The notes: generated by a model not told the origin, from the letters alone. 64,000 nucleotides of DNA from an uncultured archaeon (GCA_964421955.1 CAYQYU010000001.1:94210-158209); one strand, 5' to 3'. Positions 1 to 64,000 are shown, numbered from the stretch's first letter. Translations and numbers: made by a program.

Positions 1-87
1 AGCCTTCTTTCCACAGGGCTCGTCGCCGTGTACCGAGCCCACAACACAGTACTCGGCTTCTCCATCTCCAAGTTTCTCTACCTTCAT
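1..87 (-). CDS. 5' part of a succinylglutamate desuccinylase/aspartoacylase-family protein (runs off the window)
   Basis: ATG at 87-85 reads MKVEKLGDGEAEYCVVGSVHGDEPCGKKA, containing the HGDE zinc-binding motif. Confidence 0.7.
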   Translation of the reverse strand, partial: MKVEKLGDGEAEYCVVGSVHGDEPCGKKA

Positions 88-123
88 AAAGTCTCACTTT
101 GAGCGCAGGCGGGATTTAAATTT

Positions 124-1296
124 TTACGAGTATTTCTCCAGGGCTTCCAGAACGGGCAGTGGCTCCCCCGACATGTATCTGACGAATGCTCCTCCTGCTA
201 TCGAGACATGAGAGAAGTCGTCAAGACTGTGGTCGAAACGCTGTACCAGTGACGATGTATGGCCTCCACCCAGTACCGTGAAACTGTCGCTTGAGGCTAT
301 AGCATCTACTATTGCCCTAGTGCCCTCCGGGTAATCCTCGAAGGCTCCCATGGGGCCCTTCATAACTATTGAATCGGCTTCTCTCATCTCCTCCACAAAT
401 CTTTCCTGCGTCTTCTTCCCAATATCCCAGGTCATCTCGTCTTCCGGGACCTCTTCTACACTGTAGTTTCCAGAGTCGGTCCTGACGTCTTCCGGGAGGA
501 CAATCTTGTCACCGTGCTGCTCTATCAGCTCCATCAACTCTTTTTCGTTGCCGTCGAAGCCCTGTTCCTCTATCCACTCTGCCTTTTTCCCCAGATCATT
601 CCCCTCAAGCTTCAGGGCCAGTTCTCCCGGTATTCCCCCGAGAAGCACTTTTTCCGCTCTATCAATCATCTGCTCCATCATGCCGATCAGATCCGAAGGT
701 TTCTCTCCGCCGAGGACAAGCAGCGGTGATTCCAGCTCGTCTCTTATCTTCCTGCAGCTCTCGGTCTCCCTTCGCAGAACAGGACCTGCATAAGAGTCCA
801 GCAGAGGGATAAAACCAACGAGAGAGCCATGTGACCGATGTGCTGCGGAGAAGGCATCGTTAACATAGATATCGAAGTAGGAGGACATGTTCTCGACAAA
901 GTAGTCGTGGGAGTGCCTCTTTGCGCTCAGGGTCTGGAGCTCCTCCGAAAGAAAGCGGACGTTTTCGAGAAGCACCACCTCACCGTCTTCCATCGACGCG
1001 ACCGCTTCTCCCAGTTCCTGTCCAAAAAAGCACCTGACAAAGCCGATCGGTTGATCGAGTTCTTCCGACATCAGTTCGGCATGTCCCTCAAGCGACATGA
1101 AGTCCTTTCTCGCCGGCCTTCCCTGATGCGCAACCACTAGCGTCCGGGCGCCGCGGTCGCTCAGTTCCTCAATAGTTTCGAGGTAGCGCCTGAATCTCAC
1201 TGTCTTCAGGGGAGCTCCGTTCTCAATCGGGAGATTCAGATCAGTCCGGAGCACCACTTTTTTTCCTGCTAGTTCTGTTCCGTTGAGCTTCTGCAT
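124..1296 (-). CDS. pgk: phosphoglycerate kinase
   Basis: RTDLNLP, AHQGRP, LLENVRF, NDAFSAAHR, GGGHT, HVSIAGGA motifs. Confidence 0.96.
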   Translation of the reverse strand: MQKLNGTELAGKKVVLRTDLNLPIENGAPLKTVRFRRYLETIEELSDRGARTLVVAHQGRPARKDFMSLEGHAELMSEELDQPIGFVRCFFGQELGEAVASMEDGEVVLLENVRFLSEELQTLSAKRHSHDYFVENMSSYFDIYVNDAFSAAHRSHGSLVGFIPLLDSYAGPVLRRETESCRKIRDELESPLLVLGGEKPSDLIGMMEQMIDRAEKVLLGGIPGELALKLEGNDLGKKAEWIEEQGFDGNEKELMELIEQHGDKIVLPEDVRTDSGNYSVEEVPEDEMTWDIGKKTQERFVEEMREADSIVMKGPMGAFEDYPEGTRAIVDAIASSDSFTVLGGGHTSSLVQRFDHSLDDFSHVSIAGGAFVRYMSGEPLPVLEALEKYS

Positions 1297-1503
1297 CAGA
1301 TCACCAAAAATTCTATATTACGAAGTAATACTTGCTCATTTTTAAGCTTTCCATAGAGACCGGGAAGCTATAAAAGAATGGTAAACTCGACCTTATACTA
1401 CGTGATTGACATGCCAACTAAGGGTGGACGTTTTGGATGTGCCTCGATCAACTGAAGTTCTAAACCCTCACTCTAGACCTACTTCTCCAGGGATGCACCA
1501 GAG

Positions 1504-3237
1504 ATGAGCGATAATACTGTAGGGAAACTGAAGGAGCTGGCGAAGCGGCGCGGGTTCTTCCTTCCCTCAAACGAAGTCTACGGGGGAACCGCAGGATTCT
1601 ACACCTTTGGACCTAACGGTGCCGCTCTGAAGAGAAATATAGAGGACGCCTGGCGCGAGAGGTTCACCTATGGCGAGGGTCACCGCGAAATCGAATCCCC
1701 CACCGTAATGCCCGAGGCAGTTTTCGAGGCCTCCGGACACCTTGAAGGCTTCGACGATATGATAATAGATTGCGAGGAGTGCCAGACCTCGCACCGGGCC
1801 GATCATCTAATAGAGGACAATACCGATATTGAGGAGGCTGAGTCGCTTCCTGTTGAAAAAGTCGCGGAACTCATTTCGGAAAACAACATCCAATGTCCGA
1901 ACTGTGGTTCAGAACTCGCTGGAGCAGAGGTAGAGGACTTCAACCTGATGTTTGAGACCAACATAGGTCCCGGATCATCGAGCCCGGGCTACCTGAGACC
2001 GGAGACCGCGCAGGGAATATTCGTTGAATTCCCGCAGCTGAAAGAATATGCGCGCAACCAGCTGCCGTTCGGAATAACACAGATCGGGAAGGCCTACAGG
2101 AACGAGATTTCGCCGAGAAAATCCATCATCCGCGTAAGAGAGTTCACACAGGCAGAGCTCGAGCACTTCATCGACCCTGAAGAGGACGAGCCAGAACTTG
2201 GGCACGTAGAGGAGGTGGAAGTAGAACTCTACCCGATCTCCGAGCAGGAGAAAGAAGACGGCGAAATCATAACTACAACTATTGGAGATGCTGTGGAGGA
2301 CGGTATTATCGAGAGTGATTGGATCGGCTACTATCTCGGCATCACGAAGAAATGGTACGAATCGCTTGGCGTCAACATGGAAAAGTTCCGGTTCCGGCAG
2401 CACCTTGAAGGTGAGCGGGCGCATTACTCAGAGGACTGCTGGGATGCTGAAGCCTTCGTCGCGAACGACTGGGTGGAGCTTGCAGGCTTCTCTTACAGGG
2501 GATGCTATGATGTCAGCAAGCACCAGGAACACTCCTGCGAAGATTTCACTGTCTTCAAACCCTACGACGAGCCGAAAACCGTCGAGAAGGTAACTGTAAG
2601 TCCGGACATGGGCTTCCTGGGCCCGGAGTTTGGCGACCAGGCTGGAGAGATTGCGGAAGAGCTTGAAAGACTCGCAGAAGAGGAACCCAAGAGGTTTGAA
2701 GAAAACGACGAGATAGAGATGGAGATCGACGGCGATAATGTGGAAGTTCCGGTTGAGAAGATCGGATTCGCGAGGGAAGACGTTGAAGAAGCAGGCGAAC
2801 ACGTACTGCCCCACGTCGTCGAACCCTCCTTCGGTGTTGACAGGCTTCTCTACACGGTCTTGGAACACAGCTACGACGAGGATGAGGTCGACGACGAGGC
2901 AAGGAAAGTTCTCAGGATCAAGCCGGATATCGCGCCTCTAGATGTCGCGGTGTTCCCGTTAATGGACAGGGAGGGCATGGGAGAGAAAGCCAGAGAACTC
3001 GCCGGAGAACTCAGGAACCGGGGTTTCTCGGTGAAGTACGACGACTCCGGTGCGATCGGCCGGAGGTACAGGCGGCAGGACGAGATCGGGACTCCAGTAT
3101 GTGTCACGGTTGACCACCAGAGCCTGGAAGACGGTACAGTTACCCTGAGAGACAGGGACTCAACCCACCAGGTCCGGGTAGATATCGAGAATCTCGAGAG
3201 CAGACTTCGAGAGTTCCTGGAGACCGGAGAATTCTAG
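1504..3237 (+). CDS. glyS: glycine--tRNA ligase (alpha2 type)
   Basis: LAKRRGF, YLRPETAQGIF, RNEISPR, EPSFGVDR, anticodon-binding domain IGRRYRRQDEIGTP. Confidence 0.97.
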   Translation: MSDNTVGKLKELAKRRGFFLPSNEVYGGTAGFYTFGPNGAALKRNIEDAWRERFTYGEGHREIESPTVMPEAVFEASGHLEGFDDMIIDCEECQTSHRADHLIEDNTDIEEAESLPVEKVAELISENNIQCPNCGSELAGAEVEDFNLMFETNIGPGSSSPGYLRPETAQGIFVEFPQLKEYARNQLPFGITQIGKAYRNEISPRKSIIRVREFTQAELEHFIDPEEDEPELGHVEEVEVELYPISEQEKEDGEIITTTIGDAVEDGIIESDWIGYYLGITKKWYESLGVNMEKFRFRQHLEGERAHYSEDCWDAEAFVANDWVELAGFSYRGCYDVSKHQEHSCEDFTVFKPYDEPKTVEKVTVSPDMGFLGPEFGDQAGEIAEELERLAEEEPKRFEENDEIEMEIDGDNVEVPVEKIGFAREDVEEAGEHVLPHVVEPSFGVDRLLYTVLEHSYDEDEVDDEARKVLRIKPDIAPLDVAVFPLMDREGMGEKARELAGELRNRGFSVKYDDSGAIGRRYRRQDEIGTPVCVTVDHQSLEDGTVTLRDRDSTHQVRVDIENLESRLREFLETGEF

Positions 3238-3302
3238 GCTGGTAAAAGCCTCTGTACTCTAACGAAACTAGTTTGATAAAACCTCTCTCCGCAACATTTT
3301 CC

Positions 3303-4199
3303 ATGGCCGAATGTTCAAAGTGCGGGAAGGAGTCTATGTCTTTCACCTGCCGCTACTGCGGCAAGAAGTTCTGTTCCTCGCACCGATTACCTGAAAACCA
3401 CGATTGCGAGAAGATGGAGGAAGAGGTTGAGAGACAGCGCGAGGAGACGGATAGATGGTTCCAAGAAAAAGATGTGCGCGACGATTTAAAGCCCAATGAG
3501 CCCAGAAAGCCATCAGCGCTTGAAGACATGGCAAAAACTCTAACCGGTAGCGCCACACTCGGCATAATAACCATTACTGTGCTGGCCTTCCTGGTCCAGG
3601 GCTACTCTTCCGGCTTCACAGATCTTATGCTCTTGAACCCTTCACTTGACGCAATCCTTTCCCGACCATGGACCCTAGTAACAGTAATGATTGTTCACGC
3701 AGGCTTCTTCCATATCTTCGCGAACATGGTGACTTTCTACTTCTTTGGAACACCGCTTGAGCGTATAGTAGGGCGCCGCGACCTCCTCGTGTTCTACATC
3801 GGTTCCGGAGTACTGGCCTCGATAGGCTACGTTGTCTTCAGGAATATTCTTCTCCAGTTCTACGGCTCGACTCTCGGAGGAGTACCAACACTCGGAGTTG
3901 CCGTGGGAGCATCCGGTGCAGTAGTCGCCGTCTTTGCCGCCATCGCGGTGCTTTATCCCGAGGCGGAGGTGCTGCTCTACTTCTTCATCCCGATGAAGAT
4001 CAGGACCGCGCTCTACCTTTTCGCAGGAGTTGAAGGCATCAACCTCCTTACAAAGACGGTCGGGATCACGCTGCCCCTGATAGGGAACTTCGCCTCCTCC
4101 GCACACCTCACAGGTCTCTTAGTAGGAGTCTGGTACGGCCGGAGGCTCAGGCAGAAGTACAACACGAAGACAGGAGTGCTGGATCTTCTGGGTTACTGA
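3303..4199 (+). CDS. rhomboid intramembrane protease with N-terminal AN1-type zinc finger
   Basis: CxxC..CRYCGKKFCSSHRLPENHDC; HIFANM, GASG and AHLTG rhomboid motifs; ATG 3303 preferred. Confidence 0.92.
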   Translation: MAECSKCGKESMSFTCRYCGKKFCSSHRLPENHDCEKMEEEVERQREETDRWFQEKDVRDDLKPNEPRKPSALEDMAKTLTGSATLGIITITVLAFLVQGYSSGFTDLMLLNPSLDAILSRPWTLVTVMIVHAGFFHIFANMVTFYFFGTPLERIVGRRDLLVFYIGSGVLASIGYVVFRNILLQFYGSTLGGVPTLGVAVGASGAVVAVFAAIAVLYPEAEVLLYFFIPMKIRTALYLFAGVEGINLLTKTVGITLPLIGNFASSAHLTGLLVGVWYGRRLRQKYNTKTGVLDLLGY

Positions 4200-5144
4200 C
4201 TACTCAAGCTCTATGTTGTAGATACCGTTTCTCACTTCTTCATCCGCTATCAAACTTACCGTTTCATCAAGGTCATCAAGTGAGTCCTCGTATACAGGCT
4301 CTCCGTTCTCGTATACTACCAGCTTTCCATCGCTATATTCGGCGTCGAGAGAATCCAGTTCCAGGAAAGTAGTGTCCAGAAGTACGGTGCAGCCTTCTCT
4401 AGTTTCTGTCACGTCCGCAAAAATCGGGCTGAACTCTCCAGCCTCCTCTAGCTCGTTTTCGTCTCGTACGTATTCGTTCATATCCATCTCTGGGTTAGCA
4501 ACTATCTCATCTGAGGGAGTTCTAAGACTTGCTGCAGGAATTTTCCTAGGTATCTCTCTGTTGGCGTAAACCGGGACCAGGAAGTTGTTTAGGATTGCCT
4601 GATCCTCAACAGCGTCCAAGTAGTCCTGCCTCGCCTCTTCTATTTCCTCCTCCAACTGCTCTTCATCTATCGAATCCTCCTGGATAAATCTTTGTGAGAC
4701 CACCTGCATATTCTCAAGACGATCCAGCAGTTCAGTGTGCGTTTTCAGAGTTACAGGATACATATGAGGGTCCTCTGTGAACCGCATAAACGCCGCAACT
4801 CTATCATCGCCTCCAAGAAGCTCAAGAAGTTCCTCGTTCACAAAGACAGGATTCTCCTCATCCTTCTCGGCCAGCTCCTCCTTGAAACGAAGAGCAGCCT
4901 CCCAAGCTTTTCTTTCAGCATCTTCGATAGTGTCGCTGAGAATTATTGAAGTAGTGATATCTTTTGCCAGCACATAGGCTCCGGTCGTAACTGCGTCAAG
5001 CGGAGGATCATCATAACGTCGGAATTCAGCATTAACAGCTGTCTCGCCGCTCAAAGGCTCATCAAGAAAGTCCGGCTCTCCAAGAGGTTCAAGCTCATCC
5101 TCTCCAACTATATTGTCCAAAGTAGCACGGTCCCGTGCACTCAT
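4200..5144 (-). CDS. acidic hypothetical protein, possible Hsp20-like C-terminal domain
   Basis: 314-aa ORF; C-terminus (ADVTET..CTVLLD ... VRNGIYNIELE) loosely resembles an alpha-crystallin domain. Confidence 0.55.
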   Translation of the reverse strand: MSARDRATLDNIVGEDELEPLGEPDFLDEPLSGETAVNAEFRRYDDPPLDAVTTGAYVLAKDITTSIILSDTIEDAERKAWEAALRFKEELAEKDEENPVFVNEELLELLGGDDRVAAFMRFTEDPHMYPVTLKTHTELLDRLENMQVVSQRFIQEDSIDEEQLEEEIEEARQDYLDAVEDQAILNNFLVPVYANREIPRKIPAASLRTPSDEIVANPEMDMNEYVRDENELEEAGEFSPIFADVTETREGCTVLLDTTFLELDSLDAEYSDGKLVVYENGEPVYEDSLDDLDETVSLIADEEVRNGIYNIELE

Positions 5145-5179
5145 CTACACATGTTATTGCCGAAGAGAAGTTAAAAATT

Positions 5180-5719
5180 CTACGGAGTAACCCGTTCGAC
5201 TTCATAGTAGGTGACGCCTCCTTCTGAATCCACGACACCCCATAGCATCTTTGCGCGGATGTTGTGCGCGAGTCTTACAGCGCGGGACATTTCCTGGAAG
5301 CTGAGTGTGTGGTTCTCGGGAACAGCGTGGACCACCCACTTTGTGTGCTCCTTCTGCTTCTTGGGCCCCTCCTTGTACGGGTTGACGCCTCTCGGGTAAA
5401 CGCGAAAGTGGGTGCCGAACTTGAAGCCGCTCTTCACTATGTAGCCCCTGTCTCTTAGATCGTCGTAGACCTTGTACGTGTGGTCGAACTCGTCGTCGAT
5501 CAACGAGAAACGGGAGTAAAGCTCGTCCCGGGAAAGTTCCTCCCCGTTCTCCTTGACCTCGAGTTCTTCACGGTCGACAAGGTGCATCGCCTCCACGGGC
5601 GAAAGTTCGAGGACATCGTCGTTCTGGTATTTGCCGTAGTAGAACTCCTCATATACTTCCTCCGCATCTTTTTCATCCTCTACGCGGACGCGGGATTCCA
5701 CAAGTTTTCCGGCTGTCAT
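5180..5719 (-). CDS. endA: tRNA-splicing endonuclease, single-unit (alpha4-size) type
   Basis: LSPVEAMHL, YDDLRDRGYIVKSGFKFGTHFRVY, catalytic His in EHTKW; ATG 5719 gives 179 aa. Confidence 0.93.
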   Translation of the reverse strand: MTAGKLVESRVRVEDEKDAEEVYEEFYYGKYQNDDVLELSPVEAMHLVDREELEVKENGEELSRDELYSRFSLIDDEFDHTYKVYDDLRDRGYIVKSGFKFGTHFRVYPRGVNPYKEGPKKQKEHTKWVVHAVPENHTLSFQEMSRAVRLAHNIRAKMLWGVVDSEGGVTYYEVERVTP

Positions 5720-5754
5720 ACTACTAGCGGAGCATATGAAACTTTTAAAGCTGG

Positions 5755-6336
5755 CTAGAACCAACTAGAGCCTTCTCTTTGAAGTTCAAAATTATCATCC
5801 TTGGTCTCTTCAAAGTAGTCTGACACCGTGTCGCCTCTAAGCACAGCCGCGGCCATCTCATCGAAGGCAGTTGAATAGACTAGTACATTGTCTTCCGACC
5901 CTGCAAAGCCAAAGGTGTAGGTATTAATCCCCTCCTTGTTGCCCGATACCTCTGCTAGATGCTCCGCCATCGATCCCAGAAAGTCTTCTCCAGCCTCTGA
6001 AACATATCCTCTAGTATCAAGTACGGCCTCAACATCTTCTCCAGAGAAATCATCTCGCACAGGTACTCTATAATCTATCTCAGTGACCTCATAAGAGCCC
6101 CCTAAATTACTACCGCTAACGTTAACGGACCAAGTCAACTCTTCAGCCACTAGTTCTTCAAATTCAAGATCTTCAATATCTCTTCTTACTCTCTCAGCTG
6201 GCTCAGCAATATCTTTTTCCAACTGATTCTCGTTCTTTTCCCTGCCTAGATGTGACGGGACTAGAACAATACCTCCAATACCCAGACCCAAGCCTCCAGC
6301 CACTCCCAAAGTACCAATAAGCTTTCTGCGCCTCAT
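5755..6336 (-). CDS. hypothetical exported/membrane-anchored protein with Tat-like signal
   Basis: MRRRKLIG followed by a hydrophobic Gly-rich stretch; acidic body. Confidence 0.6.
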   Translation of the reverse strand: MRRRKLIGTLGVAGGLGLGIGGIVLVPSHLGREKNENQLEKDIAEPAERVRRDIEDLEFEELVAEELTWSVNVSGSNLGGSYEVTEIDYRVPVRDDFSGEDVEAVLDTRGYVSEAGEDFLGSMAEHLAEVSGNKEGINTYTFGFAGSEDNVLVYSTAFDEMAAAVLRGDTVSDYFEETKDDNFELQREGSSWF

Positions 6337-6360
6337 GTGATCTTTTACTACCGTAAGATA

Positions 6361-7023
6361 TTAAAAACTATCAAGATCGCTCTGCTCAGATTCCTCTATT
6401 ATGCGCTGGCAGGTCTTCCACGACCTTCTGGCCTCTTCAGGAAGATCGCCGAACTCTTCCAGGTACTGCTTCAGGAACTCTGTAACCTCTTCATCGTGCG
6501 CGTAACCCGACTTGAAGTCGAAGCCGTACTTTTGCTTCAGCTCCTCAACGTGCTTCTCGCGGGCGCTCTTCGCCACGATTGACGCCGCGGACACGACAGG
6601 ATACTCGTCGTCCGCACCGTGCTCCGCGATGAAATCCGCCTCTTCAAACCGGGGTGGAAGCTCTTTTTTCAGCTTCTTGATAAAACGGTCGCCGTCCGGC
6701 TCGGGGAGATCCACGATGACACGATCAGCGCCGGATTCCTCGATTACATTTGCAAAGGCCTGTACTTCTATCTCGTTGAGATTCATGACCTGCCTGAGTT
6801 CATCGATCTCGGAGGCGGTGATCTCCTTCAGGAAGAAGTCGTCGATCTCATCCAGTTCTTCACGTATAGATTCTCTTTTCTTATCGGACAGCTTCTTCGA
6901 ATCCTTGACCCCTAACTCTCTCAACTTCTCTACCCGGGATTCGTCGACCAGAAACCCCGCGACGAACATGGAGCCTATTGCGGGGCCTCTTCCTGCCTCG
7001 TCAACTCCGAGAATTTTAGCCAT
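6361..7023 (-). CDS. rnhB: ribonuclease HII
   Basis: GVDEAGRGP, GVKDSKKL, VSAASIVAK, SGY. Confidence 0.96.
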   Translation of the reverse strand: MAKILGVDEAGRGPAIGSMFVAGFLVDESRVEKLRELGVKDSKKLSDKKRESIREELDEIDDFFLKEITASEIDELRQVMNLNEIEVQAFANVIEESGADRVIVDLPEPDGDRFIKKLKKELPPRFEEADFIAEHGADDEYPVVSAASIVAKSAREKHVEELKQKYGFDFKSGYAHDEEVTEFLKQYLEEFGDLPEEARRSWKTCQRIIEESEQSDLDSF

Positions 7024-7047
7024 AAATCTTCTTTGTCCACTAGATTA

Positions 7048-7953
7048 TTATTCCTGATCTTCAACCACCAGGTAGAAATTCCGGGGGTTCTCCTTCACAC
7101 CATAAGTTCCTTTACTGCTCTTCAGGCTGCCCTCATACGTCCTTATGTTCTCACCGTTCTCGTCGATAAAGTTTACAGAACCTTCTTCCTCTTCAATTCT
7201 AACTATGTCGTAATCCGACCAAGGATAGACCTCTACCATCATTATCCCCTCGTCCTCGGCCGCCTCTACGACTGCACCATCTACCAATATCCTGTCTTTC
7301 TCAAGCATGGTCTCCCGGATGCCCTCATATTCCATCCCAGTCTCCATCCCCTCTCTTACTTCAGAACCCATGCCGCTGTGGATCTCTCCCTGTTTCCGGG
7401 GAGTCATTATGGCCTGGTCGCTGCCGACTAGAATTGTCCTTCTTGAAGACCAATTCCTGTCATCGTATTCGCGTGAAGGCACCGCCAGCATCCTGCCGTC
7501 GTCAAAGATCCGATCATCTATGTGTTCGTAAAGCTCGTCGAACCGTTTGGATTCCAGGACCATTTTCAGGCCCTCTGGTCTCCATGCCTTGGCCAGGTAT
7601 CTTCCTGGCTCGCCCTCAATACAGAGCTTCGCCGGCCAGTAACCCTCATCGATTTCAGCAAACTCCTCGAGAACATCCTCGGGAGGGAAAATACCGAAGT
7701 CGGCTCCGTTCGTAAAATCCCGGAGATCATAGAGAAGCTTTTCCTCCTCCATCTCTTTCCCAAAACTGCCAACAGCACTCCAGTAATGAACGGATTCTCC
7801 TCCAACTCCTTTGATAGCGTCACCTTCTTCCAAGGACTCGAATACCTGGATATCCTCGTCTCCCCATGTACGCTTCAGTTCAAACTCGTTGAGTTCTTTA
7901 ATCAGTTCATCTATTTCTTCAGATTCAGTTTCAGAGCTTGTGTCAGTGTCCAT
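7048..7953 (-). CDS. acidic hypothetical protein
   Basis: 301-aa ORF with halophile-type composition; no motif recognised. Confidence 0.6.
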   Translation of the reverse strand: MDTDTSSETESEEIDELIKELNEFELKRTWGDEDIQVFESLEEGDAIKGVGGESVHYWSAVGSFGKEMEEEKLLYDLRDFTNGADFGIFPPEDVLEEFAEIDEGYWPAKLCIEGEPGRYLAKAWRPEGLKMVLESKRFDELYEHIDDRIFDDGRMLAVPSREYDDRNWSSRRTILVGSDQAIMTPRKQGEIHSGMGSEVREGMETGMEYEGIRETMLEKDRILVDGAVVEAAEDEGIMMVEVYPWSDYDIVRIEEEEGSVNFIDENGENIRTYEGSLKSSKGTYGVKENPRNFYLVVEDQE

Positions 7954-8058
7954 CCGTCTATATCAGTATCTTTTAATCGATATAAATCTGCTGACCCGGA
8001 GGATTAATGGTTTAAAAGAGTGCACTCCGGTTTCGTTTTATACAACCAGCGTTTCTAT

Positions 8059-8133
8059 AGCGGGGTAGAGCAGCCAGGAGTGCTCGTCGGGCTCATAACC
8101 CGGAGGTCCGTGGTTCAAATCCACGCCCCGCTA
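8059..8133 (+). tRNA. initiator tRNA-Met (CAT)
   Basis: Cloverleaf; A1-U72; GGG/CCC anticodon stem around CTCATAA; TTCAAAT T-loop. Confidence 0.95.
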
Positions 8134-8237
8134 AAACTTCTGAAAGTTTTATCATCATAAACCATTCAATGACTGGCTTTCAGCGCTTGATCGAACTTAG
8201 CGCCTGAAGTTCGGTTCACTAATCCACGCCCCGCTAA
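8118..8237 (+). repeat. 17-bp direct repeat of the tRNA-iMet 3' end with a hairpin-rich spacer
   Basis: AATCCACGCCCCGCTAA at 8118-8134 and 8221-8237. Confidence 0.9.
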
Positions 8238-8362
8238 CGAACTTCTAGATTCGAAGACAGCGAGGTTTTCTGTAACCAGCAACCATTAGTTGCGGAAGTT
8301 TCGATCACTTTCAAATCATAGACCGGCGCCGTTTTAAATTCGAGTTTTTAGAATTTCTGGAC

Positions 8363-8794
8363 ATGATATCAGTATCTCATTTAATTTTTGGGCTTGCTCT
8401 GGCATATATTTTCGATAGGAGGCTTGTTACAGCGTCTATTTTCTCTATCGTGCCTGATTTCGATGTCACTTTTGACTTCCTTTATCCTTTTGTCCACCGA
8501 GGAATCATGCATTCGATGCTCGCCGCCGGTTTTTTCAGCCTCCTGACCTATATAGGGACTGAGGACCAGTTCTCGGCAGAAAGCTGCGCTATAGGCTACA
8601 TATCCCATCTTGCGCTCGACACTCTTACTCCTTCAGGCGTCCCGCTTCTCTTCCCTCTATCAAACAGTTTCTCGCTCTCCTTAACCTATGCAAACAGCCT
8701 AAAGTTTAATTCAGCGATAATAGCCCTTTCAGTAGGACTTATGCTTGTAAAGAAGAATACTGAGGTCTTCAGACCGTTTTTAAAAATTCTATGA
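8363..8794 (+). CDS. membrane-bound metal-dependent hydrolase (YdjM-like)
   Basis: SH, PDFD, HRGIMHS, SHLALD..TPSGVPLLFP motifs. Confidence 0.85.
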   Translation: MISVSHLIFGLALAYIFDRRLVTASIFSIVPDFDVTFDFLYPFVHRGIMHSMLAAGFFSLLTYIGTEDQFSAESCAIGYISHLALDTLTPSGVPLLFPLSNSFSLSLTYANSLKFNSAIIALSVGLMLVKKNTEVFRPFLKIL

Positions 8795-8954
8795 GCTTTT
8801 CGAGGTTGTCTGGAACCCGATCCGTTAACTTAAATAAAGGTTGTGAAGAAGGAAATTGGTAAGGCGCAGCATCGAGACACTCGATGTTGCTAAAAGCAAT
8901 ATTTCTCGAGAGAGAAATTTGCGGGGGAAGGGACCAGATAGAGGGTCTCAATTA

Positions 8955-9308
8955 ATGGAGAAAATAGGAAACGTCATAATTCGGACGATGGAAGATCTGT
9001 CAGGCATAGCAACGAATGGCTCAGCCCATATAAGGATCAACAAGGATATATGCGAACCCGAGAAGTTCCGGCACCTCTTCAACCATTTCTCCCGCGGAAC
9101 AATTCTTGAACGCCTGGACCTCAATGTCGAGCCTCTTGAAACACGGCTTAAATGCGGCTGCGGTCATGAAGAAGCAGTCAACGATGACCATTCCGGATAC
9201 AAGAAATGCCCTTCATGCGGCCGCTTCGCGGAAGTCCAGGACAACACCTACGAACTCGTGAGGCCGGATCCCTCCAAAGTAGGGAAGAGAAGAAGCATCC
9301 GGTTCTAG
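8955..9308 (+). CDS. HypA-like zinc-binding protein (lacks the N-terminal MHE)
   Basis: GTILERLDLNVEP..LKCGCG...CPSCG arrangement typical of HypA/HybF; ATG 8955. Confidence 0.6.
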   Translation: MEKIGNVIIRTMEDLSGIATNGSAHIRINKDICEPEKFRHLFNHFSRGTILERLDLNVEPLETRLKCGCGHEEAVNDDHSGYKKCPSCGRFAEVQDNTYELVRPDPSKVGKRRSIRF

Positions 9309-9392
9309 AGCACACTTAAAAAATTCTCGCATCCTCCTCACTATATCCCATGTCGGTTAGCTCTGCTAACCGTCTCTTTGCTCAAAGTTTGT

Positions 9393-9526
9393 GGGCCGGT
9401 AGCTCAGTCTGGCAGAGCGCGAGGCTCTTAAACACCTCAAGTCTCCGCAGGAGACGAGGACCCAGAAAATCTCCGATTTTCGATAGAGATACCTCGTCGT
9501 CGTGGGTTCAAATCCCATCCGGCCCG
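9393..9526 (+). tRNA. tRNA-Lys (CTT) with a 60-nt intron at 37/38 (9431-9490)
   Basis: GGGCCGG/CCGGCCC acceptor; CGAGG-CT-CTT-A|intron|A-CCTCG; CTCT/AGAG central helix with 3-nt bulges. Confidence 0.93.
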
Positions 9527-9587
9527 AGATTTGATATCCTCCAGAAAATCTTCGATTTTCGTCTGGGTTCAAATCCCATCCGGCCCG
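9503..9587 (+). repeat. 24-bp direct repeat of the tRNA-Lys 3' end
   Basis: TGGGTTCAAATCCCATCCGGCCCG at 9503-9526 and 9564-9587. Confidence 0.92.
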
Positions 9588-9622
9588 CATCTCTTTTACC
9601 ATTTGATACCTAAATTCTGGTT

Positions 9623-10105
9623 ATGGCCGAGCTATTCACCTTGATCGCGGCGGCCCTAATGATTCTTGCGGTCGTCGGAAGCTTTGTACCCATGATGCCC
9701 GGAGCGCTGCTTTCCATACTTGGTATCCTGGTCTACTGGTATGGCACAGGGTTCACACGTCCAAGCACATTTTTCCTGGTCGCCTTCATACTAACCAGTA
9801 TCTTTGCGGTGGCGATGGACTATTTTTCCGGCGTGATAGCAGCGAAGGCCGGAGGAGCATCCGCCCGGACATCTATCATAGCAGGAGCTGTTGGATTCCT
9901 GCTCTTCTTCGTGCTCGGCCCTCTCGGTATCCTGTTAGGAGTGGTGGGAACCGTGTTCATCCGGCAATACCTCCTCACCGGAGAGAAAGACCGGAGTCTC
10001 AGGACCGCGGCCTATTCTGCCGCCGGCGTACTTGGATCCGCAATAATCCAGTTCCTGGTGACCGTATCGCTCCTGGTGGCTTTCCTGATTACTCTCGTAG
10101 TCTAG
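9623..10105 (+). CDS. DUF456-like membrane protein
   Basis: GSFVPMMPG, DY..G..AAKAGGAS, GPLGILLG pattern; multiple TM segments. Confidence 0.8.
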   Translation: MAELFTLIAAALMILAVVGSFVPMMPGALLSILGILVYWYGTGFTRPSTFFLVAFILTSIFAVAMDYFSGVIAAKAGGASARTSIIAGAVGFLLFFVLGPLGILLGVVGTVFIRQYLLTGEKDRSLRTAAYSAAGVLGSAIIQFLVTVSLLVAFLITLVV

Positions 10106-10142
10106 AGAAAAACTATTATCTTACAGCCGGGAAAAATGATCT

Positions 10143-10634
10143 ATGGAGACCCCGGAATCAGAATTCGAGGCAGTTGCCACTCTCTGTTACATCATAGAAG
10201 ACGGCCGAGTGCTCTTAATCTACAAGAAACGCGGAATTGGAGAAGGACTGTATAACGGGCCTGGCGGCAAAGTAGAGCAACATGATGATTCCCCGAGAGA
10301 GGCAGCGAAAAGAGAGGTGAAAGAAGAGGTCAGGGTTGAGGTCGAAGATCTGGAGAAGGTCGGGGAACTCGAGTTCTACTTTGGAGACAGACCATTCATG
10401 TATGGACATATTTTCAAGACCTCTGAATACGAAGGTGAACCAGAAGAAACTGAAGAGGCGCGGCCGGAATGGTTCGAGATTGGATCACTACCCTACGACC
10501 AGATGTGGGAAGACGACCGCTACTGGATGCCCAAGATGTTCAACGGCAAGAAAATCAAAGCGAAGTTCCAGTTTGACGAAGACGGTGACGAATTTTACTG
10601 GGAGAAATCCGCCATCGGAAAGGCCAGCTTCTAG
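10143..10634 (+). CDS. NUDIX hydrolase, 8-oxo-dGTP diphosphatase (MTH1-like)
   Basis: KKRGIG..YNGPGGKVE..AAKREVKEE Nudix box; MWEDDRYW. Confidence 0.9.
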   Translation: METPESEFEAVATLCYIIEDGRVLLIYKKRGIGEGLYNGPGGKVEQHDDSPREAAKREVKEEVRVEVEDLEKVGELEFYFGDRPFMYGHIFKTSEYEGEPEETEEARPEWFEIGSLPYDQMWEDDRYWMPKMFNGKKIKAKFQFDEDGDEFYWEKSAIGKASF

Positions 10635-12562
10635 ACCATTTTCTCCGGGAAACCATTTACCTTTGTCTCGTATTCGCCGCCTTCGCCCGCGGCATTGAAA
10701 CCGTATTCACGGGAGAGATCGATCAATTCCTCCACAGACTCCTCATCAAGGACTCTTCTCTCCCAGCTTTCTTCCAGTCCGCGTGCCGCGACCGAGGTAA
10801 TCTCGACTTCAAAGCCTTCTCTCACAAGCCACCTCATGTAGTGTTCCTGATCTTCCTGCCAGAGCGGTGCGAAGACCTTCAGGCCAATTTTTTCCGCAAC
10901 TTTCTCGACCCGGTCCCTCTGGTAGGTCGATGCGAGAGCTCCTGCAACAACTCCTTCGACATCGTATTCCTCTCTGGCCTTTCTCAGGACTTTTTCCAGG
11001 TCTTCCAGCTCTTCTTCTTTCTCTCCCTCCGTTTCCTGGACTACTAGAGGGATACCCAGTTCCCCCGCCTGTCTCTCGAGTTCTGAAAGTTGTTTCTTCG
11101 AGTCGAACATGTAGCTGTCCCTGTTCTCCGACCGGAGTGTCACCAGGCAGGCGATCTCATTGTTGCGGCGGCGCATCCTGTAAAGTGCGGCATTCGAATC
11201 TTTGCCCCCAGAGGTCAACACAGCTAAACGGTGATTTGGCTCCTCTCTCAGCGAGTTGAGATACCCCTGCTTGGAATCGAAGCCATTATCTTTTGCGAGC
11301 CTCTCGACCGCCTTGTCGAAGTTGCTTCCATACTGGGCTGCGGTCTTCTCCCTCCAGGCCACGTCTTCAGGCACCCCCAGCTCCTCAGCCGCCTTCCTCA
11401 AAACGTATTTCCGGTAGCCCTCCTTCATCTTGTAATCCTCCGGAACCATAAGTGCGTGCTCCACCAGGTCGTGGTCAAGGAATAGAACCCTGAGTTCGTA
11501 GCTGTTCCTCATAGACACGACATCGTCCCTGTAAAGGTCGCGATGGAAAAGCGACCTCAGTCCCGAGAGACATTCGCGGTTCAGGTAGTTCTCCATTCTC
11601 GAGTACCCGGCGTAGAGCTGCTCCGACCCCAGGCCAGACATCACAACTTTCTCGTCGCCGTTCAAGGCCAGGTGGAACGGTAGCGCCACTCCCAGCTTCA
11701 CTACCGATGTTGAAGAGATCCAGTCCGCAAGTCTAGGTAGCACAGTCTCGACCTCTTCAAGCGAGGCATCGTAACTCCTGAGTTCCAATTCCATCTCTTC
11801 AGCAACTTTCTCCGCCCATTCTGTATCTCTGGGCGCATCAACATTACCGTGTTGTATTCCGGCAGTGTAGCAGGTGAAATCTCTCTCGAGTTCCTTTAGT
11901 GCGGCCGCAACCATAGTGGAGTCCACTCCGCCTGAGAACAATAATGCAAGTTCTCCATCTGGAACTCGTTTCTCAACTGCCTCCAGGAATTTTTCCTTTA
12001 TCTCCTCGGCAGCCTCTTCTATACTTTTACCTTCTTTGACATCTGTCTCGAAGAACTCTCGCTTCCGGAAGCTTAATTCTCCTGACTCTATATCGTACCT
12101 GAGTACCAGTCGTGGATGTAGCTCCTGGGCCTCCAGGCCTTCCTTTTCCAGCGCCTGTTTCTCGGAGGCGAAGGCAAAAGGCTTCCTGGAATACCAGACA
12201 GGTTTCACCCCCAGGAGGTCACGGGCCAGTATAACCTCTCCATTATTAAAATAGGCGAAAGCATAGACACCATCAAGCAACTCAAGCGCATCTTTACCCC
12301 TGGCTTCGAGCAGCTCCAGGAGGAGTTCAGCGTCATTTCTTACATCCAGGCTGTATTCTTCCGCTAGCTCCTGCCAGTTGTATATCTCGCAGTTCGCCAC
12401 CAGCGTTCCTTCTCTCTGGAGAGGCTGTTCGACATCTCCCACAACAGGATGAAGCACATGACCCAGCGGAAATTCGCCGCCATCAATTTTGCTGGAGCCA
12501 CCCCTGTGTTTGAGGTGCTTCGCCAGTTTCTCTGCCTTTTCGCCACCCGTTATGCCGCACAT
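10631..12562 (-). CDS. asparagine synthetase (AsnB)-like / diphthine--ammonia ligase (Dph6) fusion
   Basis: N-terminal MCGI Ntn glutaminase, FSGGVDS synthetase domain, then SGGKDS...GEGGEYET Dph6 domain in one frame. Confidence 0.88.
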   Translation of the reverse strand: MCGITGGEKAEKLAKHLKHRGGSSKIDGGEFPLGHVLHPVVGDVEQPLQREGTLVANCEIYNWQELAEEYSLDVRNDAELLLELLEARGKDALELLDGVYAFAYFNNGEVILARDLLGVKPVWYSRKPFAFASEKQALEKEGLEAQELHPRLVLRYDIESGELSFRKREFFETDVKEGKSIEEAAEEIKEKFLEAVEKRVPDGELALLFSGGVDSTMVAAALKELERDFTCYTAGIQHGNVDAPRDTEWAEKVAEEMELELRSYDASLEEVETVLPRLADWISSTSVVKLGVALPFHLALNGDEKVVMSGLGSEQLYAGYSRMENYLNRECLSGLRSLFHRDLYRDDVVSMRNSYELRVLFLDHDLVEHALMVPEDYKMKEGYRKYVLRKAAEELGVPEDVAWREKTAAQYGSNFDKAVERLAKDNGFDSKQGYLNSLREEPNHRLAVLTSGGKDSNAALYRMRRRNNEIACLVTLRSENRDSYMFDSKKQLSELERQAGELGIPLVVQETEGEKEEELEDLEKVLRKAREEYDVEGVVAGALASTYQRDRVEKVAEKIGLKVFAPLWQEDQEHYMRWLVREGFEVEITSVAARGLEESWERRVLDEESVEELIDLSREYGFNAAGEGGEYETKVNGFPEKMV

Positions 12563-12597
12563 GATCTAGAAAAAGGGTTGAAGCTTTTTGTAGCAAA

Positions 12598-13386
12598 TCA
12601 CTCCGCACTATAATCTGGACCGAAGTCGCTGATCTCTCGCTGGGACCTGTCGAGAGCCTCGTAACTTGCGATCACGTCCTCCATCTCGACCTCGACAAAT
12701 TCGAGATCGCGGTCCTCAAGATATGCGAGCACTTTTTCAGTCATCTTCGGCGCAACCAGAATGCCACGGATGTCTCCCCGGAACTCCTCTTCTATCTCAT
12801 CCACGTAGCGCTGGAGCTGGAGGACGGTGTTGTAGTCAGGGTTTCTCTTGACCTCTATTACAACGTAGTTGTCGCTCTCGTCGCGGGCGAAAACATCTAT
12901 GAAGCCAGCAGGTGTCTCTCGCTCCCTCTCGATCACTTTCAGGCCATCCTCGACTATCTCCGGTTTCTCCTCTATTGACTCATGGATATCCACTTCGTGG
13001 CCACGAATCTTCAGCTCAGACCTGTCGACCATTTTGTCGACAGAGAGAAAATCAATCTCCTCAAACCTTATCTCGACAAGTTCCTCGGGACTGGAACGCC
13101 GGGCCTCAACTACAAGCTCGCCGTATTCCTCATCCACCTTTACATTCCAGGAGTCGACCTCGGGCTGCCAGTTCTTCGGCTGGTAGTTGTCAGGGCCATG
13201 GACGAGTAACGCAGAGTCCTGCTTCTTGATGACGATGCGTTCTCCTCTATCCAGTTTCGACTTCGCGCGGCCCTGGTAGTTCACTGAGCATAGACCGTTG
13301 ACCTGGACCGTGTACTTGCGGGAGAGGTATTCTTGCAGCATCCGCTGGGCCTCCTCAAAATCTGGCTCTCGAGCGAACTCTTCCAT
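12598..13386 (-). CDS. nucS: endonuclease NucS/EndoMS
   Basis: YQGRAKS, PKNWQP, IDVFARD, VIEVKR, QLQRY. Confidence 0.93.
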   Translation of the reverse strand: MEEFAREPDFEEAQRMLQEYLSRKYTVQVNGLCSVNYQGRAKSKLDRGERIVIKKQDSALLVHGPDNYQPKNWQPEVDSWNVKVDEEYGELVVEARRSSPEELVEIRFEEIDFLSVDKMVDRSELKIRGHEVDIHESIEEKPEIVEDGLKVIERERETPAGFIDVFARDESDNYVVIEVKRNPDYNTVLQLQRYVDEIEEEFRGDIRGILVAPKMTEKVLAYLEDRDLEFVEVEMEDVIASYEALDRSQREISDFGPDYSAE

Positions 13387-13455
13387 GCCTCTGGGATGCC
13401 GGGGGAATTTTTTAGCTGTAACCTTTAACTTTCCAGGAGATCAAAACCACAATTT

Positions 13456-14127
13456 ATGGATTACAGGATCAAAGACCTACCTCAGGAAGAGCGGCCAAGA
13501 GAAAAACTGGAGAAACACGGCGCATCTTCACTTACAGAGGTTGAGCTTCTCTCAATCGTGTTAAGAACGGGAATTCCCGGCAAAAATGTGAAGGAGCTGG
13601 CTGGCGAGATACTGAACAGTTACTCCCTGCAGAATCTGGCAAACCGATCGCTTGAGGACCTGAAGGGCTTCGAAGGCGTATCAAAAGTGAAGGCCGGACA
13701 GCTCAAAGCAGTGGGAGAACTCGCGAGAAGAATGCAGGTCGAGAAAAGGGAGAGGATTGAGTCCTTCTCAGACGTGAAAGCCAGAGTGGAGGATATGAAG
13801 TATCTCGAAGAGGAGCGGCTGCGTGTCTTCTACCTATCCTCAGGGAATGAGATTTTATCTGAAGAGAATTTCGAAGGCGGCATTGATTCGGTCAACATCG
13901 ACTTCCGGAAACTGTTCCGGGAGGCCATAGGCTCAGGTGCATCCGCGGTAGTCTTGACACATAACCACCCCTCCGGAAACCCGGACCCAACCCCACAGGA
14001 TATCGAGGTCACAGAAGAGCTGATCGAGGCCGGAAACAGGCTCGGAATAAAGGTGCTGGATCACGTAATTATCGGAGAAACCGCCTCAAGCATGAAGGCC
14101 TCTGGAGCCGCAGATTTCACGTCCTAG
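13456..14127 (+). CDS. radC: RadC family protein (HhH + JAB domain)
   Basis: ERPREKL, ELLSIVLRTG, HNHPSGNPDPT..D, LDHVII. Confidence 0.93.
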   Translation: MDYRIKDLPQEERPREKLEKHGASSLTEVELLSIVLRTGIPGKNVKELAGEILNSYSLQNLANRSLEDLKGFEGVSKVKAGQLKAVGELARRMQVEKRERIESFSDVKARVEDMKYLEEERLRVFYLSSGNEILSEENFEGGIDSVNIDFRKLFREAIGSGASAVVLTHNHPSGNPDPTPQDIEVTEELIEAGNRLGIKVLDHVIIGETASSMKASGAADFTS

Positions 14128-14226
14128 ACACCCCCTTTAATACCTTTCGGTTAGACGTCACCACCTATTTAAAGATTACCCGTGTCTTGGTAGTTGTAGC
14201 TTTCTCAGGGAGGGATTCAAAAATAG

Positions 14227-14463
14227 ATGGCCATGGACATAACCGACCACGAAGCAGTTCCGGAACACAGGAAACTTGATGAAGAAGAAACCGAGGAAGT
14301 GCTTGAGAAGTACGGTGCGTCCCGAGACGACCTCCCAAAGATTCAGAGGACAGATGCCGCACTGAAGCAGATGGATGCCGAGGTCGGCGACATTATAGAG
14401 ATCCAGAGATCAAGTCCAACAGCGGGAGAAACCACCTATTATAGAGTGGTTGTAGAAGGGTGA
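14227..14463 (+). CDS. rpoH: RNA polymerase subunit H (Rpo5)
   Basis: HEAVPEH, LPKI, SPTAGETTYYRVV. Confidence 0.95.
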   Translation: MAMDITDHEAVPEHRKLDEEETEEVLEKYGASRDDLPKIQRTDAALKQMDAEVGDIIEIQRSSPTAGETTYYRVVVEG

Positions 14464-14470
14464 ATAAAGA

Positions 14471-15928
14471 ATGCAAGAAGAATTCCTCTCACAGCTTATA
14501 GAACAGAATCTCGTAAAACATCAGATTGATTCTTACAACCGGTTTGTAGAAGAGCGGATCCAGTCAATTCTTAACGAGGTCGGAGAAATCAAGCCTGACC
14601 TTCCCGAGGGAGAGGAGCTTGTAATAAAGATAGTTGATGTCGATGTCAAGCGACCACATATTAACGAGGCCGACGGATCGGTAAGAAGGATCACGCCTAA
14701 AGAGGCGAGGATGCGTGACCTGACCTATTCTTCCGAGATCAAGGTTACGATGACCCCAATTTTCGAGGGGGTGCAGCAGGAGAGCGAGGAAGTTACCATC
14801 GGACGTATTCCGGTGATGGTCGGAAGCGACCTGTGCTGGACTGCCGACATGACAGAGGAAGAACTGAGGGAAGCGGGCGAAGACCCCGATGATCCCGAGG
14901 GATATTTCATAATTAACGGTTCCGAGAAGACAATTATCGCGATGGAAGAGTTCGCGAACAATAAGCCGGTTTACCAGCAGGACGATGATGAGCAGATCTG
15001 CCGCATCAATTCGGAGCAGAGCGGTTACGTACAGCGACATGTTCTGAGGCGAGACGACGACATTGTCAACATTTCATTCGCGAACGTCAAGAAGACGCCG
15101 GCGGTTGCACTTGTCAGAGCTCTTGGCTACGAGACCGACCAGGAGATCGTCGAGGCGATCGGTGAAGAGTACGCCAGCGATATCTATCTGAATATGTATG
15201 AAACTGATGCCAGCAACCAGGAAGAGGCCTACGAGTACGTTGCGAACAAGGCAGGGATCACCTCGGATATTGAAGAGCGGGTCGAAAGCATTCTCGACGA
15301 GTACCTTCTGCCGCACCTGGGACAGGATCCGGAGTTCCGGGACGAGAAAGCGCAGTTCCTCGCGAACCTGATAAGAAATACTATAGCGCTCGGAAAGGGT
15401 GACATCGAGCAGGACGACATGGACCACTACGCTAACAAGAGGCTGAACCTTGCAGGAGAGCTACTCGAGATGCAGTTCAGGAGCGTCTTCCTCGGGAAAT
15501 GGGGTCTGCTCGCACGCATGAAGTATAACTTCCGTAAATCTGCTAAGCGAGGTAGACTGCCTTCACTCCAGTCCACGATTGTCGCGGACACACTTACGAA
15601 GCAGATAATGGGTGCGATGGCGACAGGTAACTGGGTCGGGGGCCGCACAGGAATCTGCCAGAGACTCGACCGCGGAAACAGGATCAAGACCCTTTCCCAC
15701 ATGAGGAATATTGTGTCGCCGCTGTCAAGCGAAAGACAGCACTTTGAGGCACGTGATCTCCACCCGACACAGTGGGGGCGTGTCTGCCCTATCAAGACAC
15801 CGGAAGGTATGAACATCGGACTAAGAACCTACCTTGCTATGAGTGCCAACGTCTCCACGGGAATGAGCGAGATGGAGCGAAACTCCCTTAGAGCAAAACT
15901 GGAAGAAGAGGGTCTCGAAGCCCGGTAA
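14471..15928 (+). CDS. rpoB2: RNA polymerase subunit B''
   Basis: HQIDSYN, EARMRDLTY, GYFIINGSEK, ARDLHPTQWG, TPEG. Confidence 0.96.
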   Translation: MQEEFLSQLIEQNLVKHQIDSYNRFVEERIQSILNEVGEIKPDLPEGEELVIKIVDVDVKRPHINEADGSVRRITPKEARMRDLTYSSEIKVTMTPIFEGVQQESEEVTIGRIPVMVGSDLCWTADMTEEELREAGEDPDDPEGYFIINGSEKTIIAMEEFANNKPVYQQDDDEQICRINSEQSGYVQRHVLRRDDDIVNISFANVKKTPAVALVRALGYETDQEIVEAIGEEYASDIYLNMYETDASNQEEAYEYVANKAGITSDIEERVESILDEYLLPHLGQDPEFRDEKAQFLANLIRNTIALGKGDIEQDDMDHYANKRLNLAGELLEMQFRSVFLGKWGLLARMKYNFRKSAKRGRLPSLQSTIVADTLTKQIMGAMATGNWVGGRTGICQRLDRGNRIKTLSHMRNIVSPLSSERQHFEARDLHPTQWGRVCPIKTPEGMNIGLRTYLAMSANVSTGMSEMERNSLRAKLEEEGLEAR

Positions 15929-16023
15929 ACTGATACTATGATAATGAACCCAAACCTCGAAACAAAGGTCACTTCGCCGCAGGCGAATGTGGCACAGATG
16001 ATGAAACTCTCTAGGTGAGTTTC

Positions 16024-17826
16024 ATGACGAATGTATTCCTTGACGGCGAGCTTATCGACGAAATCGAATCTCCCGACGAGATCAGAGATGCAATTATAGA
16101 GAGACGGCGTGAGGGCGAACTAGAGAAAGAAATATCCGTCTATTACGCAGAGGACAAGGACGAGCTCCGAATCAATACGGACTCGGGAAGGGTCCTGAGA
16201 CCTGTAGTTATCGTTGAAGACGGAGAGCCGAGGCTCACAGACGAGCAGCGCGAGCAGCTTGAAGCAGGAGAAATAAGTCTCGAGGATCTTGAAGAGGAGG
16301 GAATAATTGAATACCTCGATGCAGAAGAAGAGGAAAATGCGTATGTGGCAATGAACGACGAGGAAGTGACTGAAGATCATACACACATGGAGATCGATCC
16401 CGCGATTACACACGGCCTCTCGGCTTCGCTTGTAGTATACCCGGAACACAACAGAGGGGACCGTGTCAACTTCGGCGCAAAGATGAGCGGCCAGGGAATC
16501 GGGATGTACTCCCGGGAGTTCCACCAGAGATTCGATACTAACGCAAATATCCTGACATACGGCCAGCAGCCTATCGTGGGAACGCAGACCTACGATACAC
16601 TGGTCGGGAAGCACCCGATCGGCCAGAACATGGTCGTCGCGCTCGCATCTTTCGACGGCTACAATATCGAGGACGCAGTAATTATGAACAAGGCGTCAAT
16701 CGAGCGGGGTATCGCAAGATCCACCTATATCCGTACCTACAAGACCGAGGCACAGAGGTTCTGGGGCGGACAGAAGGACGAGATCGAGACTCCTGACAAG
16801 GACGTCCGTGGATACAGAAACGAGGAAGCGTACCAGCACCTCGATGAAGACGGAATTATCAACCCCGAGACCGACGTTGACTCAGACGCCGTACTTGTAG
16901 GAAAGACCTCTCCCCCAAAGTTCCTAGGATCGGGAGGAGGCGAAGAAGTCAAGATGGGTCTCGCGGAGAGAAGAGAGACCTCTCTGACGGTAAGGCACGG
17001 GGAAAAAGGCAAGGTCGACAAGATAATGGTATCGGAGACCGGAGATGGCGACAAACTGATCAAGATGAAGCTCCGTGAATACAGGATTCCGGAACTCGGC
17101 GACAAGTTCGCGACACGGCACGGCCAGAAAGGAGTTATCGGAATGATCGCTCCCGAGGAGAACATGCCGTTCACAAAACAGGGAATAACACCCGACATAA
17201 TTCTATCGACACATGCCATCCCGAGCCGTATGACCGTGTCACAGCTGATCGAGATACTCGCCGGCAAGGTGGGTGCTATGAGGGGCGACCCTGTAGACGG
17301 TACCGCCTTCCACAGCGAGGACAAGGAAGATCTCAAGGAAGAGCTGGAAGAACTCGGCTTCGAGAGCACCGGAAAGGAGACAATGTACGACGGAGTAACA
17401 GGACAGGAGCTTGAAGCAGAAATAATGATCGGGCCAGGATACTACCTCAAACTCGACCACCAGGTCGGAGACAAGATTCACGCTAGGGCGCGCGGACCCG
17501 TGACGCTGCTCACAAAGCAGCCTACAGAAGGCCGTTCGCAGGAAGGTGGACTGAGACTCGGAGAGATGGAAAAGGACGTCTTCGTGGGCCACGGCGCATC
17601 ACTGCTTCTAAAGGAGAGATTCGGAGCAGACTCCACCGGCATCAATGTCTGTGAGAACTGTGGAGAGATAGGTGTCGAAGATCGTGAAGAGAACCGCACC
17701 TACTGCCCTAGCTGTGAAGCGGGAGACCTGGAGGAGGCGGAAGTTCCGCACGCATTCCTGCTCCTGCTTAACGAGCTAAAATCCATGATGATGGACGTCG
17801 AGATCGGACTTGAAGAGGAGGCGTAA
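16024..17826 (+). CDS. rpoB1: RNA polymerase subunit B'
   Basis: GYNIEDA, GDKFATRHGQKG, GLRLGEME, C-terminal Zn finger; ATG 16024 after GGTGA. Confidence 0.96.
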   Translation: MTNVFLDGELIDEIESPDEIRDAIIERRREGELEKEISVYYAEDKDELRINTDSGRVLRPVVIVEDGEPRLTDEQREQLEAGEISLEDLEEEGIIEYLDAEEEENAYVAMNDEEVTEDHTHMEIDPAITHGLSASLVVYPEHNRGDRVNFGAKMSGQGIGMYSREFHQRFDTNANILTYGQQPIVGTQTYDTLVGKHPIGQNMVVALASFDGYNIEDAVIMNKASIERGIARSTYIRTYKTEAQRFWGGQKDEIETPDKDVRGYRNEEAYQHLDEDGIINPETDVDSDAVLVGKTSPPKFLGSGGGEEVKMGLAERRETSLTVRHGEKGKVDKIMVSETGDGDKLIKMKLREYRIPELGDKFATRHGQKGVIGMIAPEENMPFTKQGITPDIILSTHAIPSRMTVSQLIEILAGKVGAMRGDPVDGTAFHSEDKEDLKEELEELGFESTGKETMYDGVTGQELEAEIMIGPGYYLKLDHQVGDKIHARARGPVTLLTKQPTEGRSQEGGLRLGEMEKDVFVGHGASLLLKERFGADSTGINVCENCGEIGVEDREENRTYCPSCEAGDLEEAEVPHAFLLLLNELKSMMMDVEIGLEEEA

Positions 17827-17829
17827 GAG

Positions 17830-20295
17830 ATGAGAAACATAGAGAAATTGGATTTCGGAATCATGAGCAACCAAAAGCTGCGGGAGATCGCTGTCAAGGA
17901 AATTACACAGGCAGAGGTCTACGATGCGGACGGTTTCCCTGTAGAGGACGGGGTCATGGATCCTGCACTGGGAGTTATCGACCCCGGTATGACCTGCCAG
18001 ACATGCGGCGGGAGGATAAGAGAATGCAAGGGCCACTTCGGACTAATTGAACTTTCAAGGCCAGTTGCACACGTACTCTACACCAAGAAGATCAGGAACC
18101 TTCTCCGGTTCACGTGTACCGAGTGCCAGTCCCTGCTCGTAAAGGACGAGGACAAGTCACTCAGGAAATCAAACCTGATGACGGAATGTCCAGAATGTGA
18201 GGCAGACCAGGAAGATGTCAAGCTCGACAAGCCGTACTCATTCTACGAGGGCAGCGACGAGCTGAAGCCCGACCAGATCCGCGAGCGGCTTTCAAAGATC
18301 CCGGATGAAGTTGCGGCATCACTCGGAGTCTCAGGAGGACGACCTGAGGATCTTATAATGACACACATTCCCGTACCTCCAGTAACCATGAGGCCCTCGA
18401 TCACACTGGAGACCGGTGAAAGAAGTGAGGACGATATTACACATAAGCTGGTCGACGTGATCCGGATTAACCGGAGACTGCAGAACAATATTGAGATTGA
18501 GGCTCCCGACTTCATTATCGATGACCTCTGGGAGCTGCTACAGTACCACGTATCAACGCTATTCTACAACGACCTCTCCGGTGTGCCGCCCGCCCGGCAT
18601 AGATCAGGCAGATCACTGAAATCCCTGATCGAGCGTGTCCAGGGCAAGCAGGGCCGGTTCCGCCAGAACCTCATAGGAAAGAGGGTCAACTTTTCAGCAC
18701 GAACCGTCATCTCGCCCGACCCGAATATCGGCATCAACGAGGTCGGAATACCGAAGATGGTGGCGGAGAAGCTCACCGTCCAGAAAAAAGTTACAGAAAG
18801 AAATTACGAGGAATCGATAGAGGCGATCGAGAACGGTCCAGACCAGCATCCGGGAGCGAACTACGTTTTCCATCCCGATGGAAGAAGGCGGAAGATAACT
18901 GAGGAAAACAAGGAAGAGATAATCGAAGTTATTGAAGCGGATGCAGGATGGAAGGTCGAGAGACACCTTGAGGACGGCGATATCGTACTTTTCAACAGGC
19001 AGCCCTCGCTCCACAGGATGTCAATAATGGCCCACAAAGTTCGCGTACTTCCATACAGGACCTTCCGGATCAACCCGAACGTGTGTGCACCCTACAACGC
19101 AGACTTCGACGGTGACGAGATGAACGTTCACGTGCCGCAGACAGAGGAGGCTCGGGCAGAAGCCGAAGAGCTGATGCAGGTCCAGGAGCACGTCAAGTCC
19201 CCGAAGATGGGAGGACCGATCGTGGGCATGCTTCAGGACTACGTGTCCGGGCTGTACCTTTTAACCCGGGGCGATACTGAACTCTCAAGAGAGGAAGCAT
19301 TCAACCTTCTTGCGGAGGCAGGGGAGCACGACAAATCACTGCCTGAAGGAGAGGAAACAATAACAGGAGAACAGCTGGTATCTCTCTTCATCCCTGAAGA
19401 TATCTCCCTGACTATCAACGAGGGAGAGGAAAGCGAGGTAGTGATCGAGGACGGGAAACTCGAGAAGGGTGTGCTCGACGAGGACGCACTAGGAGACTAC
19501 GGGGGAGAGATCATCCAGCAGCTAAATATTGAATACGGGCCTGAAAAGGTTACAGAGTTCCTCAACCGGGTCTCAAGAATCGGTTCCGTCTACCTTACCC
19601 GGAGAGGATTCTCGATCAGTCTGGACGACCTAGAAATTCCAGACGACGCAACAGAAGAAATCCGGGATCTAGTAGAGGAGACAGTCGAGAACGCGGAAGA
19701 AGTTATCGAAGAATACAAGTCAGGAGAAATGGAACCCATCACAGGAAAGACCCTGGAAGAAACCCGGGAAATCGAGATCACAAAGACACTGAACCAGGTC
19801 TTCACCGAGATCGGTGACATCATCGAAGACAACGTAGAAGAAGATTCCAGCGCCCTGGTCATGGCAGACTCAGGTGCAAGAGGATCAATGGAAAACGTTA
19901 CAACAATGGCCGGACTTCTAGGCCAGAACTCCGTGAGAGACCAGAGGATCAACAGGGGATACAAGGGCCGCACCACCTCACATTTCCAGAAGGGCGAGAT
20001 GAGTCCAAAGGCCCACGGATTCGTGTCCTCCAGCATTCTCGGAGGACTCGACGCGCAGGAAATATTCTTCCACCAGATGAGCCAGAGAAAGGCGCTGATG
20101 GACAAGTCGCTGAGAACCAAGACTTCCGGATACATGTACCGCCGGGTGTCGAACTCGCTGCAGGACCTGACTGTAGGATACGACCAGACCGTGAGGAACG
20201 CGCAGGGAGACATTATCCAGTTCCGTGCGGGGGAGGACGGGGTTGACCCACAAAAATCCGACAGAGGAATAGTATCGACCGAGATCGATCTCTGA
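17830..20295 (+). CDS. rpoA1: RNA polymerase subunit A'
   Basis: Catalytic YNADFDGDEMN, GKRVNFSAR, NRQPSLH. Confidence 0.97.
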   Translation: MRNIEKLDFGIMSNQKLREIAVKEITQAEVYDADGFPVEDGVMDPALGVIDPGMTCQTCGGRIRECKGHFGLIELSRPVAHVLYTKKIRNLLRFTCTECQSLLVKDEDKSLRKSNLMTECPECEADQEDVKLDKPYSFYEGSDELKPDQIRERLSKIPDEVAASLGVSGGRPEDLIMTHIPVPPVTMRPSITLETGERSEDDITHKLVDVIRINRRLQNNIEIEAPDFIIDDLWELLQYHVSTLFYNDLSGVPPARHRSGRSLKSLIERVQGKQGRFRQNLIGKRVNFSARTVISPDPNIGINEVGIPKMVAEKLTVQKKVTERNYEESIEAIENGPDQHPGANYVFHPDGRRRKITEENKEEIIEVIEADAGWKVERHLEDGDIVLFNRQPSLHRMSIMAHKVRVLPYRTFRINPNVCAPYNADFDGDEMNVHVPQTEEARAEAEELMQVQEHVKSPKMGGPIVGMLQDYVSGLYLLTRGDTELSREEAFNLLAEAGEHDKSLPEGEETITGEQLVSLFIPEDISLTINEGEESEVVIEDGKLEKGVLDEDALGDYGGEIIQQLNIEYGPEKVTEFLNRVSRIGSVYLTRRGFSISLDDLEIPDDATEEIRDLVEETVENAEEVIEEYKSGEMEPITGKTLEETREIEITKTLNQVFTEIGDIIEDNVEEDSSALVMADSGARGSMENVTTMAGLLGQNSVRDQRINRGYKGRTTSHFQKGEMSPKAHGFVSSSILGGLDAQEIFFHQMSQRKALMDKSLRTKTSGYMYRRVSNSLQDLTVGYDQTVRNAQGDIIQFRAGEDGVDPQKSDRGIVSTEIDL

Positions 20296-20305
20296 GGTAA
20301 TTTAA

Positions 20306-21415
20306 ATGAGCAAGATTGACTGGAAAGAACGCGCGAACGAACTCCCACCACGCTACAGGGATCTGGGAGTCAACAAGGATACACAGGAAAAAATTGAGGA
20401 GCGGTACGAGAAGATGCAGTACGAGCCCGGTGAGGCAATTGGACTGGTTGCGGCACAGTCAATTTCTGAACCAGCCACACAGCTGACGATGGAAACATAC
20501 CACGCCGCAGGAGCCGCACAGGTTTCGCTGACCGCGGGGCTTCCAAGACTAATCGAAATTGTAGACGCCCGGCGCAACCCGGACACTCCATCCATGGACG
20601 TCTACCTCCACGATGACTACGACAACGAGGAGGACGCGAAAAAAGTTGCGAGGAAGCTGAGAGAAGTGACGCTCGGCGACCTTATCAGCAAGGACACTAT
20701 GGATATAATGCAGCTCTATGTCGAATACGAGCTGAACGAGGAGCTTCTCGAGGACTACGATGTCGACATGGAGGACATCAAGTCCCGGATCAAGGAAAAC
20801 ACCAAGAAGGCCAAGGTAGAGATAGAGGGCGACAATAAGCTGAAGCTGGAGTCCTCTGAAGAAGATTACGATCTCAGGGACCTACAGGATATCAAGACCG
20901 ATGCCGAAGAGGCCCGGATTAAGGGTCTGAAGGGGATCGACCAGGTAGTCATACAGGAGGAAGAAGATGGTTGGCGGCTCCAGACCGCAGGAACATCTCT
21001 GAGGAAGACACTGAAGCTGAAGGAGGTAGACGAGACACGCACAATTTCCAACGACCTATACGAGGTCGCGAAGGTTCTCGGGGTCGAGGGCCTGAGACAG
21101 CGGATCGTCGAGGAAGTTAACGAAACGCTAGCTGCGCAGGGAATCGGGATAGACGATCGTCACATAATGCTTCTCGCGGACATGATGACAAAAGAGGGAG
21201 AGCTCAACGGAACGACACGCTACGGGATAGTCGGTAACAAGAAGTCGATCCTGGCAAGAGCTGCCTTTGAAGAGACGAAAAAGCACCTGAGAGAGGGAAC
21301 TCTCCAGGGCGAGACAGACGACCTCGACGGAATTATAGAGAACATCATTGTCGGCCAGTCCGTGCCTGTAGGAACCGGAATTATCGATCTGAAGGCCGGG
21401 TTCGGCGGAGATTGA
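20306..21415 (+). CDS. rpoA2: RNA polymerase subunit A''
   Basis: [43 protein letters not shown]. Confidence 0.96.
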
Positions 21416-21487
21416 AGATGAGACCACAAATCCTTTATAAAAGCTGGGCTCTCAGGCTTTAACACAGGTTCAGAGGGTAAGTATACT

Positions 21488-21913
21488 ATGTCGAATGTAA
21501 CCTACGACACCGAAATGCTCCGGGCAATCAACATTTTCGAGAACGTCACCGGGGTCGAGGCCAGGGAATGCGTTATCAAGGAAGACGAGGCCTACTTCGT
21601 CGTTCCTGAAGGAAAGGCAGGGATGGCAATCGGCAAGGGCGGCAAAGTCGTCCAGAAGGTGCAGAAGAAGCTGAACAAGGACATCAAGGTCTATGAGTAC
21701 AGTGACAACATCGGCAAGTTCCTCAACAACATCGTTCCAGCGGATATAAGAGGCGTCGACATCGAAGAGAACGGTAGCGGCGAGAAAGAGGTCGAGATTT
21801 CCGTTTCACGTGAAAACAAGGGCCGCGTTGTGGGAAAGAACGGTAACAAGATCGACTCCATCCGTGAGATTCTGGAGCGGACACACAACGTCCAGGAAGT
21901 CACAGTTGAGTAA
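21488..21913 (+). CDS. nusA: archaeal NusA
   Basis: Two KH GxxG motifs (AIGKGG, VVGKNG); position after rpoA2. Confidence 0.92.
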   Translation: MSNVTYDTEMLRAINIFENVTGVEARECVIKEDEAYFVVPEGKAGMAIGKGGKVVQKVQKKLNKDIKVYEYSDNIGKFLNNIVPADIRGVDIEENGSGEKEVEISVSRENKGRVVGKNGNKIDSIREILERTHNVQEVTVE

Positions 21914-21944
21914 GACTTTTCACATTCTCCAGCTAAAAGGTTTT

Positions 21945-22253
21945 ATGGAAGAAGAGATACGTTTCTGCCCCAACTGCGGGTCCACCAATGTCGAGCCCGA
22001 CACTTCCAATGCGGCGTATGTGGGTGAAGCCGGGGGCAACCCCAACACCTGGCGCTGCAACGACTGCGAATACACTGGTATAATGCCGCAGAATTCTCAA
22101 TCCGGGGAGGACTTTGACGAAGAAATAGATTTCGAACCCCCAGAGAAATACCCCCGGGAAGATATTGGGTTCGGAAAGGCCTACCTCAAGTACCTGCTTT
22201 ACATTGCGCTACCTTTACTGCTGATATACCTCCTCTACATTACACTTATTTGA
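21945..22253 (+). CDS. small zinc-ribbon protein with C-terminal TM helix
   Basis: FCPNCGS...WRCNDCEY; hydrophobic C-terminus; ATG 21945. Confidence 0.7.
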   Translation: MEEEIRFCPNCGSTNVEPDTSNAAYVGEAGGNPNTWRCNDCEYTGIMPQNSQSGEDFDEEIDFEPPEKYPREDIGFGKAYLKYLLYIALPLLLIYLLYITLI

Positions 22254-22274
22254 GGCTGGAAACAACTGGATTCT

Positions 22275-22516
22275 ATGAACGGCCTAAAACGGGAGATAGA
22301 AGATATCGAGCGCTTCGAAGAAATTCTCCACATCCTCTTCGACCAGGGCTTCAGGGCACTACTTGACAGGCTTGATCTACTGCATCATATCCCTGTGGCG
22401 GAACGGCTCAGGAAGCCCGGGAAAAAGACGACCAGACCTGGTATCCCGGGAAGCAGCTGTTCGCTCTTGGAATCGCCGAGCTGGTTTTAGCTGCGATCAT
22501 GGTCAGGCACAGCTAG
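22275..22516 (+). pseudogene. internally deleted UbiB/ABC1 (AarF) kinase remnant
   Basis: N-terminus resembles UbiB N-termini ([24 protein letters not shown]); a C-terminal TM ([23 protein letters not shown]) follows in another frame. Confidence 0.55.
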
Positions 22517-22560
22517 CCAAGGTCCACGTATATAAAAAGTTTAACCTGAATCTTCCGGGT

Positions 22561-22983
22561 ATGGGTCTATACAACGCACGCAAGCTGAGAAAAAAGAGGC
22601 AGGAGTTCCGCTGGAGCGATATCGACTACAAGCGGAGAATGGAGAACCTGAAGGAGAAAGCAGACCCTCTAGAAGGTTCACCGCAGGGCCGTGGAATCGT
22701 TCTAGAAAAGCGGGTTATCGAGGCGAAGCAGCCCAACTCCGCGCTGAGAAAATGTGTGCGTGTACAGTTGATCAAGAATGGCAAACAGCTGACCGCATTC
22801 GTCCCAGGAGACGGCGCGATCGACTACATCGACGAGCACGACGAAGTTCTAATTGAAGGTATCGGTGGTGCAAAAGGAGGACCGAAAGGAGATATTCCAA
22901 CGGTCCGGTACCAGGTAGTAAAAGTCAACGGCGTCTCACTCGAAGAACTTGTAGAGGGTCGCGCGGAGAAACCAACGAGGTAA
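22561..22983 (+). CDS. rps12: 30S ribosomal protein S12 (uS12)
   Basis: [22 protein letters not shown]. Confidence 0.97.
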
Positions 22984-22989
22984 GACAGG

Positions 22990-23616
22990 ATGAGCGACGC
23001 AGCAAAGATAGAGGTACAGGACGAACTTCTGACGATGGGACGATGGGACGCCTCCGAGGTCAACATCGAGGACGAGGGACTTCTCCGTTACATCAACCTG
23101 GAAAATATTCTTGCGCCCAGATCCAAAGGCCGGCACGTCGAAAAACAGTTCTACAAGGCAGATGTGCCGGTAGTCGAGCGCCTCCTGAACAGAATGTACG
23201 TCGCCGGTCACAGGGGAAACAAGCACATGATCACCTCCGGAAGAAACACAGGATCGTCCAGGAAACTCTGGAGAACAATCGAAGAGGCTTTCGAAACAAT
23301 AGAGGAAGAAACCTCGGAGAACCCCATCCAGGTACTTGTCGATGCGATTGAGAACTCCGCACCAAAAGAAGAGGTAGTCACATACCAGAGAGGAGGAGTA
23401 CGCGCCAGGAAAGCAGTACTGGTCTCTCCACAGAGGAGGGTAGATCTTGCTCTGAGACTTCTGGTGCAGGGAGCATATGAAGACCGGCTCTCCGCCTCGA
23501 ACGATGCGGTAGAAACTCTTGCAAGCGAGATCATCGAGGCCGCGAACGGCAGCTCGGAAGTAAGAGCCGTCCGCGAAAAAGAAAGAAGAGAGCGGGAAGC
23601 AGAAGGCGCACGGTAG
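22990..23616 (+). CDS. rps7: 30S ribosomal protein S7 (uS7)
   Basis: NPIQVLVDAIENSAP, VSPQRRVDLALR. Confidence 0.96.
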   Translation: MSDAAKIEVQDELLTMGRWDASEVNIEDEGLLRYINLENILAPRSKGRHVEKQFYKADVPVVERLLNRMYVAGHRGNKHMITSGRNTGSSRKLWRTIEEAFETIEEETSENPIQVLVDAIENSAPKEEVVTYQRGGVRARKAVLVSPQRRVDLALRLLVQGAYEDRLSASNDAVETLASEIIEAANGSSEVRAVREKERREREAEGAR

Positions 23617-23709
23617 TAACTATACTGCCCAGTTCCGGAACACCCGTTTCCACTATCCATTTTTAAAACTTAGAACTGCTTTCAAGCATATAATCGAGGT
23701 AACTAAATA

Positions 23710-25896
23710 ATGTCCGACAAAGAGCTTGACGCAATAAAGGGAGTAATTGAAGATCCTGAACACATCAGAAATATTGCCATCGCCGCACACATCGACCACG
23801 GGAAAACAACGCTTACAGATAATTTACTTGCGAGAGCGGGCATGATATCGGAGAAGCTGGCGGGAGATCAGCGTTTCATGGATTTCGACGAGCAGGAAGC
23901 CGAGCGAGGGATAACGATTTACAGCGCAAACATTTCGATGGTCCACGAGTTCGACGGCGATGACTACCTGATCAACCTTATCGACACGCCAGGCCACGTT
24001 GACTTCGGAGGAGACGTCACACGGGCAATGCGTGCAGTTGACGGTGTAGTGGTTCTCGTGGACGCAGTTGACGGCGTCATGCCACAGACAGAGACCGTCA
24101 TGAAACAGGCTCTCCAGGAAGGCGTCAAGCCAGTACTATTCATCAACAAGGTTGACCGCCTTATAGAAGAAATGCAGCTGACCCCCGAGGAGATGCAGGA
24201 GCGTTTCACCAAGATCATCAGGGAAGTCAACACCGCGCTGAGAAAGTACGCTGACGAGGAGACCGCTGAAGAATGGAAGATGACAGTAAACAACGGAACT
24301 GTCGCGTTCGGTTCTGCGCTGAAGAACTGGGCGATCAGCGTACCTTACATGCAGGAAACAGGAATCAGCTTTGGAGACATAATTGACTACGTAAATGACG
24401 GCGATCACGAAGGTCTGAGAGATGAGGCGCCGATCGAAGAGGTAGTCCTCGACATGGTCGTACAACACCTGGTCAACCCTCAAGAAGCCGCACAGGACAG
24501 GATCAAGCACGTCTGGCCGGGCGACCCTGACTCGGATGTCGGGACTGCGATGCAGAAACAGGATCAGGACGGACCTCTCGTGGGTGTTGTCACGAACGTC
24601 GAGGATGACGAACATGCGGGAACCATTGTAACAGCACGGCTATTCTCGGGAACGGTAAATGAGGGAGATGAACTCTACGGAATCGGCTCCCAGAAAACCG
24701 AGCGGGCGCAGCAGGTCGGAATTTACTCTGGACCAAGAAAACTCACAGTTGATTCAGTTCCGGCGGGCAACATCGCCGCGATCACAGGCCCTGACTTTTC
24801 CACGGGCGAAACATTCATCCTGGAAGGCCAGGAGGAGATCCAGCCGTTCGAGCAGATCGAGCACGTCTTCGAACCTGTTGTCACAAAGTCAATCGAGCCG
24901 AAGAGAACCTCGGATCTTCCAAAACTTATCGAGACGCTGAGGAAGAGGGCTAAGGAAGACAATACTATCAAGGTAGATATTGACGAAGAGACTGGAGAAA
25001 CGCTTGTATCCGGACTTGGAGAGCTCCACATCGAGGCCAAGATTGAGAGACACCTCGAGGAGAAAGGAATCGACATCAACGTTTCAGAGCCTATCGTCGT
25101 TTTCCGTGAAGGAGTCTCGAAATCCTCGCCACACATGACAGGAAAGTCGCCGAACAGGCACAACAACCTCGAAATTTCGGTAGAGCCCATCTCTGATGAA
25201 CTCAGGACATTCCTGAAGGAGGACTACGAGGACGTCCAGAGACAGGCAGACGACGACACCGAGGTAAGGGACGCACTCGTCGAGGCAGGAATGGACAAGG
25301 ATGACGCGGACAACATCATGGACGTGTACGAAGAAAACCTGTTCATCAACGATTCGAGAGGAATCAAGAATCTAAGGGAAATCAAGGAGTACCTCGTTGA
25401 CGCTTTCCACGAGTTCTGCGATGAGGGGCCTCTCGCCAACGAGCCTGTAATCGGCTTCATGGTGAGGCTTCACGATGCGAAGCTCCACGAGGACGCGATC
25501 CACAGAGGTCCTGCGCAGATGATCCCTGCCACAAAAGATGCGATGAAAAACGGCTTCCTGGAGGCAGATCCACAGCTCATCGAGCCGAAACAGATCATCC
25601 GGATCGACACCCCGACAAGCCAGATGGGAGACGCCATGACAGAGGTCTCTAACAGGAGGGGCGATGTCGAGAACATGGAGGAGGAAGGCGACGCTGCAAT
25701 CCTGACATGCAAGCTACCTGTAGAGGAACTGTTCGGATTCGAGGCCGCACTCAAATCGGCTACGGGTGGAAAAGGATTCTTCAACCCGAAGGAGCTGATC
25801 TTTGAGCCGCTTCCGATGAATCTCCAGGAAGAGAAGATCATGGAGATCCGGGAGCGGAAGGGCATGAAGAAAGAGATGCCGAAGGTCGAGGAGTAG
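23710..25896 (+). CDS. fusA: elongation factor EF-2
   Basis: AHIDHGKTT, DTPGHVDF, NKVD, diphthamide loop HEDAIHRGPAQ. Confidence 0.97.
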   Translation: MSDKELDAIKGVIEDPEHIRNIAIAAHIDHGKTTLTDNLLARAGMISEKLAGDQRFMDFDEQEAERGITIYSANISMVHEFDGDDYLINLIDTPGHVDFGGDVTRAMRAVDGVVVLVDAVDGVMPQTETVMKQALQEGVKPVLFINKVDRLIEEMQLTPEEMQERFTKIIREVNTALRKYADEETAEEWKMTVNNGTVAFGSALKNWAISVPYMQETGISFGDIIDYVNDGDHEGLRDEAPIEEVVLDMVVQHLVNPQEAAQDRIKHVWPGDPDSDVGTAMQKQDQDGPLVGVVTNVEDDEHAGTIVTARLFSGTVNEGDELYGIGSQKTERAQQVGIYSGPRKLTVDSVPAGNIAAITGPDFSTGETFILEGQEEIQPFEQIEHVFEPVVTKSIEPKRTSDLPKLIETLRKRAKEDNTIKVDIDEETGETLVSGLGELHIEAKIERHLEEKGIDINVSEPIVVFREGVSKSSPHMTGKSPNRHNNLEISVEPISDELRTFLKEDYEDVQRQADDDTEVRDALVEAGMDKDDADNIMDVYEENLFINDSRGIKNLREIKEYLVDAFHEFCDEGPLANEPVIGFMVRLHDAKLHEDAIHRGPAQMIPATKDAMKNGFLEADPQLIEPKQIIRIDTPTSQMGDAMTEVSNRRGDVENMEEEGDAAILTCKLPVEELFGFEAALKSATGGKGFFNPKELIFEPLPMNLQEEKIMEIRERKGMKKEMPKVEE

Positions 25897-25898
25897 AA

Positions 25899-26234
25899 TC
25901 AGTAATCCTCTGGCTCGAACCCCAGCAGTAGATACTCCTCAACAGTCTCCATTAACTCTTCAAATCTGTATACTGCTTCCAGCTCCTCCTCTGACTCATC
26001 GTAGAGAGGATTTTCCAGGATCGCTGTAGCAGTACGATAATGCGCATTTGCTCTCTCAAGAACTGTCCAGAACCCGGGACCAGCAAGAGGTTGTCCCACA
26101 CGGTAGAACTCATTTGCCGCCTGGATCCGTTCGTTATCATCTCTAAGATTTTCAATAGTGGACTCCATTACCGGATCAAAACCTTCCTCTATGTCGTCAA
26201 CGCCCACAGACAGCCGTTTCTCTGCAATAAACAA
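25899..26234 (-). CDS. hypothetical protein (start uncertain)
   Basis: Acidic ORF filling the EF2-EF1a gap in the opposite orientation. Confidence 0.5.
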   Translation of the reverse strand: MFIAEKRLSVGVDDIEEGFDPVMESTIENLRDDNERIQAANEFYRVGQPLAGPGFWTVLERANAHYRTATAILENPLYDESEEELEAVYRFEELMETVEEYLLLGFEPEDY

Positions 26235-26316
26235 AAAACCTTCCCGAGGAAATCATGACACCCTTTTTAAAGTTTAACCGGTTAATTCGAGAATATACGC
26301 ATCAGGTGACAAAATA

Positions 26317-27585
26317 ATGGCTGACAAACCACACATTAACCTAGTATTCATCGGTCACGTCGACCACGGAAAGTCCACCACTATCGGACGGCTACTGTGG
26401 GAGACCGAAAACCTACCACAAGAGGAAATGAGGAAGCTAGAGGAAGCAGCGGAAGAAGCAGGTAAAGAGACCTTCTCATTCGCGTTCGCAATGGACAACC
26501 TGGAAGAAGAACGTGAAAGAGGAGTCACAATCGACCTTGCACACCAGGATTTCACAACTGACAACTACTACTTCACGATCATCGACGCACCTGGACACCG
26601 CGACTTCATTAAAAACATGATTACAGGTGCTTCACAGGCTGACGCCGCAGTTCTAGTTGTCGCGGCAGACGACGGAATTCAGCCACAGACCAAGGAGCAC
26701 GCCTACCTCGCAAAGACTCTGGGCATCGACCAGCTCATCGTGGCGGTCAACAAGATGGACCTGGAGGACTACGACGAGGGAGCTTACAACGACCTGAAAG
26801 ACGAAGTATCCGAGATGCTCCAGGGCGTAGGATTTGACACATCCAAGATTCCATTCGTACCTGTCTCTTCATTCGAGGGAGAAGGCGTAGTGGAAGAAAG
26901 CGACGAGACAGGATGGTACGACGGACCAACTCTGTACGACGCACTCGACGACCTTGAGGAGCCAGAGAAGGCAGTTGATCTGCCACTCAGGATTCCTGTA
27001 CAGGACGTCTACAAGATTTCCGGTATCGGAGCAGTCTCTGTCGGACGTGTCGAAACCGGAGAGATTTCCCAGGGAGACGACGTAACCTTCAAGCCCGCGG
27101 ATGTCGGTGGCGAAGTCAAGACCATCGAGATGCACCACGAGGAAGTTGACTCCGCGGAACCAGGGGATAACATCGGATGGAACACAAGAGGAGTAGGATC
27201 TGACGACATCAAGAAAGGAGACGTCGCAGGACCAGCAGACAACCCTCCAACAGTTGTCGACTCCTTCGAGGCGCAGGTCATCGTCCTCAACCACCCGAAC
27301 GTCATCTCGGAAGGTTACACACCGGTATTCCACGTCAACACGGCTCAGGTCTCATGCACATTCACAGACCTGAAGAAGACCATGAACCCGAAGACAGGTG
27401 AAACGATCGAGGAAGAACCTGACTACATTAAACAGGGGCAAGCAGCGATCGTAGAGATTACACCGCAGCAGCCGCTCGTCATCGAGGAGAACGACGACAT
27501 TCCACAGATGGCACGGTTCGCAATCAGGGACATGGGACAGACTGTCGGCGCAGGAATGGCCCTCAGCGTCGAAGAGAAGGAATAA
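26317..27585 (+). CDS. tuf: elongation factor EF-1alpha
   Basis: [31 protein letters not shown]. Confidence 0.97.
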
Positions 27586-27667
27586 ACCTCTTCTCATCCT
27601 TATTTCTTACTTTCTCTTTTCCCTCTATCCTAAACCATTTATAAGAGTTAATTTTCATCGTTAGGCT

Positions 27668-27976
27668 ATGCAGAAGGCGCGTGTAAAACTCCGGAGCACT
27701 GACCAGGAGAAGATCGCTGAACTGGCGGATGAAATTGTGGATATCGGGAAGGAGTACAACGCCAAGGTTTCAGGTCCGGTACCTCTCCCTACACAGACGC
27801 TCAAGATTCCGACCCGGAAAGCTCCTGATGGGGAAGGCTCAGAAACGATCGAGCGGTACGAAATGCATGTTCACAACCGGCTCATCGACATCAAGGAAAG
27901 CGAGCGAGCGCTTCGACAGGTTATGCGTGTCCACGTCCCAGAGGGCGTCGACATCGAAATCGAGCTTACAGAATAA
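27668..27976 (+). CDS. rps10: 30S ribosomal protein S10 (uS10)
   Basis: SGPVPLPT, RKAPDGEG, MHVHNRLIDI. Confidence 0.96.
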   Translation: MQKARVKLRSTDQEKIAELADEIVDIGKEYNAKVSGPVPLPTQTLKIPTRKAPDGEGSETIERYEMHVHNRLIDIKESERALRQVMRVHVPEGVDIEIELTE

Positions 27977-28027
27977 TTTTCTCTGCTGAACCCAATTTTT
28001 CTAACAAGTCATAGATGATAGTTGAAT

Positions 28028-28245
28028 CGCCGGGACTGGGATTTGAACCCGAAGCTCGCAGAACTGGAGCTTCTACTCTCAAATCCCGACTAGGCGTGAA
28101 ACGCCGGGACTGGGATTTGAACCCAGGAGGGCCGTCACGGCCCACCGGTTCTCAAGACCGGCACTTTTAGCCAGACTCAGTCATCCCGGCAGATTGTAAA
28201 TCTGCTGTGGATACAGAAACTCTTCAGAGTTTCGCATCCCGGCAG
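28028..28245 (-). repeat. duplications of both tRNA-Ser ends with hairpin spacers
   Basis: 23-bp CGCCGGGACTGGGATTTGAACCC at 28028-28050 and 28102-28124; 11-bp CATCCCGGCAG at 28182-28192 and 28235-28245. Confidence 0.9.
28102..28190 (-). tRNA. tRNA-Ser (TGA)
   Basis: Reverse complement GCCGGGA...CCGGT-CTTGAGA-ACCGG, long variable arm, TTCAAAT, TCCCGGC-G. Confidence 0.95.
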
Positions 28246-28344
28246 TAATAGAGCGCTCGGACTATAGAATTTAGCCTGTGGAAAGTTTAAATTAGGGAAG
28301 GTATAGCCAAGAAATTTAGACTTCTAGAACAAAAAAAAATTAAC

Positions 28345-28581
28345 ATGGCAGGACCACATCCATCGAAGATTGAACTCGAGAACGCGAAGGTCTACATCCA
28401 CAAGAAGGACGAGGACTCTGGCTCCCAGAACATCCACATCGACGTAGAGCATCCTGAACTCAACGAAGTAATAGAGCCTGGAGAGAATACCTTTGTCGGC
28501 GGGAAGAAAGATGGAGTCTTCATCGGCCTCAAGAACGAGATGATCGACAGAGCGAAAAACTGGATTGAGAAACACGAATGA
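28345..28581 (+). CDS. small hypothetical protein
   Basis: 78-aa ORF with host-like codon usage. Confidence 0.7.
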   Translation: MAGPHPSKIELENAKVYIHKKDEDSGSQNIHIDVEHPELNEVIEPGENTFVGGKKDGVFIGLKNEMIDRAKNWIEKHE

Positions 28582-28675
28582 AACTGGTTTTTCGTGAGTT
28601 ACAGAAACTTCAAGCTTCAAATGGAGCCGAGAACGCCGGGAAAACGAATAAAACACGCGGGGAGAATCCCGAGAC

Positions 28676-29263
28676 ATGGGCAGCTATATCGAGGAGCTCC
28701 AGGAAGACCGGGAAAAGAAGTCGGAGATCGTCGTGACTGTCGACGGACCTTCGGCCGCCGGAAAAGGAACACTCGCAGAGTTTATAGCAGAGGAGCTCGG
28801 AGTCAAACAGTTCTCCGCCAGCGACGTGTTTTACTCTATCGCAGAGGAACGAGGTCTGAAAGATGTGGAGTTCTCAAGCGAGGCTGAGAAAGAAGTCGAT
28901 CTAGAGGTTGACCGGAAGACTCTGGAACGCGGTCTCAAGAAATCTTGCGTGATCGATGCCCGGATAGCATCCTGGGTGCTTGGAGATTACGCGGACTTCA
29001 CGATTCACCTGACCGCAGATCTCGAAGAACGCACAAGGAGGCTCGCGGAGAGGGAGGGACACGATATCGAAGAGGCCCGGAAAATTTTGGAGGAGCGTGA
29101 CCAGGAGGACTCCCGACGGTACCAGAACTACTATGGAATCGATACTGACGACCTTGAGATATACGATCTGATTGTGGACAACACTGATTTGAACATCGAG
29201 AAGCAAAACCGTCTCGTGAAGAAGGTCCTGAAACAGGCCTTCCCAGAAAGATTCGAGGATTGA
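28676..29263 (+). CDS. cmk: cytidylate kinase (archaeal type)
   Basis: TVDGPSAAGKGT P-loop; VIDARIASW; RYQNYYGID..DL.IYDLIVD. Confidence 0.88.
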   Translation: MGSYIEELQEDREKKSEIVVTVDGPSAAGKGTLAEFIAEELGVKQFSASDVFYSIAEERGLKDVEFSSEAEKEVDLEVDRKTLERGLKKSCVIDARIASWVLGDYADFTIHLTADLEERTRRLAEREGHDIEEARKILEERDQEDSRRYQNYYGIDTDDLEIYDLIVDNTDLNIEKQNRLVKKVLKQAFPERFED

Positions 29264-29264
29264 A

Positions 29265-29678
29265 ATGCCGTACGAGATACTTGACCACACCGCCGACGCA
29301 AAGTTCCAGGCCACAGGTCACGATCTGGAAGAAGCATTCTCAGAATCAGTCGAGGCATTCTCAGAAGTTGTTGGCGACGGCGAGGTAGGCAGCGTCAAGC
29401 ATGAAATCGAGGTCGAATCCGAGAACCTGGAGGCACTGCTGTTCGACTTCATGGACGAGCTCATCTACCTCCAGGACGTCAATAATGTTATAGTCGGGAG
29501 GGCAGAGAACCTGAAAATTGAGGAACTCAAACCAGGTTACCGGATTACCGCGGACATCTACGTTGACAATATAAGCCCGGGCTGCTCGTACCTCGATATC
29601 AAGGGGCCGACCTACAACGAGATGAAGATCGAGCACGGCGATCACGAGTGGGTGCTTGAAGTGGTGCTCGACATATAG
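29265..29678 (+). CDS. archease
   Basis: YEILDHTAD, IKGPTY, C-terminal LDI; adjacent to rtcB. Confidence 0.93.
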   Translation: MPYEILDHTADAKFQATGHDLEEAFSESVEAFSEVVGDGEVGSVKHEIEVESENLEALLFDFMDELIYLQDVNNVIVGRAENLKIEELKPGYRITADIYVDNISPGCSYLDIKGPTYNEMKIEHGDHEWVLEVVLDI

Positions 29679-29769
29679 CGTATTACAAAAATATCATTTA
29701 AAGCCCTATTAATAGATTTTGTATTACAAAATCCAAGTCTTTACAAGTTTTCGGCTCCAGATATAGAAC

Positions 29770-31188
29770 ATGGAACTGAAACAGGTCGACGACAACATCT
29801 ACGAAATTCCGCAGGAAGGACAGATGAAAGTGCCTGCCAGAATATACGCATCCGAGAGGCTTCTGGAAGAGATACAGCAGGATAGGACGCTTGAGCAGGT
29901 CAAGAATGTCGCGACGCTTCCAGGCATACAGAAATACTCGATAGTGCTGCCTGACGGCCACCAGGGATACGGATTCCCTATTGGCGGGGTCGCGGCAGTG
30001 GACACGGAAACGGGCGTCATAAGCCCTGGAGGTATCGGATACGACATCAACTGCGGTGTCCGCGTCCTGAAGACCAGCCTGAAGCTTGAAGATATAAAAG
30101 GAAGAGAGCAGCAGCTCGCCAACATCATGTTCAGCAAGGTTCCAACCGGACTCGGGAAAGGAGGATACATCGATATTGACAGGAACGATCTCCGGGAGAT
30201 ACTTGAGAAAGGAATGGAATGGATGCTGGAAAACGGTCACGCCCGGGAAAGCGATCTCGAGCACTGCGAGGAGAAAGGCCGCCTTGAAGGCGACGCAGGA
30301 AAGGTCCCGGACGAGGCGATTGACCGAGGACTCAACCAGCTGGGCTCACTCGGATCGGGAAACCACTTCCTCGAGGTCCAGACAGTATCAGATATCTACA
30401 GCCAGAACAAGGCGGAGGCTTATGGCCTGGAGGAAGACCAGGTGGTCGTTATGATTCATTCCGGCTCCAGAGGTCTCGGGCACCAGACCTGCACCCATTA
30501 CCTCAGGAAGTTCGAGAAAAACTACCCGGAAATAGTTGAAGAAATACCTGACAAGGAGCTGATCTACGCCCCTCTAGAAGACGAACTGGCACAGGATTAC
30601 TGGAATGCCATGAATGCGGCCGCAAACTTCGCCTGGGCTAACAGGCAGGCGATGACCCAGGCGGTCCGGGAGGCCCTGGACACTTTATTTGGCGATGTCA
30701 AGGTTGACCTGGTCTATGATGTCTGCCATAACATCGCGAAAAAGGAGATGCATGAAGTCAACGGAGAGCAGAAAGAGCTTCTGGTACACAGGAAAGGAGC
30801 AACGAGAGCTATGCCTGCAGGGAGACCAGAAGTGCCTGAAGCCTACCAAGACGTGGGACAGCCAGTACTAATTCCAGGCACCATGGGAACCTCATCCTAC
30901 ATTCTCTCGGGTGGTGAAAACTCCCTGGAAATCTCGTTCGGCTCTACTGCTCACGGCGCAGGAAGACTCAAGTCGAGAACACAGGCCAAGAAAGAGTACC
31001 GCGGCGAAAGGTTACAGAAAGATCTACAGCAGGAAGGAGTGTGCGTCAAGGCAGCCTCAGGCGAGACAGTCGCTGAGGAGGCTCCCGGCGCCTACAAGGA
31101 TGTCGACGAGGTCATCCGCGTCTCCGACGAACTCGGGATCGGAAAAAAGGTGGCGAGAATGACTCCGATCGCAAACATTAAGGGCTAG
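29770..31188 (+). CDS. rtcB: tRNA-splicing ligase RtcB
   Basis: PDGHQGYGFPIG, GYDINCG, GSGNHFLE, HSGSRG, HRKGAT, STAHGAGR, EEAPGAYK. Confidence 0.97.
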   Translation: MELKQVDDNIYEIPQEGQMKVPARIYASERLLEEIQQDRTLEQVKNVATLPGIQKYSIVLPDGHQGYGFPIGGVAAVDTETGVISPGGIGYDINCGVRVLKTSLKLEDIKGREQQLANIMFSKVPTGLGKGGYIDIDRNDLREILEKGMEWMLENGHARESDLEHCEEKGRLEGDAGKVPDEAIDRGLNQLGSLGSGNHFLEVQTVSDIYSQNKAEAYGLEEDQVVVMIHSGSRGLGHQTCTHYLRKFEKNYPEIVEEIPDKELIYAPLEDELAQDYWNAMNAAANFAWANRQAMTQAVREALDTLFGDVKVDLVYDVCHNIAKKEMHEVNGEQKELLVHRKGATRAMPAGRPEVPEAYQDVGQPVLIPGTMGTSSYILSGGENSLEISFGSTAHGAGRLKSRTQAKKEYRGERLQKDLQQEGVCVKAASGETVAEEAPGAYKDVDEVIRVSDELGIGKKVARMTPIANIKG

Positions 31189-31219
31189 ATCTATAACTTT
31201 CTAGCTACAATACACGCCC

Positions 31220-31831
31220 ATGGACAACAACCAACTTAGATACGTGGTCCGGCAGCTTGGCCAGATGCAAGAAGATTCAGCACTGGAGTTTAGCTACGGC
31301 AGTATAAAGAGAGAAACTACAAAAAACGAAGAACTTGCAGAATACGATCCAGATGAAATAGCAGCAACTATAGTCCCTTCCGATGAAGAAGAGTACCTTT
31401 CAATAGGAGGACCTAGCCTCCAGGCTAACTTCTATATTACGACAACTCCAAATCCCGTGTTTGAATACAAACTAATCGCGAATGGAAGGAAAGCTGTAGA
31501 AGAGACTGTAGAAGACATAGAATGGAATGCTAAATGCCTTATGGAAGATAGAGAGCTAGGAGAATCTACCATCGCCTGGGATTATGATTTCGACACAACT
31601 GTAGATCAAAGAGAGCACTTTAAACCCGGGGATAACTCTCAACCTGTCAAGTTCAGAACTGATCCTGTATACCACTTAGATCACCTAACTGAGATAGCAG
31701 ACAGAGCATACCGCGCCAGGGAGAGAGTAAGAGAGGAGTTAGACCCCCTAACCCGAGACATCAGCCATATTCTGGATGAACACAGTCAGAACGTTCCCGG
31801 CAGATTCCAAGAACCAGAATCCTGGTGTTAA
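31220..31831 (+). CDS. hypothetical protein
   Basis: 203-aa acidic ORF with AT-richer codon usage. Confidence 0.6.
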   Translation: MDNNQLRYVVRQLGQMQEDSALEFSYGSIKRETTKNEELAEYDPDEIAATIVPSDEEEYLSIGGPSLQANFYITTTPNPVFEYKLIANGRKAVEETVEDIEWNAKCLMEDRELGESTIAWDYDFDTTVDQREHFKPGDNSQPVKFRTDPVYHLDHLTEIADRAYRARERVREELDPLTRDISHILDEHSQNVPGRFQEPESWC

Positions 31832-31905
31832 CTAGCACTTCCCTGACAAAACCTGGACTTACCCCATCGCTCTATTTATAAAACTTGGTTGTGACTGTTG
31901 AATTA

Positions 31906-32036
31906 CTCTCAGGCACACTGGAACCACTGGTTCCGGGTTCGCAGAAGCTCCGTCAAGGAGTTTCGAGCGGTTCTTGGGAGACAAGCCTTCGCTTGTGGTG
32001 AAGGCCTCTGGAGCGAGTCAACCGAACAAGAGGTGA
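31906..32036 (+). promoter_or_regulatory. structured 5' leader of the rpl3 operon
   Basis: TATA-like TTTATAAA at 31875-31882, multiple stems, GAGGTGA SD at 32030-32036. Confidence 0.55.
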
Positions 32037-32042
32037 CTATCT

Positions 32043-33014
32043 ATTTCCGACGTAAACAGACCACGCAGTGGATCGCTAGGGTTCAAGCCCAAGGTACGCG
32101 CACAGAGGATCTATCCAGAGATAGATAACTGGAAGGACGAGGAAGAGATGAAGCCGCTGGGATACGCCGGCTACAAGGTCGGCATGACACGAATCCTGAT
32201 GATCGACGATACCGAAGGAGCGACAAGCGGTCAGGAAGTTGCGACACCAGTAACAGTACTTGAAGCACCACCTCTCCGGATATACGGCGCCCGTTTTTAC
32301 ACCGAAGACCCTAATTCCGGTAAGCAAGTCTTCACTGAAGCGTGGACTGAATCGCCTTCTCCAGAGCTACAAAGAGCGACCGACATCCCGAAGGAAGGCA
32401 ACATGGACAACTTTGACGCGGCAAAGGAGATTTCCGACGATCTGATTGACGTGAGGCTCCTGGTCCATACCCAGCCATCACAGGCCGGCATTAGCAGGAA
32501 GAAGCCGGAGAACTTCGAGATCGGTCTCGGAGGAACAGTTGACGAAAAAATTGAATACGCGGAAGAGATGATTGGAAAGGAGATAGAGTTCTCCGACGTT
32601 TTCGAGCCAGGAGAGTACTCCGATGTTGTCGCAGTGACCAAAGGACGTGGTACTGAGGGTCCGATCAAGAGATACGGCATCAAGAGGTTGACCCACAAGA
32701 CCCAGAAGAAACGACGCAAGGCAGGAAACGTTGGCCCATGGCATCCTGACAAGCTATCGTGGAAAGTTCCACTTCCAGGGCAGCAGGGCTACAATAACCG
32801 GACGGAGCTGAACAAGAGAATCATCGGATACGGAGAGGAGCCTGAAGAAGTACAGCGCGACGGAGGATTCAAGGGCTACGGCGAGGTCAGGTCGAACTAC
32901 ATACTCATTAAGGGATCAGTTCCCGGCTCTGAGGAGAGACTTGTAAGGCTGAGAACCGCGCTGAGAAAAGACGAAAAACCAGGAGAACCAGAGATAACAC
33001 ACGTTGACAGGTGA
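32043..33014 (+). CDS. rpl3: 50S ribosomal protein L3 (uL3), ATT start
   Basis: Conserved N-terminus RPRSGSLGFKPKVRA lies upstream of ATG 32148; in-frame TGA at 32034; GYKVGMT, AGNVGPWHP. Confidence 0.93.
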   Translation: MSDVNRPRSGSLGFKPKVRAQRIYPEIDNWKDEEEMKPLGYAGYKVGMTRILMIDDTEGATSGQEVATPVTVLEAPPLRIYGARFYTEDPNSGKQVFTEAWTESPSPELQRATDIPKEGNMDNFDAAKEISDDLIDVRLLVHTQPSQAGISRKKPENFEIGLGGTVDEKIEYAEEMIGKEIEFSDVFEPGEYSDVVAVTKGRGTEGPIKRYGIKRLTHKTQKKRRKAGNVGPWHPDKLSWKVPLPGQQGYNNRTELNKRIIGYGEEPEEVQRDGGFKGYGEVRSNYILIKGSVPGSEERLVRLRTALRKDEKPGEPEITHVDR

Positions 33015-33023
33015 GAACTAAAA

Positions 33024-33782
33024 ATGACCGATCTACCAGACCAGTTCAATGAACGAGTGAGGCCGGACATTATCAAGCGCGCGGTTCTTTCAATCCAGTC
33101 GAAGAACCGCCAGAGCTACGGAAGCGATAGAGAAGCTGGTCTGAAACACATGACCTACTGGAAGAAGAGAAATAACGCATTTAGAAGCCAGAAAGGAAGA
33201 GGACAGTCACGGACGCCCCGGAAGATTGTTAGAAGACAGGGCAGCCAGCTCGTAGGAATAGGTGCAGAGGCTCCGAACACCCGAGGCGGTAGAAGGGCAC
33301 ATCCTCCAAAGGTAGAAAAGGATTTCGACGAGGAGATCAACGACAAGGAGCGCAGGAAAGCAATCCGTTCCGGAATCGCGGCCTCCAACGATATCGATCT
33401 AGTCAGCGAAAAGCACAGTTACGAGGGCGATCTTCCGCTTGTAGAAGATATCGAGGACATCGAAAAGACCTCGGAGCTTGAGAAGACGCTAGAAGACCTC
33501 GGACTCGAGGAAGAGCTTGAAAGAGTCAGGGAAAAGAATGTTAGAGCCGGCAGAGGAACATCCCGCGGAAGAAAATACCGCAGAAAGGTGGGGCCTCTGC
33601 TCGTAGTTGCTAAAGACGGCGGTATCTTCGACGCCGCATCAAATCTTCCGGGAGTCGATATCTCCCGGGTCGAAAACCTTAACGCAGAGCTTCTCGCACC
33701 CGGCACAAAGCCAGGAAGACTGGTAGTCTGGAGCGAGGAAGCACTGGAAAAACTTGGAGACGAGCAGCTTTTCGTGGATTGA
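33024..33782 (+). CDS. rpl4: 50S ribosomal protein L4 (uL4)
   Basis: RPDIIKRAV, GGRRAHPPK, LAPGTKPGRL. Confidence 0.96.
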   Translation: MTDLPDQFNERVRPDIIKRAVLSIQSKNRQSYGSDREAGLKHMTYWKKRNNAFRSQKGRGQSRTPRKIVRRQGSQLVGIGAEAPNTRGGRRAHPPKVEKDFDEEINDKERRKAIRSGIAASNDIDLVSEKHSYEGDLPLVEDIEDIEKTSELEKTLEDLGLEEELERVREKNVRAGRGTSRGRKYRRKVGPLLVVAKDGGIFDAASNLPGVDISRVENLNAELLAPGTKPGRLVVWSEEALEKLGDEQLFVD

Positions 33783-33788
33783 TAAGAC

Positions 33789-34058
33789 ATGGATGAAGAA
33801 AAAGCGTGGACGATAATCGAGAACCCTCACCTGACAGAGAAATCGATGGACCAGGTGGACGAGGACAATACCCTGGTAATAATGGTTGACCTCGACGCGA
33901 ACAAGAACCAGGTGAAGGACGCGGTCGAGGAGCTGTTCAGTGTCACGGTTATAAAAGTAAACACCGCTATCACTCCACAGGCCAAGAAAAAGGCCTTTGT
34001 ACGGCTAAGCGAGTCTGACGACGCAATGGACGTCGCGACACAGCTCGGCATGATGTAG
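33789..34058 (+). CDS. rpl23: 50S ribosomal protein L23 (uL23)
   Basis: PHLTEKS, ANKNQVK.AVEELF, KKAFVRL. Confidence 0.95.
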   Translation: MDEEKAWTIIENPHLTEKSMDQVDEDNTLVIMVDLDANKNQVKDAVEELFSVTVIKVNTAITPQAKKKAFVRLSESDDAMDVATQLGMM

Positions 34059-34069
34059 GTGGAAAAATA

Positions 34070-34792
34070 ATGGGATCTCCAATCAAACAGCAGAGAAGAG
34101 GAAAAGGCTCCCCGACGTTCCGGGCGAACTCGCACCGGGGCAGGGGAGATGTTGAGCACAGGAACGCAGAAACCACAGGCACAGTTCTGGATATAGTCCA
34201 CGATCCCTCGAGAACCGCACCAGTTGCGGTAGTGGAGTTCGAAGACGGAGATACCAGGAACGTTCTCGCACCTGAAAACCTCCAGGTAGGGGACGAGATT
34301 GAAGTCGGGGTGTCCGCGGAAATCGAGGAAGGAAACGTTCTGCCTCTAGGAGAGATTCCGGAGGGAGTTCCAATACATAATATCGAGCTACAGCCGAACG
34401 ACGGCGGGAAACTTGTACGAAGCTCTGGAACCTACGCATTTGTCGTGACCCAGGAACAGGACGGCGTAAGAATCAGGCTGCCAAGCAAAAAATTCAAGAA
34501 ACTTAGGACCGACTGCCGCGCGACGATCGGAAAGGTCGCTGCCGGAGGAAGAAAGGACAAGCCGTTCGTTAAGGCAGGAAACAAGTACAAGGCCATGAAG
34601 GCACGCGGAAAGAAATACCCAAAGGTCTCCGCAGTCGCAATGAACGCGGTCGACCACCCGTTCGGAGGTTCTGCAAAGCCGGGACAGCCGAAGACAGTCT
34701 CACGCCACGCATCGCCGGGTAGCAAGGTAGGCAGCATTTCAGCGAGAAGAACAGGAAACAAGCAGTCCAGCAAAGGTGACAATGATGAGTAA
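34070..34792 (+). CDS. rpl2: 50S ribosomal protein L2 (uL2)
   Basis: QRRGKGSPTF, HDPSRTAP, AMNAVDHPFGG. Confidence 0.97.
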   Translation: MGSPIKQQRRGKGSPTFRANSHRGRGDVEHRNAETTGTVLDIVHDPSRTAPVAVVEFEDGDTRNVLAPENLQVGDEIEVGVSAEIEEGNVLPLGEIPEGVPIHNIELQPNDGGKLVRSSGTYAFVVTQEQDGVRIRLPSKKFKKLRTDCRATIGKVAAGGRKDKPFVKAGNKYKAMKARGKKYPKVSAVAMNAVDHPFGGSAKPGQPKTVSRHASPGSKVGSISARRTGNKQSSKGDNDE

Positions 34793-35168
34793 TGACGATG
34801 ACTGGAGCTTCCGCGGTCACACGTTTGACGAACTCCAGGAGATGAGCCTGGACGAGTTTGCGGAGCTTCTGGACTCGAGAGGGCGCAGGAAGATTGAACG
34901 TGGATTGAGGCGACAGGAAAAAAAGATGCTTGAAGATCTTGAAGAAAAGGACAGCGTCAGGACCCACATGAGATCGATGATTGTGGTGCCTGAAATGGTC
35001 GGGAAACAGGTACACATCTACAACGGCCAGGACTTCGTTCCTGTAGAGATAGAGAAAGACATGATTGGACATTACCTAGGAGAGTTCGCGAAAACCCGGA
35101 AGAAAGTCGAGCACAGCGCACCAGGACTCGGTGCAACACGCTCGTCACAGCACGTACCGCTGAAGTAG
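34782..35168 (+). CDS. rps19: 30S ribosomal protein S19 (uS19)
   Basis: VRTHMRSM, MIGHYLGEF, ATRSSQHVPLK. Confidence 0.96.
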   Translation: MMSNDDDWSFRGHTFDELQEMSLDEFAELLDSRGRRKIERGLRRQEKKMLEDLEEKDSVRTHMRSMIVVPEMVGKQVHIYNGQDFVPVEIEKDMIGHYLGEFAKTRKKVEHSAPGLGATRSSQHVPLK

Positions 35169-35179
35169 AGGTATCATAT

Positions 35180-35584
35180 ATGCCGATACAGACCGAGCCG
35201 CACCAGGCCAAGGCAGTTGGAAACGATCTCCGGGTTTCATGGAAAGACGTCACCGAGATCGGGCGCTTCGTGAAGGGCGACTCAATAGAGAAGGCGGAGA
35301 ATAAGCTGGAGCGCGTGATTGAAGAAGAGCTCCCCGTACCGTTCACCAAGTTCTCGGGCGCTTCGCATAGAAGCGGTCAGGGGGAGGGACGTTACCCGAA
35401 GAAGGCCGCAGAGGAAGTTCTGGAAGTTCTCAGGAGCGCGGCCTCGAACGCAGAGAACGAGGGTCTCAACACTGATAATCTCGAGATCCAGAAGTTCATA
35501 ACCAACCAGGGCTCCCGTTTCAGGACCACGAGAGGTCACAGGATAAAATCCGCACACATAAAGATAGTAGTGGGAGAAAGCTAA
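35180..35584 (+). CDS. rpl22: 50S ribosomal protein L22 (uL22)
   Basis: GRYPKKAA, SAASNAE, HIKIVV; operon position. Confidence 0.93.
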   Translation: MPIQTEPHQAKAVGNDLRVSWKDVTEIGRFVKGDSIEKAENKLERVIEEELPVPFTKFSGASHRSGQGEGRYPKKAAEEVLEVLRSAASNAENEGLNTDNLEIQKFITNQGSRFRTTRGHRIKSAHIKIVVGES

Positions 35585-35585
35585 C

Positions 35586-36692
35586 ATGCAGGAGAAACAG
35601 TTTATCGACAAGGGCGCCAGGAAGGTAAGGCTTCACGAATATCTCGAAGAAGAGCTAGAGGGCGCAGGTTATTCGAAGAGCGATATTGTAAGAACCCCGA
35701 CATCCACAAAGATCGTTATCTTCGCCCAGAGACCGGGGCTAGTAATCGGTCGGGGCGGATCACGCATCAGAGAACTCACCTCCGAGATGGAAGAGAAATT
35801 CGATTTCGAGAACCCGCAGGTCGAGGTAAACGAGATCGAGAACCCGGACGCAGACGCGGAAATAGTCGCGAAATCAATGGCTTCCTGGCTTGAGAAAGGC
35901 GGTCGAACAAAGAGAGTCGGCTACACTTACCTGAGAAGGATGAAGGAGGCAGGAGTGATCGGCGCAGAGATCGAGATCGCCGGGAAACTATCAGGTAACA
36001 GGGGTCGCACGGAAAAGTTCTCATTCGGATACGTGAAACGATGTGGAAACACCTCGAAGGAAAACGTCGCACAGGCCTACGAACTCGCGAGAACCAAGCC
36101 TGGAGCGATCGGCGTGAAGGTAAGAATAATGGAGTCGATGCCCGAGTTCAAGCACCGGGATGTCGACGTTGAGGAGGAAATCCTCCACGAGACGATCGAG
36201 CACGAGGAAGGTTTACCGCGTGACGAGAGAATCGAAATGGTCGTGGCAGAGGCCGAGAACATGACCTCCACAGGTATTGAAGACGCGATGGGAGAACTCG
36301 AGGTCGGAACAGACGACATCGAGAAGCAGGAGGTCAGGGACGTCTTTGAGGACCGTGGAGAAGAGATCCAGGAAGAAGCCGAAGAAAGAGAGCAAGAAGT
36401 AGAGACAGAAGACGCCAAGGAGGAAAGTGACACTGAAGAAGACGAAGCAGAAGAGACTGAAGAGGAACCTGAGGCCGAGGAAGAAGAACTAGAGACCGAA
36501 GAGGAAGAGAGTGAAGAAGATACCGAAACAGCTTCCGCGGACTACGAAGAAATCCTATCCGGAACGATCAGCGACGCCAAAGACGTGCTTGAAGACCTGG
36601 AAAATCCGGACTGGGATGCCGCGCTTGAAGCCGAGAAGGACAACAAAAATCGCACAACATTCATCGACTGGCTCGAAACCAGGATAGACTGA
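35586..36692 (+). CDS. rps3: 30S ribosomal protein S3 (uS3) with long acidic C-terminal extension
   Basis: RPGLVIGRGG KH motif, IAGKLSG.R, GAIGVKVRI. Confidence 0.95.
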   Translation: MQEKQFIDKGARKVRLHEYLEEELEGAGYSKSDIVRTPTSTKIVIFAQRPGLVIGRGGSRIRELTSEMEEKFDFENPQVEVNEIENPDADAEIVAKSMASWLEKGGRTKRVGYTYLRRMKEAGVIGAEIEIAGKLSGNRGRTEKFSFGYVKRCGNTSKENVAQAYELARTKPGAIGVKVRIMESMPEFKHRDVDVEEEILHETIEHEEGLPRDERIEMVVAEAENMTSTGIEDAMGELEVGTDDIEKQEVRDVFEDRGEEIQEEAEEREQEVETEDAKEESDTEEDEAEETEEEPEAEEEELETEEEESEEDTETASADYEEILSGTISDAKDVLEDLENPDWDAALEAEKDNKNRTTFIDWLETRID

Positions 36693-36698
36693 TTATCG

Positions 36699-36848
36699 AT
36701 GTCAAAGCACGAGAAGGTACAGATCTGGGAGAAATACAGCGACGATGGCAGCTACGAGGGCGAGAAATGTCCCCGGTGCGGTAGTTTCCTTGCAGAGCAC
36801 GAGGACCGCAAAAGTTGCGGCAAATGCGGCTACACCAAGCACGGATAG
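36699..36848 (+). CDS. rps27ae: 30S ribosomal protein S27ae (eS31); absent from the ORF track
   Basis: [49 protein letters not shown]. Confidence 0.93.
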
Positions 36849-36885
36849 ATTTCTCTTTTAACTCTTCCAACAGTATTTCTAGACT

Positions 36886-37866
36886 ATGAAAATCCTTGGA
36901 ATTGAAAGTACGGCCCACACGTTTGGCGTAGGAATAGTCAACGAGGAGGAAATACTCGCGAACGAAAAGTCGATGTTCGAGCCGGAAGAGGGCGGCATAC
37001 ACCCACGTAAGGCAGCGGAACACCACTACCAGAACGCCCTGGAGGTGCTGAAAAACGCGCTCCAGAATGCGGACCTGGAAGAGGATGATCTGGATGCTAT
37101 AGCATTTTCCCAGGGACCAGGTATCCCGCAATGCCTGGATACCGGAGCTGTTGTCGCTCGATCACTCAGTATGAAGCACGAAATACCCCTTATAGGCGTA
37201 AACCACTGTCTCGCCCACATCTCTATCGGGACTAGAACCACGGGAGCAGAAGCCCCGACCACGCTCTACCTATCCGGCGGAAACTCCCAGATACTTGAGC
37301 TCAAGAACGGGCGGTACCGGATTATCGGGGAGACTCTCGACGTCGCTCTTGGAAATGCGCTTGACAAGCTAGCACGGAAAATGGGTCACCCACATCCGGG
37401 AGGACCGGAGATAGAGAGGTTGGCGGAAGGGACTTCAGATATAGTCGAAGTCTCCTATCCCATCAAGGGGATGGACTTCTCCTTTTCCGGACTGGTCACT
37501 GAGTGTGAAAGAAAAATTAACAGTGTGGAAGAAGAGGTAATCGCGAACAGCTTCCAGGAGCACGCCTATGCCGCAGTGGTCGAGGCGCTGGAACGTGCAA
37601 TGGCGCAGGAAGAATCGGATGAGGCGCTTTTGACCGGCGGCGTTGCGATGAACTCTCGGCTGAGGGAGATGGTGGAGCAGATGTGCGAGCAGCGGAATGC
37701 GGAAGCCTACTTTCCACCGAGAGAGTTCTGCATGGATAACGGCGCGATGATTGCGGAACAGGGGCGGCTGGAGCTGGAAGCTGGCAGAGAGACTCCTGTA
37801 GAAGAATCCGCAAAGAAACCGAACTGGAGACCTGACGAGGTCGAGGTAACATGGACCTGGAGCTAG
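36886..37866 (+). CDS. kae1: KEOPS t6A transferase Kae1
   Basis: LGIESTAHT, GGIHP, NHCLAH, LSGGNSQ, GETLD, DNGAMIA. Confidence 0.96.
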   Translation: MKILGIESTAHTFGVGIVNEEEILANEKSMFEPEEGGIHPRKAAEHHYQNALEVLKNALQNADLEEDDLDAIAFSQGPGIPQCLDTGAVVARSLSMKHEIPLIGVNHCLAHISIGTRTTGAEAPTTLYLSGGNSQILELKNGRYRIIGETLDVALGNALDKLARKMGHPHPGGPEIERLAEGTSDIVEVSYPIKGMDFSFSGLVTECERKINSVEEEVIANSFQEHAYAAVVEALERAMAQEESDEALLTGGVAMNSRLREMVEQMCEQRNAEAYFPPREFCMDNGAMIAEQGRLELEAGRETPVEESAKKPNWRPDEVEVTWTWS

Positions 37867-38441
37867 AGCAACAGATAAAGCGGGCCAGAGAAGCCCTGAA
37901 AGATGGCGGAATGGCGATCTTCCCGACTGAGACTGCCTACGGCATAGCCGTGGACGCGATGAATCCTGGTGCGGTGGAGAAAGTCTATGAGGCCAAAGGG
38001 AGACCGCGAGAGAAAGGTCTTACAGTGATAGTTGCCAGCCTGGAGCAGGCGGAAGAGCACGCAGAGCTTTCAGACGAGGATAGGAAGGTGGTGGAAGAGT
38101 TCATGCCTGGCCCGCTGACACTTGTAGTGGAGAAGAAACCAGAGGTCCCCGATATTCTCAACGAAAAATTTGTGTTCCGGATCTCTTCCAGCAGGATCGC
38201 CAGAGAGTTGGCAAGGAACAACCCCATTACCGCAACAAGCGCCAACATTTCAGGTACGAAGACTTCTTACCGGGTCGAGGATATCGACCCAGAACTACGG
38301 GAAATGGCGGACTACATTATCGACATCGGCGAACTCGAGCGTTCTCCCACCTCTACGATCGCAGAAGTTAATAACTCGCGTCTCGTCATTCACCGTAGAG
38401 GCCCGGTTACACGGGAACAGCTCGAAGACGTGCTAAAATAA
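37851..38441 (+). CDS. sua5: threonylcarbamoyl-AMP synthase (single-domain TsaC/YrdC type)
   Basis: FPTETAYG, KGRP, PGPLT, TATSANISG. Confidence 0.93.
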   Translation: MDLELEQQIKRAREALKDGGMAIFPTETAYGIAVDAMNPGAVEKVYEAKGRPREKGLTVIVASLEQAEEHAELSDEDRKVVEEFMPGPLTLVVEKKPEVPDILNEKFVFRISSSRIARELARNNPITATSANISGTKTSYRVEDIDPELREMADYIIDIGELERSPTSTIAEVNNSRLVIHRRGPVTREQLEDVLK

Positions 38442-40117
38442 TGGCTGGGACACTTGCGCTTGAACCTTTCGCACTGCTTGTAGTAGTCGCTGCTCTACTC
38501 GGGATTGTATTCCGGAAGCTGAAGCAGCCGACACTCGTAGCATACATCGTTACCGGTCTTGTGCTCGGACCAGTGGGGCTTGCGGTGGTTTCAAAGACCG
38601 GTATAATAGAGACACTTTCAGAGCTCGGCCTGGTTTTCCTTCTCTTCCTCATAGGCCTTGAGATACAGATTGACGAAATAAAACAGATACTCAAACCCGT
38701 GACAGTAATAGCAGTTCTCCAGATGTCCTTGACCGCTTTCGTGGGCTATTTCCTGGCGCAGTTCCTCGGCTTCGGTCTTATGGAGTCTCTGATTATAGCT
38801 GCGGCCTCGATGTTCTCCTCTACCGCGGTCGTTGTGAAGCTGCTCGCGGACAGGGACGAGATCTCGACTTTACCGGGCAAGATCGATATAGGCATACTGT
38901 TGCTTCAAGATCTCGCGGTCGTGATAATACTCACAGTTCTGGGTACAAACGCCGCCACCCCTCTTGAGATAGGATTTAACATAGTAGAGATTGCCGCCGT
39001 GGTCGGAGCCATAGGATCACTGTCCTACCTCTCATCTCTCTACCTTCTGCCCAGGATATTCCGGAAAATATCCGAGAACCAGCACGCCTTCTTCGTCCAC
39101 GGTATCGCCTGGGCCTTCGTACTCATAACAGCTGCATCACAGTTCGGGGTCTCACAGGAGATCGGCGCATTCATCGCGGGCCTGAGTCTCGCACAGATAC
39201 CCTACAGCCAGGAACTACAGGAACGGGTCCGCCCCCTGACAGATTTCCTGATGGCGGTCTTCTTCATAAACATCGGTCTCAGCCTCTCCCCGGGCTCTTT
39301 AGGGATCTACTGGCAGGAAGCCCTTATCGCCTCAGGAGTTCTTGTTGTCTCAAAGTTCGGCATAATAATGGCGCTGGTGGATCGGGCAAAATTCACGCCG
39401 GAAACCTCACTCAGGGCAAGCCTCAACATGAGCCAGATCAGCGAATTCTCCCTGATCCTGGGAGGGGTAGCAGTCGCAGAAGGCCTTGTAGGCCCTGAAA
39501 TCCTGGGTTTCCTGAGCATAGTCGTCATCACAACCATGGGCGCCTCATCGTACCTCATAACGTTCAACTCACAGATCGTTGACAAGGTGGAACATCTGCT
39601 CCGGATACTGGAATCCGATGAGAAAGAGGACGTCGAGATCAGGGATCTCGAGAACCATGCCGTGGTGATCGGCTACGACAGGCTCTCACGGAAAACACTG
39701 CCCGTGCTGAAAGAGTACTTCGACGATGTAATAGTTATAGACCGGGATCCCCGGAACACTTCAGACCTTGCGGCATCAAAATACGAGTATATCTACGGGG
39801 ACTTCAGGCACTCCGAGATCAGGAAGGCCTCGGGAATAAAGGAGGCAGACCTGGTGATATGCCTGGCACCGGATAAATGGGTGAACAGGAAGGCCGCAGA
39901 AGACTCGGGAGATGCCACACTGTTCCTGAAGGCCAGAAACATGGAGGAAGCCGCCGAACTCTACGATCTCGGAGCCCATTATGTCATAGTGAAGAACATT
40001 ATAGCCGGGGAAAAAATGAGCGAGTACCTCCAGCTCTACGCCGAGGACCCCGAACTATTCAGGGAAGAGATAAGCAGAGATCTGGAGTCGATCCACTGGG
40101 GTGGTAACCTTGACTGA
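38441..40117 (+). CDS. Kef-type cation:proton antiporter with TrkA-N/RCK domain
   Basis: LLFLIGLE, FSSTAVVVK, LLLQD, SQISEFS; C-terminal RCK domain. Confidence 0.9.
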   Translation: MAGTLALEPFALLVVVAALLGIVFRKLKQPTLVAYIVTGLVLGPVGLAVVSKTGIIETLSELGLVFLLFLIGLEIQIDEIKQILKPVTVIAVLQMSLTAFVGYFLAQFLGFGLMESLIIAAASMFSSTAVVVKLLADRDEISTLPGKIDIGILLLQDLAVVIILTVLGTNAATPLEIGFNIVEIAAVVGAIGSLSYLSSLYLLPRIFRKISENQHAFFVHGIAWAFVLITAASQFGVSQEIGAFIAGLSLAQIPYSQELQERVRPLTDFLMAVFFINIGLSLSPGSLGIYWQEALIASGVLVVSKFGIIMALVDRAKFTPETSLRASLNMSQISEFSLILGGVAVAEGLVGPEILGFLSIVVITTMGASSYLITFNSQIVDKVEHLLRILESDEKEDVEIRDLENHAVVIGYDRLSRKTLPVLKEYFDDVIVIDRDPRNTSDLAASKYEYIYGDFRHSEIRKASGIKEADLVICLAPDKWVNRKAAEDSGDATLFLKARNMEEAAELYDLGAHYVIVKNIIAGEKMSEYLQLYAEDPELFREEISRDLESIHWGGNLD

Positions 40118-41765
40118 AATCCTCACCCTGCTTACCGCGATCTTCGTGGTTTCCTCAGTGATGATATTCGTGATGGACCGGTTGTCCCACTCTGCGCTCC
40201 CCGCCTACATACTTGCCGGGGTGGTCATAGGAGTCTTTCTCGGGCAGAAAAGCCAGATAATTGGGCTCTCGCAGCTGGGCATAGCATTTCTGGTCTTCAT
40301 ATTCGGACTCAAGACAGAACCGGAGAGGATAAAATCCGTCGCCGGAGAGAGCGTCTCGACCACGGTCATACAGGTTCTGGTTATAGGAGCCACCACCTAT
40401 CTCTTCGCCCAGGGACTGGGGCTGGACCTGCTGAACACTCTTTACCTCGTGATAGCGGCCTCCCTGAGTTCCTCGCTAGTCGGGCTTGAACTCGCAGAGA
40501 AAGAGATCAGGATCGATCTGCTTCACGGGAGGCTCTCGGAATCCATACACCTCACACAGGACCTTATAGCCATAGCCGCAGTACTGGTGCTGTCGTCGGC
40601 AGTTATAACACCTTCCGCAGCGATATCAAACCTTTTCAAGGGAGCGCTCCTGATACTTCTCGCACTGATGGTGCGCTCAACCGCATTCCCGGTAATCTCC
40701 CGGCAGGTGAGCGAGTCAACGGAACTGACAATGTTCGCGGGAATAGCATTCCTCGCCACCTTCATAGGGGCAGCTTCCATACTGGGCATATCCATAGTCG
40801 TGGGTTCTTTCGCGGCCGGGCTCGCCGTAGCACGTTTCCCCTACAACATGGAGCTGCTCGAGAACATGGGATCGCTGAAGGACTTCTTCTCAGCGATCTT
40901 CTTCGTCTCACTCGGGGCGCTGGTAACAGTTCCGAGCATACAGGGGATTATACTCGCGATCTTCCTCATAGGAATCACCGTGGTACTCAAGCCGACCATA
41001 ACCGTTCTGGCGCTCCTGATCAGCGGCTACGACCAGCGGACATCACATCTCACCGCACTGTCGCTCGACCAGGTGAGCGAATTCGGCCTGATAATCGCTA
41101 TACAGGCATTCATAGCGGGCACGATACAGACCGAACTCTTCAACGCCATAGTTCTCGCCGCGGCAGTAACAATGATTACCTCCTCCTACACCAGCAAGAA
41201 CGAGGAACTCATATACCGTATTGTCTCACGGTACAGCACAGTCGATACCAACAGGAAGAAGATCGAAAAATGGACTTCCATGGACGAAGAGCTTAATGAC
41301 CACGTTATACTGATAGGCTACGACACACAGGGCAAGGAAATTGCGGAGGCCCTGAAAAAGGAAGGTCAGGAGTTCGTGATAGTTGAGAACGACCCCGAGA
41401 AGATAATGGAGGCGAAGGAAAAAGAGGAGAACTACATCTTCGGGGACGTCATGGACGAGAAAACATGGGAGATAGCAAAGGCGGAAAAGGCGAAGCTCGC
41501 AGTCTCGACAATACCACGCCACAAGGTATCGATGAAAATACTCGTCAGGGATAAACCAGAACACAAGATACTGAGATCAGGAGAAATAGAAAAGGCGGAA
41601 GATCTCCTGCACAAAGGCGCCCTGTACGTCGAGGTCCCGGACATCGTTGCAGCGGAAGAGCTGCTGGACCACATACGCGGAGTGATGGAGAACACCAACT
41701 ACCGCGAAGAACTCCGGAGAAGAAACCTTTTAGAGATAAGGAGATACCTTCAGTCCGAGGAGTAG
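40101..41765 (+). CDS. second Kef-type cation:proton antiporter with RCK domain
   Basis: LTQD, QVSEFG, HVILIGY..QG, IFGD. Confidence 0.9.
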   Translation: MVTLTEILTLLTAIFVVSSVMIFVMDRLSHSALPAYILAGVVIGVFLGQKSQIIGLSQLGIAFLVFIFGLKTEPERIKSVAGESVSTTVIQVLVIGATTYLFAQGLGLDLLNTLYLVIAASLSSSLVGLELAEKEIRIDLLHGRLSESIHLTQDLIAIAAVLVLSSAVITPSAAISNLFKGALLILLALMVRSTAFPVISRQVSESTELTMFAGIAFLATFIGAASILGISIVVGSFAAGLAVARFPYNMELLENMGSLKDFFSAIFFVSLGALVTVPSIQGIILAIFLIGITVVLKPTITVLALLISGYDQRTSHLTALSLDQVSEFGLIIAIQAFIAGTIQTELFNAIVLAAAVTMITSSYTSKNEELIYRIVSRYSTVDTNRKKIEKWTSMDEELNDHVILIGYDTQGKEIAEALKKEGQEFVIVENDPEKIMEAKEKEENYIFGDVMDEKTWEIAKAEKAKLAVSTIPRHKVSMKILVRDKPEHKILRSGEIEKAEDLLHKGALYVEVPDIVAAEELLDHIRGVMENTNYREELRRRNLLEIRRYLQSEE

Positions 41766-41768
41766 GAG

Positions 41769-42341
41769 ATGACAGAGATACAGGGCGCAGAGGCCACAGT
41801 TGAAATTGACGGAAACGTGATCAAGAAACGGCTGAGAAAGAACTACAGGCACCGCGAACTCGATGGAAGAATCAGGAAGGACAGGACCGGGAAAGAGGCC
41901 AGAATAATGAAAGAGGCACGGAAAAACGGCGCCCGCGTTCCAGAAGTGGAACAGGTCGATGACTACACCCTGGATATAGAGAAGATAGAAGGAGAACAGC
42001 TCAAAGACGTGCTGGAAGACAATATTGATGCGATGAGCGATCTCGGAAGGAACACGGCAAAGTTGCACGGCGCGGACATAATCCACGGAGACCTCACGAC
42101 CAGGAACACCATTCTATCCGACGAAATCTACCTTATCGACTTCGGTCTTGCCTCCCGGTCACAGAGGATAGAGGACCGGGCAGTCGACATACATCTCCTC
42201 AAACAGGTGCTCGAAAGTTCCCATCCGGGAGTCGCAGAGGAGGCATGGAAAAACTTCCGGGAAGGTTACCGGGAATACGAGAAGAGTGAAGAGGTCCTGG
42301 AAAGACTTGAAGAGGTTGAAAAAAGGGGTCGCTACAAGTGA
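41769..42341 (+). CDS. bud32: KEOPS kinase Bud32
   Basis: QGAEA, IIHGDLTTRN, IDFGL, EDRAVD, terminal RGRY. Confidence 0.95.
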   Translation: MTEIQGAEATVEIDGNVIKKRLRKNYRHRELDGRIRKDRTGKEARIMKEARKNGARVPEVEQVDDYTLDIEKIEGEQLKDVLEDNIDAMSDLGRNTAKLHGADIIHGDLTTRNTILSDEIYLIDFGLASRSQRIEDRAVDIHLLKQVLESSHPGVAEEAWKNFREGYREYEKSEEVLERLEEVEKRGRYK

Positions 42342-42342
42342 A

Positions 42343-43158
42343 TCAGTCGGCGACCGAGCGGAAAATTCCGGAGCCGCTGGCGTCGTCGATGTAGATGGTC
42401 ATATCCTCCGGCTCCGACGGGCATTCTCCACGCTCAATCGAATAGGTTCCGGAGACAGTCACGTTCTCGTCAGGTCTCGATCCCACAGTGTCATTCAGTG
42501 ATAATCTCTCCACGGTTCCTCCGCCTATAAGGTCTCGATTCCCGGGACTCATGAACACTGGTCGCGGATTATGCTCTTCTGAAATAGACAGGCAGCCCCT
42601 GAAACTGGGAACATCAACGTTACGGGACAGTAGAAAGTCGTTCCTGATCTCGAATACACCCACCTCGAACTCCACTCCCTCAACCACTTCAACTGTCTCG
42701 TGAAGCTCCAAGCTGTACTCGGGCTGCGGACCCATCACATCGAAAACAACGAGGACTGCCAGAACAGCTATTACACCGCCAAGCAACTTCCGGGCCTGAT
42801 CCTCGTCAAGACCGTAACCCTTCGCACTTCTAGCGTATCCCAGGCCGATAAATATTGCAGAAGATGCCGCGAGAATCAGGAATACCTGCTCACTGCTGAA
42901 CCCGAACCTTGCAAAGATGTAGACCAGAAAGCTGAGGTAGGAAAAGGCGGAGAAAATGTAGAAAGAAGACTTGAGTATACTCTCCCTGACGTACTCCGCG
43001 GTCCCGAGGAACATCGCAGTGCCCGAAAGAAGTATGAAGGACTTGACTGTGGGCGAGAGATCCAGAATCAGCTCGTGACCGAAATATATTATGGCAACAA
43101 CCCCCAGGAAAGCGCCCAGACCGTACAGGAGCTTTGATTCATCAATTTGGAAATCCAT
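42343..43158 (-). CDS. hypothetical membrane protein
   Basis: About 5 N-terminal TM helices and an extracellular C-terminal domain. Confidence 0.75.
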   Translation of the reverse strand: MDFQIDESKLLYGLGAFLGVVAIIYFGHELILDLSPTVKSFILLSGTAMFLGTAEYVRESILKSSFYIFSAFSYLSFLVYIFARFGFSSEQVFLILAASSAIFIGLGYARSAKGYGLDEDQARKLLGGVIAVLAVLVVFDVMGPQPEYSLELHETVEVVEGVEFEVGVFEIRNDFLLSRNVDVPSFRGCLSISEEHNPRPVFMSPGNRDLIGGGTVERLSLNDTVGSRPDENVTVSGTYSIERGECPSEPEDMTIYIDDASGSGIFRSVAD

Positions 43159-43244
43159 GGACACAAAATACCGGCTCTAGTTTAAAATACTCGTGGAATA
43201 TCCTGGGGATGTTTAAAAAAGTTCCTCGCAACCTTGATTCTAGA

Positions 43245-43416
43245 CCGGCAACGTCGGCAAGCTCGAAGCGAAGAACTATCTCTGAGTTATGAGGCCTTCG
43301 CTTCTCGGCGGAACCGGATCAGCAGGTGAACAAAGAATGAGAACCAACTCCAGACTTGCAGTGTACAACTATTTCAAAAACAGGTTTCCAGCGGTAGCTT
43401 ACGGAGGCGGATTCTA
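43245..43416 (+). promoter_or_regulatory. long structured leader of rps15
   Basis: TTTAAAAA at 43212; GAAGCGAAG/CTTCGCTTC stem closed by CCGG/CCGG. Confidence 0.45.
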
Positions 43417-43851
43417 GTGGCACGCATGCACTCGCGCAACCGGGGAAGCTCTGGATCCGACAAGCCAGTATCGAAGAAAGTTCCGCGCTGGGTTGACTAC
43501 GACGAGGAAGAGGTCATCGATCTTGTAGTGAAGCTCCGTGAAAAAGGCCTCGCACCGTCAGAGATTGGGCTCGAACTCCGGGATGAGTACGGAATCCCAT
43601 CAGTCCGGGAACTCACTGGAAAGAAGATAACGGAGATACTGGAGGACGAGGGAGTCAAGCCCGAACTTCCAGAGGACCTGAACAGTCTAGTTGAGAAGGC
43701 GGAATCCATCCAGGAACACCTTAAAGAAAACGAGAACGACGGTCATGCGGAGAGACAGCTGGAGCTGACCGAGGCCAAGATCAGAAGGATTGCGCAGTAT
43801 CATCGCGAGAACGGGAATATCGACGAGGACTGGAAATACGTCCGGGAATAA
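43417..43851 (+). CDS. rps15: 30S ribosomal protein S15 (uS15)
   Basis: MARMH..RGSSGS, PSEIG..LRD.YGIP, LPEDL. Confidence 0.96.
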   Translation: MARMHSRNRGSSGSDKPVSKKVPRWVDYDEEEVIDLVVKLREKGLAPSEIGLELRDEYGIPSVRELTGKKITEILEDEGVKPELPEDLNSLVEKAESIQEHLKENENDGHAERQLELTEAKIRRIAQYHRENGNIDEDWKYVRE

Positions 43852-43921
43852 TTAACTTTTCTCCGGCACTGAACAAAGGCATAAAAGATGAGACAGTTGA
43901 AACATTTTACAGTGATAGCTT

Positions 43922-45283
43922 TTGGTAAAAGACATTCTTGACTCTGCAAAGCCCGCGGCCGAGAAACTTGAGAAATTCGATGGAAAGATACGTCTGATCG
44001 GACAGTACGACGCAGACGGCATATGCGCAACCGCGATCGCCCACGAAATTCTTGAGAGACTCGGCAAAGATTTCGAGTATGAGATACTGAAGCAGCTCTA
44101 CCGGGAAGACGTTGAGAGACTCGCAGAAGAAGATGAGGAACTCCTGCTGTTCGTTGATATAGGATCCGGAAAGTCGGAGGCGATCCAGGAGCTGGTGGTC
44201 GAAGACGCGGGCAAAGAAGTCATAGTCTCAGACCACCACTCGCCCCAGGTAGAAGGAGATTTCATACATCTGAACCCTCACTTCCTTGGTCACGATGGAG
44301 GGGAGGCGATAAGCGCCGCCGGGATGACATACCTTCTCGCGGAGTCTGTAAGCCAGGACAATACGGATCTCGTGCCGCTGGCTCTCATAGGAGCGACGGG
44401 AGATATACAGAAGCAGGACGGAGAGTTCCTGGGACTGAACAGGGATTTACTGGAGCGAGCCGAGAAAAACAACCTTATCGACAGGAGGAAAGGACTTGAT
44501 CTCTACGGTCGTTCAACCAAGCCACTGCACAAGTCACTGATGTATACCTCTGATCCATATCTCGACGGCATATCCAACAACGAATCGGGCGCAATACAGT
44601 TCATACAGAGCTGTGGCGTCGATATAAGAGATAACGGAAGGTTCAAGACACTCGAAGATCTTGACCCTGAGGAAGAGAAGAAGATAATACACGGCCTGAT
44701 CAAGAGAGGTTACGACGTTGAATCACTGCTCCAGGACATCTACGTCCTTGACAACGGCCACGGAATCGACGAGTTCTCCACCATAATAAACGCCTGCGGT
44801 CGACTTGGCGAGCCAGAGAAGGGCGTCAGGATTCTGCTTGACGAGGACCTCAAGCTAGCGGAGAAAATCTCGAAGAAGTACGGCAGGAAAATCTCTTCAT
44901 CGCTCCGTTTCGTGGAAAACAACAGCGATAACGAGGAGTTCATCTACGAAAACGACATAGGCGTTATCGATGCCAGAGACAATATAGACGAGGACTTCAT
45001 AGGCACGGTAACAACAATCACGATGAGCGACGGCTTCTTTTCTTCCCCTGTGGTTGCGGGTCTCGCGCACGCTGAGAAGGATAAAATCAAGGTTTCCTGC
45101 CGGGCCACCAAGGAAGCGGTCGAGACCGGCCTCAACCTCGGAGAAATTATAGAGGAAATCTGCGAGGAAATCGATGGCGAAGGCGGCGGCCACAACGTCG
45201 CGGCAGGCGCAAAAATTCCACGGGAGAAGAAGGAAGAATTCCTAGAACAGCTGGACTCTGGTGTCAGGGAGTTCACGGACTAG
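43922..45283 (+). CDS. RecJ-like DHH/DHHA1 nuclease
   Basis: DADG, DIGSG, SDHH, NACGR, GGGHNVAAGA. Confidence 0.92.
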   Translation: MVKDILDSAKPAAEKLEKFDGKIRLIGQYDADGICATAIAHEILERLGKDFEYEILKQLYREDVERLAEEDEELLLFVDIGSGKSEAIQELVVEDAGKEVIVSDHHSPQVEGDFIHLNPHFLGHDGGEAISAAGMTYLLAESVSQDNTDLVPLALIGATGDIQKQDGEFLGLNRDLLERAEKNNLIDRRKGLDLYGRSTKPLHKSLMYTSDPYLDGISNNESGAIQFIQSCGVDIRDNGRFKTLEDLDPEEEKKIIHGLIKRGYDVESLLQDIYVLDNGHGIDEFSTIINACGRLGEPEKGVRILLDEDLKLAEKISKKYGRKISSSLRFVENNSDNEEFIYENDIGVIDARDNIDEDFIGTVTTITMSDGFFSSPVVAGLAHAEKDKIKVSCRATKEAVETGLNLGEIIEEICEEIDGEGGGHNVAAGAKIPREKKEEFLEQLDSGVREFTD

Positions 45284-45325
45284 AGCATCATACCGTTTAT
45301 AAAGTTTTGACTCGCGATCAGTAGC

Positions 45326-45880
45326 ATGGCCAAGGCTGTTATACAGAAAAACTGGTACGATATCCAGGCTCCGGACATATTCTCCGAGGACAAGATAGGA
45401 GAGACACCGGCGGAGAAAGAGTCGCAGCTAATCGACAGGAGGATCAGCAAAGACCTCACCTCGGTCTTCGATGGTACCGACAAGTACTACGTCGATGTCC
45501 ACTTCAGGGTGACCGATGTCGAAGGCAACAAGGCTTTCACAGAGATTGACGGAATGGAGTGCTCGAAGGAGTTCGTGTCCCGGATGGTCAGAAAGCGCTC
45601 TGACCGCATGGACCTTGTCCACGACACAGAAACCTCGGACGACAGGAAAGTCCGTGTAAAGGTAGTGGGAGCCACGGTAAGCAACACTTCTACAAAGACC
45701 CTCAAGGCCTCCAGAGAAGCAATCAAGGACGCAATCGACGAGAAAGCGTCGGAGCAGAGTTACGAGGAGCTGATGGAGAACATCTTCGCGGACAACCTCC
45801 AGAAAGGTATCAGGGACGCGGCCAACGGCATCTACCCGTTCAGGGAGCTTGAAGTCAGGAAGACAGAGCTTCTGGAATAA
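45326..45880 (+). CDS. rps3ae: 30S ribosomal protein S3ae (eS1)
   Basis: KNWYDIQAP..F, IGETPA, IYPFRELEVRK. Confidence 0.94.
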   Translation: MAKAVIQKNWYDIQAPDIFSEDKIGETPAEKESQLIDRRISKDLTSVFDGTDKYYVDVHFRVTDVEGNKAFTEIDGMECSKEFVSRMVRKRSDRMDLVHDTETSDDRKVRVKVVGATVSNTSTKTLKASREAIKDAIDEKASEQSYEELMENIFADNLQKGIRDAANGIYPFRELEVRKTELLE

Positions 45881-45911
45881 AAATATAAGCCGTCACACTA
45901 ACTTTTTCTCT

Positions 45912-46046
45912 ATGGCCCTGTTCTCCTACTTGGAGAAACTACAGTCAAAGCTAGCCGATGAGCCCTATGATGAGAGCCTTATCGAATACGGTGAGGGGCA
46001 AAGACCGGAAGAGGAACGTTTAGCAACTTTCAGTATTCTTGACTAA
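45912..46046 (+). CDS. putative 44-aa small protein
   Basis: ATG 45912 fills the gap: MALFSYLEKLQSKLADEPYDESLIEYGEG... Confidence 0.4.
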   Translation: MALFSYLEKLQSKLADEPYDESLIEYGEGQRPEEERLATFSILD

Positions 46047-46051
46047 CGATC

Positions 46052-46447
46052 TCAGTGCAGGATGAAGTCCAGGGCGTACATTCCCGGACCGACAAGGTAG
46101 AACATGAAAACCGCTCCAAGGAGAAGTAGATCGACCTCGTAACCGCCTGCAAACTCTTTATCCATCTTGTCAATCGCCACGTATGTTATGACACCCATGA
46201 AAAGAGTCAGCACAAGGGCGGCGACACGGGTGAAAAGACCGAGTGCAAGCATCGTTCCTGCAACCACCTCTACTCCCAGTGCGAGATAGACCAGGAATAT
46301 AGAGTCTGAAAGACCCAAGCTTGAGAAGAACTCTCTAGTGGACTCAGGGTCTTCAATCTTGGGAATCGCATGCGATACGAAAACTGCCCCGACAATTATC
46401 CGGAAGACTGCGAGTCCAAGAGACGTAAGAGCTACAGCACCCATCAT
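46052..46447 (-). CDS. DoxX family membrane protein
   Basis: RIIVGAVFVSHA..K, LGLFTR.AA, GGYE, GPG. Confidence 0.88.
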   Translation of the reverse strand: MMGAVALTSLGLAVFRIIVGAVFVSHAIPKIEDPESTREFFSSLGLSDSIFLVYLALGVEVVAGTMLALGLFTRVAALVLTLFMGVITYVAIDKMDKEFAGGYEVDLLLLGAVFMFYLVGPGMYALDFILH

Positions 46448-46531
46448 AACTACACAGAAATTGTTCAGGCCGGTTTAAAAAGACCACTTTGTCAAATGAG
46501 AGTGAAGACACCCTTCCATATACCACTAGAT

Positions 46532-46689
46532 GCCGGGGTAGCCAAGTCAGGCCAAACTCTCACGAGTTTAGCCACGAACCATCTCCTTCCGGAGAAAGTT
46601 CGAGGCCCAAAGGCTCCAAGAGGACCATAGGCGATGGATTCAAGACCCATTCCCGCAGGGGTTCGCCGGTTCAAATCCGGTCCCCGGCA
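46532..46689 (+). tRNA. tRNA-Leu (CAA) with a 73-nt non-canonical D-loop intron (46556-46628)
   Basis: Removing 46556-46628 yields GCCGGGGTAGCCAAGTCAGGCCAAAGGCGATGGATTCAAGACCCAT...TTCAAATCCGGTCCCCGGCA; BHB-like motif at the junction. Confidence 0.9.
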
Positions 46690-46779
46690 TTATTCTATTC
46701 TTCGGAGGAGAGTAAGAGCACTCAAAAAGTGTTACCTTCAAGATATAACGATTTAAAATTTCCTGTTATGTACTTGACC

Positions 46780-47259
46780 ATGACTCTGCCTCCTTCCAGG
46801 ACTATTGAAGAGTGGAACCATGCAGAAGATACGCTGAGTCCGGAAGAGTTCAAAGACCGATTAGAGGGAGAAGATCCTACTCAGGCATTTATTCGATACG
46901 AAGACGAATCCAGGCTTCAAGCAGGAGAATGGCCGGCAGTAGATGATGAAGACCTTTACGGCGCTGCGGAACTGCTTCCAGAAGAGCAGGAGTACGTGAT
47001 CAAATTCACGGACCAGCTTGTGGAGAAGAAGTTTGAGATAGGCGGCATGTTGTATGACACCCTTCAGTTTGTCAGTAGCGACGAATGGAGTTCTCAACGG
47101 CAACCAGATACTATGGCAGCTGGAGCACTCCGGTTAGCAGAAGACTATTCCCCCGTGGAGATTACACAGAAAGAAATAGCTGAGGTAGCCGACAAGTCAG
47201 CTCAGACCGTTCAAGCCGCCTACAGTGAAGCTATAGAAGAACTAGGAATAGGTCTTTGA
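46780..47259 (+). CDS. truncated TFB-like protein (single C-terminal cyclin fold/HTH)
   Basis: RQPDTMAAGALRLA..ITQKEIAEVADKSAQTVQAAYSE..EELGI resembles the TFB C-terminus. Confidence 0.65.
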   Translation: MTLPPSRTIEEWNHAEDTLSPEEFKDRLEGEDPTQAFIRYEDESRLQAGEWPAVDDEDLYGAAELLPEEQEYVIKFTDQLVEKKFEIGGMLYDTLQFVSSDEWSSQRQPDTMAAGALRLAEDYSPVEITQKEIAEVADKSAQTVQAAYSEAIEELGIGL

Positions 47260-47619
47260 TCACTGATCTTCTCCAAGATTGCTTAGTTCGTCCTGGAGGT
47301 TCTCCAGCTCGCTGTGTAGTTGGTCAACCGACTCGTCGATCTGTACTTCCTGGGAGGCTGTGGAGACGTCAACGGAAGCTGGAACTTCGGCACCTGCAAC
47401 CTCCGGCATCTCCATTTCAACATCCTCCAGCTTATCGTTCATCCTGTCAAGGTTCTCGTAGATAGTGTCGATCGTCTTCTCCTTGACCTCACGGACCTGT
47501 CTCAGGACCTCTGTCGCCTCGTTAATGTTCCGGGTTATCTGCCTGACTGCCTCCAGATCCTGTAGAAGTACCTTGTAGCCATCAACGCGAACGTAGAGTT
47601 GGTCTTCCTCCCTTGACAT
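47260..47619 (-). CDS. hypothetical coiled-coil protein
   Basis: Heptad-like helices; host-like codon usage. Confidence 0.7.
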   Translation of the reverse strand: MSREEDQLYVRVDGYKVLLQDLEAVRQITRNINEATEVLRQVREVKEKTIDTIYENLDRMNDKLEDVEMEMPEVAGAEVPASVDVSTASQEVQIDESVDQLHSELENLQDELSNLGEDQ

Positions 47620-47779
47620 AGGCAGTTAGAGTTTCTCTCTAGACGTTATTAAAAGTATTCAGTGGTGTTCGTTGTCATCATCTCCCTTCCGGGAATCAGC
47701 CACGAAGCTCTCATCATCTAGAAATAGATTCGAGGCCAACCTCAAAAAGCCTTTAGTAAATAGCAACGGGCCAAAAATA

Positions 47780-48271
47780 CTAAATTATATTCCTCTCCTC
47801 TGCCAACAGTTCTGCCGAATTCTTTTCAATTATCTGGCTTTCATCAAGGCCAAACTCCTTGATCACTTCGTTTAGAACCTCCATTGAAGAGGATTCTAGT
47901 TTCACATATTTTCCAAAAGAAAATGTCTCTATTAACACGGAAACATCGTTGCCCCTTATTTTCATCCGGTATTCGACTGCGGAAGAAGTAAATTCACCCC
48001 ATTTTTCATAGGTTTCAAGGCTCTCAACTTCCCGTTTTGTATCGGTATATCCCAATGGCTTTTGGATAATGTTTATCTTGACCAGAGTTTCTTTCTCTGG
48101 AAAGGTCCGTTTTCTAACGATAATATCTCGTGGACTGAAATCTGACAGCTCCTCTCCTTCGGGCTTATAGAACTGATCGCGTATTTCACCAAGTTCCTGC
48201 TTACCTTCAGCTTTTGACTCAATCTTCTTCTCCAACTTAGTTGAATAATTAACTCTTACGACAAAATCCAT
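47780..48271 (-). CDS. degenerate CYTH-like protein
   Basis: RDQFY, IIVRKR, FGKYVKLE, KEFGL...AELL layout resembles CYTH but lacks ExExK; AT-rich. Confidence 0.5.
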   Translation of the reverse strand: MDFVVRVNYSTKLEKKIESKAEGKQELGEIRDQFYKPEGEELSDFSPRDIIVRKRTFPEKETLVKINIIQKPLGYTDTKREVESLETYEKWGEFTSSAVEYRMKIRGNDVSVLIETFSFGKYVKLESSSMEVLNEVIKEFGLDESQIIEKNSAELLAEERNII

Positions 48272-48361
48272 TCTATCCTAAGAGCGATTTAATGGCCTAA
48301 AATTGAATTACTTTATGGAGAAGCATCTCCAAATAGATTCCCGAGCGGTTACGGCAGCTTT

Positions 48362-48871
48362 TTATTCCTGATAAACACCGTCATAGCCCTCGGTCTCGTC
48401 GATGTGGAAGAAGACTATCTGGTTGACTCTCGCGTTCTCTTTTATCTCTATACCCTCCTGGTTGTGGACCACCAGCATGAAGCTTCCAGTTCCTGTAAAA
48501 CCGGCGTCCCAGACCGCGTTTTCTATAGTAGCACCCATCCTGAGGAGCGAGGAACGCGGAAACGCAAATCCAGCCAGGTGCTCCGGAATATCTACTTTCT
48601 CGTTCATTATGACCTTGTAAGCACCCGGCTCCAGCCTCCACCAGCCGTAATCGTCATCAGGATCTTTTTTCTCCGGCTTTACAGGTGTTGAATCAGGGAT
48701 TTCGCGTTCCGAGTTCGAGAAGTCGAGTTTGCCTTTTCCGCTGTAACGGTGAATTTCGGCCGCAGTGAGGTCGAAGCCGTGCGGCTGTAGCTGCGTCTCA
48801 AGGTGCGGGTAGTCCTGTATCAAATTTTCATTCTCTATCTTCTCACGTAAATGTTCGCGGTTGAGAACCAT
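48362..48871 (-). CDS. dUTPase / dCTP deaminase family
   Basis: QPHGFDL, FPRSSLLRMG, VWDAGFTG, RVNQIVF, YDGVYQ. Confidence 0.9.
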   Translation of the reverse strand: MVLNREHLREKIENENLIQDYPHLETQLQPHGFDLTAAEIHRYSGKGKLDFSNSEREIPDSTPVKPEKKDPDDDYGWWRLEPGAYKVIMNEKVDIPEHLAGFAFPRSSLLRMGATIENAVWDAGFTGTGSFMLVVHNQEGIEIKENARVNQIVFFHIDETEGYDGVYQE

Positions 48872-48950
48872 AATGGAAAATTGGTCTATAAACGGATAAA
48901 AATCCGGTACACATTAGCATTTTATACTACCTCTCACAACTTCCCTCCGG

Positions 48951-51167
48951 GTGCTATTCTTGAAGAAAACAGCGCTTCTGTTCTCGATCTTGCTGGTTGC
49001 GGGCATGGCCTCCGCACATTCAGCACACGAAGACTCTCAACACGTTGAAACCGTTATAGTGGCATCAACCGCCAACTTTCCTGACGCACTAATATCCGGT
49101 GCTCCAGCCGACAAGCTGGACATACCTGTGCTGCTGACAGGCAGGGATCAGCTGAGTGATTCTACGAGACGGAGTATAGAGGAGCTTGGAGCGCAGGAAG
49201 TAGTTATAGTCGGCGGGCCAGCAGTAGTCTCTGACTCGGTTCAGCAAGAGATCGGATCAATGGTCAACGACACCACGCGACTCTGGGGAATGACACAGGT
49301 CGGCACCTCAGTAGAGGTTGCGGAGTACTTCTGGAGCGAGGGAAGTCAGGAGGCAACGATTGTACAGTACCCACAGAACGCGGAAAATGGTTACAGGCTT
49401 CTGCACGCTGTAAAAGGAGAGATCCAAAATGAAGATAAACCTCTACTGATATCTAAGTCCGGAACGCTCTCCAACACCATTCTAGCAGGAATAAAAGATC
49501 TGGGAGCTACCGACGTAGAGGTCTACTCCACCAACGCAGTAAATGTTACACAGGACCTCAGAGATGTAGGAGTTGAAAATGTCGAAGTCGAGGAGCCTGA
49601 AACTGGAGAAAACGAGATCCAGGAACTAGCGGAACAGGTTGAAACTGCGTCGGAGCAAGACACAGATACTGGAAACAGGTCTACCCTTGTACTTGTAGCA
49701 GCCGCCAACTTCGGCGACGTAATATCCTCTTCCTCATCGCCCGATTCAGCATCCTTCATCGTGGACAGTGAGGATGAGATCGACGAGGCAATTGAACGCG
49801 TAAGGAACAGCAAAGCAGAGACTATCAAAATTGTCGGAAAGCCGGAGCTGGCTAGAACCATAGCGGACAGAGTTGAATCCGAAACCAACAGAAGCGTTGA
49901 CCACGTCTCAGGACCTCCTGAAGAGGTTTCCTCACAGCTGACATCTGGACAGGGGAACTGGAAGCAAGCACAGAAAAAGAAGCTCCAGAGATGGCGTCAG
50001 GAAGTGAAAGATTCCAGCCACATCAGGGAGGCAGCAAACAGGAGCCTAAGGAAGGCAGAATCCATGATCAACTCCAATTCCTCGGAGGAAGCGCAGGAAA
50101 GCCTTGTAGACGCACAGGAAGCATTTGACAGCGAGGACTACTTCGATGCATACAGGGAGGCACAGAAAGCTGCCTCAATGGAGAAAGGGCAGAAATACCG
50201 GAGAATGTCGAGAGAAGATTTCCGGGACGAGGTAGAGAAAGAGAGACAGGACCTCAGAGATGCTACAAAAGAACTTGGGGAACTCGGCCAGGAACAGGCC
50301 CAGGAACTCAAGGAAGCAGAAACCGTAGAGGAACGACTTGAAATCATCCGTGAATACCGGGAAGAGAGGAGAGAACAGGTAAGAGAGCTCAGGGAGAAAG
50401 CCCGAGAAATGGGAGAGGAACGCCGAGAACAGAGAAGCGAAGTCGGAAACTCCGAGTTAAAGCTCCAGACAGAAGGAAAAGAGCTGAATGCGGAATTCGA
50501 ATATACCTCTCCAACTGCGGGATACACTGTAGACCGGGCTGTCAACCGAGACGGGGATAGAATAGAGTTCGTGTTCAGCCTATCCTCTCCACAGGGTCCG
50601 GCGGCACAGGTAGTGACAGACTACGAGGCAGAGAAAGAACTGAGGCTCGAAGACGGGAGCTACACCGCGTCGGTAATCCTGAAGGTTGACGGAAGAGAAG
50701 TCAACAGTCTAGAGAGACAGGTAGAAGTTCCAGGATTTGCGGAGTACAAGAACGAGATCGAGAACGAAGACGAAACGGAAAATGAAGAAGCACCAGAGAA
50801 CGAGACAGAAGATGAAGAAACTGAGGGGCCGGATTCAGAAGAAGGAGAACAGGGAGATACAACCCTGCCGACAGAACTGAAGCTAGAGTCCTCAGACAAC
50901 AGCTTCTATCATCAGGGCAAACCTGTAGAAGAGATAGAAGTCCCGGCAAACCAAGACGTAACACTGACCTTTCATGCCCGCGAAGAAGGAACTTACTCGG
51001 CCGGTACACAGTACTACAGTCCGGAAAGAGCCTTCGGCAACACAGACAAACTGGAACCAGGTGAAGAAACCACGGTAAGCTTCACAGCATCCAAAGACTT
51101 TACCATCAAGAGTTACTGGCCCGGGAAAGAGGTCTACAAGACCGAAGTAGAGGTTGATGTCGAGTAG
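48951..51167 (+). CDS. secreted multidomain surface protein with cell-wall-binding repeat 2-like N-terminus
   Basis: Signal peptide; NFPDAL..PVLLT..IVGGPAVVS; central coiled coil; beta-rich C-terminal domains. Confidence 0.75.
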   Translation: MLFLKKTALLFSILLVAGMASAHSAHEDSQHVETVIVASTANFPDALISGAPADKLDIPVLLTGRDQLSDSTRRSIEELGAQEVVIVGGPAVVSDSVQQEIGSMVNDTTRLWGMTQVGTSVEVAEYFWSEGSQEATIVQYPQNAENGYRLLHAVKGEIQNEDKPLLISKSGTLSNTILAGIKDLGATDVEVYSTNAVNVTQDLRDVGVENVEVEEPETGENEIQELAEQVETASEQDTDTGNRSTLVLVAAANFGDVISSSSSPDSASFIVDSEDEIDEAIERVRNSKAETIKIVGKPELARTIADRVESETNRSVDHVSGPPEEVSSQLTSGQGNWKQAQKKKLQRWRQEVKDSSHIREAANRSLRKAESMINSNSSEEAQESLVDAQEAFDSEDYFDAYREAQKAASMEKGQKYRRMSREDFRDEVEKERQDLRDATKELGELGQEQAQELKEAETVEERLEIIREYREERREQVRELREKAREMGEERREQRSEVGNSELKLQTEGKELNAEFEYTSPTAGYTVDRAVNRDGDRIEFVFSLSSPQGPAAQVVTDYEAEKELRLEDGSYTASVILKVDGREVNSLERQVEVPGFAEYKNEIENEDETENEEAPENETEDEETEGPDSEEGEQGDTTLPTELKLESSDNSFYHQGKPVEEIEVPANQDVTLTFHAREEGTYSAGTQYYSPERAFGNTDKLEPGEETTVSFTASKDFTIKSYWPGKEVYKTEVEVDVE

Positions 51168-51225
51168 GATCCGGAGCTCGAAGCTCATAAAAAAGTAGGC
51201 GCGGAAGGTTTTGGATGTGAATTAG

Positions 51226-52536
51226 ATGCTGGAGAGAAGCTATACACACGAAATAACTGATGAAGACGATGGTGAAACTGTTTCAGTGGCCGGGTGGGCC
51301 CACGAGATACGAGACCTCGGAGGACTTACGTTTGTAATTCTACGCGACAGAGAGGGCCAGGTCCAGATAACATTCAAGGAGGGAGAACACGAGGACCTGT
51401 TTGAGCAGGCGCAGGAAATCGGCAAGGAAGATGTCATCTGGGTCTCAGGCACTGTTGAGGCAAACGACCAGGCACCCGGCGATAGAGAGATCAAGCCAAC
51501 AGAACTCGAGATCATCGGTCACGCAGAGTCGCCGCTCCCCATGGAGATCGCAAAAGATATCGAATCCGACCTCGCGACAAGACTCGACAACCGGTTCATG
51601 GATCTCAGGAGGCCGGAGGTCCAGGCAATATTCTCTCTCAAGTCCCACATGGTCGAGGCCATGGAGGAGTGGTTCGAGGAGAACAGCTACGTCAAGATCC
51701 AGACCCCCCTGATTTCAAGGGAAGGTGCGGAAGGCGGAGCAGAACTGTTTCCAGTAATATACTACGACGATGAGGCCTTTCTCTCGCAGTCGCCACAGCT
51801 CTACAAGCAGATGCTGATGGCCGCCGGCTTCGACAAGGTCTATGAAACAGGTACCGCGTTCCGGGCGGAAGATTTTGCAACCTCCCGGCACGTCTCGGAA
51901 ATCTCGATGTTCGACGTCGAGCTGGCGTTTATCGAAGACCACCACGATGTCATAGATGTACAGGAGGAATCACTGAGACACACTATAAGAGAGGTGAAGA
52001 AGCGGGCCGCGACCGAGCTAGATATCCTCGGAATCGACATAGAGGTCCCGGAAGAAGAGTTCCCACGCATAACTTTCGAGGAAGCCAGGAATATCCTCAA
52101 AGAGGAGTTTGACCACGTTCCGGAGGATGATGACGATCTCGATACAAAGGGCGAGAAACTACTCGGAGAGTACTTCGAGGAGAAGGGCCATCCCGCATTC
52201 TTTGTAATCGGGTACCCTAACGAAAAGTTCTACTATATGCAGGACGTTCCTGGAGATGAAACTGACTCGAGAAAGTTCGACCTGATCTACAGGGGGCTCG
52301 AACTCTCCTCCGGAGGACAGAGGCAGCACGACTTTGAAACGTTAATGGACTACATCGAGGAACAGGGTGCGAATCCGGAGGACTTCTCATTCTACCTGGA
52401 GTCATTCAAGTTCGGAATGCCGCCACACGGCGGCTATGGGCTGGGAATCGACCGCCTGGTGAAGCAGATTGCAGGACTCTCGAACGTCCAGGAGGCTATA
52501 CTCTTCCCGAGAACACCAGACAGGCTGACACCGTAG
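51226..52536 (+). CDS. aspS: aspartate--tRNA ligase, probably non-discriminating
   Basis: [40 protein letters not shown]; His and Pro at the positions associated with ND enzymes. Confidence 0.95.
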
Positions 52537-52568
52537 AGAATTTAACACAGGATCTCACAAGAAACCTC

Positions 52569-52877
52569 ATGGGGTTTATTGGCGATTTCACACAGTTCCT
52601 GGAGGAATACGGAGTCCTAGGACTGGCGATAGCATTTGTAATAGGAGTCGCGGTAAAAGATCTTGTAAGCTCTACAGTTGACTCTCTCATAATGCCTATA
52701 GTGAGTGTCTTCCTGCCAGAAGGAAGCTGGGAAAGCGCTATCTGGACTGTCGCGGACATCGAGTTCAGGATAGGAAACTTCCTGAGTGCGCTAATAGACT
52801 TCCTGATAATCGCTCTGCTGATCTTTGTCTTCGTGAGATACGTATTGAGAAAGGAAGAGGTCGGCAAAATAGGATAA
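52569..52877 (+). CDS. mscL: large-conductance mechanosensitive channel family protein
   Basis: F..FL..YGVLGLAIAFVIG, IMP, GNFLSALIDFLIIA. Confidence 0.9.
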   Translation: MGFIGDFTQFLEEYGVLGLAIAFVIGVAVKDLVSSTVDSLIMPIVSVFLPEGSWESAIWTVADIEFRIGNFLSALIDFLIIALLIFVFVRYVLRKEEVGKIG

Positions 52878-52980
52878 ATGTAATACAAAGATCTCGAATA
52901 ACGGCATATATTCTCTAATCGTATTACAGCTCTGGCTTTCCCGGGTATTTTTATTCTAAGTCGAGAAACCTTTTTCCACG

Positions 52981-55497
52981 ATGGCAGAGGCTGAAGCGGT
53001 CGAGAAGCAGGAATACGACACCCAGATCAACAAGATCACCTGCAAGGGATTCAAGTCGTTCCAGCAGAAGACCGCGGTACCGTTCTACAAGGGCCTAACA
53101 GCGATCGTGGGCGAAAACGGGAGCGGGAAAAGCAACATTATAGACGCGGCGAGCTTTGTCTTCGGTCGCCGCTCCTCGAAACTCCGGGCCGAAAAGCTAG
53201 AGCAGCTGATATTCAACGGCGGGGATTCAAGAAAGCCCGCGGATCACGCACGCGTCGACATCTACCTCAACAACTCTACAGGAATATTCGACGAGTTTCT
53301 CGATGAAGACGAGGAGGCAGACGAGGTGAAAGTTTCCCGGAAGGTGACGCGCGCAGGTTCATCGATCTACAAGTTCCAGGATTCAAACTGCAAGGCCGGG
53401 AAGATCGACCAGATCGCGAGAAAGGCGAACATCGATCCCGACGGCTACCACTTTGTGAGACAGGGAAAGGTGACCGAGATAGTCGAGCAGAGCGACAGGG
53501 AGAGGCGAAAGGTGATCGACGAGCTGAGTGGCGTGGCCGAGTTCGACGAGAAGAAGGATGAGGCGCTGGAAGAACTCGAAGAGGTTGAGCAGCGGCTACA
53601 GGAGCAGGAGATTCTGCTCGATGAGAAGAAAGAATACTTGCAGAAACTAAAGGAAGAGAAAGAGCTCGCACTGCAGTACCGTGAGCTAGAAGAACGCAAG
53701 GAGAAGCTCGAAGCCTCGGTTCTCGAGGTCAGAAAGCGGGCGCTATCAAACCAGCTCGCGAACATCAACACTGACGTTTCCGAGAAAGAGGACCGGATAG
53801 AAGAACTGGAGGAAGAGCTCGAGGAAATAGACGAGGAAATAGACGAGAAGCAGGACCGGATAGAAGAGATCGAGGAATCGATGGGAGGATCCGACATCGA
53901 GCACCTTGAGAACAAGATAGAGAAGAAGACAGGCCAGATCGAGAACAAGAGGGACAAGATAGAGGACCTTGAGGAAACAGTAGAAGAACTCGAAAAGATG
54001 AGTTCACGGAAATCCCGTGGATCAAAAGCAGTTAAGGCTGTCCTCAACCTCGACAACGACGATATACACGGCGCGTTTGAAGACCTGATTTCTGCGGAGG
54101 ACCGTTTCTCGGTTGCTATCGACACCGCGGCTGGCGGACACATGAACGATGTAGTGGTCCAGGATTCTGACACCGCGATGGACGCGATCAACTACCTGAA
54201 AAGAGAGAACATTGGACGCGCGAGAATGCTGCCGCTGGACAAGATCAAGGATAGGTCGAGAAGTGCGAAGTCAAAGATGGCGAAGAAGAGGAAAGGTGTT
54301 ATCGACTACGCCGCGGAACTTGTAAACTATGATCCACAGTACGAGATAGCCATCAACCATGTCTTCTCGGATACCCTGATCGCGGAGGACCTGGACTCTG
54401 TAAAGGATGTCGATGGTGTTCGCGTGGTGACTCTCGACGGCGATGTTATGAGCCGCGGCGGGGCAATGAGCGGAGGGAAAAAGAAGAGGAAGAAAAAGAA
54501 CAAGTCGCTATCCTCGAACCTCGACCCTCAGAAGAAGAAGGATGAAATAGAGGATCTCGAGGAAGAGATCGAGGAGTTACAGAAAGATATTGCCGAGCTG
54601 AAAAGGATGAAGGAGCGGAAGGAGGAAGACCAGGAGACGGACGAAGAGTTAAGGCAGGAGAAGAAACAGCTGCGGGATGATCTAAAGGAGCTGAGAGACG
54701 AGAGGCAGGAGAAATACTCTGAAAAGGAAAAACTGAAGACCAAGATAGAGGGCACGGGCTCGAAAAAGGCGAACATGAAAGCGGAACTCGACAATGTGAA
54801 AGACGACCTCGAGGGCTACGACTACCAGGAGGACGATCTCGTGGGCCTCGACTCCTCACCTGAGGAGCTGAAGAACAAGAAGAAAAAGGTGGTCAGAAAG
54901 ATGAACAGTTTACAGCCGGTGAACATGCGGGCGATCGACGAGTACAAGCAGAAAAAGGAGGAGTACGAGGAGTTCAAGGAGCAGGTATCCGAGATCAGGC
55001 AGGAGAAGCTCGAGATCGAGGACATGATAGAAGAAATTGAACGTGAAAAACGTCAATGCTTCATGGAGACACTGGAGAAGATACAGGGCTCTTTCACGGA
55101 CATATTCGAGCGACTGTTCGGCGGAGGCAACGGCAAACTGGAGCTGGAGGACGACGATATAGAGGCCGGGTTAAAGATCAGGGCCCAGCCGCCAGGCAAG
55201 GAGCCGCATATCATCCAGGCGCTCTCCGGCGGCGAGAAAACTCTCACGGCGATCGCTTTTGTATTCTCAATCCTGGAGTACGAGGAGTCGCCTTTCTACC
55301 TGATGGACGAGATCGATGCGGCGCTCGACAAGACCAACTCGAAGAAACTGAGCGAGTTACTCAAGGACTACGCGGAGGACAACCAGTTCATCGTTATCAG
55401 CCACAACGACATCACCGTGAGACACGCGGAGCGCGCATACGGGGTTTCCATGAGAGACGGCGTCTCAAAGGTCAGGAGTATTGAGCTGGAAGAATAA
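52981..55497 (+). CDS. smc: SMC condensin ATPase, short-armed (838 aa)
   Basis: GFKSF, GENGSGKSN, hinge GDVMSRGGAMSGG, PVNMRA, LSGGEK, DEIDAALD. Confidence 0.95.
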   Translation: MAEAEAVEKQEYDTQINKITCKGFKSFQQKTAVPFYKGLTAIVGENGSGKSNIIDAASFVFGRRSSKLRAEKLEQLIFNGGDSRKPADHARVDIYLNNSTGIFDEFLDEDEEADEVKVSRKVTRAGSSIYKFQDSNCKAGKIDQIARKANIDPDGYHFVRQGKVTEIVEQSDRERRKVIDELSGVAEFDEKKDEALEELEEVEQRLQEQEILLDEKKEYLQKLKEEKELALQYRELEERKEKLEASVLEVRKRALSNQLANINTDVSEKEDRIEELEEELEEIDEEIDEKQDRIEEIEESMGGSDIEHLENKIEKKTGQIENKRDKIEDLEETVEELEKMSSRKSRGSKAVKAVLNLDNDDIHGAFEDLISAEDRFSVAIDTAAGGHMNDVVVQDSDTAMDAINYLKRENIGRARMLPLDKIKDRSRSAKSKMAKKRKGVIDYAAELVNYDPQYEIAINHVFSDTLIAEDLDSVKDVDGVRVVTLDGDVMSRGGAMSGGKKKRKKKNKSLSSNLDPQKKKDEIEDLEEEIEELQKDIAELKRMKERKEEDQETDEELRQEKKQLRDDLKELRDERQEKYSEKEKLKTKIEGTGSKKANMKAELDNVKDDLEGYDYQEDDLVGLDSSPEELKNKKKKVVRKMNSLQPVNMRAIDEYKQKKEEYEEFKEQVSEIRQEKLEIEDMIEEIEREKRQCFMETLEKIQGSFTDIFERLFGGGNGKLELEDDDIEAGLKIRAQPPGKEPHIIQALSGGEKTLTAIAFVFSILEYEESPFYLMDEIDAALDKTNSKKLSELLKDYAEDNQFIVISHNDITVRHAERAYGVSMRDGVSKVRSIELEE

Positions 55498-55582
55498 ACT
55501 AGCCCCCCGGCAACACCCAACGGTTAAATACCCGGATGTCCAACTGTGAAACGCAGGGGGAAGGGCTGACGAGGCCCAAATA

Positions 55583-56290
55583 ATGGATCACGACGTTGAA
55601 ATTCTGGCAGAACAGCCCTGGGAAGAGACCCTGGAGCTTCTCACAAGGGATATGAACCCCAAGAGCATCGACATTGCAGTTCTTGCGAACCGTTACAGGG
55701 AATACATCGGCGAGCTGCAGGAGCTAGATCTCTCGGTATCCGCCCGCGCAATAAGGATATGCGCCGCACTTCTCAACATGAAGGCCATGGCGCTCGACGG
55801 CGAGGAAAAGGAGCAGGAGCCGGAAAATCCCATGGACTTTGACGAGGATCTTGATGCGGTATTCGAGGAAGATATGGGCGGCGATCAACCCGATCTCAAG
55901 ACAGGGCCTGAACTCGAGATGCCGGTGAAGCCGAGGCCGAGACGCAGAATGGAAATTAACGAGCTAAAGACTGCGCTTGAAGATGCTATAGAGGTCAAAC
56001 AGAAAAGAGAAGAGAGGCAGGAGCGAAGGGAGGAGATCGACCAGCAGTTCCAGATGGAGGAGGAAAGCCTGAACGACCGCATAAACTCTCTTTTCTCCCG
56101 GGTCAAGAGCATGGTCTCGACCAGCGAAAAAGTGGAGTTCTCGAACCTCCTGGAGGAAAATACAAACGAGGAGAAGATCGAGAAATTCATGCACGTCCTC
56201 CACCTCGAAAACGACAAAAGGGTTCGTTGCATCCAGGAAGAGTTTCTGGGTGATCTACACGTCAAGCCCGAAGACGAGGTCGCGAACTAG
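55583..56290 (+). CDS. scpA: kleisin ScpA
   Basis: MNP..IDI..LA..Y, AALLNMKA, C-terminal F..VLHL..QEEFLGD; follows smc. Confidence 0.88.
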   Translation: MDHDVEILAEQPWEETLELLTRDMNPKSIDIAVLANRYREYIGELQELDLSVSARAIRICAALLNMKAMALDGEEKEQEPENPMDFDEDLDAVFEEDMGGDQPDLKTGPELEMPVKPRPRRRMEINELKTALEDAIEVKQKREERQERREEIDQQFQMEEESLNDRINSLFSRVKSMVSTSEKVEFSNLLEENTNEEKIEKFMHVLHLENDKRVRCIQEEFLGDLHVKPEDEVAN

Positions 56291-56325
56291 AAGAGTTTTT
56301 CAATAACCAGTTGCCAGTTTCTAAC

Positions 56326-56862
56326 ATGGAGGAAAAGAAATCCCGGCTCGAGGCCGCACTGTTTCTCGCCGACAAGCCGATTGACAATGAAGAGATCGCG
56401 GACATTCTGGACCTTGGATCAATTGGATACGTCGAGATGCTTATAGAAGAGTTCCAGGAAGACCTTGATGAAGAACACCGCGGGCTCGAACTCGTGAAGA
56501 CTCCCGAGGGCTACGAGTTGAAGGTGAAGAAGGATCACCTGGAGCATGTCTCACACCTCGCGCCACACCAGGACCTCAACGAGGGCCAGCTCCGCACCCT
56601 GAGTTTAATCGCGTACAACTCGCCCGTGGAGCAGACCGACATCGTAGATATCAGAGGAAACAGGGCGTACCAGCACGTGAAGGAGCTGGTGTCCCGCGGA
56701 TTCGTCTCGAAGGAGAAGGACGGCAGGACCGCAATCCTCGATGTCACGGACCACTTCCTGGACTATTTTGACCTTGAAGATATCGACGAGTTCAAGCGAC
56801 AGTTCGAGAATGAACAGAAAGGAAGGGAAGGAGAACAGCAGGGAATAGAAATGTACGAGTGA
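56326..56862 (+). CDS. scpB: kite subunit ScpB
   Basis: LEAALF, LRTLSLIAY..PV.Q, IRG, T..FLDYF.L. Confidence 0.93.
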   Translation: MEEKKSRLEAALFLADKPIDNEEIADILDLGSIGYVEMLIEEFQEDLDEEHRGLELVKTPEGYELKVKKDHLEHVSHLAPHQDLNEGQLRTLSLIAYNSPVEQTDIVDIRGNRAYQHVKELVSRGFVSKEKDGRTAILDVTDHFLDYFDLEDIDEFKRQFENEQKGREGEQQGIEMYE

Positions 56863-56901
56863 AGCCCGCTATTTTTAGTTTTTCCCCTCTAAACCAGCTA
56901 C

Positions 56902-58803
56902 ATGGAGATAACCTCGCTCGACCTTTCCGTAGTTTTGCAGGAGTTCCGGCAGCTGGAGGAAGGATTCGTACAGCAAGTGTACCAGCGAGAGAATGAACTT
57001 ACTCTCGAAATATACGTTCCCGGCGACGAGAAGAAGAGACTGATAATCGGACCCTCTTACGTTTTCATCTCGAAGTACAAGCGCGACAATCCCGAGAGGC
57101 CGCCCGGATTCTGCATGGAGCTGAGGAAACACCTCGGAAAGATCGATTCCATAGAGCAGCGAGGCTTCGACAGGATACTTGAAATAGAGAGTGGAGACAA
57201 GAAGCTCGTTGCGGAACTTTTCGGGAAAGGTAACGTTATCCTGCTCGACAGCGGAAAAGTTATCGGAGCGGTGCGGCAGGAGGAATACGCCGACCGCGCC
57301 GTAGTTGTGGGCGAGGATTACCGACCCCCAGAACCCGCGAACGATCCCCGAGAGGGAAACTACTTCGAGCTAATGGAAAACGGGGAAATCGTCAGGAAAA
57401 TCGCATCCGACCTCAGCCTCGGAGGAACCTACGCCGAAGAGGTATGTGAGAGAGCAGGGATCAATAAAGATACTAAGATAGAAGAACTGGAAAAGGGCGA
57501 GAGAGAAAGGATAGAGAATGCGCTCGAGGATCTCCTGGAATTCACAAGCAATCCTGAACCCGCCCTATATCTTGAGGACGGGATGCCCTCAAGGGCCGCG
57601 CCTTTCCCTCTAGAGACCTATTCAGGTTACGAGAAAGAAGGGTTCGACAGTTTCTCGGAGGCGCTGGATGAATACTTCTACAGGCACGAAACGAAACAGA
57701 AAGAAAGGCAGAAGCAGGAGGCCTATGATGAGAGGCGGGAGGGGCTGGAAAGACAGAAGCAACAGCAGGAAATGAAGATCGAGGGCCTGAAAAAGTCGAG
57801 CCAGGAGAACCGTGAAAAGGCGGAGGCAATCTACGAGAACTACCAGATTCTGGAGGAAATAAAGAAAGGTATTGAGGACGGTATCGAGGAGCACGGCTGG
57901 GACGAGACCAAGGAGAGAATCAGAGAGTCAGATAACGAGAAAACGGAGAGGATCAATTCTTTCAACGAGAGAGAAGGTTTTGTTACAGTAGATGTCGACG
58001 GCCTGAATATCCGCGTCGAGCCTTTCGAGGACCTTGAGGCCACCTCCTCCCGATACTATGATAGGGCAAAGAACTCCGAGGAAAAAATCGAGAGCGCCCA
58101 AAAAGCCCTCCAGAAGACCGAAGAGAAGCTTTCGGAGCTTGAAAAAGAATCTGTTGACCTCGAGGAGACCATGGAGGACAAGACAGAAAAACGCGGAAAG
58201 AAATGGTTCGAGAAGTACCGGTGGTTCTATTCCTCCGAGGGATTCCTCGTATGCATAGGAAGAGATGCCCAGACCAACGAGATGCTCGCCAAAAAACACA
58301 TGGAGGAAAATGATCTCTACTTCCACGCGGACTTTGACGGCGCACCCACCGTCGTGGTTAAAGACGGCCAGAACTCTGGGGAGGAAACGCGACAGGAGGC
58401 TGCAAAGGCCGCTGTCACGTTTTCAAAGACCTGGAAGGCTGGCATAGGTGCCGACTCTGCCTACTACGTCGACCCGGAGCAGGTGACAAAAGACGCTGAA
58501 CCAGGAGAGTACCTCACAAAAGGCGCGTTCGTCATAAGAGGGGACAGGAACTACATAAGAAACGTTTCTGTGGACGCGGCTATAGGGCCGTATGAGATTG
58601 AAGAGGAAACTTACGTTCCAATGTGCGGGCCTGAAGCCGCAATAGATGAGAACTGTCCCTTACACATCAAACTGAAACCCGGGAGGAGCAAAAAATCCGA
58701 GATCGGAAAGAAGATACAGGAACGCTTCAGAGAAGAAGGCTACAGGGTTGATCTCGACTATATCATAAGAGCGTTGCCGCCTGGAAAATCGGATATAGAG
58801 TGA
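56902..58803 (+). CDS. rqcH: ribosome quality control protein Rqc2/RqcH (NFACT)
   Basis: FCMELRKHL, FDRI, ELFGKGN, WFEKYRWF, GRDAQTNE, FHAD, GEYL.KGAF.IRG. Confidence 0.94.
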   Translation: MEITSLDLSVVLQEFRQLEEGFVQQVYQRENELTLEIYVPGDEKKRLIIGPSYVFISKYKRDNPERPPGFCMELRKHLGKIDSIEQRGFDRILEIESGDKKLVAELFGKGNVILLDSGKVIGAVRQEEYADRAVVVGEDYRPPEPANDPREGNYFELMENGEIVRKIASDLSLGGTYAEEVCERAGINKDTKIEELEKGERERIENALEDLLEFTSNPEPALYLEDGMPSRAAPFPLETYSGYEKEGFDSFSEALDEYFYRHETKQKERQKQEAYDERREGLERQKQQQEMKIEGLKKSSQENREKAEAIYENYQILEEIKKGIEDGIEEHGWDETKERIRESDNEKTERINSFNEREGFVTVDVDGLNIRVEPFEDLEATSSRYYDRAKNSEEKIESAQKALQKTEEKLSELEKESVDLEETMEDKTEKRGKKWFEKYRWFYSSEGFLVCIGRDAQTNEMLAKKHMEENDLYFHADFDGAPTVVVKDGQNSGEETRQEAAKAAVTFSKTWKAGIGADSAYYVDPEQVTKDAEPGEYLTKGAFVIRGDRNYIRNVSVDAAIGPYEIEEETYVPMCGPEAAIDENCPLHIKLKPGRSKKSEIGKKIQERFREEGYRVDLDYIIRALPPGKSDIE

Positions 58804-58810
58804 TAATAGC

Positions 58811-59215
58811 ATGGAATCTTTCAAGCACTTCATAGTCTCGACTGCGGCTTCGGTGCCGCTGGCATGGCTCCTCATAGGCCCAGGAAACCTCGCCGCCTTT
58901 GTCTTGCTCTCAATCTACGGCATTATCACAGGGGTCCTCATAGATCTGGATCACTTCCTGATAGCCCGCTACAACAGCGGCTCATGGAAACACCTTTCAG
59001 GCGCGCTGAGAAACCCTCTCGCCACATTCATGGGCACCAGAAAGACCTTTGAAGGCAATGTTCGGGCAGAAGAAAGGCTCTGGACCCATACCGCTATACT
59101 CCTGGTCTCCACGCCTCTAGTATTTCTGCTGGACAGGAATCTGGCGATCATAAACCTAGTGGCAATATTGCTTCACATCGCGGCAGATCTCTGGACCTAC
59201 TTCACTGAGGACTGA
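58811..59215 (+). CDS. membrane protein, possible metal-dependent hydrolase
   Basis: H..., GVLIDLDHF, TH, HIAAD motifs with TM helices. Confidence 0.7.
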   Translation: MESFKHFIVSTAASVPLAWLLIGPGNLAAFVLLSIYGIITGVLIDLDHFLIARYNSGSWKHLSGALRNPLATFMGTRKTFEGNVRAEERLWTHTAILLVSTPLVFLLDRNLAIINLVAILLHIAADLWTYFTED

Positions 59216-59594
59216 TGTTTCTTACCTGCTCTCTTATCTCTCTAAATGATTCCGTGGCATTGACCCCTGGCCTCACCGGATCCTGAATCCTCCAGACCTC
59301 GATTTTCTGATCCTCAACATCAAAGTTTTCCAGCAGGAAATCCCTGTGCATCGGCATCATAGCTACAATGCGGTCAGCCTCATCGAGCGCGCGCTGGGTG
59401 ACCTGGTCGGGCGACGGCTTCACAAATTCACGCGCCGATTCCTGCTCAAGAAGTTCTTCAGCAACCTCGGCTATGTGATCTGTGACGTGGGTTCCCGATG
59501 ATTCGACTTCGATTCCGGGTTGAAACTTTCTCGTCAGTGCCTCGGCAACCGGGCTCCTGAAGGAATTACCGGTGCAGACGTAGAGAACTCTCAT
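59202..59594 (-). CDS. low-molecular-weight phosphatase / ArsC family protein
   Basis: VCTGNSFRS P-loop; W.I.DP. Confidence 0.88.
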   Translation of the reverse strand: MRVLYVCTGNSFRSPVAEALTRKFQPGIEVESSGTHVTDHIAEVAEELLEQESAREFVKPSPDQVTQRALDEADRIVAMMPMHRDFLLENFDVEDQKIEVWRIQDPVRPGVNATESFREIREQVRNISPQ

Positions 59595-59657
59595 AGAACC
59601 TAGAGGTCTTTGATCACGTTTAAAATTTTAGTCAGCGACAACTATCCCATAGGTCTT

Positions 59658-59730
59658 GCCGGGGTAGTGTAGTGGACCATCATCGCACACTGGGGGTGTG
59701 TGGACCCGTGTTCGAATCACGGCCCTGGCA
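59658..59730 (+). tRNA. tRNA-Pro (GGG)
   Basis: GCCGGGG/CCCTGGC-A acceptor; GCACA-CTGGGGG-TGTGT; CCGTG-TTCGAAT-CACGG. Confidence 0.9.
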
Positions 59731-59764
59731 TTTACGGTGTAGAGGCTCTCTACTGGTGATTTAA

Positions 59765-60931
59765 ATTCGAGTATTCAATGAGAAGTCCTTCGGTAATGAA
59801 AAGAAACAGCGGAAAAGGAAGATAAGGGAAGAGATACAGAAAGAGGATGACGACAAGATTCTGAATGTTAACGAGGAGAAATATCTCGACCATATCGAAG
59901 GTAAATATGCTCTACAGCTTCCAGAAGTCAATCTTGAGGAAACCCCCATCGAAGAAAAGGGAGAAAACATCTGCCTTCATATCCCGTACTCAGGAAACGC
60001 CAAGAACTTGAAATATAACCCTCAAAGTTCCAGAATATGGACCAGTGTATCACCGGATGTCTTCATTCATGATGAAACCCTTGAGTTTAATGGAATCGCA
60101 AGGACTTCTGACTCGAAACAGAGGATACAGAGTGCGATTGACTCTGTAAAGGATAACTTCGATAATGACTATACAAACTTATCTCGGGATATAGAGTCAT
60201 TCAATAACAGTATTAGGAGCTATGCACGGAAACAGTTTGAGAAACATAAAGAAAATGTGAAGGAGAAGAAAGGTAAACTCGCCAAATTAGATGTACCCGT
60301 GAAAAAAGATGAGAACGCCAGCCAAACCTTCTCTGTACCCGCACCAGAACAAAGAGAGAAAATAGAAGCTCCAAAGAAGCCTACAACAAAGGACAACGAA
60401 GAACCAGAGCCTACATTAGACGAAAAGACCTACCAACAGATACTTCAAACAATTTATGATGTAGGTAAAGGTTTTGAACGCGCACCTCGACTGTTTGAAG
60501 GCAAAGGCGAGGAAGACCTACGAGACTACCTCCTATTCTTCTTGGAAATGAACTTCAAAAATGGCTCCGCTACCGGAGAAACATTCAACAAAGAAGGAAA
60601 GACCGATATTCTGCTCAGGCATGAAAACGACAACATATTCGTAGCCGAGTGCCTGATGTGGAAAGGAGACAAATACTTCAAAGGGAAGATAGACCAACTA
60701 TTAGGCTACCTCACATGGAGAGATTCCAAAGCAGCAGTAATCGCCTTCGTGGATAACAAAGAGATTCAACCTATACTGGATAGAATCATAGAAACCACCA
60801 AAGAACACAGTAACCATCTCGAATTCAAAGGAGTAGAAAATGAAGGCTGGTACAACCATATAATCCACTTAGAAGGCGATAAAGAACGAGAAGTACAACT
60901 TGCAGTCCAACTTTTCCATGTACCAGAATAG
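59765..60931 (+). CDS. hypothetical protein with C-terminal PD-(D/E)XK-like domain; probable ATT start
   Basis: Frame open from 59765 after TAA 59762, GGTGA 5 nt upstream; EEDLRD, GET..GKTDIL...FVAEC. Confidence 0.65.
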   Translation: MRVFNEKSFGNEKKQRKRKIREEIQKEDDDKILNVNEEKYLDHIEGKYALQLPEVNLEETPIEEKGENICLHIPYSGNAKNLKYNPQSSRIWTSVSPDVFIHDETLEFNGIARTSDSKQRIQSAIDSVKDNFDNDYTNLSRDIESFNNSIRSYARKQFEKHKENVKEKKGKLAKLDVPVKKDENASQTFSVPAPEQREKIEAPKKPTTKDNEEPEPTLDEKTYQQILQTIYDVGKGFERAPRLFEGKGEEDLRDYLLFFLEMNFKNGSATGETFNKEGKTDILLRHENDNIFVAECLMWKGDKYFKGKIDQLLGYLTWRDSKAAVIAFVDNKEIQPILDRIIETTKEHSNHLEFKGVENEGWYNHIIHLEGDKEREVQLAVQLFHVPE

Positions 60932-60979
60932 TTCTCAACAAAGGATTTAATTCAGGTACTGAGATTCTATATAGTCTCA

Positions 60980-61117
60980 ATGAAAACCGAAACAGGTTTT
61001 GAAAGGAATACAATCAGTATCGGGCGTTCACTCGCCTTAACAATACCTCATGAAATAGTGAAGGACTTGGATATACAAGAGAAGGATTCATTGGAGGTGA
61101 AAATCCAGAAAAAATAA
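60980..61117 (+). CDS. AbrB/MazE/SpoVT-type DNA-binding protein; absent from the ORF track
   Basis: MKTETGFERNTISIGRSLALTIPHEIVKDLDIQEKDSLEVKIQKK. Confidence 0.8.
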   Translation: MKTETGFERNTISIGRSLALTIPHEIVKDLDIQEKDSLEVKIQKK

Positions 61118-61218
61118 TTATGCCGTAAATGTGGGGGAAGGGATGCTCCCACACATTCCCTTCCTGATTGCTCGCCCGCAATCCCACAATGGCATGATAG
61201 CAAAGAGATTGATTCCTA

Positions 61219-63975
61219 ATGATAGATTCTGTTTATAGCTATAAAACCGTTGTTGAGGACTCGCAGAAGCTGTTTCCAAGGAGAACTCTACCACCTGAAA
61301 ATATTGAGGAACTACATAAACACGATGCAATTATAGAAGTCATAGAAAAGTTAAGGAGTAGAGGAAATGGAGTTTACATGCTCAAGATACAGCCAAGCGG
61401 AGGCAAAAGTTTCTCCACCGCCAAATATATCGCAGAACAACTGGAAGAAGGTAAAACATTCATAATATTCTCCAAACGCCAAGAACTCCTATATCAAATA
61501 CAGGAAGACCTGATAGACGAAGGTTTAGACCCTGATATGGTAAACCGACTTCAAGGATTTCAAAGAGTCTTCCCGAGGTATCCAGCAGAAGATAGGGAAG
61601 GAAAACTGGTTGAAAAAGACAAAGAGGAAACAACGGAGTTAGAGGAGAAGATTAGACGAGATTATAAGAACGGTGCATCACCTAACTGGATAGTCAGGAA
61701 ATACAATAAAGAACTACAACTCGATTCAAATCCTTGGAAAGAACAGTTCGAAGACTACAAAGGCAAAGTAGTTCTCGCCCCTCTGGACTACCTAACTAAG
61801 AACATGACTCAGATAGGCGACATAATAAACGCCTGTGACACCTGTTTCATTGACGAAGTAGTTCAGAAACCGTACTCCATAGAACTCAATACAAAACCCT
61901 GTGAGGTCAAATTCTTCCTCCAGTATATGACCTCTCGGCATGAAGAACTGTATGAAGATGCCAGAGATGACTTCATAGACGACCACGATTCCATAGATTC
62001 TAAGACCGAACTGGCAGACTATCTATACGGCGAGGGAAGTGCCTTAGAACAGGCTCAACAAATTTACTGCCAACTCCTACATCACACTTCGCCTATTAGG
62101 AAACGCCCCGAAGGAACACTTGATGAACTGATAGATACCTCTACTAATTTAGGGCAGATAAGTTATTCCATCACCTCTGTAACACCGAGAGTGCAGATTT
62201 CCAAGGAGGACTTACGGATCGCTTCCGACTTCCTCAGGAAACTTAAATTCAAGTTATACAAGGAAGCAGAACCAGAGGAGTACAACCGTTTTCTCGGCAA
62301 AAACTTCGACCTAACCCAATTGATAGAACTCCAGAAATATGCAGACTACGGTAAAGTCGAGGTATCCGAGAAGCTGAAGGTTCACAAAGAGGAGGAGATT
62401 AAACTTAATCAGAAAACGGTATTAGAGGATGATAAGCAGTATCAGAAAGGCATATTTGAGAAGGACGGTGAACCAAAGGCTTACATCAAGATTAAGGACC
62501 GTTCGATGCTGGAAGATAAACTGTTCGAGGGAAGCATAATTACCTCGGAATTCAAGAATAATGACGGCGGATACATCACGAAGTACCAACATAGCTACCA
62601 GAAGATTCTGGAACATTCAACTAAACTACCTACATTCCTGCTTGACGCCACCAGCAAACCCGAACACCTAACGACAGCGCTTATACAATATGCTTACAAC
62701 CGCAGGGCAGAACTCGACAGAGATAGCTACCACTACTGGTATAACCCCAAGGAGAATATTGAGAAAAGCATTAAGCCAGAACTCAACGAACTCGATAGAA
62801 CTATAATCAAAGAACTGGGCCTAATAGAGCCTTATATACCGATATTCGACCAAGAAGCTCTTGACAATACCGAGAAGATTATAGATAACATAGAAACAGA
62901 CTGGCGGTTCGGTATAACAGAGTGGCAAGGACTGAAAGTTGAATCCGAATGCACAAATAAAGATTCCACAGTTATACGGTTGAAAAGCCGATATGCACAA
63001 GAACCAGGCTCATTCTCCCGAACACAATCCTCCTTCATCAACACGCTTGAGGCCAAACTCAAATCCGGCGAAGTACCGGCAGAGTTGGAGGCACTTGGAA
63101 AGGAAGGATATGGGATAATAAGCTACAAAGGAGAGATAATAGAACACATCAAGAAGCATTCTTCAAACTATATCGAGGAAGATGTTGCCTATTTCTACGG
63201 TTTGAGAGGCGCGAACCATCTCAAAGGTCAAGATGCGCTGCATATAGGAACTGCCTACATTAACCCGAAAGAGTTCAAGAACCAGCTTAGAAGTTGGCTG
63301 GAGATGGATATAGACCTTGAAACGGTAGATTATGTAGATGGATGGTACAAGTACCCTGATGAGGTAGTTCAGTCCTTCCATGAGATTCATAGTGTAGATG
63401 AGCAGTATCAGGCGATTCATAGGTCCAGATTGCTTCTCGATGATGTTACAGTGGCAGTAATGGGGCGGATACCCCCGGCAATACGGGAAGAAGTAACGGT
63501 TAAGACGCCCTCAGAGAACTCGTTAAAGGAATATGCGGTGAATCTAAGGTTTAAAACTGTATTGGAAGAATACGGAGAATCCGATATTGTATCTAAGGCT
63601 AAAGAACAGGGTGTGACTCCGGAGGAGTTAGGTGTGAGAATGGATGATGTAGGGGAAGTAGTAATGGCGAAGTTAAGCCGGTTAGATGAGAAATTGACAT
63701 TTCAGCATGGCGAACTTAGGAAAGATAAGAGGTATTCAGATAAAGACTATCATTCAATGGTTGAGGACTATATCGAAGATAATTGGAAGGTTCTTGAAGG
63801 TTTGAGCCTCACAGAGTTCAAGCAGGAGGTCAAGAAGGGGGTTGAGAATGCCTCTGAGGAAAGGATTGATGAAGTGCTCGAAGAAATGATAGATGCAGAT
63901 ATAATCAAGAAGTACAAGGTCAAGGACTTCCCACCTGCCTATCAAGTCAGTCTAAGGCTCAAATCACAGGATTAA
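61219..63975 (+). CDS. large divergent SF2 helicase-like protein, putative element replication protein
   Basis: PSGGKS (Walker A), FIDE (Walker B), LLDAT (III), GLRGAN (V), QAIHRSR (VI). Confidence 0.7.
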   Translation: MIDSVYSYKTVVEDSQKLFPRRTLPPENIEELHKHDAIIEVIEKLRSRGNGVYMLKIQPSGGKSFSTAKYIAEQLEEGKTFIIFSKRQELLYQIQEDLIDEGLDPDMVNRLQGFQRVFPRYPAEDREGKLVEKDKEETTELEEKIRRDYKNGASPNWIVRKYNKELQLDSNPWKEQFEDYKGKVVLAPLDYLTKNMTQIGDIINACDTCFIDEVVQKPYSIELNTKPCEVKFFLQYMTSRHEELYEDARDDFIDDHDSIDSKTELADYLYGEGSALEQAQQIYCQLLHHTSPIRKRPEGTLDELIDTSTNLGQISYSITSVTPRVQISKEDLRIASDFLRKLKFKLYKEAEPEEYNRFLGKNFDLTQLIELQKYADYGKVEVSEKLKVHKEEEIKLNQKTVLEDDKQYQKGIFEKDGEPKAYIKIKDRSMLEDKLFEGSIITSEFKNNDGGYITKYQHSYQKILEHSTKLPTFLLDATSKPEHLTTALIQYAYNRRAELDRDSYHYWYNPKENIEKSIKPELNELDRTIIKELGLIEPYIPIFDQEALDNTEKIIDNIETDWRFGITEWQGLKVESECTNKDSTVIRLKSRYAQEPGSFSRTQSSFINTLEAKLKSGEVPAELEALGKEGYGIISYKGEIIEHIKKHSSNYIEEDVAYFYGLRGANHLKGQDALHIGTAYINPKEFKNQLRSWLEMDIDLETVDYVDGWYKYPDEVVQSFHEIHSVDEQYQAIHRSRLLLDDVTVAVMGRIPPAIREEVTVKTPSENSLKEYAVNLRFKTVLEEYGESDIVSKAKEQGVTPEELGVRMDDVGEVVMAKLSRLDEKLTFQHGELRKDKRYSDKDYHSMVEDYIEDNWKVLEGLSLTEFKQEVKKGVENASEERIDEVLEEMIDADIIKKYKVKDFPPAYQVSLRLKSQD

Positions 63976-64000
63976 GCCTTTTCCATAATATTTTGCATCG

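Follow-up and report, generated by a model that had tools for sequence, protein, structure and literature searches.

Small palindromic cassettes bearing copies of tRNA ends at tRNA genes of Nanohaloarchaeota

Our analysis identifies small, non-coding, palindromic cassettes beside many tRNA genes of a tiny, salt-loving, uncultured archaeon and of its relatives, in which hairpins accompany an imperfect inverted copy and a direct copy of the adjoining tRNA end. We establish their anatomy, copy number, local templating, sharing with introns and distribution in a window of 64,000 nucleotides (the whole stretch of DNA that was analyzed, GCA_964421955.1 CAYQYU010000001.1:94210-158209), in the genome to which it belongs and in the order. 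The explanation that we tentatively favor, with confidence somewhat short of even, is that the cassettes move from one tRNA gene to another through DNA copying that returns to its template at the T-loop. A tRNA-linked repeat of this kind has apparently not been described earlier in the literature that we searched. A preliminary description of the window had claimed a direct-inverted-direct layout common to four tRNA loci. The layout is real and occurs far beyond the window, genome-wide and lineage-wide, but the internal inserts of tRNA-Lys and "tRNA-Leu" are tRNA introns, and the four loci represent more than one kind of thing.

Significance was assessed by comparing scores with those of 1,000 dinucleotide shuffles of the tRNA flank. 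Direct copies of the 3' end were found at tRNA-iMet (23 nt), tRNA-Lys (24 nt) and tRNA-Ser (23 nt), with scores reached in none of the shuffles, and an 11-nt copy of the Ser 5' end had a score reached in 5 of 1,000 (Table 1). These copies of tRNA ends are real. At iMet, Lys and Ser the repeat from T-loop to 3' end measures 17 to 24 nt, the extent expected of an att scar, and the spacer between tRNA end and copy is 36 to 86 nt long. The iMet copy contains a 2-nt insertion in the T-loop and is exact over 17 nt (8221-8237). The copy of the Ser 5' end lies upstream, between a conserved promoter-like box, TAATTTAAA, and the tRNA. With the same shuffle score, no duplication was found at tRNA-Pro (GGG) or in either flank of tRNA-Leu.

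Table 1. Features of the tRNA loci and the splicing endonuclease gene, in window coordinates
Feature	Position	Strand	Basis
Gene for a tRNA splicing endonuclease of 194 aa, EndA domains at N and C terminus	5180..5764	-	
tRNA-iMet (CAT), without intron	8059..8133	+	Rfam 58.4 bits; ARAGORN
Trailer hairpin AAACTT-CTGA-AAGTTT, directly 3' of iMet	8134..8149	+	sequence; comparison
Hairpin CGAACTT-(8 nt)-AAGTTCG, directly 5' of iMet distal copy	8192..8213	+	sequence; 7-bp hairpin census
iMet distal direct copy, T-loop to 3' end	8214..8236	+	comparison; 0/1000 shuffles
tRNA-Lys (CTT), canonical intron ~9431-9490	9393..9526	+	Rfam 51.2 bits; ARAGORN intron; fold
Lys intron hairpin GAAAATC-TCC-GATTTTC	9465-9481	+	sequence
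Lys trailer cassette, "type D"	9528..9563	+	sequence; same cassette behind tRNA-Pro in L144
Type D inverted T-loop piece GATTTGA	9528-9534	+	sequence
Type D CTCCA plus hairpin GAAAATC-TTC-GATTTTC	9544-9560	+	sequence
Lys distal direct copy, 24 nt exact, T-arm to 3' end	9564..9587	+	0/1000 shuffles
Ser distal direct copy, 23 nt exact, T-arm to 3' end	28028..28050	-	0/1000 shuffles
Conserved "type A" hairpin GAAGCTC C-AGTTCT-GC GAGCTTC	28051..28073	-	pattern matches; pairing statistics
Inverted partial copy of Ser 3' end	28079..28101	-	4/1000 shuffles; T-stem covariation, 21 cassettes
tRNA-Ser (TGA), without intron	28102..28190	-	Rfam 53.8 bits; ARAGORN
Split inverted copy of Ser 5' end in leader	28202..28212	-	read from sequence
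Ser leader hairpin GAAACTC-TGAA-GAGTTTC	28216..28233	-	sequence; hairpin census
Ser 5' distal direct copy CTGCCGGGATG	28235..28245	-	5/1000 shuffles
tRNA-Leu (CAA), 73-nt D-loop intron ~46557-46629	46532..46689	+	ARAGORN plus own reading
tRNA-Pro (GGG), negative locus	59657..59731	+	ARAGORN; shuffle score

The inverted copies proposed in the preliminary description stand at one locus of the window. That of the Ser 3' end (TCAAATCCC) is above chance, its score being reached in 4 of 1,000 shuffles, but those at Lys (276/1,000) and iMet (528/1,000), each judged by itself, are no better than shuffles. The split inverted copy of the Ser 5' end, which reads ATCC-ACA-GCAG on the tRNA strand and recurs in relatives, was not picked up by the shuffle score. 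On the tRNA strand, the Ser 3' inverted copy reads TTTCA-CGCC-TAGTC-GGGATTTGA; CGCC is complementary to the terminal GGCG and GGGATTTGA to the T-loop, around an unpaired center. The same arrangement is found among the cassettes, the paired parts of the tRNA being its T-loop and its last 4 to 6 nt. Across 21 cassettes the inverted copy varies with the local T-stem: six pairs are changed on both sides, compared with 2.9 +/- 0.9 in shuffles, and 0 of 500 shuffles was as high. Over 8 to 11 nt, the inverted piece of the T-loop pairs with the direct T-loop copy; the two might be read as terminal inverted repeats, but both are partly copies of the target. In the type A hairpin, 99.3% of cells are paired and two pairs show compensatory change. 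The helix between tRNA 3' end and trailer keeps its pairing through G-U pairs on the transcribed strand in L145 and L044. In L140 and L142 it is the distal rather than the proximal copy that makes the better pairing with the 5' acceptor strand.

The introns share their hairpins with the cassettes. The Lys intron folds with a 5-bp stem, a 3-nt bulge (AUA) and a 4-bp helix (CUCU/AGAG). ARAGORN called 46532-46689 as Arg-CCG with an intron; we read it instead as Leu-CAA with a 73-nt D-loop intron, for which L052 provides an uninterrupted homologue. Within this intron lie hairpins and a sequence (AGGCCCAAAGGC) that nearly copies the spliced junction; scores were reached in 16 of 1,000 shuffles for the direct copy and 109 of 1,000 for the inverted one. 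No bulge-helix-bulge (BHB) motif could be drawn, by folding and our own reading, for the Leu intron or the trailer cassettes. The Lys and Leu inserts lie inside the mature tRNA, whereas the iMet, Lys 3' and Ser cassettes do not. As expected for BHB introns, the genome harbors a tRNA splicing endonuclease; the gene in the window is its sole EndA match. The cassette layout is present in 1 of 29 canonical introns. The earlier impression that hairpins resemble each other between loci is borne out by a hairpin census and by module matches: 20 non-trivial intron-to-flank matches were obtained in 77 flanks versus 2 in 770 control segments, and 46 flank-to-flank matches between loci versus 1 with controls. 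The type D hairpin region and the Lys intron hairpin region are alike at 21 of 22 nt, and the Ser leader hairpin also occurs in the tRNA-Ser leaders of L004, L005, L006, L016, L017 and L145. The modules occur at tRNA genes only and are common to introns, leaders and trailers.

In this genome (G000), 8 of 40 tRNAs have a copy of their 3' end, and 3 of 40 a copy of their 5' end, of at least 10 nt within 300 nt. The corresponding proportions at 4,985 random loci are 1.3% and 1.2%, giving a 15-fold excess at tRNA loci. The type A hairpin pattern, GAAGCTCC..GCGAGCTTC, has 33 exact matches in 18 of the 70 genomes of the order, and the reversed-pattern control has none in the same 70 genomes. All matches fall in one family, at 1 to 5 per genome, the multiple copies expected of a miniature inverted-repeat element (MITE). 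An identical type A 32-mer with the loop AGTTCT is present in seven genomes of several genera, and the host tRNAs belong to five amino-acid families (Ser, Leu, Arg, Met and Tyr). Copies of at least 12 nt occur at 13 of 28 tRNA-Ser loci of relatives; about half of the tRNA-Ser loci, and most tRNAs of this genome, have no cassette. Even within one genus, the tRNA-Ser-TGA genes of L007 and L014 carry different cassette types. The cassette core is conserved across genera, the adjoining non-coding DNA is not, and the orientation relative to the tRNA is fixed in all cassettes seen. Serial arrays of two to three copies are found at Ser-CGA, L027, L052 and L054, and distal copies are decayed or interrupted in L037, L038, L017, L056 and L139 and at Ser-GGA of this genome. 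The same layout stands behind tRNA-Ala in Haloferax, a group portrayed in PMC5861418 as rich in tRNA-integrating elements. Among halophile loci, 7 of 23 tRNAs have a copy of at least 12 nt, versus 0 of 8 in other archaea, in a small sample with two incomplete flanks.

The distal copies are templated locally. In 21 of 25 evaluable type A cassettes, the 14 nt after the cassette T-loop match the adjacent tRNA at 12 to 14 positions; in the other 4, further hairpins split the distal copy and the local tail stands further on. At 3' ends the right border of the cassette is always the generic T-loop GGGTTCAAATC, after which come the T-stem and the acceptor 3' strand of the local tRNA. The distal copy has a generic GGG in the 5' part of its T-stem, also where the corresponding letters of the tRNA are CGG, GAG, TGG or AGG. 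The left junction is variable; in L007, L014 and L052 it duplicates 8 to 16 nt of native trailer. The iMet trailer hairpin plus ATCATCATAA stands after the distal copy at tRNA-Glu-TTC and at L048, and this hairpin follows the distal copy at other loci as well. Within this genome, 73 of 73 positions agree between the trailers of Ser-TGA and Ser-CGA, and the spacers of Glu-CTC and Glu-TTC are likewise identical, despite differing tRNA bodies. Among the 26 type A cassettes with upstream sequence, 25 have the tRNA T-loop 56 to 75 nt before the hairpin 3' arm; the exception, L015, has a distance of 114 nt, and none is at kilobase distance. The length of the duplication varies from 13 nt to ~35 nt (L007) and is not that of a fixed target duplication. 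A fold-back or template-switch origin, already suggested for the window, gains from these junctions: a variable left and a T-loop-fixed right junction fit it better than they fit site-specific integration.

A trans-acting HUH/RAYT-like enzyme had also been considered conceivable, and in this respect the search was negative. The genome, which is 98.8% complete, contains no PF01797 match (HUH/Y1 transposase), no reverse transcriptase gene and no Cas1 gene; the search for a cognate transposase covered these three. Four tyrosine recombinase matches are present, three of them adjoining tRNA genes, and all four genes sit at loci other than the window cassettes. One recombinase is adjoined by att copies of the tRNA-Gly end, a true integrase-linked case, and this integrated element has no cassette-like arms. 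Viral contigs gave no match to the cassette.

In the copying model that we tentatively prefer, cassettes would colonize those stretches of nanohaloarchaeal tRNA genes that are transcribed and later discarded, mostly 3' trailers and sometimes 5' leaders. A cassette comprises an imperfect inverted copy of the adjoining tRNA end, then one or more 7- to 8-bp hairpin modules whose pool is common to introns and many tRNA loci, and finally the tRNA end once more in direct orientation. DNA synthesis near the end of a tRNA gene would leave its template, often at the T-rich trailer, and would either copy a cassette from another tRNA locus or fold back on the quasi-palindromic T-arm. It would then return to its own template within the T-loop, a sequence longer than any other that nearly all tRNA genes have in common, and the tRNA tail would therefore be copied a second time. 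Such copying would need no dedicated enzyme. Archaeal tRNAs mature through cuts that RNase P and RNase Z make at the complete tRNA; the cassette, which we infer to be transcribed, would therefore be discarded and nearly neutral. Selection would mainly keep it folded on itself, so that the antisense piece cannot trap the tRNA. Several observations count against copying. The contigs show no intermediate and no pair of empty and filled alleles. The 32-mer identical in seven genomes of several genera would need horizontal exchange or strong constraint beyond template switching, and microhomology explains the 5' cassettes poorly because 5' acceptor sequences are tRNA specific. The better pairing of the distal copy in L140 and L142 is unexpected for a discarded copy, and the extent of the direct repeat is also that of the classical integrase att core.

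The conserved type A hairpin, with its compensatory changes, and the G-U pairs likewise weigh against copying: they point to selection at the RNA level, which would also fit functional pre-tRNA elements. These would be RNA structures, with sense and antisense copies of the tRNA end, selected to guide or time processing, to protect the precursor or to avert misfolding in a cytoplasm of high salt, and spread between loci by gene conversion. Such elements would also account for the fixed orientation, the restriction of modules to tRNA transcripts (introns, leaders and trailers), the recurrence of the layout in halophilic lineages, small as that sample is, and the pairing in L140 and L142. We nevertheless consider them unlikely, since the distribution is patchy, the cassette type at the same tRNA differs within one genus, distal copies decay or become interrupted, trailer cassettes yield no BHB motif, and a cassette behind an oligo-T tract may stay untranscribed. 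Also improbable, in our estimation, are miniature non-autonomous integrative elements, whose folded recombination site, single-stranded or a tiny duplex, would mimic the stretch from T-loop to 3' end and which the tRNA-targeting tyrosine integrases of resident elements would insert in trans, in the way that CTX phage attP and integron attC hairpins are used. By analogy with CTX phage, a circle with a folded hairpin attP would leave the order site, loop, inverted site, rest, site; the unpaired center of the inverted copy resembles an overlap region, the repeat covers the classical att core, and the recombinases beside tRNA genes, the tRNA-Gly att copies and the serial arrays are all in keeping with this. 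However, one core stands behind at least five tRNA families with local tails, and a different tail would be needed for each. The left junction is unconserved and at times duplicates the trailer, 5'-end and D-loop cases lie outside the usual att positions, viral contigs are without a match, and we know of no way in which a circle of ~73 nt could replicate.

Ordinary att scars, from which a large virus or plasmid between the copies has been almost wholly deleted with its arms left behind, are very unlikely. The direct repeat does equal the core from T-loop to 3' end used by tRNA-integrating elements, the distal copy is succeeded by native trailer, as an attR would be, and this genome has a true integrase-linked example and Haloferax the same layout. 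Nonetheless, the distances from the T-loop cluster within tens of nucleotides, the core is conserved across genera while flanking non-coding DNA is not, and a single core with modules common to introns serves many tRNA species. Arms are conserved on the right side only, there are five target families rather than one per lineage, 5'-end copies exist, and neither the tRNA-Gly element nor viral contigs contain such arms. Chance similarity or an assembly artifact is extremely improbable. Unitigs do break at repeats and several cassettes lie at contig ends, but the shuffles at three loci and the excess over random loci argue against chance. An artifact, which would have undone the preliminary description, is unlikely because the same layout is found in many independent assemblies, single-contig genomes included.

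The cassettes resemble several known systems in part. Inverted triplications that arise by replication template switching, as in DUP-TRP/INV-DUP rearrangements and quasipalindrome switching, run direct, inverted, direct, and their junctions fall at short homologies or at the tips of hairpins. The cassettes share both properties but are recurrent, heritable and common to genomes, with a conserved foreign hairpin at one turn. The attP(+) of CTX phage and the attC of integrons are folded single-strand sites, in which an imperfect hairpin mimics a duplex target. The cassette is likewise an imperfect hairpin with an unpaired center, in the order site, inverted site, site; its tails, however, are tRNA specific, the hairpin with unpaired center is the only such trait seen here, and we know of no single-stranded replicon or dedicated integrase for cassettes. 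MITEs and REP/BIME repeats are short, non-coding, multi-copy and hairpin forming, with inverted-repeat-like ends, as are the cassettes. Unlike them, the cassettes occur strictly at tRNA genes, with a target duplication of 13 to ~35 nt that is partly templated in inverted form, and, in contrast to REP/BIME with RAYT, the genome has no Y1/RAYT match. BHB introns of Thermoproteales were reportedly transposed between tRNA genes, as Fujishima et al. are said to have described in 2010. That transposition serves as a positive control in a preprint (bioRxiv 10.64898/2026.10.13.758758). In both cases related intervening sequences occupy different tRNA species of one genome, but cassette modules are also found in leaders and trailers and are tied to tRNA-end duplications. 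Casposons produce a target duplication of 14 to 15 bp at tRNA 3' ends. Their insertion there is treated in PMC5137440. Cassettes have the same target and duplicate its last ~14 bp; in contrast, the genome has no Cas1 match, the duplication varies in length and the cassettes measure ~50 nt. In Caldiarchaeum, tRNA gene fragments stand beside a 1.8-kb recombinase-encoding insert, a mobile element, and PMC3293823 presents this as a model for tRNA gene disruption. Both cases have a duplicated fragment of a tRNA gene next to inserted DNA, but the cassettes are tens of bases long, non-coding and equipped with an inverted copy. Tyrosine-integrase (SNJ2-type) archaeal elements integrate at tRNA genes, with a 14-bp core at the gene 3' end and conserved arms according to PMC5861418 (see also PMC8371274). 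Cassettes have in common with such att duplications the direct repeat from T-loop to end, native downstream DNA after the distal copy, serial arrays and integrases by tRNA genes of the same genome. They differ in the gene-free spacer of 36 to 130 nt, the inverted copy, the single core with local tails at many tRNA species, the variable left junction and the 5'-end copies.

A broader possibility, which we regard as distinctly unlikely, is an intrinsic fold-back or copy mechanism at the tRNA genes of halophilic archaea that inserts mobile hairpin modules together with inverted and direct copies of its target and also gives birth to introns. If true, an inverted copy inside a gene would supply the exon-intron helix of a new tRNA intron, as in the D-loop introns of tRNA-Leu, and the cassettes in leaders and trailers would be the visible footprints of the same process outside the gene. 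This would provide a concrete route for the arrival of archaeal tRNA introns, a matter called open in the 2026 preprint (10.64898/2026.10.13.758758). The tRNA-linked repeats may reveal how archaeal tRNA genes acquire additional DNA, including introns.

The source genome (0.92 Mb in 27 contigs, 98.8% complete) harbors 40 tRNA genes, 29 of which contain introns of 42 to 190 nt when ARAGORN is run with introns allowed. Five tRNA genes lie within the window (94210-158209 of contig 1): iMet, Lys-CTT, Ser-TGA, the tRNA at 46532-46689, and Pro-GGG. We read the fourth as Leu-CAA and not as ARAGORN's Arg-CCG because of a comparison with an uninterrupted homolog from another genome (L052). The single splicing endonuclease gene of the genome is also located in the window, as is an EF-1alpha gene (26317-27585) with 82 to 86% identity to homologs from Nanohaloarchaea, in agreement with the placement given in the preliminary description. 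A full-length candidate for RNase P RNA reaches 49 bits, under the curated threshold of 84 bits, and is no more than a hint that the genome encodes RNase P. Long stretches of strong positive AT skew (0.2 to 0.35) occupy 14000-38000 and 50000-58000, where every open reading frame (ORF) of at least 500 amino acids is on the plus strand.

tRNA genes of the window and direct copies of their ends
Feature	Position	Remarks
tRNA-iMet	8059-8133	
tRNA-Lys-CTT	9393-9526	canonical intron
tRNA-Ser-TGA	28102-28190	minus strand
tRNA-Leu-CAA reading (Arg-CCG per ARAGORN)	46532-46689	73-nt D-loop intron
tRNA-Pro-GGG	59657-59731	
iMet 3'-end direct copy	8214-8236	23 nt, 17 exact
Lys 3'-end direct copy	9564-9587	24 nt
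Ser 3'-end direct copy	28028-28050	23 nt
Ser 5'-end direct copy	28235-28245	11 nt

Our results clearly show that the direct copies of tRNA ends are real. When each flank was subjected to 1000 dinucleotide shuffles, the observed score was never reached for the direct copies at iMet, Lys and the 3' end of Ser (0/1000 each), and was reached in 5/1000 shuffles at the 5' end of Ser. The inverted copies claimed alongside them held up at the 3' end of Ser (4/1000) and were not above chance at Lys (276/1000) or iMet (528/1000); the shuffle score missed the inverted copy of the Ser leader, which is split. No duplication was detected at Pro by this test. The preliminary description had proposed one layout, direct-hairpin-inverted-hairpin-direct, at the iMet, Lys, Ser (both ends) and Leu loci. 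The flank duplications agree with this, and the internal inserts of Lys and Leu are introns; since, in addition, the inverted copy is significant only at the 3' end of Ser, the observation is only partly confirmed and had merged two different things. The Lys intron folds into a 5-bp stem, a 3-nt bulge and a 4-bp helix (CUCU/AGAG). For the Leu intron, a bulge-helix-bulge motif could not be drawn; it holds a near copy of the spliced junction (16/1000 shuffles), together with an inverted copy that is not significant (109/1000). Among Logan contigs, one unitig terminates at 28054, at the Ser repeat, and the joints listed at tRNAs have short sides and apparently come from tRNAs of other organisms.

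Throughout the genome, a copy of the 3' end of at least 10 nt was found within 300 nt downstream of 8 of the 40 tRNAs (1.3% of random loci), an upstream copy of the 5' end at 3 of the 40 (1.2%), and an inverted copy of at least 9 nt, 14 to 24 nt past the tRNA, at 5 of the 40 (2.1%; n = 4985 random loci for each). Perfect 7-bp hairpins are concentrated likewise: the tRNA-proximal 2.7% of the genome holds 107 of 619. Proceeding outward from the tRNA, the order within these inserts, here called cassettes, is constant: the tRNA end, a short loop (often TTTCA), an imperfect inverted copy, one or more hairpins, and the direct copy, termed distal. tRNA-Ser-TGA and -Ser-CGA have an identical 73-nt trailer, and tRNA-Glu-CTC and -Glu-TTC an identical spacer, behind differing tRNA bodies. 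In hairpin clusters away from called tRNAs (contigs 3, 8, 9, 12, 13 and 15), Rfam matches were to tRNAs only. The start of contig 8 (12-252) carries three copies, 111 nt apart, of the hairpin GAACTTT-GCGCA-AAAGTTC, at which Rfam gave no match. Outside the window, the 71-nt tRNA-Cys-GCA (contig 1, 8372-8442) nearly matches tRNA-Ser-CGA at its acceptor ends (5', 14 nt; 3', 16/17 nt), a likeness that recurs in a relative (locus L040).

Sequences matching the Ser region span the cassette in numerous genera of the family, and also in two further families of its order. Downstream copies of at least 12 nt are present at 13 of 28 tRNA-Ser loci of relatives and upstream copies of at least 9 nt at 6; about half of the loci have no copy. 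The cassette on the 3' side of the window Ser gene, designated type A, can be described by the pattern GG(G)ATTTGA, TGNNA, GAAGCTCC-loop-GCGAGCTTC, GGGTTCAAATC. Among 70 genomes of the order, 18 contain exact matches to this pattern, 33 in total and 1 to 5 in each, and all 18 belong to one family; the reversed pattern gave 0 matches in the 70 genomes, and viral contigs gave none to the pattern itself. One 32-mer is identical across 7 genomes. The tRNAs that precede type A cassettes are Ser, Leu, Arg, Met and Tyr. Of 30 matches examined, 25 were evaluable (1 was spurious, 3 at contig ends had no upstream sequence, and 1 was itself truncated by the end of its contig). For 21 of the evaluable cassettes, the 14 nt past the cassette's T-loop agree with the adjacent tRNA at 12 to 14 positions; in the other 4, further hairpins interrupt the copy and the local tail lies farther on. 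The 5' part of the T-stem in the distal copy is GGG irrespective of the tRNA's own sequence, which indicates that the T-loop is part of the cassette and the tail part of the target. In an alignment of 21 cassettes, the inverted copy tracks the local T-stem (90.2% of cells pair) with both-sided changes at 6 pairs versus 2.9 +/- 0.9 in shuffles (0/500 as high), and the type A hairpin is 99.3% paired. Types B and C are of the same design, as is type D, which occurs after the Lys gene of the window and after a Pro gene of a relative (L144). Two contig ends of that relative (L144 and L143) are informative: on one, tRNA-Pro-CGG precedes a cassette with a tRNA-Arg-TCG tail in its distal copy, and then a second cassette; on the other, the Pro tail comes after a cassette. 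Here, cassettes seem to carry along foreign tRNA tails and to break assemblies.

The right junction lies within the T-loop in every case. The left junction is variable, with a further 8 to 16 nt of trailer duplicated together with the tRNA tail at three loci of other genomes (L007, L014 and L052), and the cassette start often follows a T-rich stretch. A trailer hairpin stands directly after the window iMet and, at other loci, after the distal copy. Two precise junctions would be expected from a site-specific recombinase. A ragged junction paired with one that is fixed, at the longest sequence common to tRNA genes, fits copying with return by homology, as we infer.

Outside the phylum, direct copies are present 3' of tRNA-Ala-CGC in two Haloferax, one Haloglomus and two "Euryarchaeota archaeon Ods" records, most with an inverted copy as well. 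This layout (L087, L093, L077, L075 and L076) adjoins EF-1alpha/S10 genes. It is absent from the same locus in Haloferax prahovense and H. marisrubri. A copy of at least 12 nt accompanies 7 of 23 halophile tRNAs versus 0 of 8 from other archaea, a small sample with two incomplete flanks.

After removal of two trivial overlaps, 20 matches remain between introns of the source genome and the flanks of other tRNA loci, versus 2 matches of introns to 770 control segments; flank-to-flank matches number 46, versus 1 flank-to-control match. The Arg-CCT trailer, for example, contains most of a module found in the Lys-CTT, Lys-TTT, Arg-TCG and Thr-TGT introns. Modules are thus common to introns and cassettes, and the duplication layout is absent from canonical introns: as a general intron property it was rejected, with an exon-2-start copy of at least 5 nt in only 1 of 29. 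The copies in a second Leu D-loop intron (contig 15) did not exceed chance expectation (680 and 700 of 1000 shuffles). Splice sites were also sought by hand and in folds in the tRNA's own end and the distal copy of trailer cassettes, and a bulge-helix-bulge reading was rejected because the loops are symmetric internal loops and not staggered 3-nt bulges. tRNA-Glu-CTC (contig 2, 72458-72600) has a D-loop insert after GGCCAAA, at the same place as in the two tRNA-Leu genes, that includes a stretch like the tRNA-Glu-TTC anticodon stem.

Genes for a Y1/HUH transposase or a reverse transcriptase, which the preliminary description had suggested seeking, were not found in the 98.8% complete genome, and neither was Cas1. 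Four tyrosine recombinase matches were found, three adjoining tRNA genes, and one of these adjoins a tRNA-Gly with true distant copies of its end, without the cassette hairpins. There (contig 6, 61863-63698), an A+T-rich stretch of 620 nt separates tRNA-Gly-TCC from a second copy of its 3' end, after which comes a gene for a 448-amino-acid tyrosine recombinase; a third copy lies on contig 21 (position 266). This region resembles an ordinary integrated (tandem) element. Downstream of tRNA-Pro-GGG, G+C content falls from about 0.51 to 0.41-0.43 (60001-64000), a stretch with a 918-amino-acid ORF (61219-63975) that may be an island at a tRNA; the adjoining 130 nt showed no copy of the end of tRNA-Pro.

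Chance similarity or artifact is excluded in practice as an explanation of the cassettes. If they were decayed scars of large elements, the extent of the repeat would be as expected; their constant small size, a conserved core next to unconserved DNA, the multiplicity of tRNA targets, the 5' copies and the link to introns do not fit, and we do not favor this origin. A functional RNA would account for the compensatory changes and the G-U pairs on the transcribed strand, and for the better pairing of the distal copy with the 5' strand at two loci of other genomes (L140 and L142). However, presence is patchy, cassette types turn over within one genus, and distal copies are decayed, so that this alternative is not favored either. 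Mobilization in trans of a folded mini-element explains the layout elegantly but leaves the local tails and the ragged left junctions unexplained, and is likewise not favored.

Weighing these alternatives against the evidence leads us to favor template switching. It is possible, if somewhat short of probable, that cassettes are neutral or selfish: template-switched DNA copying would re-enter at the T-loop and thereby spread them, and selection would be limited to keeping each cassette folded on itself.

We found no account of tRNA-end duplications accompanied by inverted copies in the literature searched; two nanohaloarchaeal genome papers give, in the passages covered, tRNA counts only, one with intron counts too. 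Since nanohaloarchaeon-host pairs are in culture (PMC10266531) and the layout occurs in Haloferax, the question is amenable to experiment. In practice, cassettes cause assemblies of short reads to break at tRNA genes, give rise to false additional tRNA 3' halves, and can mislead callers of att sites and islands. tRNA genes are classic landing sites of mobile DNA and are intron-rich in archaea. Cassettes are small and numerous, their junctions are retained, and they have modules in common with introns of the genomes in which they lie; they may therefore preserve the footprint of the process by which extra DNA enters tRNA genes.

Follow-up and report, generated by a model that had tools for sequence, protein, structure and literature searches.

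Judged from its sequence, a 158-nt segment of the plus strand (positions 46532 to 46689 of the window, by which we mean the whole 64,000-nucleotide stretch of archaeal DNA analysed here) is a real tRNA-Leu(CAA) gene with a 73-nt intron in its D-loop. The locus holds an ordinary relaxed D-loop tRNA intron that is part of a small intron family. The explanation that we consider likely is that the gene is a working one, that its intron is of the relaxed HBh' form and would be spliced by EndA and RtcB, and that this intron was acquired by transfer from a Leu gene of the GGUC type. Removal of the intron in vivo is a prediction from the arrangement of the gene.

The gene was recognized by a scan for acceptor and T arms and by its spliced product, an 85-nt tRNA-Leu(caa). 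It encodes a class-II tRNA with acceptor strands GCCGGGG/CCCCGGC, a D-stem of GCC/GGC, and the anticodon loop UUCAAGA. The 5' exon (46532 to 46555, +) runs from the 5' strand of the acceptor into the D-loop, which is broken after GGCCAA; the first 24-25 nt of intronless orthologues are identical. The 3' exon (46629 to 46689, +) supplies the 3' strand of the D-stem, the anticodon arm with CAA, a long variable arm, the T arm (GCCGG-UUCAAAU-CCGGU), the 3' strand of the acceptor, and the discriminator A, and it is 89% identical to that of the orthologue in genome G002. When 46556 to 46628 was removed in silico, ARAGORN called the remaining 85 nt as tRNA-Leu(caa). The D-loop of this product is that of intronless orthologues, GTCAGGCCAAAGGCG (e.g., G002 and G007), and the predicted spliced junction reads GGCCAA/AGGCG (the slash marks the splice point). 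A shift of the cut by one base to the right gives an identical spliced product. In the anticodon stem, A31 stands opposite C39, a mismatch that recurs in the intronless orthologue of G011 and that we counted against the favoured explanation.

The assembly of the host genome has 27 contigs that total 922,649 bp, at a completeness of 98.8%. Proteins encoded in the 64-kb window are very acidic, and the nearest relatives of the EndA found there belong to Candidatus Nanohaloarchaea MAGs (70% identity). An earlier, sequence-only reading had proposed a D-loop intron in the tRNA-Leu(CAA) of a nanohaloarchaeon, and both parts of this identification hold. The same reading had named an intact Leu-CAA gene elsewhere as a finding that would speak against it. 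We found no second Leu-CAA gene in the assembly; 46532 to 46689 is the sole one. Leu(UAA) could read UUG by wobble, and tRNA-Leu(CAA) may thus be dispensable, a point that we counted against the favoured explanation.

Default runs of ARAGORN and Rfam left the gene unreported. With introns allowed, ARAGORN returned the label Arg(ccg); we dismissed this as an artefact, since the program had been made to fit the insert within the anticodon loop. D-loop-intron genes were called Arg, Glu, and Gln by standard tRNA finders instead of Leu, Leu, and Gly. Standard finders therefore overlook or mislabel such genes, as the tRNA-Leu(CAA) locus shows. An Rfam E-value search of 46300 to 46900 gave one match only, at chance level (E = 8.3), on the other strand and outside the gene. 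We set aside a C/D-box guide RNA intron and a group I or II intron, as no described RNA family was matched in that search.

The borders of the intron (73 nt, 46556 to 46628, +) were placed with a table of splice motifs, the splicing in silico, and a relative's DNA contig. Before splicing, the exon sequence GGCC (46550 to 46553, +; G18 G19 C C of the D-loop in our numbering) would form a helix with GACC, which lies close to the intron's 3' end (46623 to 46626, +), through three pairs and one C.A mismatch; the perfect partner of GACC is GGUC. This pairing would leave 3-nt bulges on opposite strands, AAA (46554 to 46556, +) and AUA (46627 to 46629, +), with CUCU (46557 to 46560, +) and AGAG (46619 to 46622, +) stacked on the intron side as a 4-bp inner helix that covaries in relatives. 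Each bulge is predicted to be cut behind its second base, the geometry that anticodon-loop introns of the same genome also show. Such cuts restore the canonical 85-nt tRNA-Leu(caa), in which the 3' exon resumes with GGCG from 46630 after the split 3' bulge, AU/A. Two 3-nt bulges on opposite strands of a four-position central helix, GGCC/GACC, make up a bulge-helix-bulge, and the earlier proposal that GGCC pairs with its own copy to form the central helix is seen in this geometry. Of the strict hBHBh' arrangement, h' is present (CUCU/AGAG) and the exon-side helix is absent, with AGUCA opposite GGCG. Because no exon-exon helix abuts the central helix, the predicted motif is of the relaxed HBh' form. 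Both the lack of an outer helix and the C.A mismatch among the central pairs were counted against the favoured explanation.

We calibrated the motif geometry on 25 calls of anticodon-loop introns from the same genome. In these, the anticodon stem is followed by a 4-bp helix (bases 32-35 with intron bases -6 to -3) and then by 3-nt bulges, and each strand's bulge is cut after its second base. The central helix had all four pairs in 19 of the 25 calls and three of the four in the other 6. One mismatch is therefore not unusual in this genome. The D-loop intron would sit at 21/22 in our numbering, the same neighbourhood as the published 20b/21 site.

In a 759-nt DNA contig of the same sample (run X1), 46555 and 46629 are exactly adjacent. 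Because its flanks and T arm differ, this contig comes from another organism; it is the intronless gene of a co-occurring relative, neither an allele nor an excision product. Among sequencing runs, a search for the locus listed three DNA runs of one study and no RNA run; read placement over 46532 to 46689 showed no variant.

Both a splicing endonuclease and an RtcB-type ligase are encoded in the window. The EndA gene (5180 to 5764, -) is a 194-aa ORF with one N-terminal and one catalytic domain (PF01974 and PF02778) and is the sole match in the genome. The RtcB RNA ligase (29896 to 31185, +; G000:C1:124105-125394) is a 473-aa open frame that matches PF01139 with an E value of 5.7e-167 and 554 bits. 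We suggest that the single EndA would cut after the second base of each bulge and that RtcB would join the exons to give ..GGCCAA/AGGCG.. The single-subunit architecture of EndA is classically held to require strict motifs, and it too was counted against the favoured explanation. EndAs of broad substrate range, as needed for relaxed motifs, carry an extra loop (L1, L2, or L3) in the catalytic subunit. The catalytic domain of this EndA spans 94 residues where the profile has 85 positions, a hint of an insert. DPANN alpha4-type EndAs with an extra loop accompany many disrupted tRNA genes, according to excerpts of one study (PMC5829648).

To see the intron in its wider context, we turned to 70 genomes from the host's order. 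Searched with a 5' junction pattern, they gave nine instances in seven genomes, all in family f1, and none in the backwards control; further Leu-CAG genes (G010 and G050) and Gly genes (in four genomes) came from a second pattern. The D-loop intron family is found in Leu(CAA), Leu(UAA), and Leu(CAG) genes of 9 of the 70 genomes. The host genome itself has D-loop introns at the same site in its Leu(TAA), its Glu(CTC), and one Gly gene. The motif table brings together 15 D-loop introns at this site, including three complete Gly genes from the second pattern. All four central-helix pairs form in 12 of them, and a single mismatch is present in the remaining 3. Exon position 3 and intron position 2 form a C-G pair in 11 of the 12 introns with an exon C, the exception being the C.A of tRNA-Leu(CAA), and a U-A pair in all three introns with exon GGUC; the other one-mismatch helices (G055:C10 and the host's Glu-CTC) break a different pair. 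Exon GGCC is accompanied by an intron strand GGCC, GGUU, or GGUC, exon GGUC by GAUC or GACC, and exon GGCU by GGCU. The inner helix varies in sequence with its pairing kept (CUCCA/UGGAG, CUCCU/AGGAG, CUCUG/CAGAG, GCUCG/CGAGU, GCCCG/CGGGU, and GUCG/CGAC); it has 4-6 bp in most D-loop introns and 2 bp next to the bulge in the host's Gly intron. Covariation across the 15 introns supports the predicted central-helix pairing.

The interior of the intron holds further likenesses to its own junction. All the motifs listed by the sequence-only reading are present where it put them: GGCCAAA (46550-46556), CTC-TCAC-GAG (46557-46566), TTTAGCC (46567-46573), CGAAC..TCTCC-TTCC-GGAGA..GTTCG (46575-46602), GGCCCAAAGGC (46604-46614), and GGACCATAGGC (46622-46632). 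In the minimum-energy fold, the 5' junction GGC-C-AAACUC pairs with an inverted copy of itself, GAGUUU-A-GCC, to form hairpin 1 (46550 to 46573, +), which excludes the splice motif. Hairpin 2 (46575 to 46602, +) consists of CGAAC-CA-UCUCC, a UUCC loop, and GGAGA-AA-GUUCG, with stems identical in the Leu-CAG intron of G055 and similar in the host's Leu-TAA. GGCCCAAAGGC (+) is an internal near-copy of the spliced junction. It folds as a little hairpin of its own or, once the splice motif is in place, pairs with the inverted copy.

We scored the intron interior, with the splice-motif ends left out, against 500 dinucleotide shuffles. The direct copy of the spliced junction scored 8.5 (shuffle mean 5.03, p = 0.004) and the inverted copy of the 5' junction 8.0 (shuffle mean 5.0, p = 0.012); copies of both orientations are thus found beyond the motif itself, and the inverted copy pointed out earlier is real by this measure. 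The last two listed motifs had both been taken for near-copies of the spliced junction. For GGCCCAAAGGC this stands, as the excess over shuffles shows. The last one, GGACCATAGGC, is by contrast the 3' strand of the splice motif plus the first exon bases, a strand that the motif requires and that covaries with the exon; it resembles a direct repeat because GGCC is its own complement. G18G19 with two pyrimidines is self-complementary once G.U pairs are allowed, and in the favoured explanation this property would be what makes the 3'-terminal copy exon-like. The inverted copy, which would form the conserved hairpin with the 5' junction, and GGCCCAAAGGC, which would come from an ancestor of the intron lineage, are on the sequence comparisons inherited with that lineage. 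Nine members of the D-loop family were put through the copy test. The four long ones (Leu-CAA, the host's Leu-TAA, G055:C45, and G069) were enriched, and the five short ones (34-43 nt) had no extra junction copies over shuffles. Hairpin 1 is kept with covariation in the long relatives and also in Gly and Leu-CAG introns (AAACUC/GAGUUU, AAACUCC/GGAGUUU, AAAGCUC/GAGCUUU, and AAAACC/GGUUUU).

The whole pre-tRNA is predicted to fold with -66.5 kcal/mol (z = -4.44), a stability reached by 0 of 200 shuffles. A nearest-neighbour model puts the hairpin-1 fold 7.4 kcal/mol below the one in which the motif forms and gives the central-helix pairs an ensemble probability of at most 0.013; this cost of the motif fold was counted against the favoured explanation. 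When the motif was forced, the inverted copy paired with the internal direct copy instead of the 5' junction. The modelled folds suggest a switch between the hairpin-1 and splice-motif states, in which the hairpins may have a role.

A search of the 70 genomes with the intron only led to one significant match, G055:C45:21904-21983 (E 2.6e-10, 78% over 80 nt); every other match had an E value of at least 0.049. The matching gene is a non-orthologous tRNA-Leu(CAG) gene from another genus. Its alignment to the tRNA-Leu(CAA) intron starts at the junction, takes in both hairpins and the internal copy, and extends to AGGAG-GACC-AGA. The internal copy in G055, GGTCAAAGGC, repeats the spliced junction of the G055 gene exactly, and the exon GGUC of that gene makes a perfect helix with GACC. 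A related intron interrupts the host's own Leu(TAA) gene at this site, with hairpin 2 in common. Likeness to introns in non-orthologous tRNA genes, the mark of an intron family, is thus seen in both.

The gene lies next to a 119-aa ORF that is syntenic in 14 other genomes. The D-loop intron is absent at all five of the closest syntenic loci (ORF identity 68-76%), namely the Leu-CAA genes of G002, G004, G007, and G014 and the Leu-TAA gene of G006; the exons read GGCC in G002, G004, and G007 and GGTC in G014. Because orthologues are intronless and GACC fits GGUC better than GGCC, the intron was probably taken up from another Leu gene rather than created at tRNA-Leu(CAA). The most likely course would be a transfer, by recombination or conversion, in which the donor was a Leu gene whose D-loop reads GGUC and which took place once the closest relatives had split off. 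Alternatively, close relatives may have lost the intron. The ORF tree is poorly resolved, with 1 of 12 inner branches well supported, and we rejected a count of intron gains and losses on it as the tree is too weak. Both the weak tree and the possible loss in relatives were counted against the favoured explanation.

Three other accounts of this locus have to be weighed. We regard it as very unlikely that the intron arose de novo in tRNA-Leu(CAA), as the sequence-only reading had proposed, with the junction copied in direct, inverted, and direct order and the copies of the palindromic GGCC supplying the central helix, such that the insert was spliceable at once. It is true that direct and inverted junction copies exceed shuffles, that exact junction repeats occur in relatives, and that a direct repeat of GGYY plus 3 nt yields the correct motif geometry, with splicing restoring the exon. 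However, older homologues exist elsewhere: the whole intron is homologous to that of the G055 Leu(CAG) gene and related to that of the host's Leu(TAA). An architecture common to these genes, one of them from another genus, implies that the intron predates its presence in tRNA-Leu(CAA). Moreover, GACC mismatches the GGCC exon and suits GGUC exons, hairpin 2 (about 28 nt) is not derived from the junction, and the short family members have no extra copies. It also strikes us as improbable that the locus is a decaying or unspliced pseudo-tRNA whose insert is tolerated as Leu(UAA) covers UUG. Such decay would be in keeping with the C.A mismatch, the A31.C39 mismatch, and the energy by which the splice-competent fold is disfavoured, but none of the four arms is damaged, nor is the long variable arm, ARAGORN accepts the spliced product as tRNA-Leu, and the 3' exon keeps its identity to the G002 orthologue. 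The 98.8%-complete assembly has no other Leu-CAA gene, and neither mismatch is peculiar to this gene, since a 3/4 central helix is also seen in 6/25 anticodon-loop calls and A31.C39 in an intronless orthologue.

Finally, the insert might consist of two tandem introns, a unit from 46556 to 46609 (hairpin 1, hairpin 2, and GGCC-CA) and a short unit from 46610 to 46628, removed in two steps or by alternative cuts. The first unit resembles stand-alone D-loop introns of Gly genes and of the G010 Leu-CAG gene, which end in ..TTCGA-GT-GGYY-AA, and the internal junction copy would be its 3' splice site. There, GGCC (46604-46607) is a perfect partner for the exon GGCC and has a 3-nt CAA behind it, and clear tandem units do occur in G069 and G055:C45, where removing the first regenerates the junction of the second. 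For tRNA-Leu(CAA) we nevertheless judge tandem introns unlikely. The internal site has no adjoining inner helix (CUC.. lies opposite ..UCGA), the remaining 19-nt unit would lose the CUCU/AGAG helix after a first cut, and the internal cut alone (46609/46610) leaves an unusable D-loop in which ARAGORN finds no tRNA. Splicing at the internal copy was rejected on account of this product.

Uptake of an existing intron, which we favour for tRNA-Leu(CAA), is compatible with a further proposal for how the family itself began. A DNA-level event would insert hairpin cores of about 40 nt in or beside tRNA genes and duplicate 8-24 nt of the target. Partial copies at tRNA ends would be harmless, and a D-loop duplicate, GGYYAAN, would form a splice motif, such that the insert survives as an intron. 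We hold this origin to be possible, if doubtful. Junction duplication, as raised by the sequence-only reading, does recur in related D-loop introns as exact 8-14-nt repeats in Gly and Leu genes. Between G069 and G024, two members of one genus, the difference is a 39-nt core plus an exact 14-nt repeat across the exon-intron border, and exact 8-9-nt copies of the exon end close the introns of three Gly genes and of the G010 Leu-CAG gene. The claim that tRNA ends are decorated with copies also stood: an exact copy of at least 8 nt of the tRNA 3' end lies within 200 nt downstream of 10 of 39 genes (3/39 in the control orientation), and one of the 5' end within 200 nt upstream of 4/39 (control, 1/39). 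The spacers beside tRNA ends carry intron-like hairpins (GAAAAYC..GRTTTTCG, as in introns) and inverted T-loop copies. The hairpin AAACTC..GAGTTT was found at 15 loci against 0 in the control, 6 of the 15 at tRNA genes, and integrase genes adjoin tRNA genes. No reverse transcriptase was found in the genome, which leaves an RNA-mediated route without an obvious enzyme.

Several observations weigh against this origin of the family. Pairs of GTGGYYAA..GTGGYYAA show no raw enrichment across the 70 genomes (9 against 22 in the backwards control; of the 9, 8 are tRNA D-loop introns and 1 is a coding repeat), and the long-repeat Gly and Leu cases came from a pattern that itself demanded a repeat. Nine introns of the CTCY/RGAG class have no extended repeat at their true 3' end. 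The repeat unit of G069 is also found in the G055 Leu-CAG gene, with an exact 14-nt internal repeat in both; from this likeness the two units are one event that spread rather than two. The copies stop at the mature tRNA ends, which is an ordinary outcome for integrase att sites, and selection for the motif together with self-complementary GGYY accounts for part of the likeness.

Beyond the D-loop, an enrichment of junction copies across other introns, as the sequence-only reading would have it, was not seen. We tested 21 anticodon-loop introns, having excluded 4 of the 25 calls for doubtful borders or labels (C15:16301, C12:16553, C17:1991, and C1:84446). There was no excess on any of four measures (Fisher p 0.96, 0.72, 0.64, and 0.14, with 1, 1, 2, and 3 of the 21 introns at p < 0.05), and within the D-loop family the enrichment is confined to the long members (4/9). 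The Lys intron, cited as showing the same hint, gave p = 0.76-1.0 for Lys-CTT, and the hint fails; 6 of the 25 intron calls begin with its motif ACCTC, regardless of their exon. End modules are common to many of the host's anticodon-loop introns.

One close published counterpart comes from Methanopyrus kandleri, whose pre-tRNA-Glu(UUC) has a D-loop intron of the relaxed HBh' type at 20b/21, as described in excerpts of PMC5829648. Both are archaeal introns of the protein-spliced kind just after G18G19, at essentially the same site and with no exon-exon helix, and the host's own tRNA-Glu(CTC) carries an intron at the site used in tRNA-Leu(CAA). Unlike in M. kandleri, the host tRNA here is Leu, the lineage is Nanohaloarchaea, and EndA has a single-subunit architecture instead of (alpha-beta)2; the nanohaloarchaeal Leu intron also holds inverted and direct internal junction copies, and its splicing is predicted (PMC5829648, in excerpts). 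In Thermoproteales, similar introns have spread among tRNA genes, which Fujishima et al. 2010 called 'intron transposition' according to passages of a review (PMC4090602). Our introns are likewise similar in non-orthologous tRNA genes (Leu-CAA and Leu-TAA here, Leu-CAG in G055). They differ in that the related D-loop copies found so far are at one site, in isoacceptors of one amino acid, and in DPANN rather than TACK (compared with passages of PMC4090602). Given one site in Leu isoacceptors, ordinary recombination between similar genes could move them.

For Caldiarchaeum subterraneum, passages of PMC3293823 propose that introns and tRNA fragments were gained through an integrating mobile element with att repeats. 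Shared with that model are direct repeats of tRNA ends, recombinase genes beside tRNA genes, and an intron that would arrive as DNA with a tRNA-like repeat. In contrast to its 1.9-kb element, the inserts here are 27-128 nt long and hold no gene, and the repeat can sit inside the D-loop and itself form the splice motif (PMC3293823, in passages). Intervening sequences in the D-arm of Asgard tRNAs are reported, in parts of a preprint, to be missed by standard tools, to have been gained repeatedly, and to be sited where a splice motif can form (bioRxiv 10.64898/2026.10.13.758758). The tRNA-Leu(CAA) intron resembles them in being overlooked and in its siting. Unlike that study, which found no general copying route, the genomes compared here offer one clear case that we read as copying between Leu genes. 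In those parts of the preprint, 'direct repeat', 'palindrom', and 'de novo' are absent and 'duplicat' appears twice, about whole genes. The route by which archaeal tRNA introns arrive is called unknown in passages of both a 2014 review (PMC4090602) and the 2026 preprint (bioRxiv 10.64898/2026.10.13.758758). A full-text literature search found no paper that proposes self-pairing of D-loop GGYY as a source of the splice motif.

We tentatively entertain the idea that D-loop introns were both seeded and lengthened by a DNA-level event combining a hairpin core of about 40 nt with an 8-24-nt tRNA duplication. If so, a duplicated GGYYAAN would automatically give the 4-bp helix and both bulges, and splicing would restore the exon exactly; the direct repeats would then promote tandem growth, as in G069 and G055, and exact loss. 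This would amount to a concrete arrival route for archaeal tRNA introns. Growth and spread of the D-loop family by junction duplication is for now a live lead, speculative as it is. The self-pairing of G18G19YY would offer a simple structural reason for the tolerance of the D-loop towards inserts of the duplication type. The family itself is unusually readable material, with one intron lineage in three Leu isoacceptor genes. Intron presence varies within a single genus, where G024 and G069 form a near before-and-after pair, and introns share their hairpin modules with spacers that adjoin duplicated tRNA ends.

The 73-nt D-loop intron of tRNA-Leu(CAA) shares its site with a 57-nt D-loop intron in tRNA-Glu(CTC) of the same genome, G000 (C2:72457-72588, minus strand). 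The splice motif of the latter reads GGCC AA/A GUCG ... CGAC GGCA AG/U, where a slash marks the cut, and splicing gives the tRNA the same D-loop as the intronless Glu(TTC) gene has. In a tRNA-Gly gene (C17:5065-5250, plus strand), which also carries a second intron, the D-loop intron measures 54 nt, and its 3' end repeats the end of the 5' exon exactly over 9 nt, AGTGGCTAA; here the exon 4-mer GGCU pairs with itself via two G.U pairs. Orthologues of this Gly intron are present in three other genomes of the order (G010, G050, and G035), the last of which belongs to another family. Among the Leu-CAA orthologues, L015 (G009) and L025 (G039) have D-loop introns of about 67 and 200 nt, respectively, inserted two bases further 3' than in the window gene (UCAA AG/. 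... UUGA AG/G). This position is a different site, which has a self-complementary 4-mer of its own. The anticodon stem of the window gene (46562-46648) combines an A31.C39 mismatch with U32, as does the intronless orthologue L012 (G011), unlike most Leu-CAA orthologues, which have C32 and U39.

G000 is very intron-rich: 29 of its 40 genome-wide ARAGORN tRNA calls contain an intron, with lengths of 42-190 nt. Among these intron-bearing calls, three are D-loop-intron genes under a wrong label, namely Arg-ccg (in truth Leu-CAA), Glu-ttc at C15:16301 (Leu-TAA), and Gln-ctg at C17:5064 (Gly). Several anticodons expected in G000 are absent from the 40 calls. Many of the anticodon-loop introns have in common a start motif, ACACC.. 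or ACCTC.., together with a hairpin, GAGAAAAYC-loop-GRTTTTCGA, positioned 2 nt before the central-helix strand. These introns look like one intron family spread across many tRNA genes. As a guess, the tandem G.A bases beside the hairpin stem could form a protein-binding, k-turn-like element.

Copies of tRNA ends lie beside several tRNA genes in the window. The T arm and 3' acceptor strand of tRNA-Lys(CTT) (9393-9526), a gene with an anticodon-loop intron, recur as an exact 24-nt copy at 9564-9587, after a spacer of 36-37 nt. Within this spacer lies a hairpin, CCAGAAAATC-TTC-GATTTTCG, and the same module is found inside the intron of the gene, immediately before the 3' splice site. tRNA-Ser(TGA) (28101-28191, minus strand) is flanked on both sides: 50 nt downstream, 23 nt of its 3' end are repeated (28028-28050), with an inverted T-loop copy, GGGATTTGA, in the intervening spacer, and upstream (about 28217-28243) 9-10 nt of its 5' end recur, followed by the hairpin AAACTC-TGAA-GAGTTT. 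The 3' end of a tRNA-Met gene (8058-8134) recurs over 17 nt at a distance of 86 nt downstream, at 8221-8237. Outside the window, the intronless Leu-CAA orthologue L010 (G021) is preceded by three tandem copies of a 61-nt unit (1369-1573), each made up of 16 nt from the start of the tRNA and 45 nt of the sequence upstream of it. A small hairpin, in which the copied tRNA end pairs with an inverted copy, opens each unit.

Across the whole of G000, 30 strand hits place the hairpin AAACTC-N3-9-GAGTTT at 15 loci, versus none with the reversed pattern, and 6 of the 15 loci are inside or adjoining tRNA genes. The genome also has four matches to tyrosine recombinases of the phage-integrase family (C2:58775-59032, C6:63117-63698, C7:121-654, and C7:2243-2773). 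One match, an open frame of only 106 aa, lies immediately downstream of tRNA-Leu(TAG); the others are within about 1-3 kb of tRNA-Gly(TCC) and tRNA-Arg(GCG).
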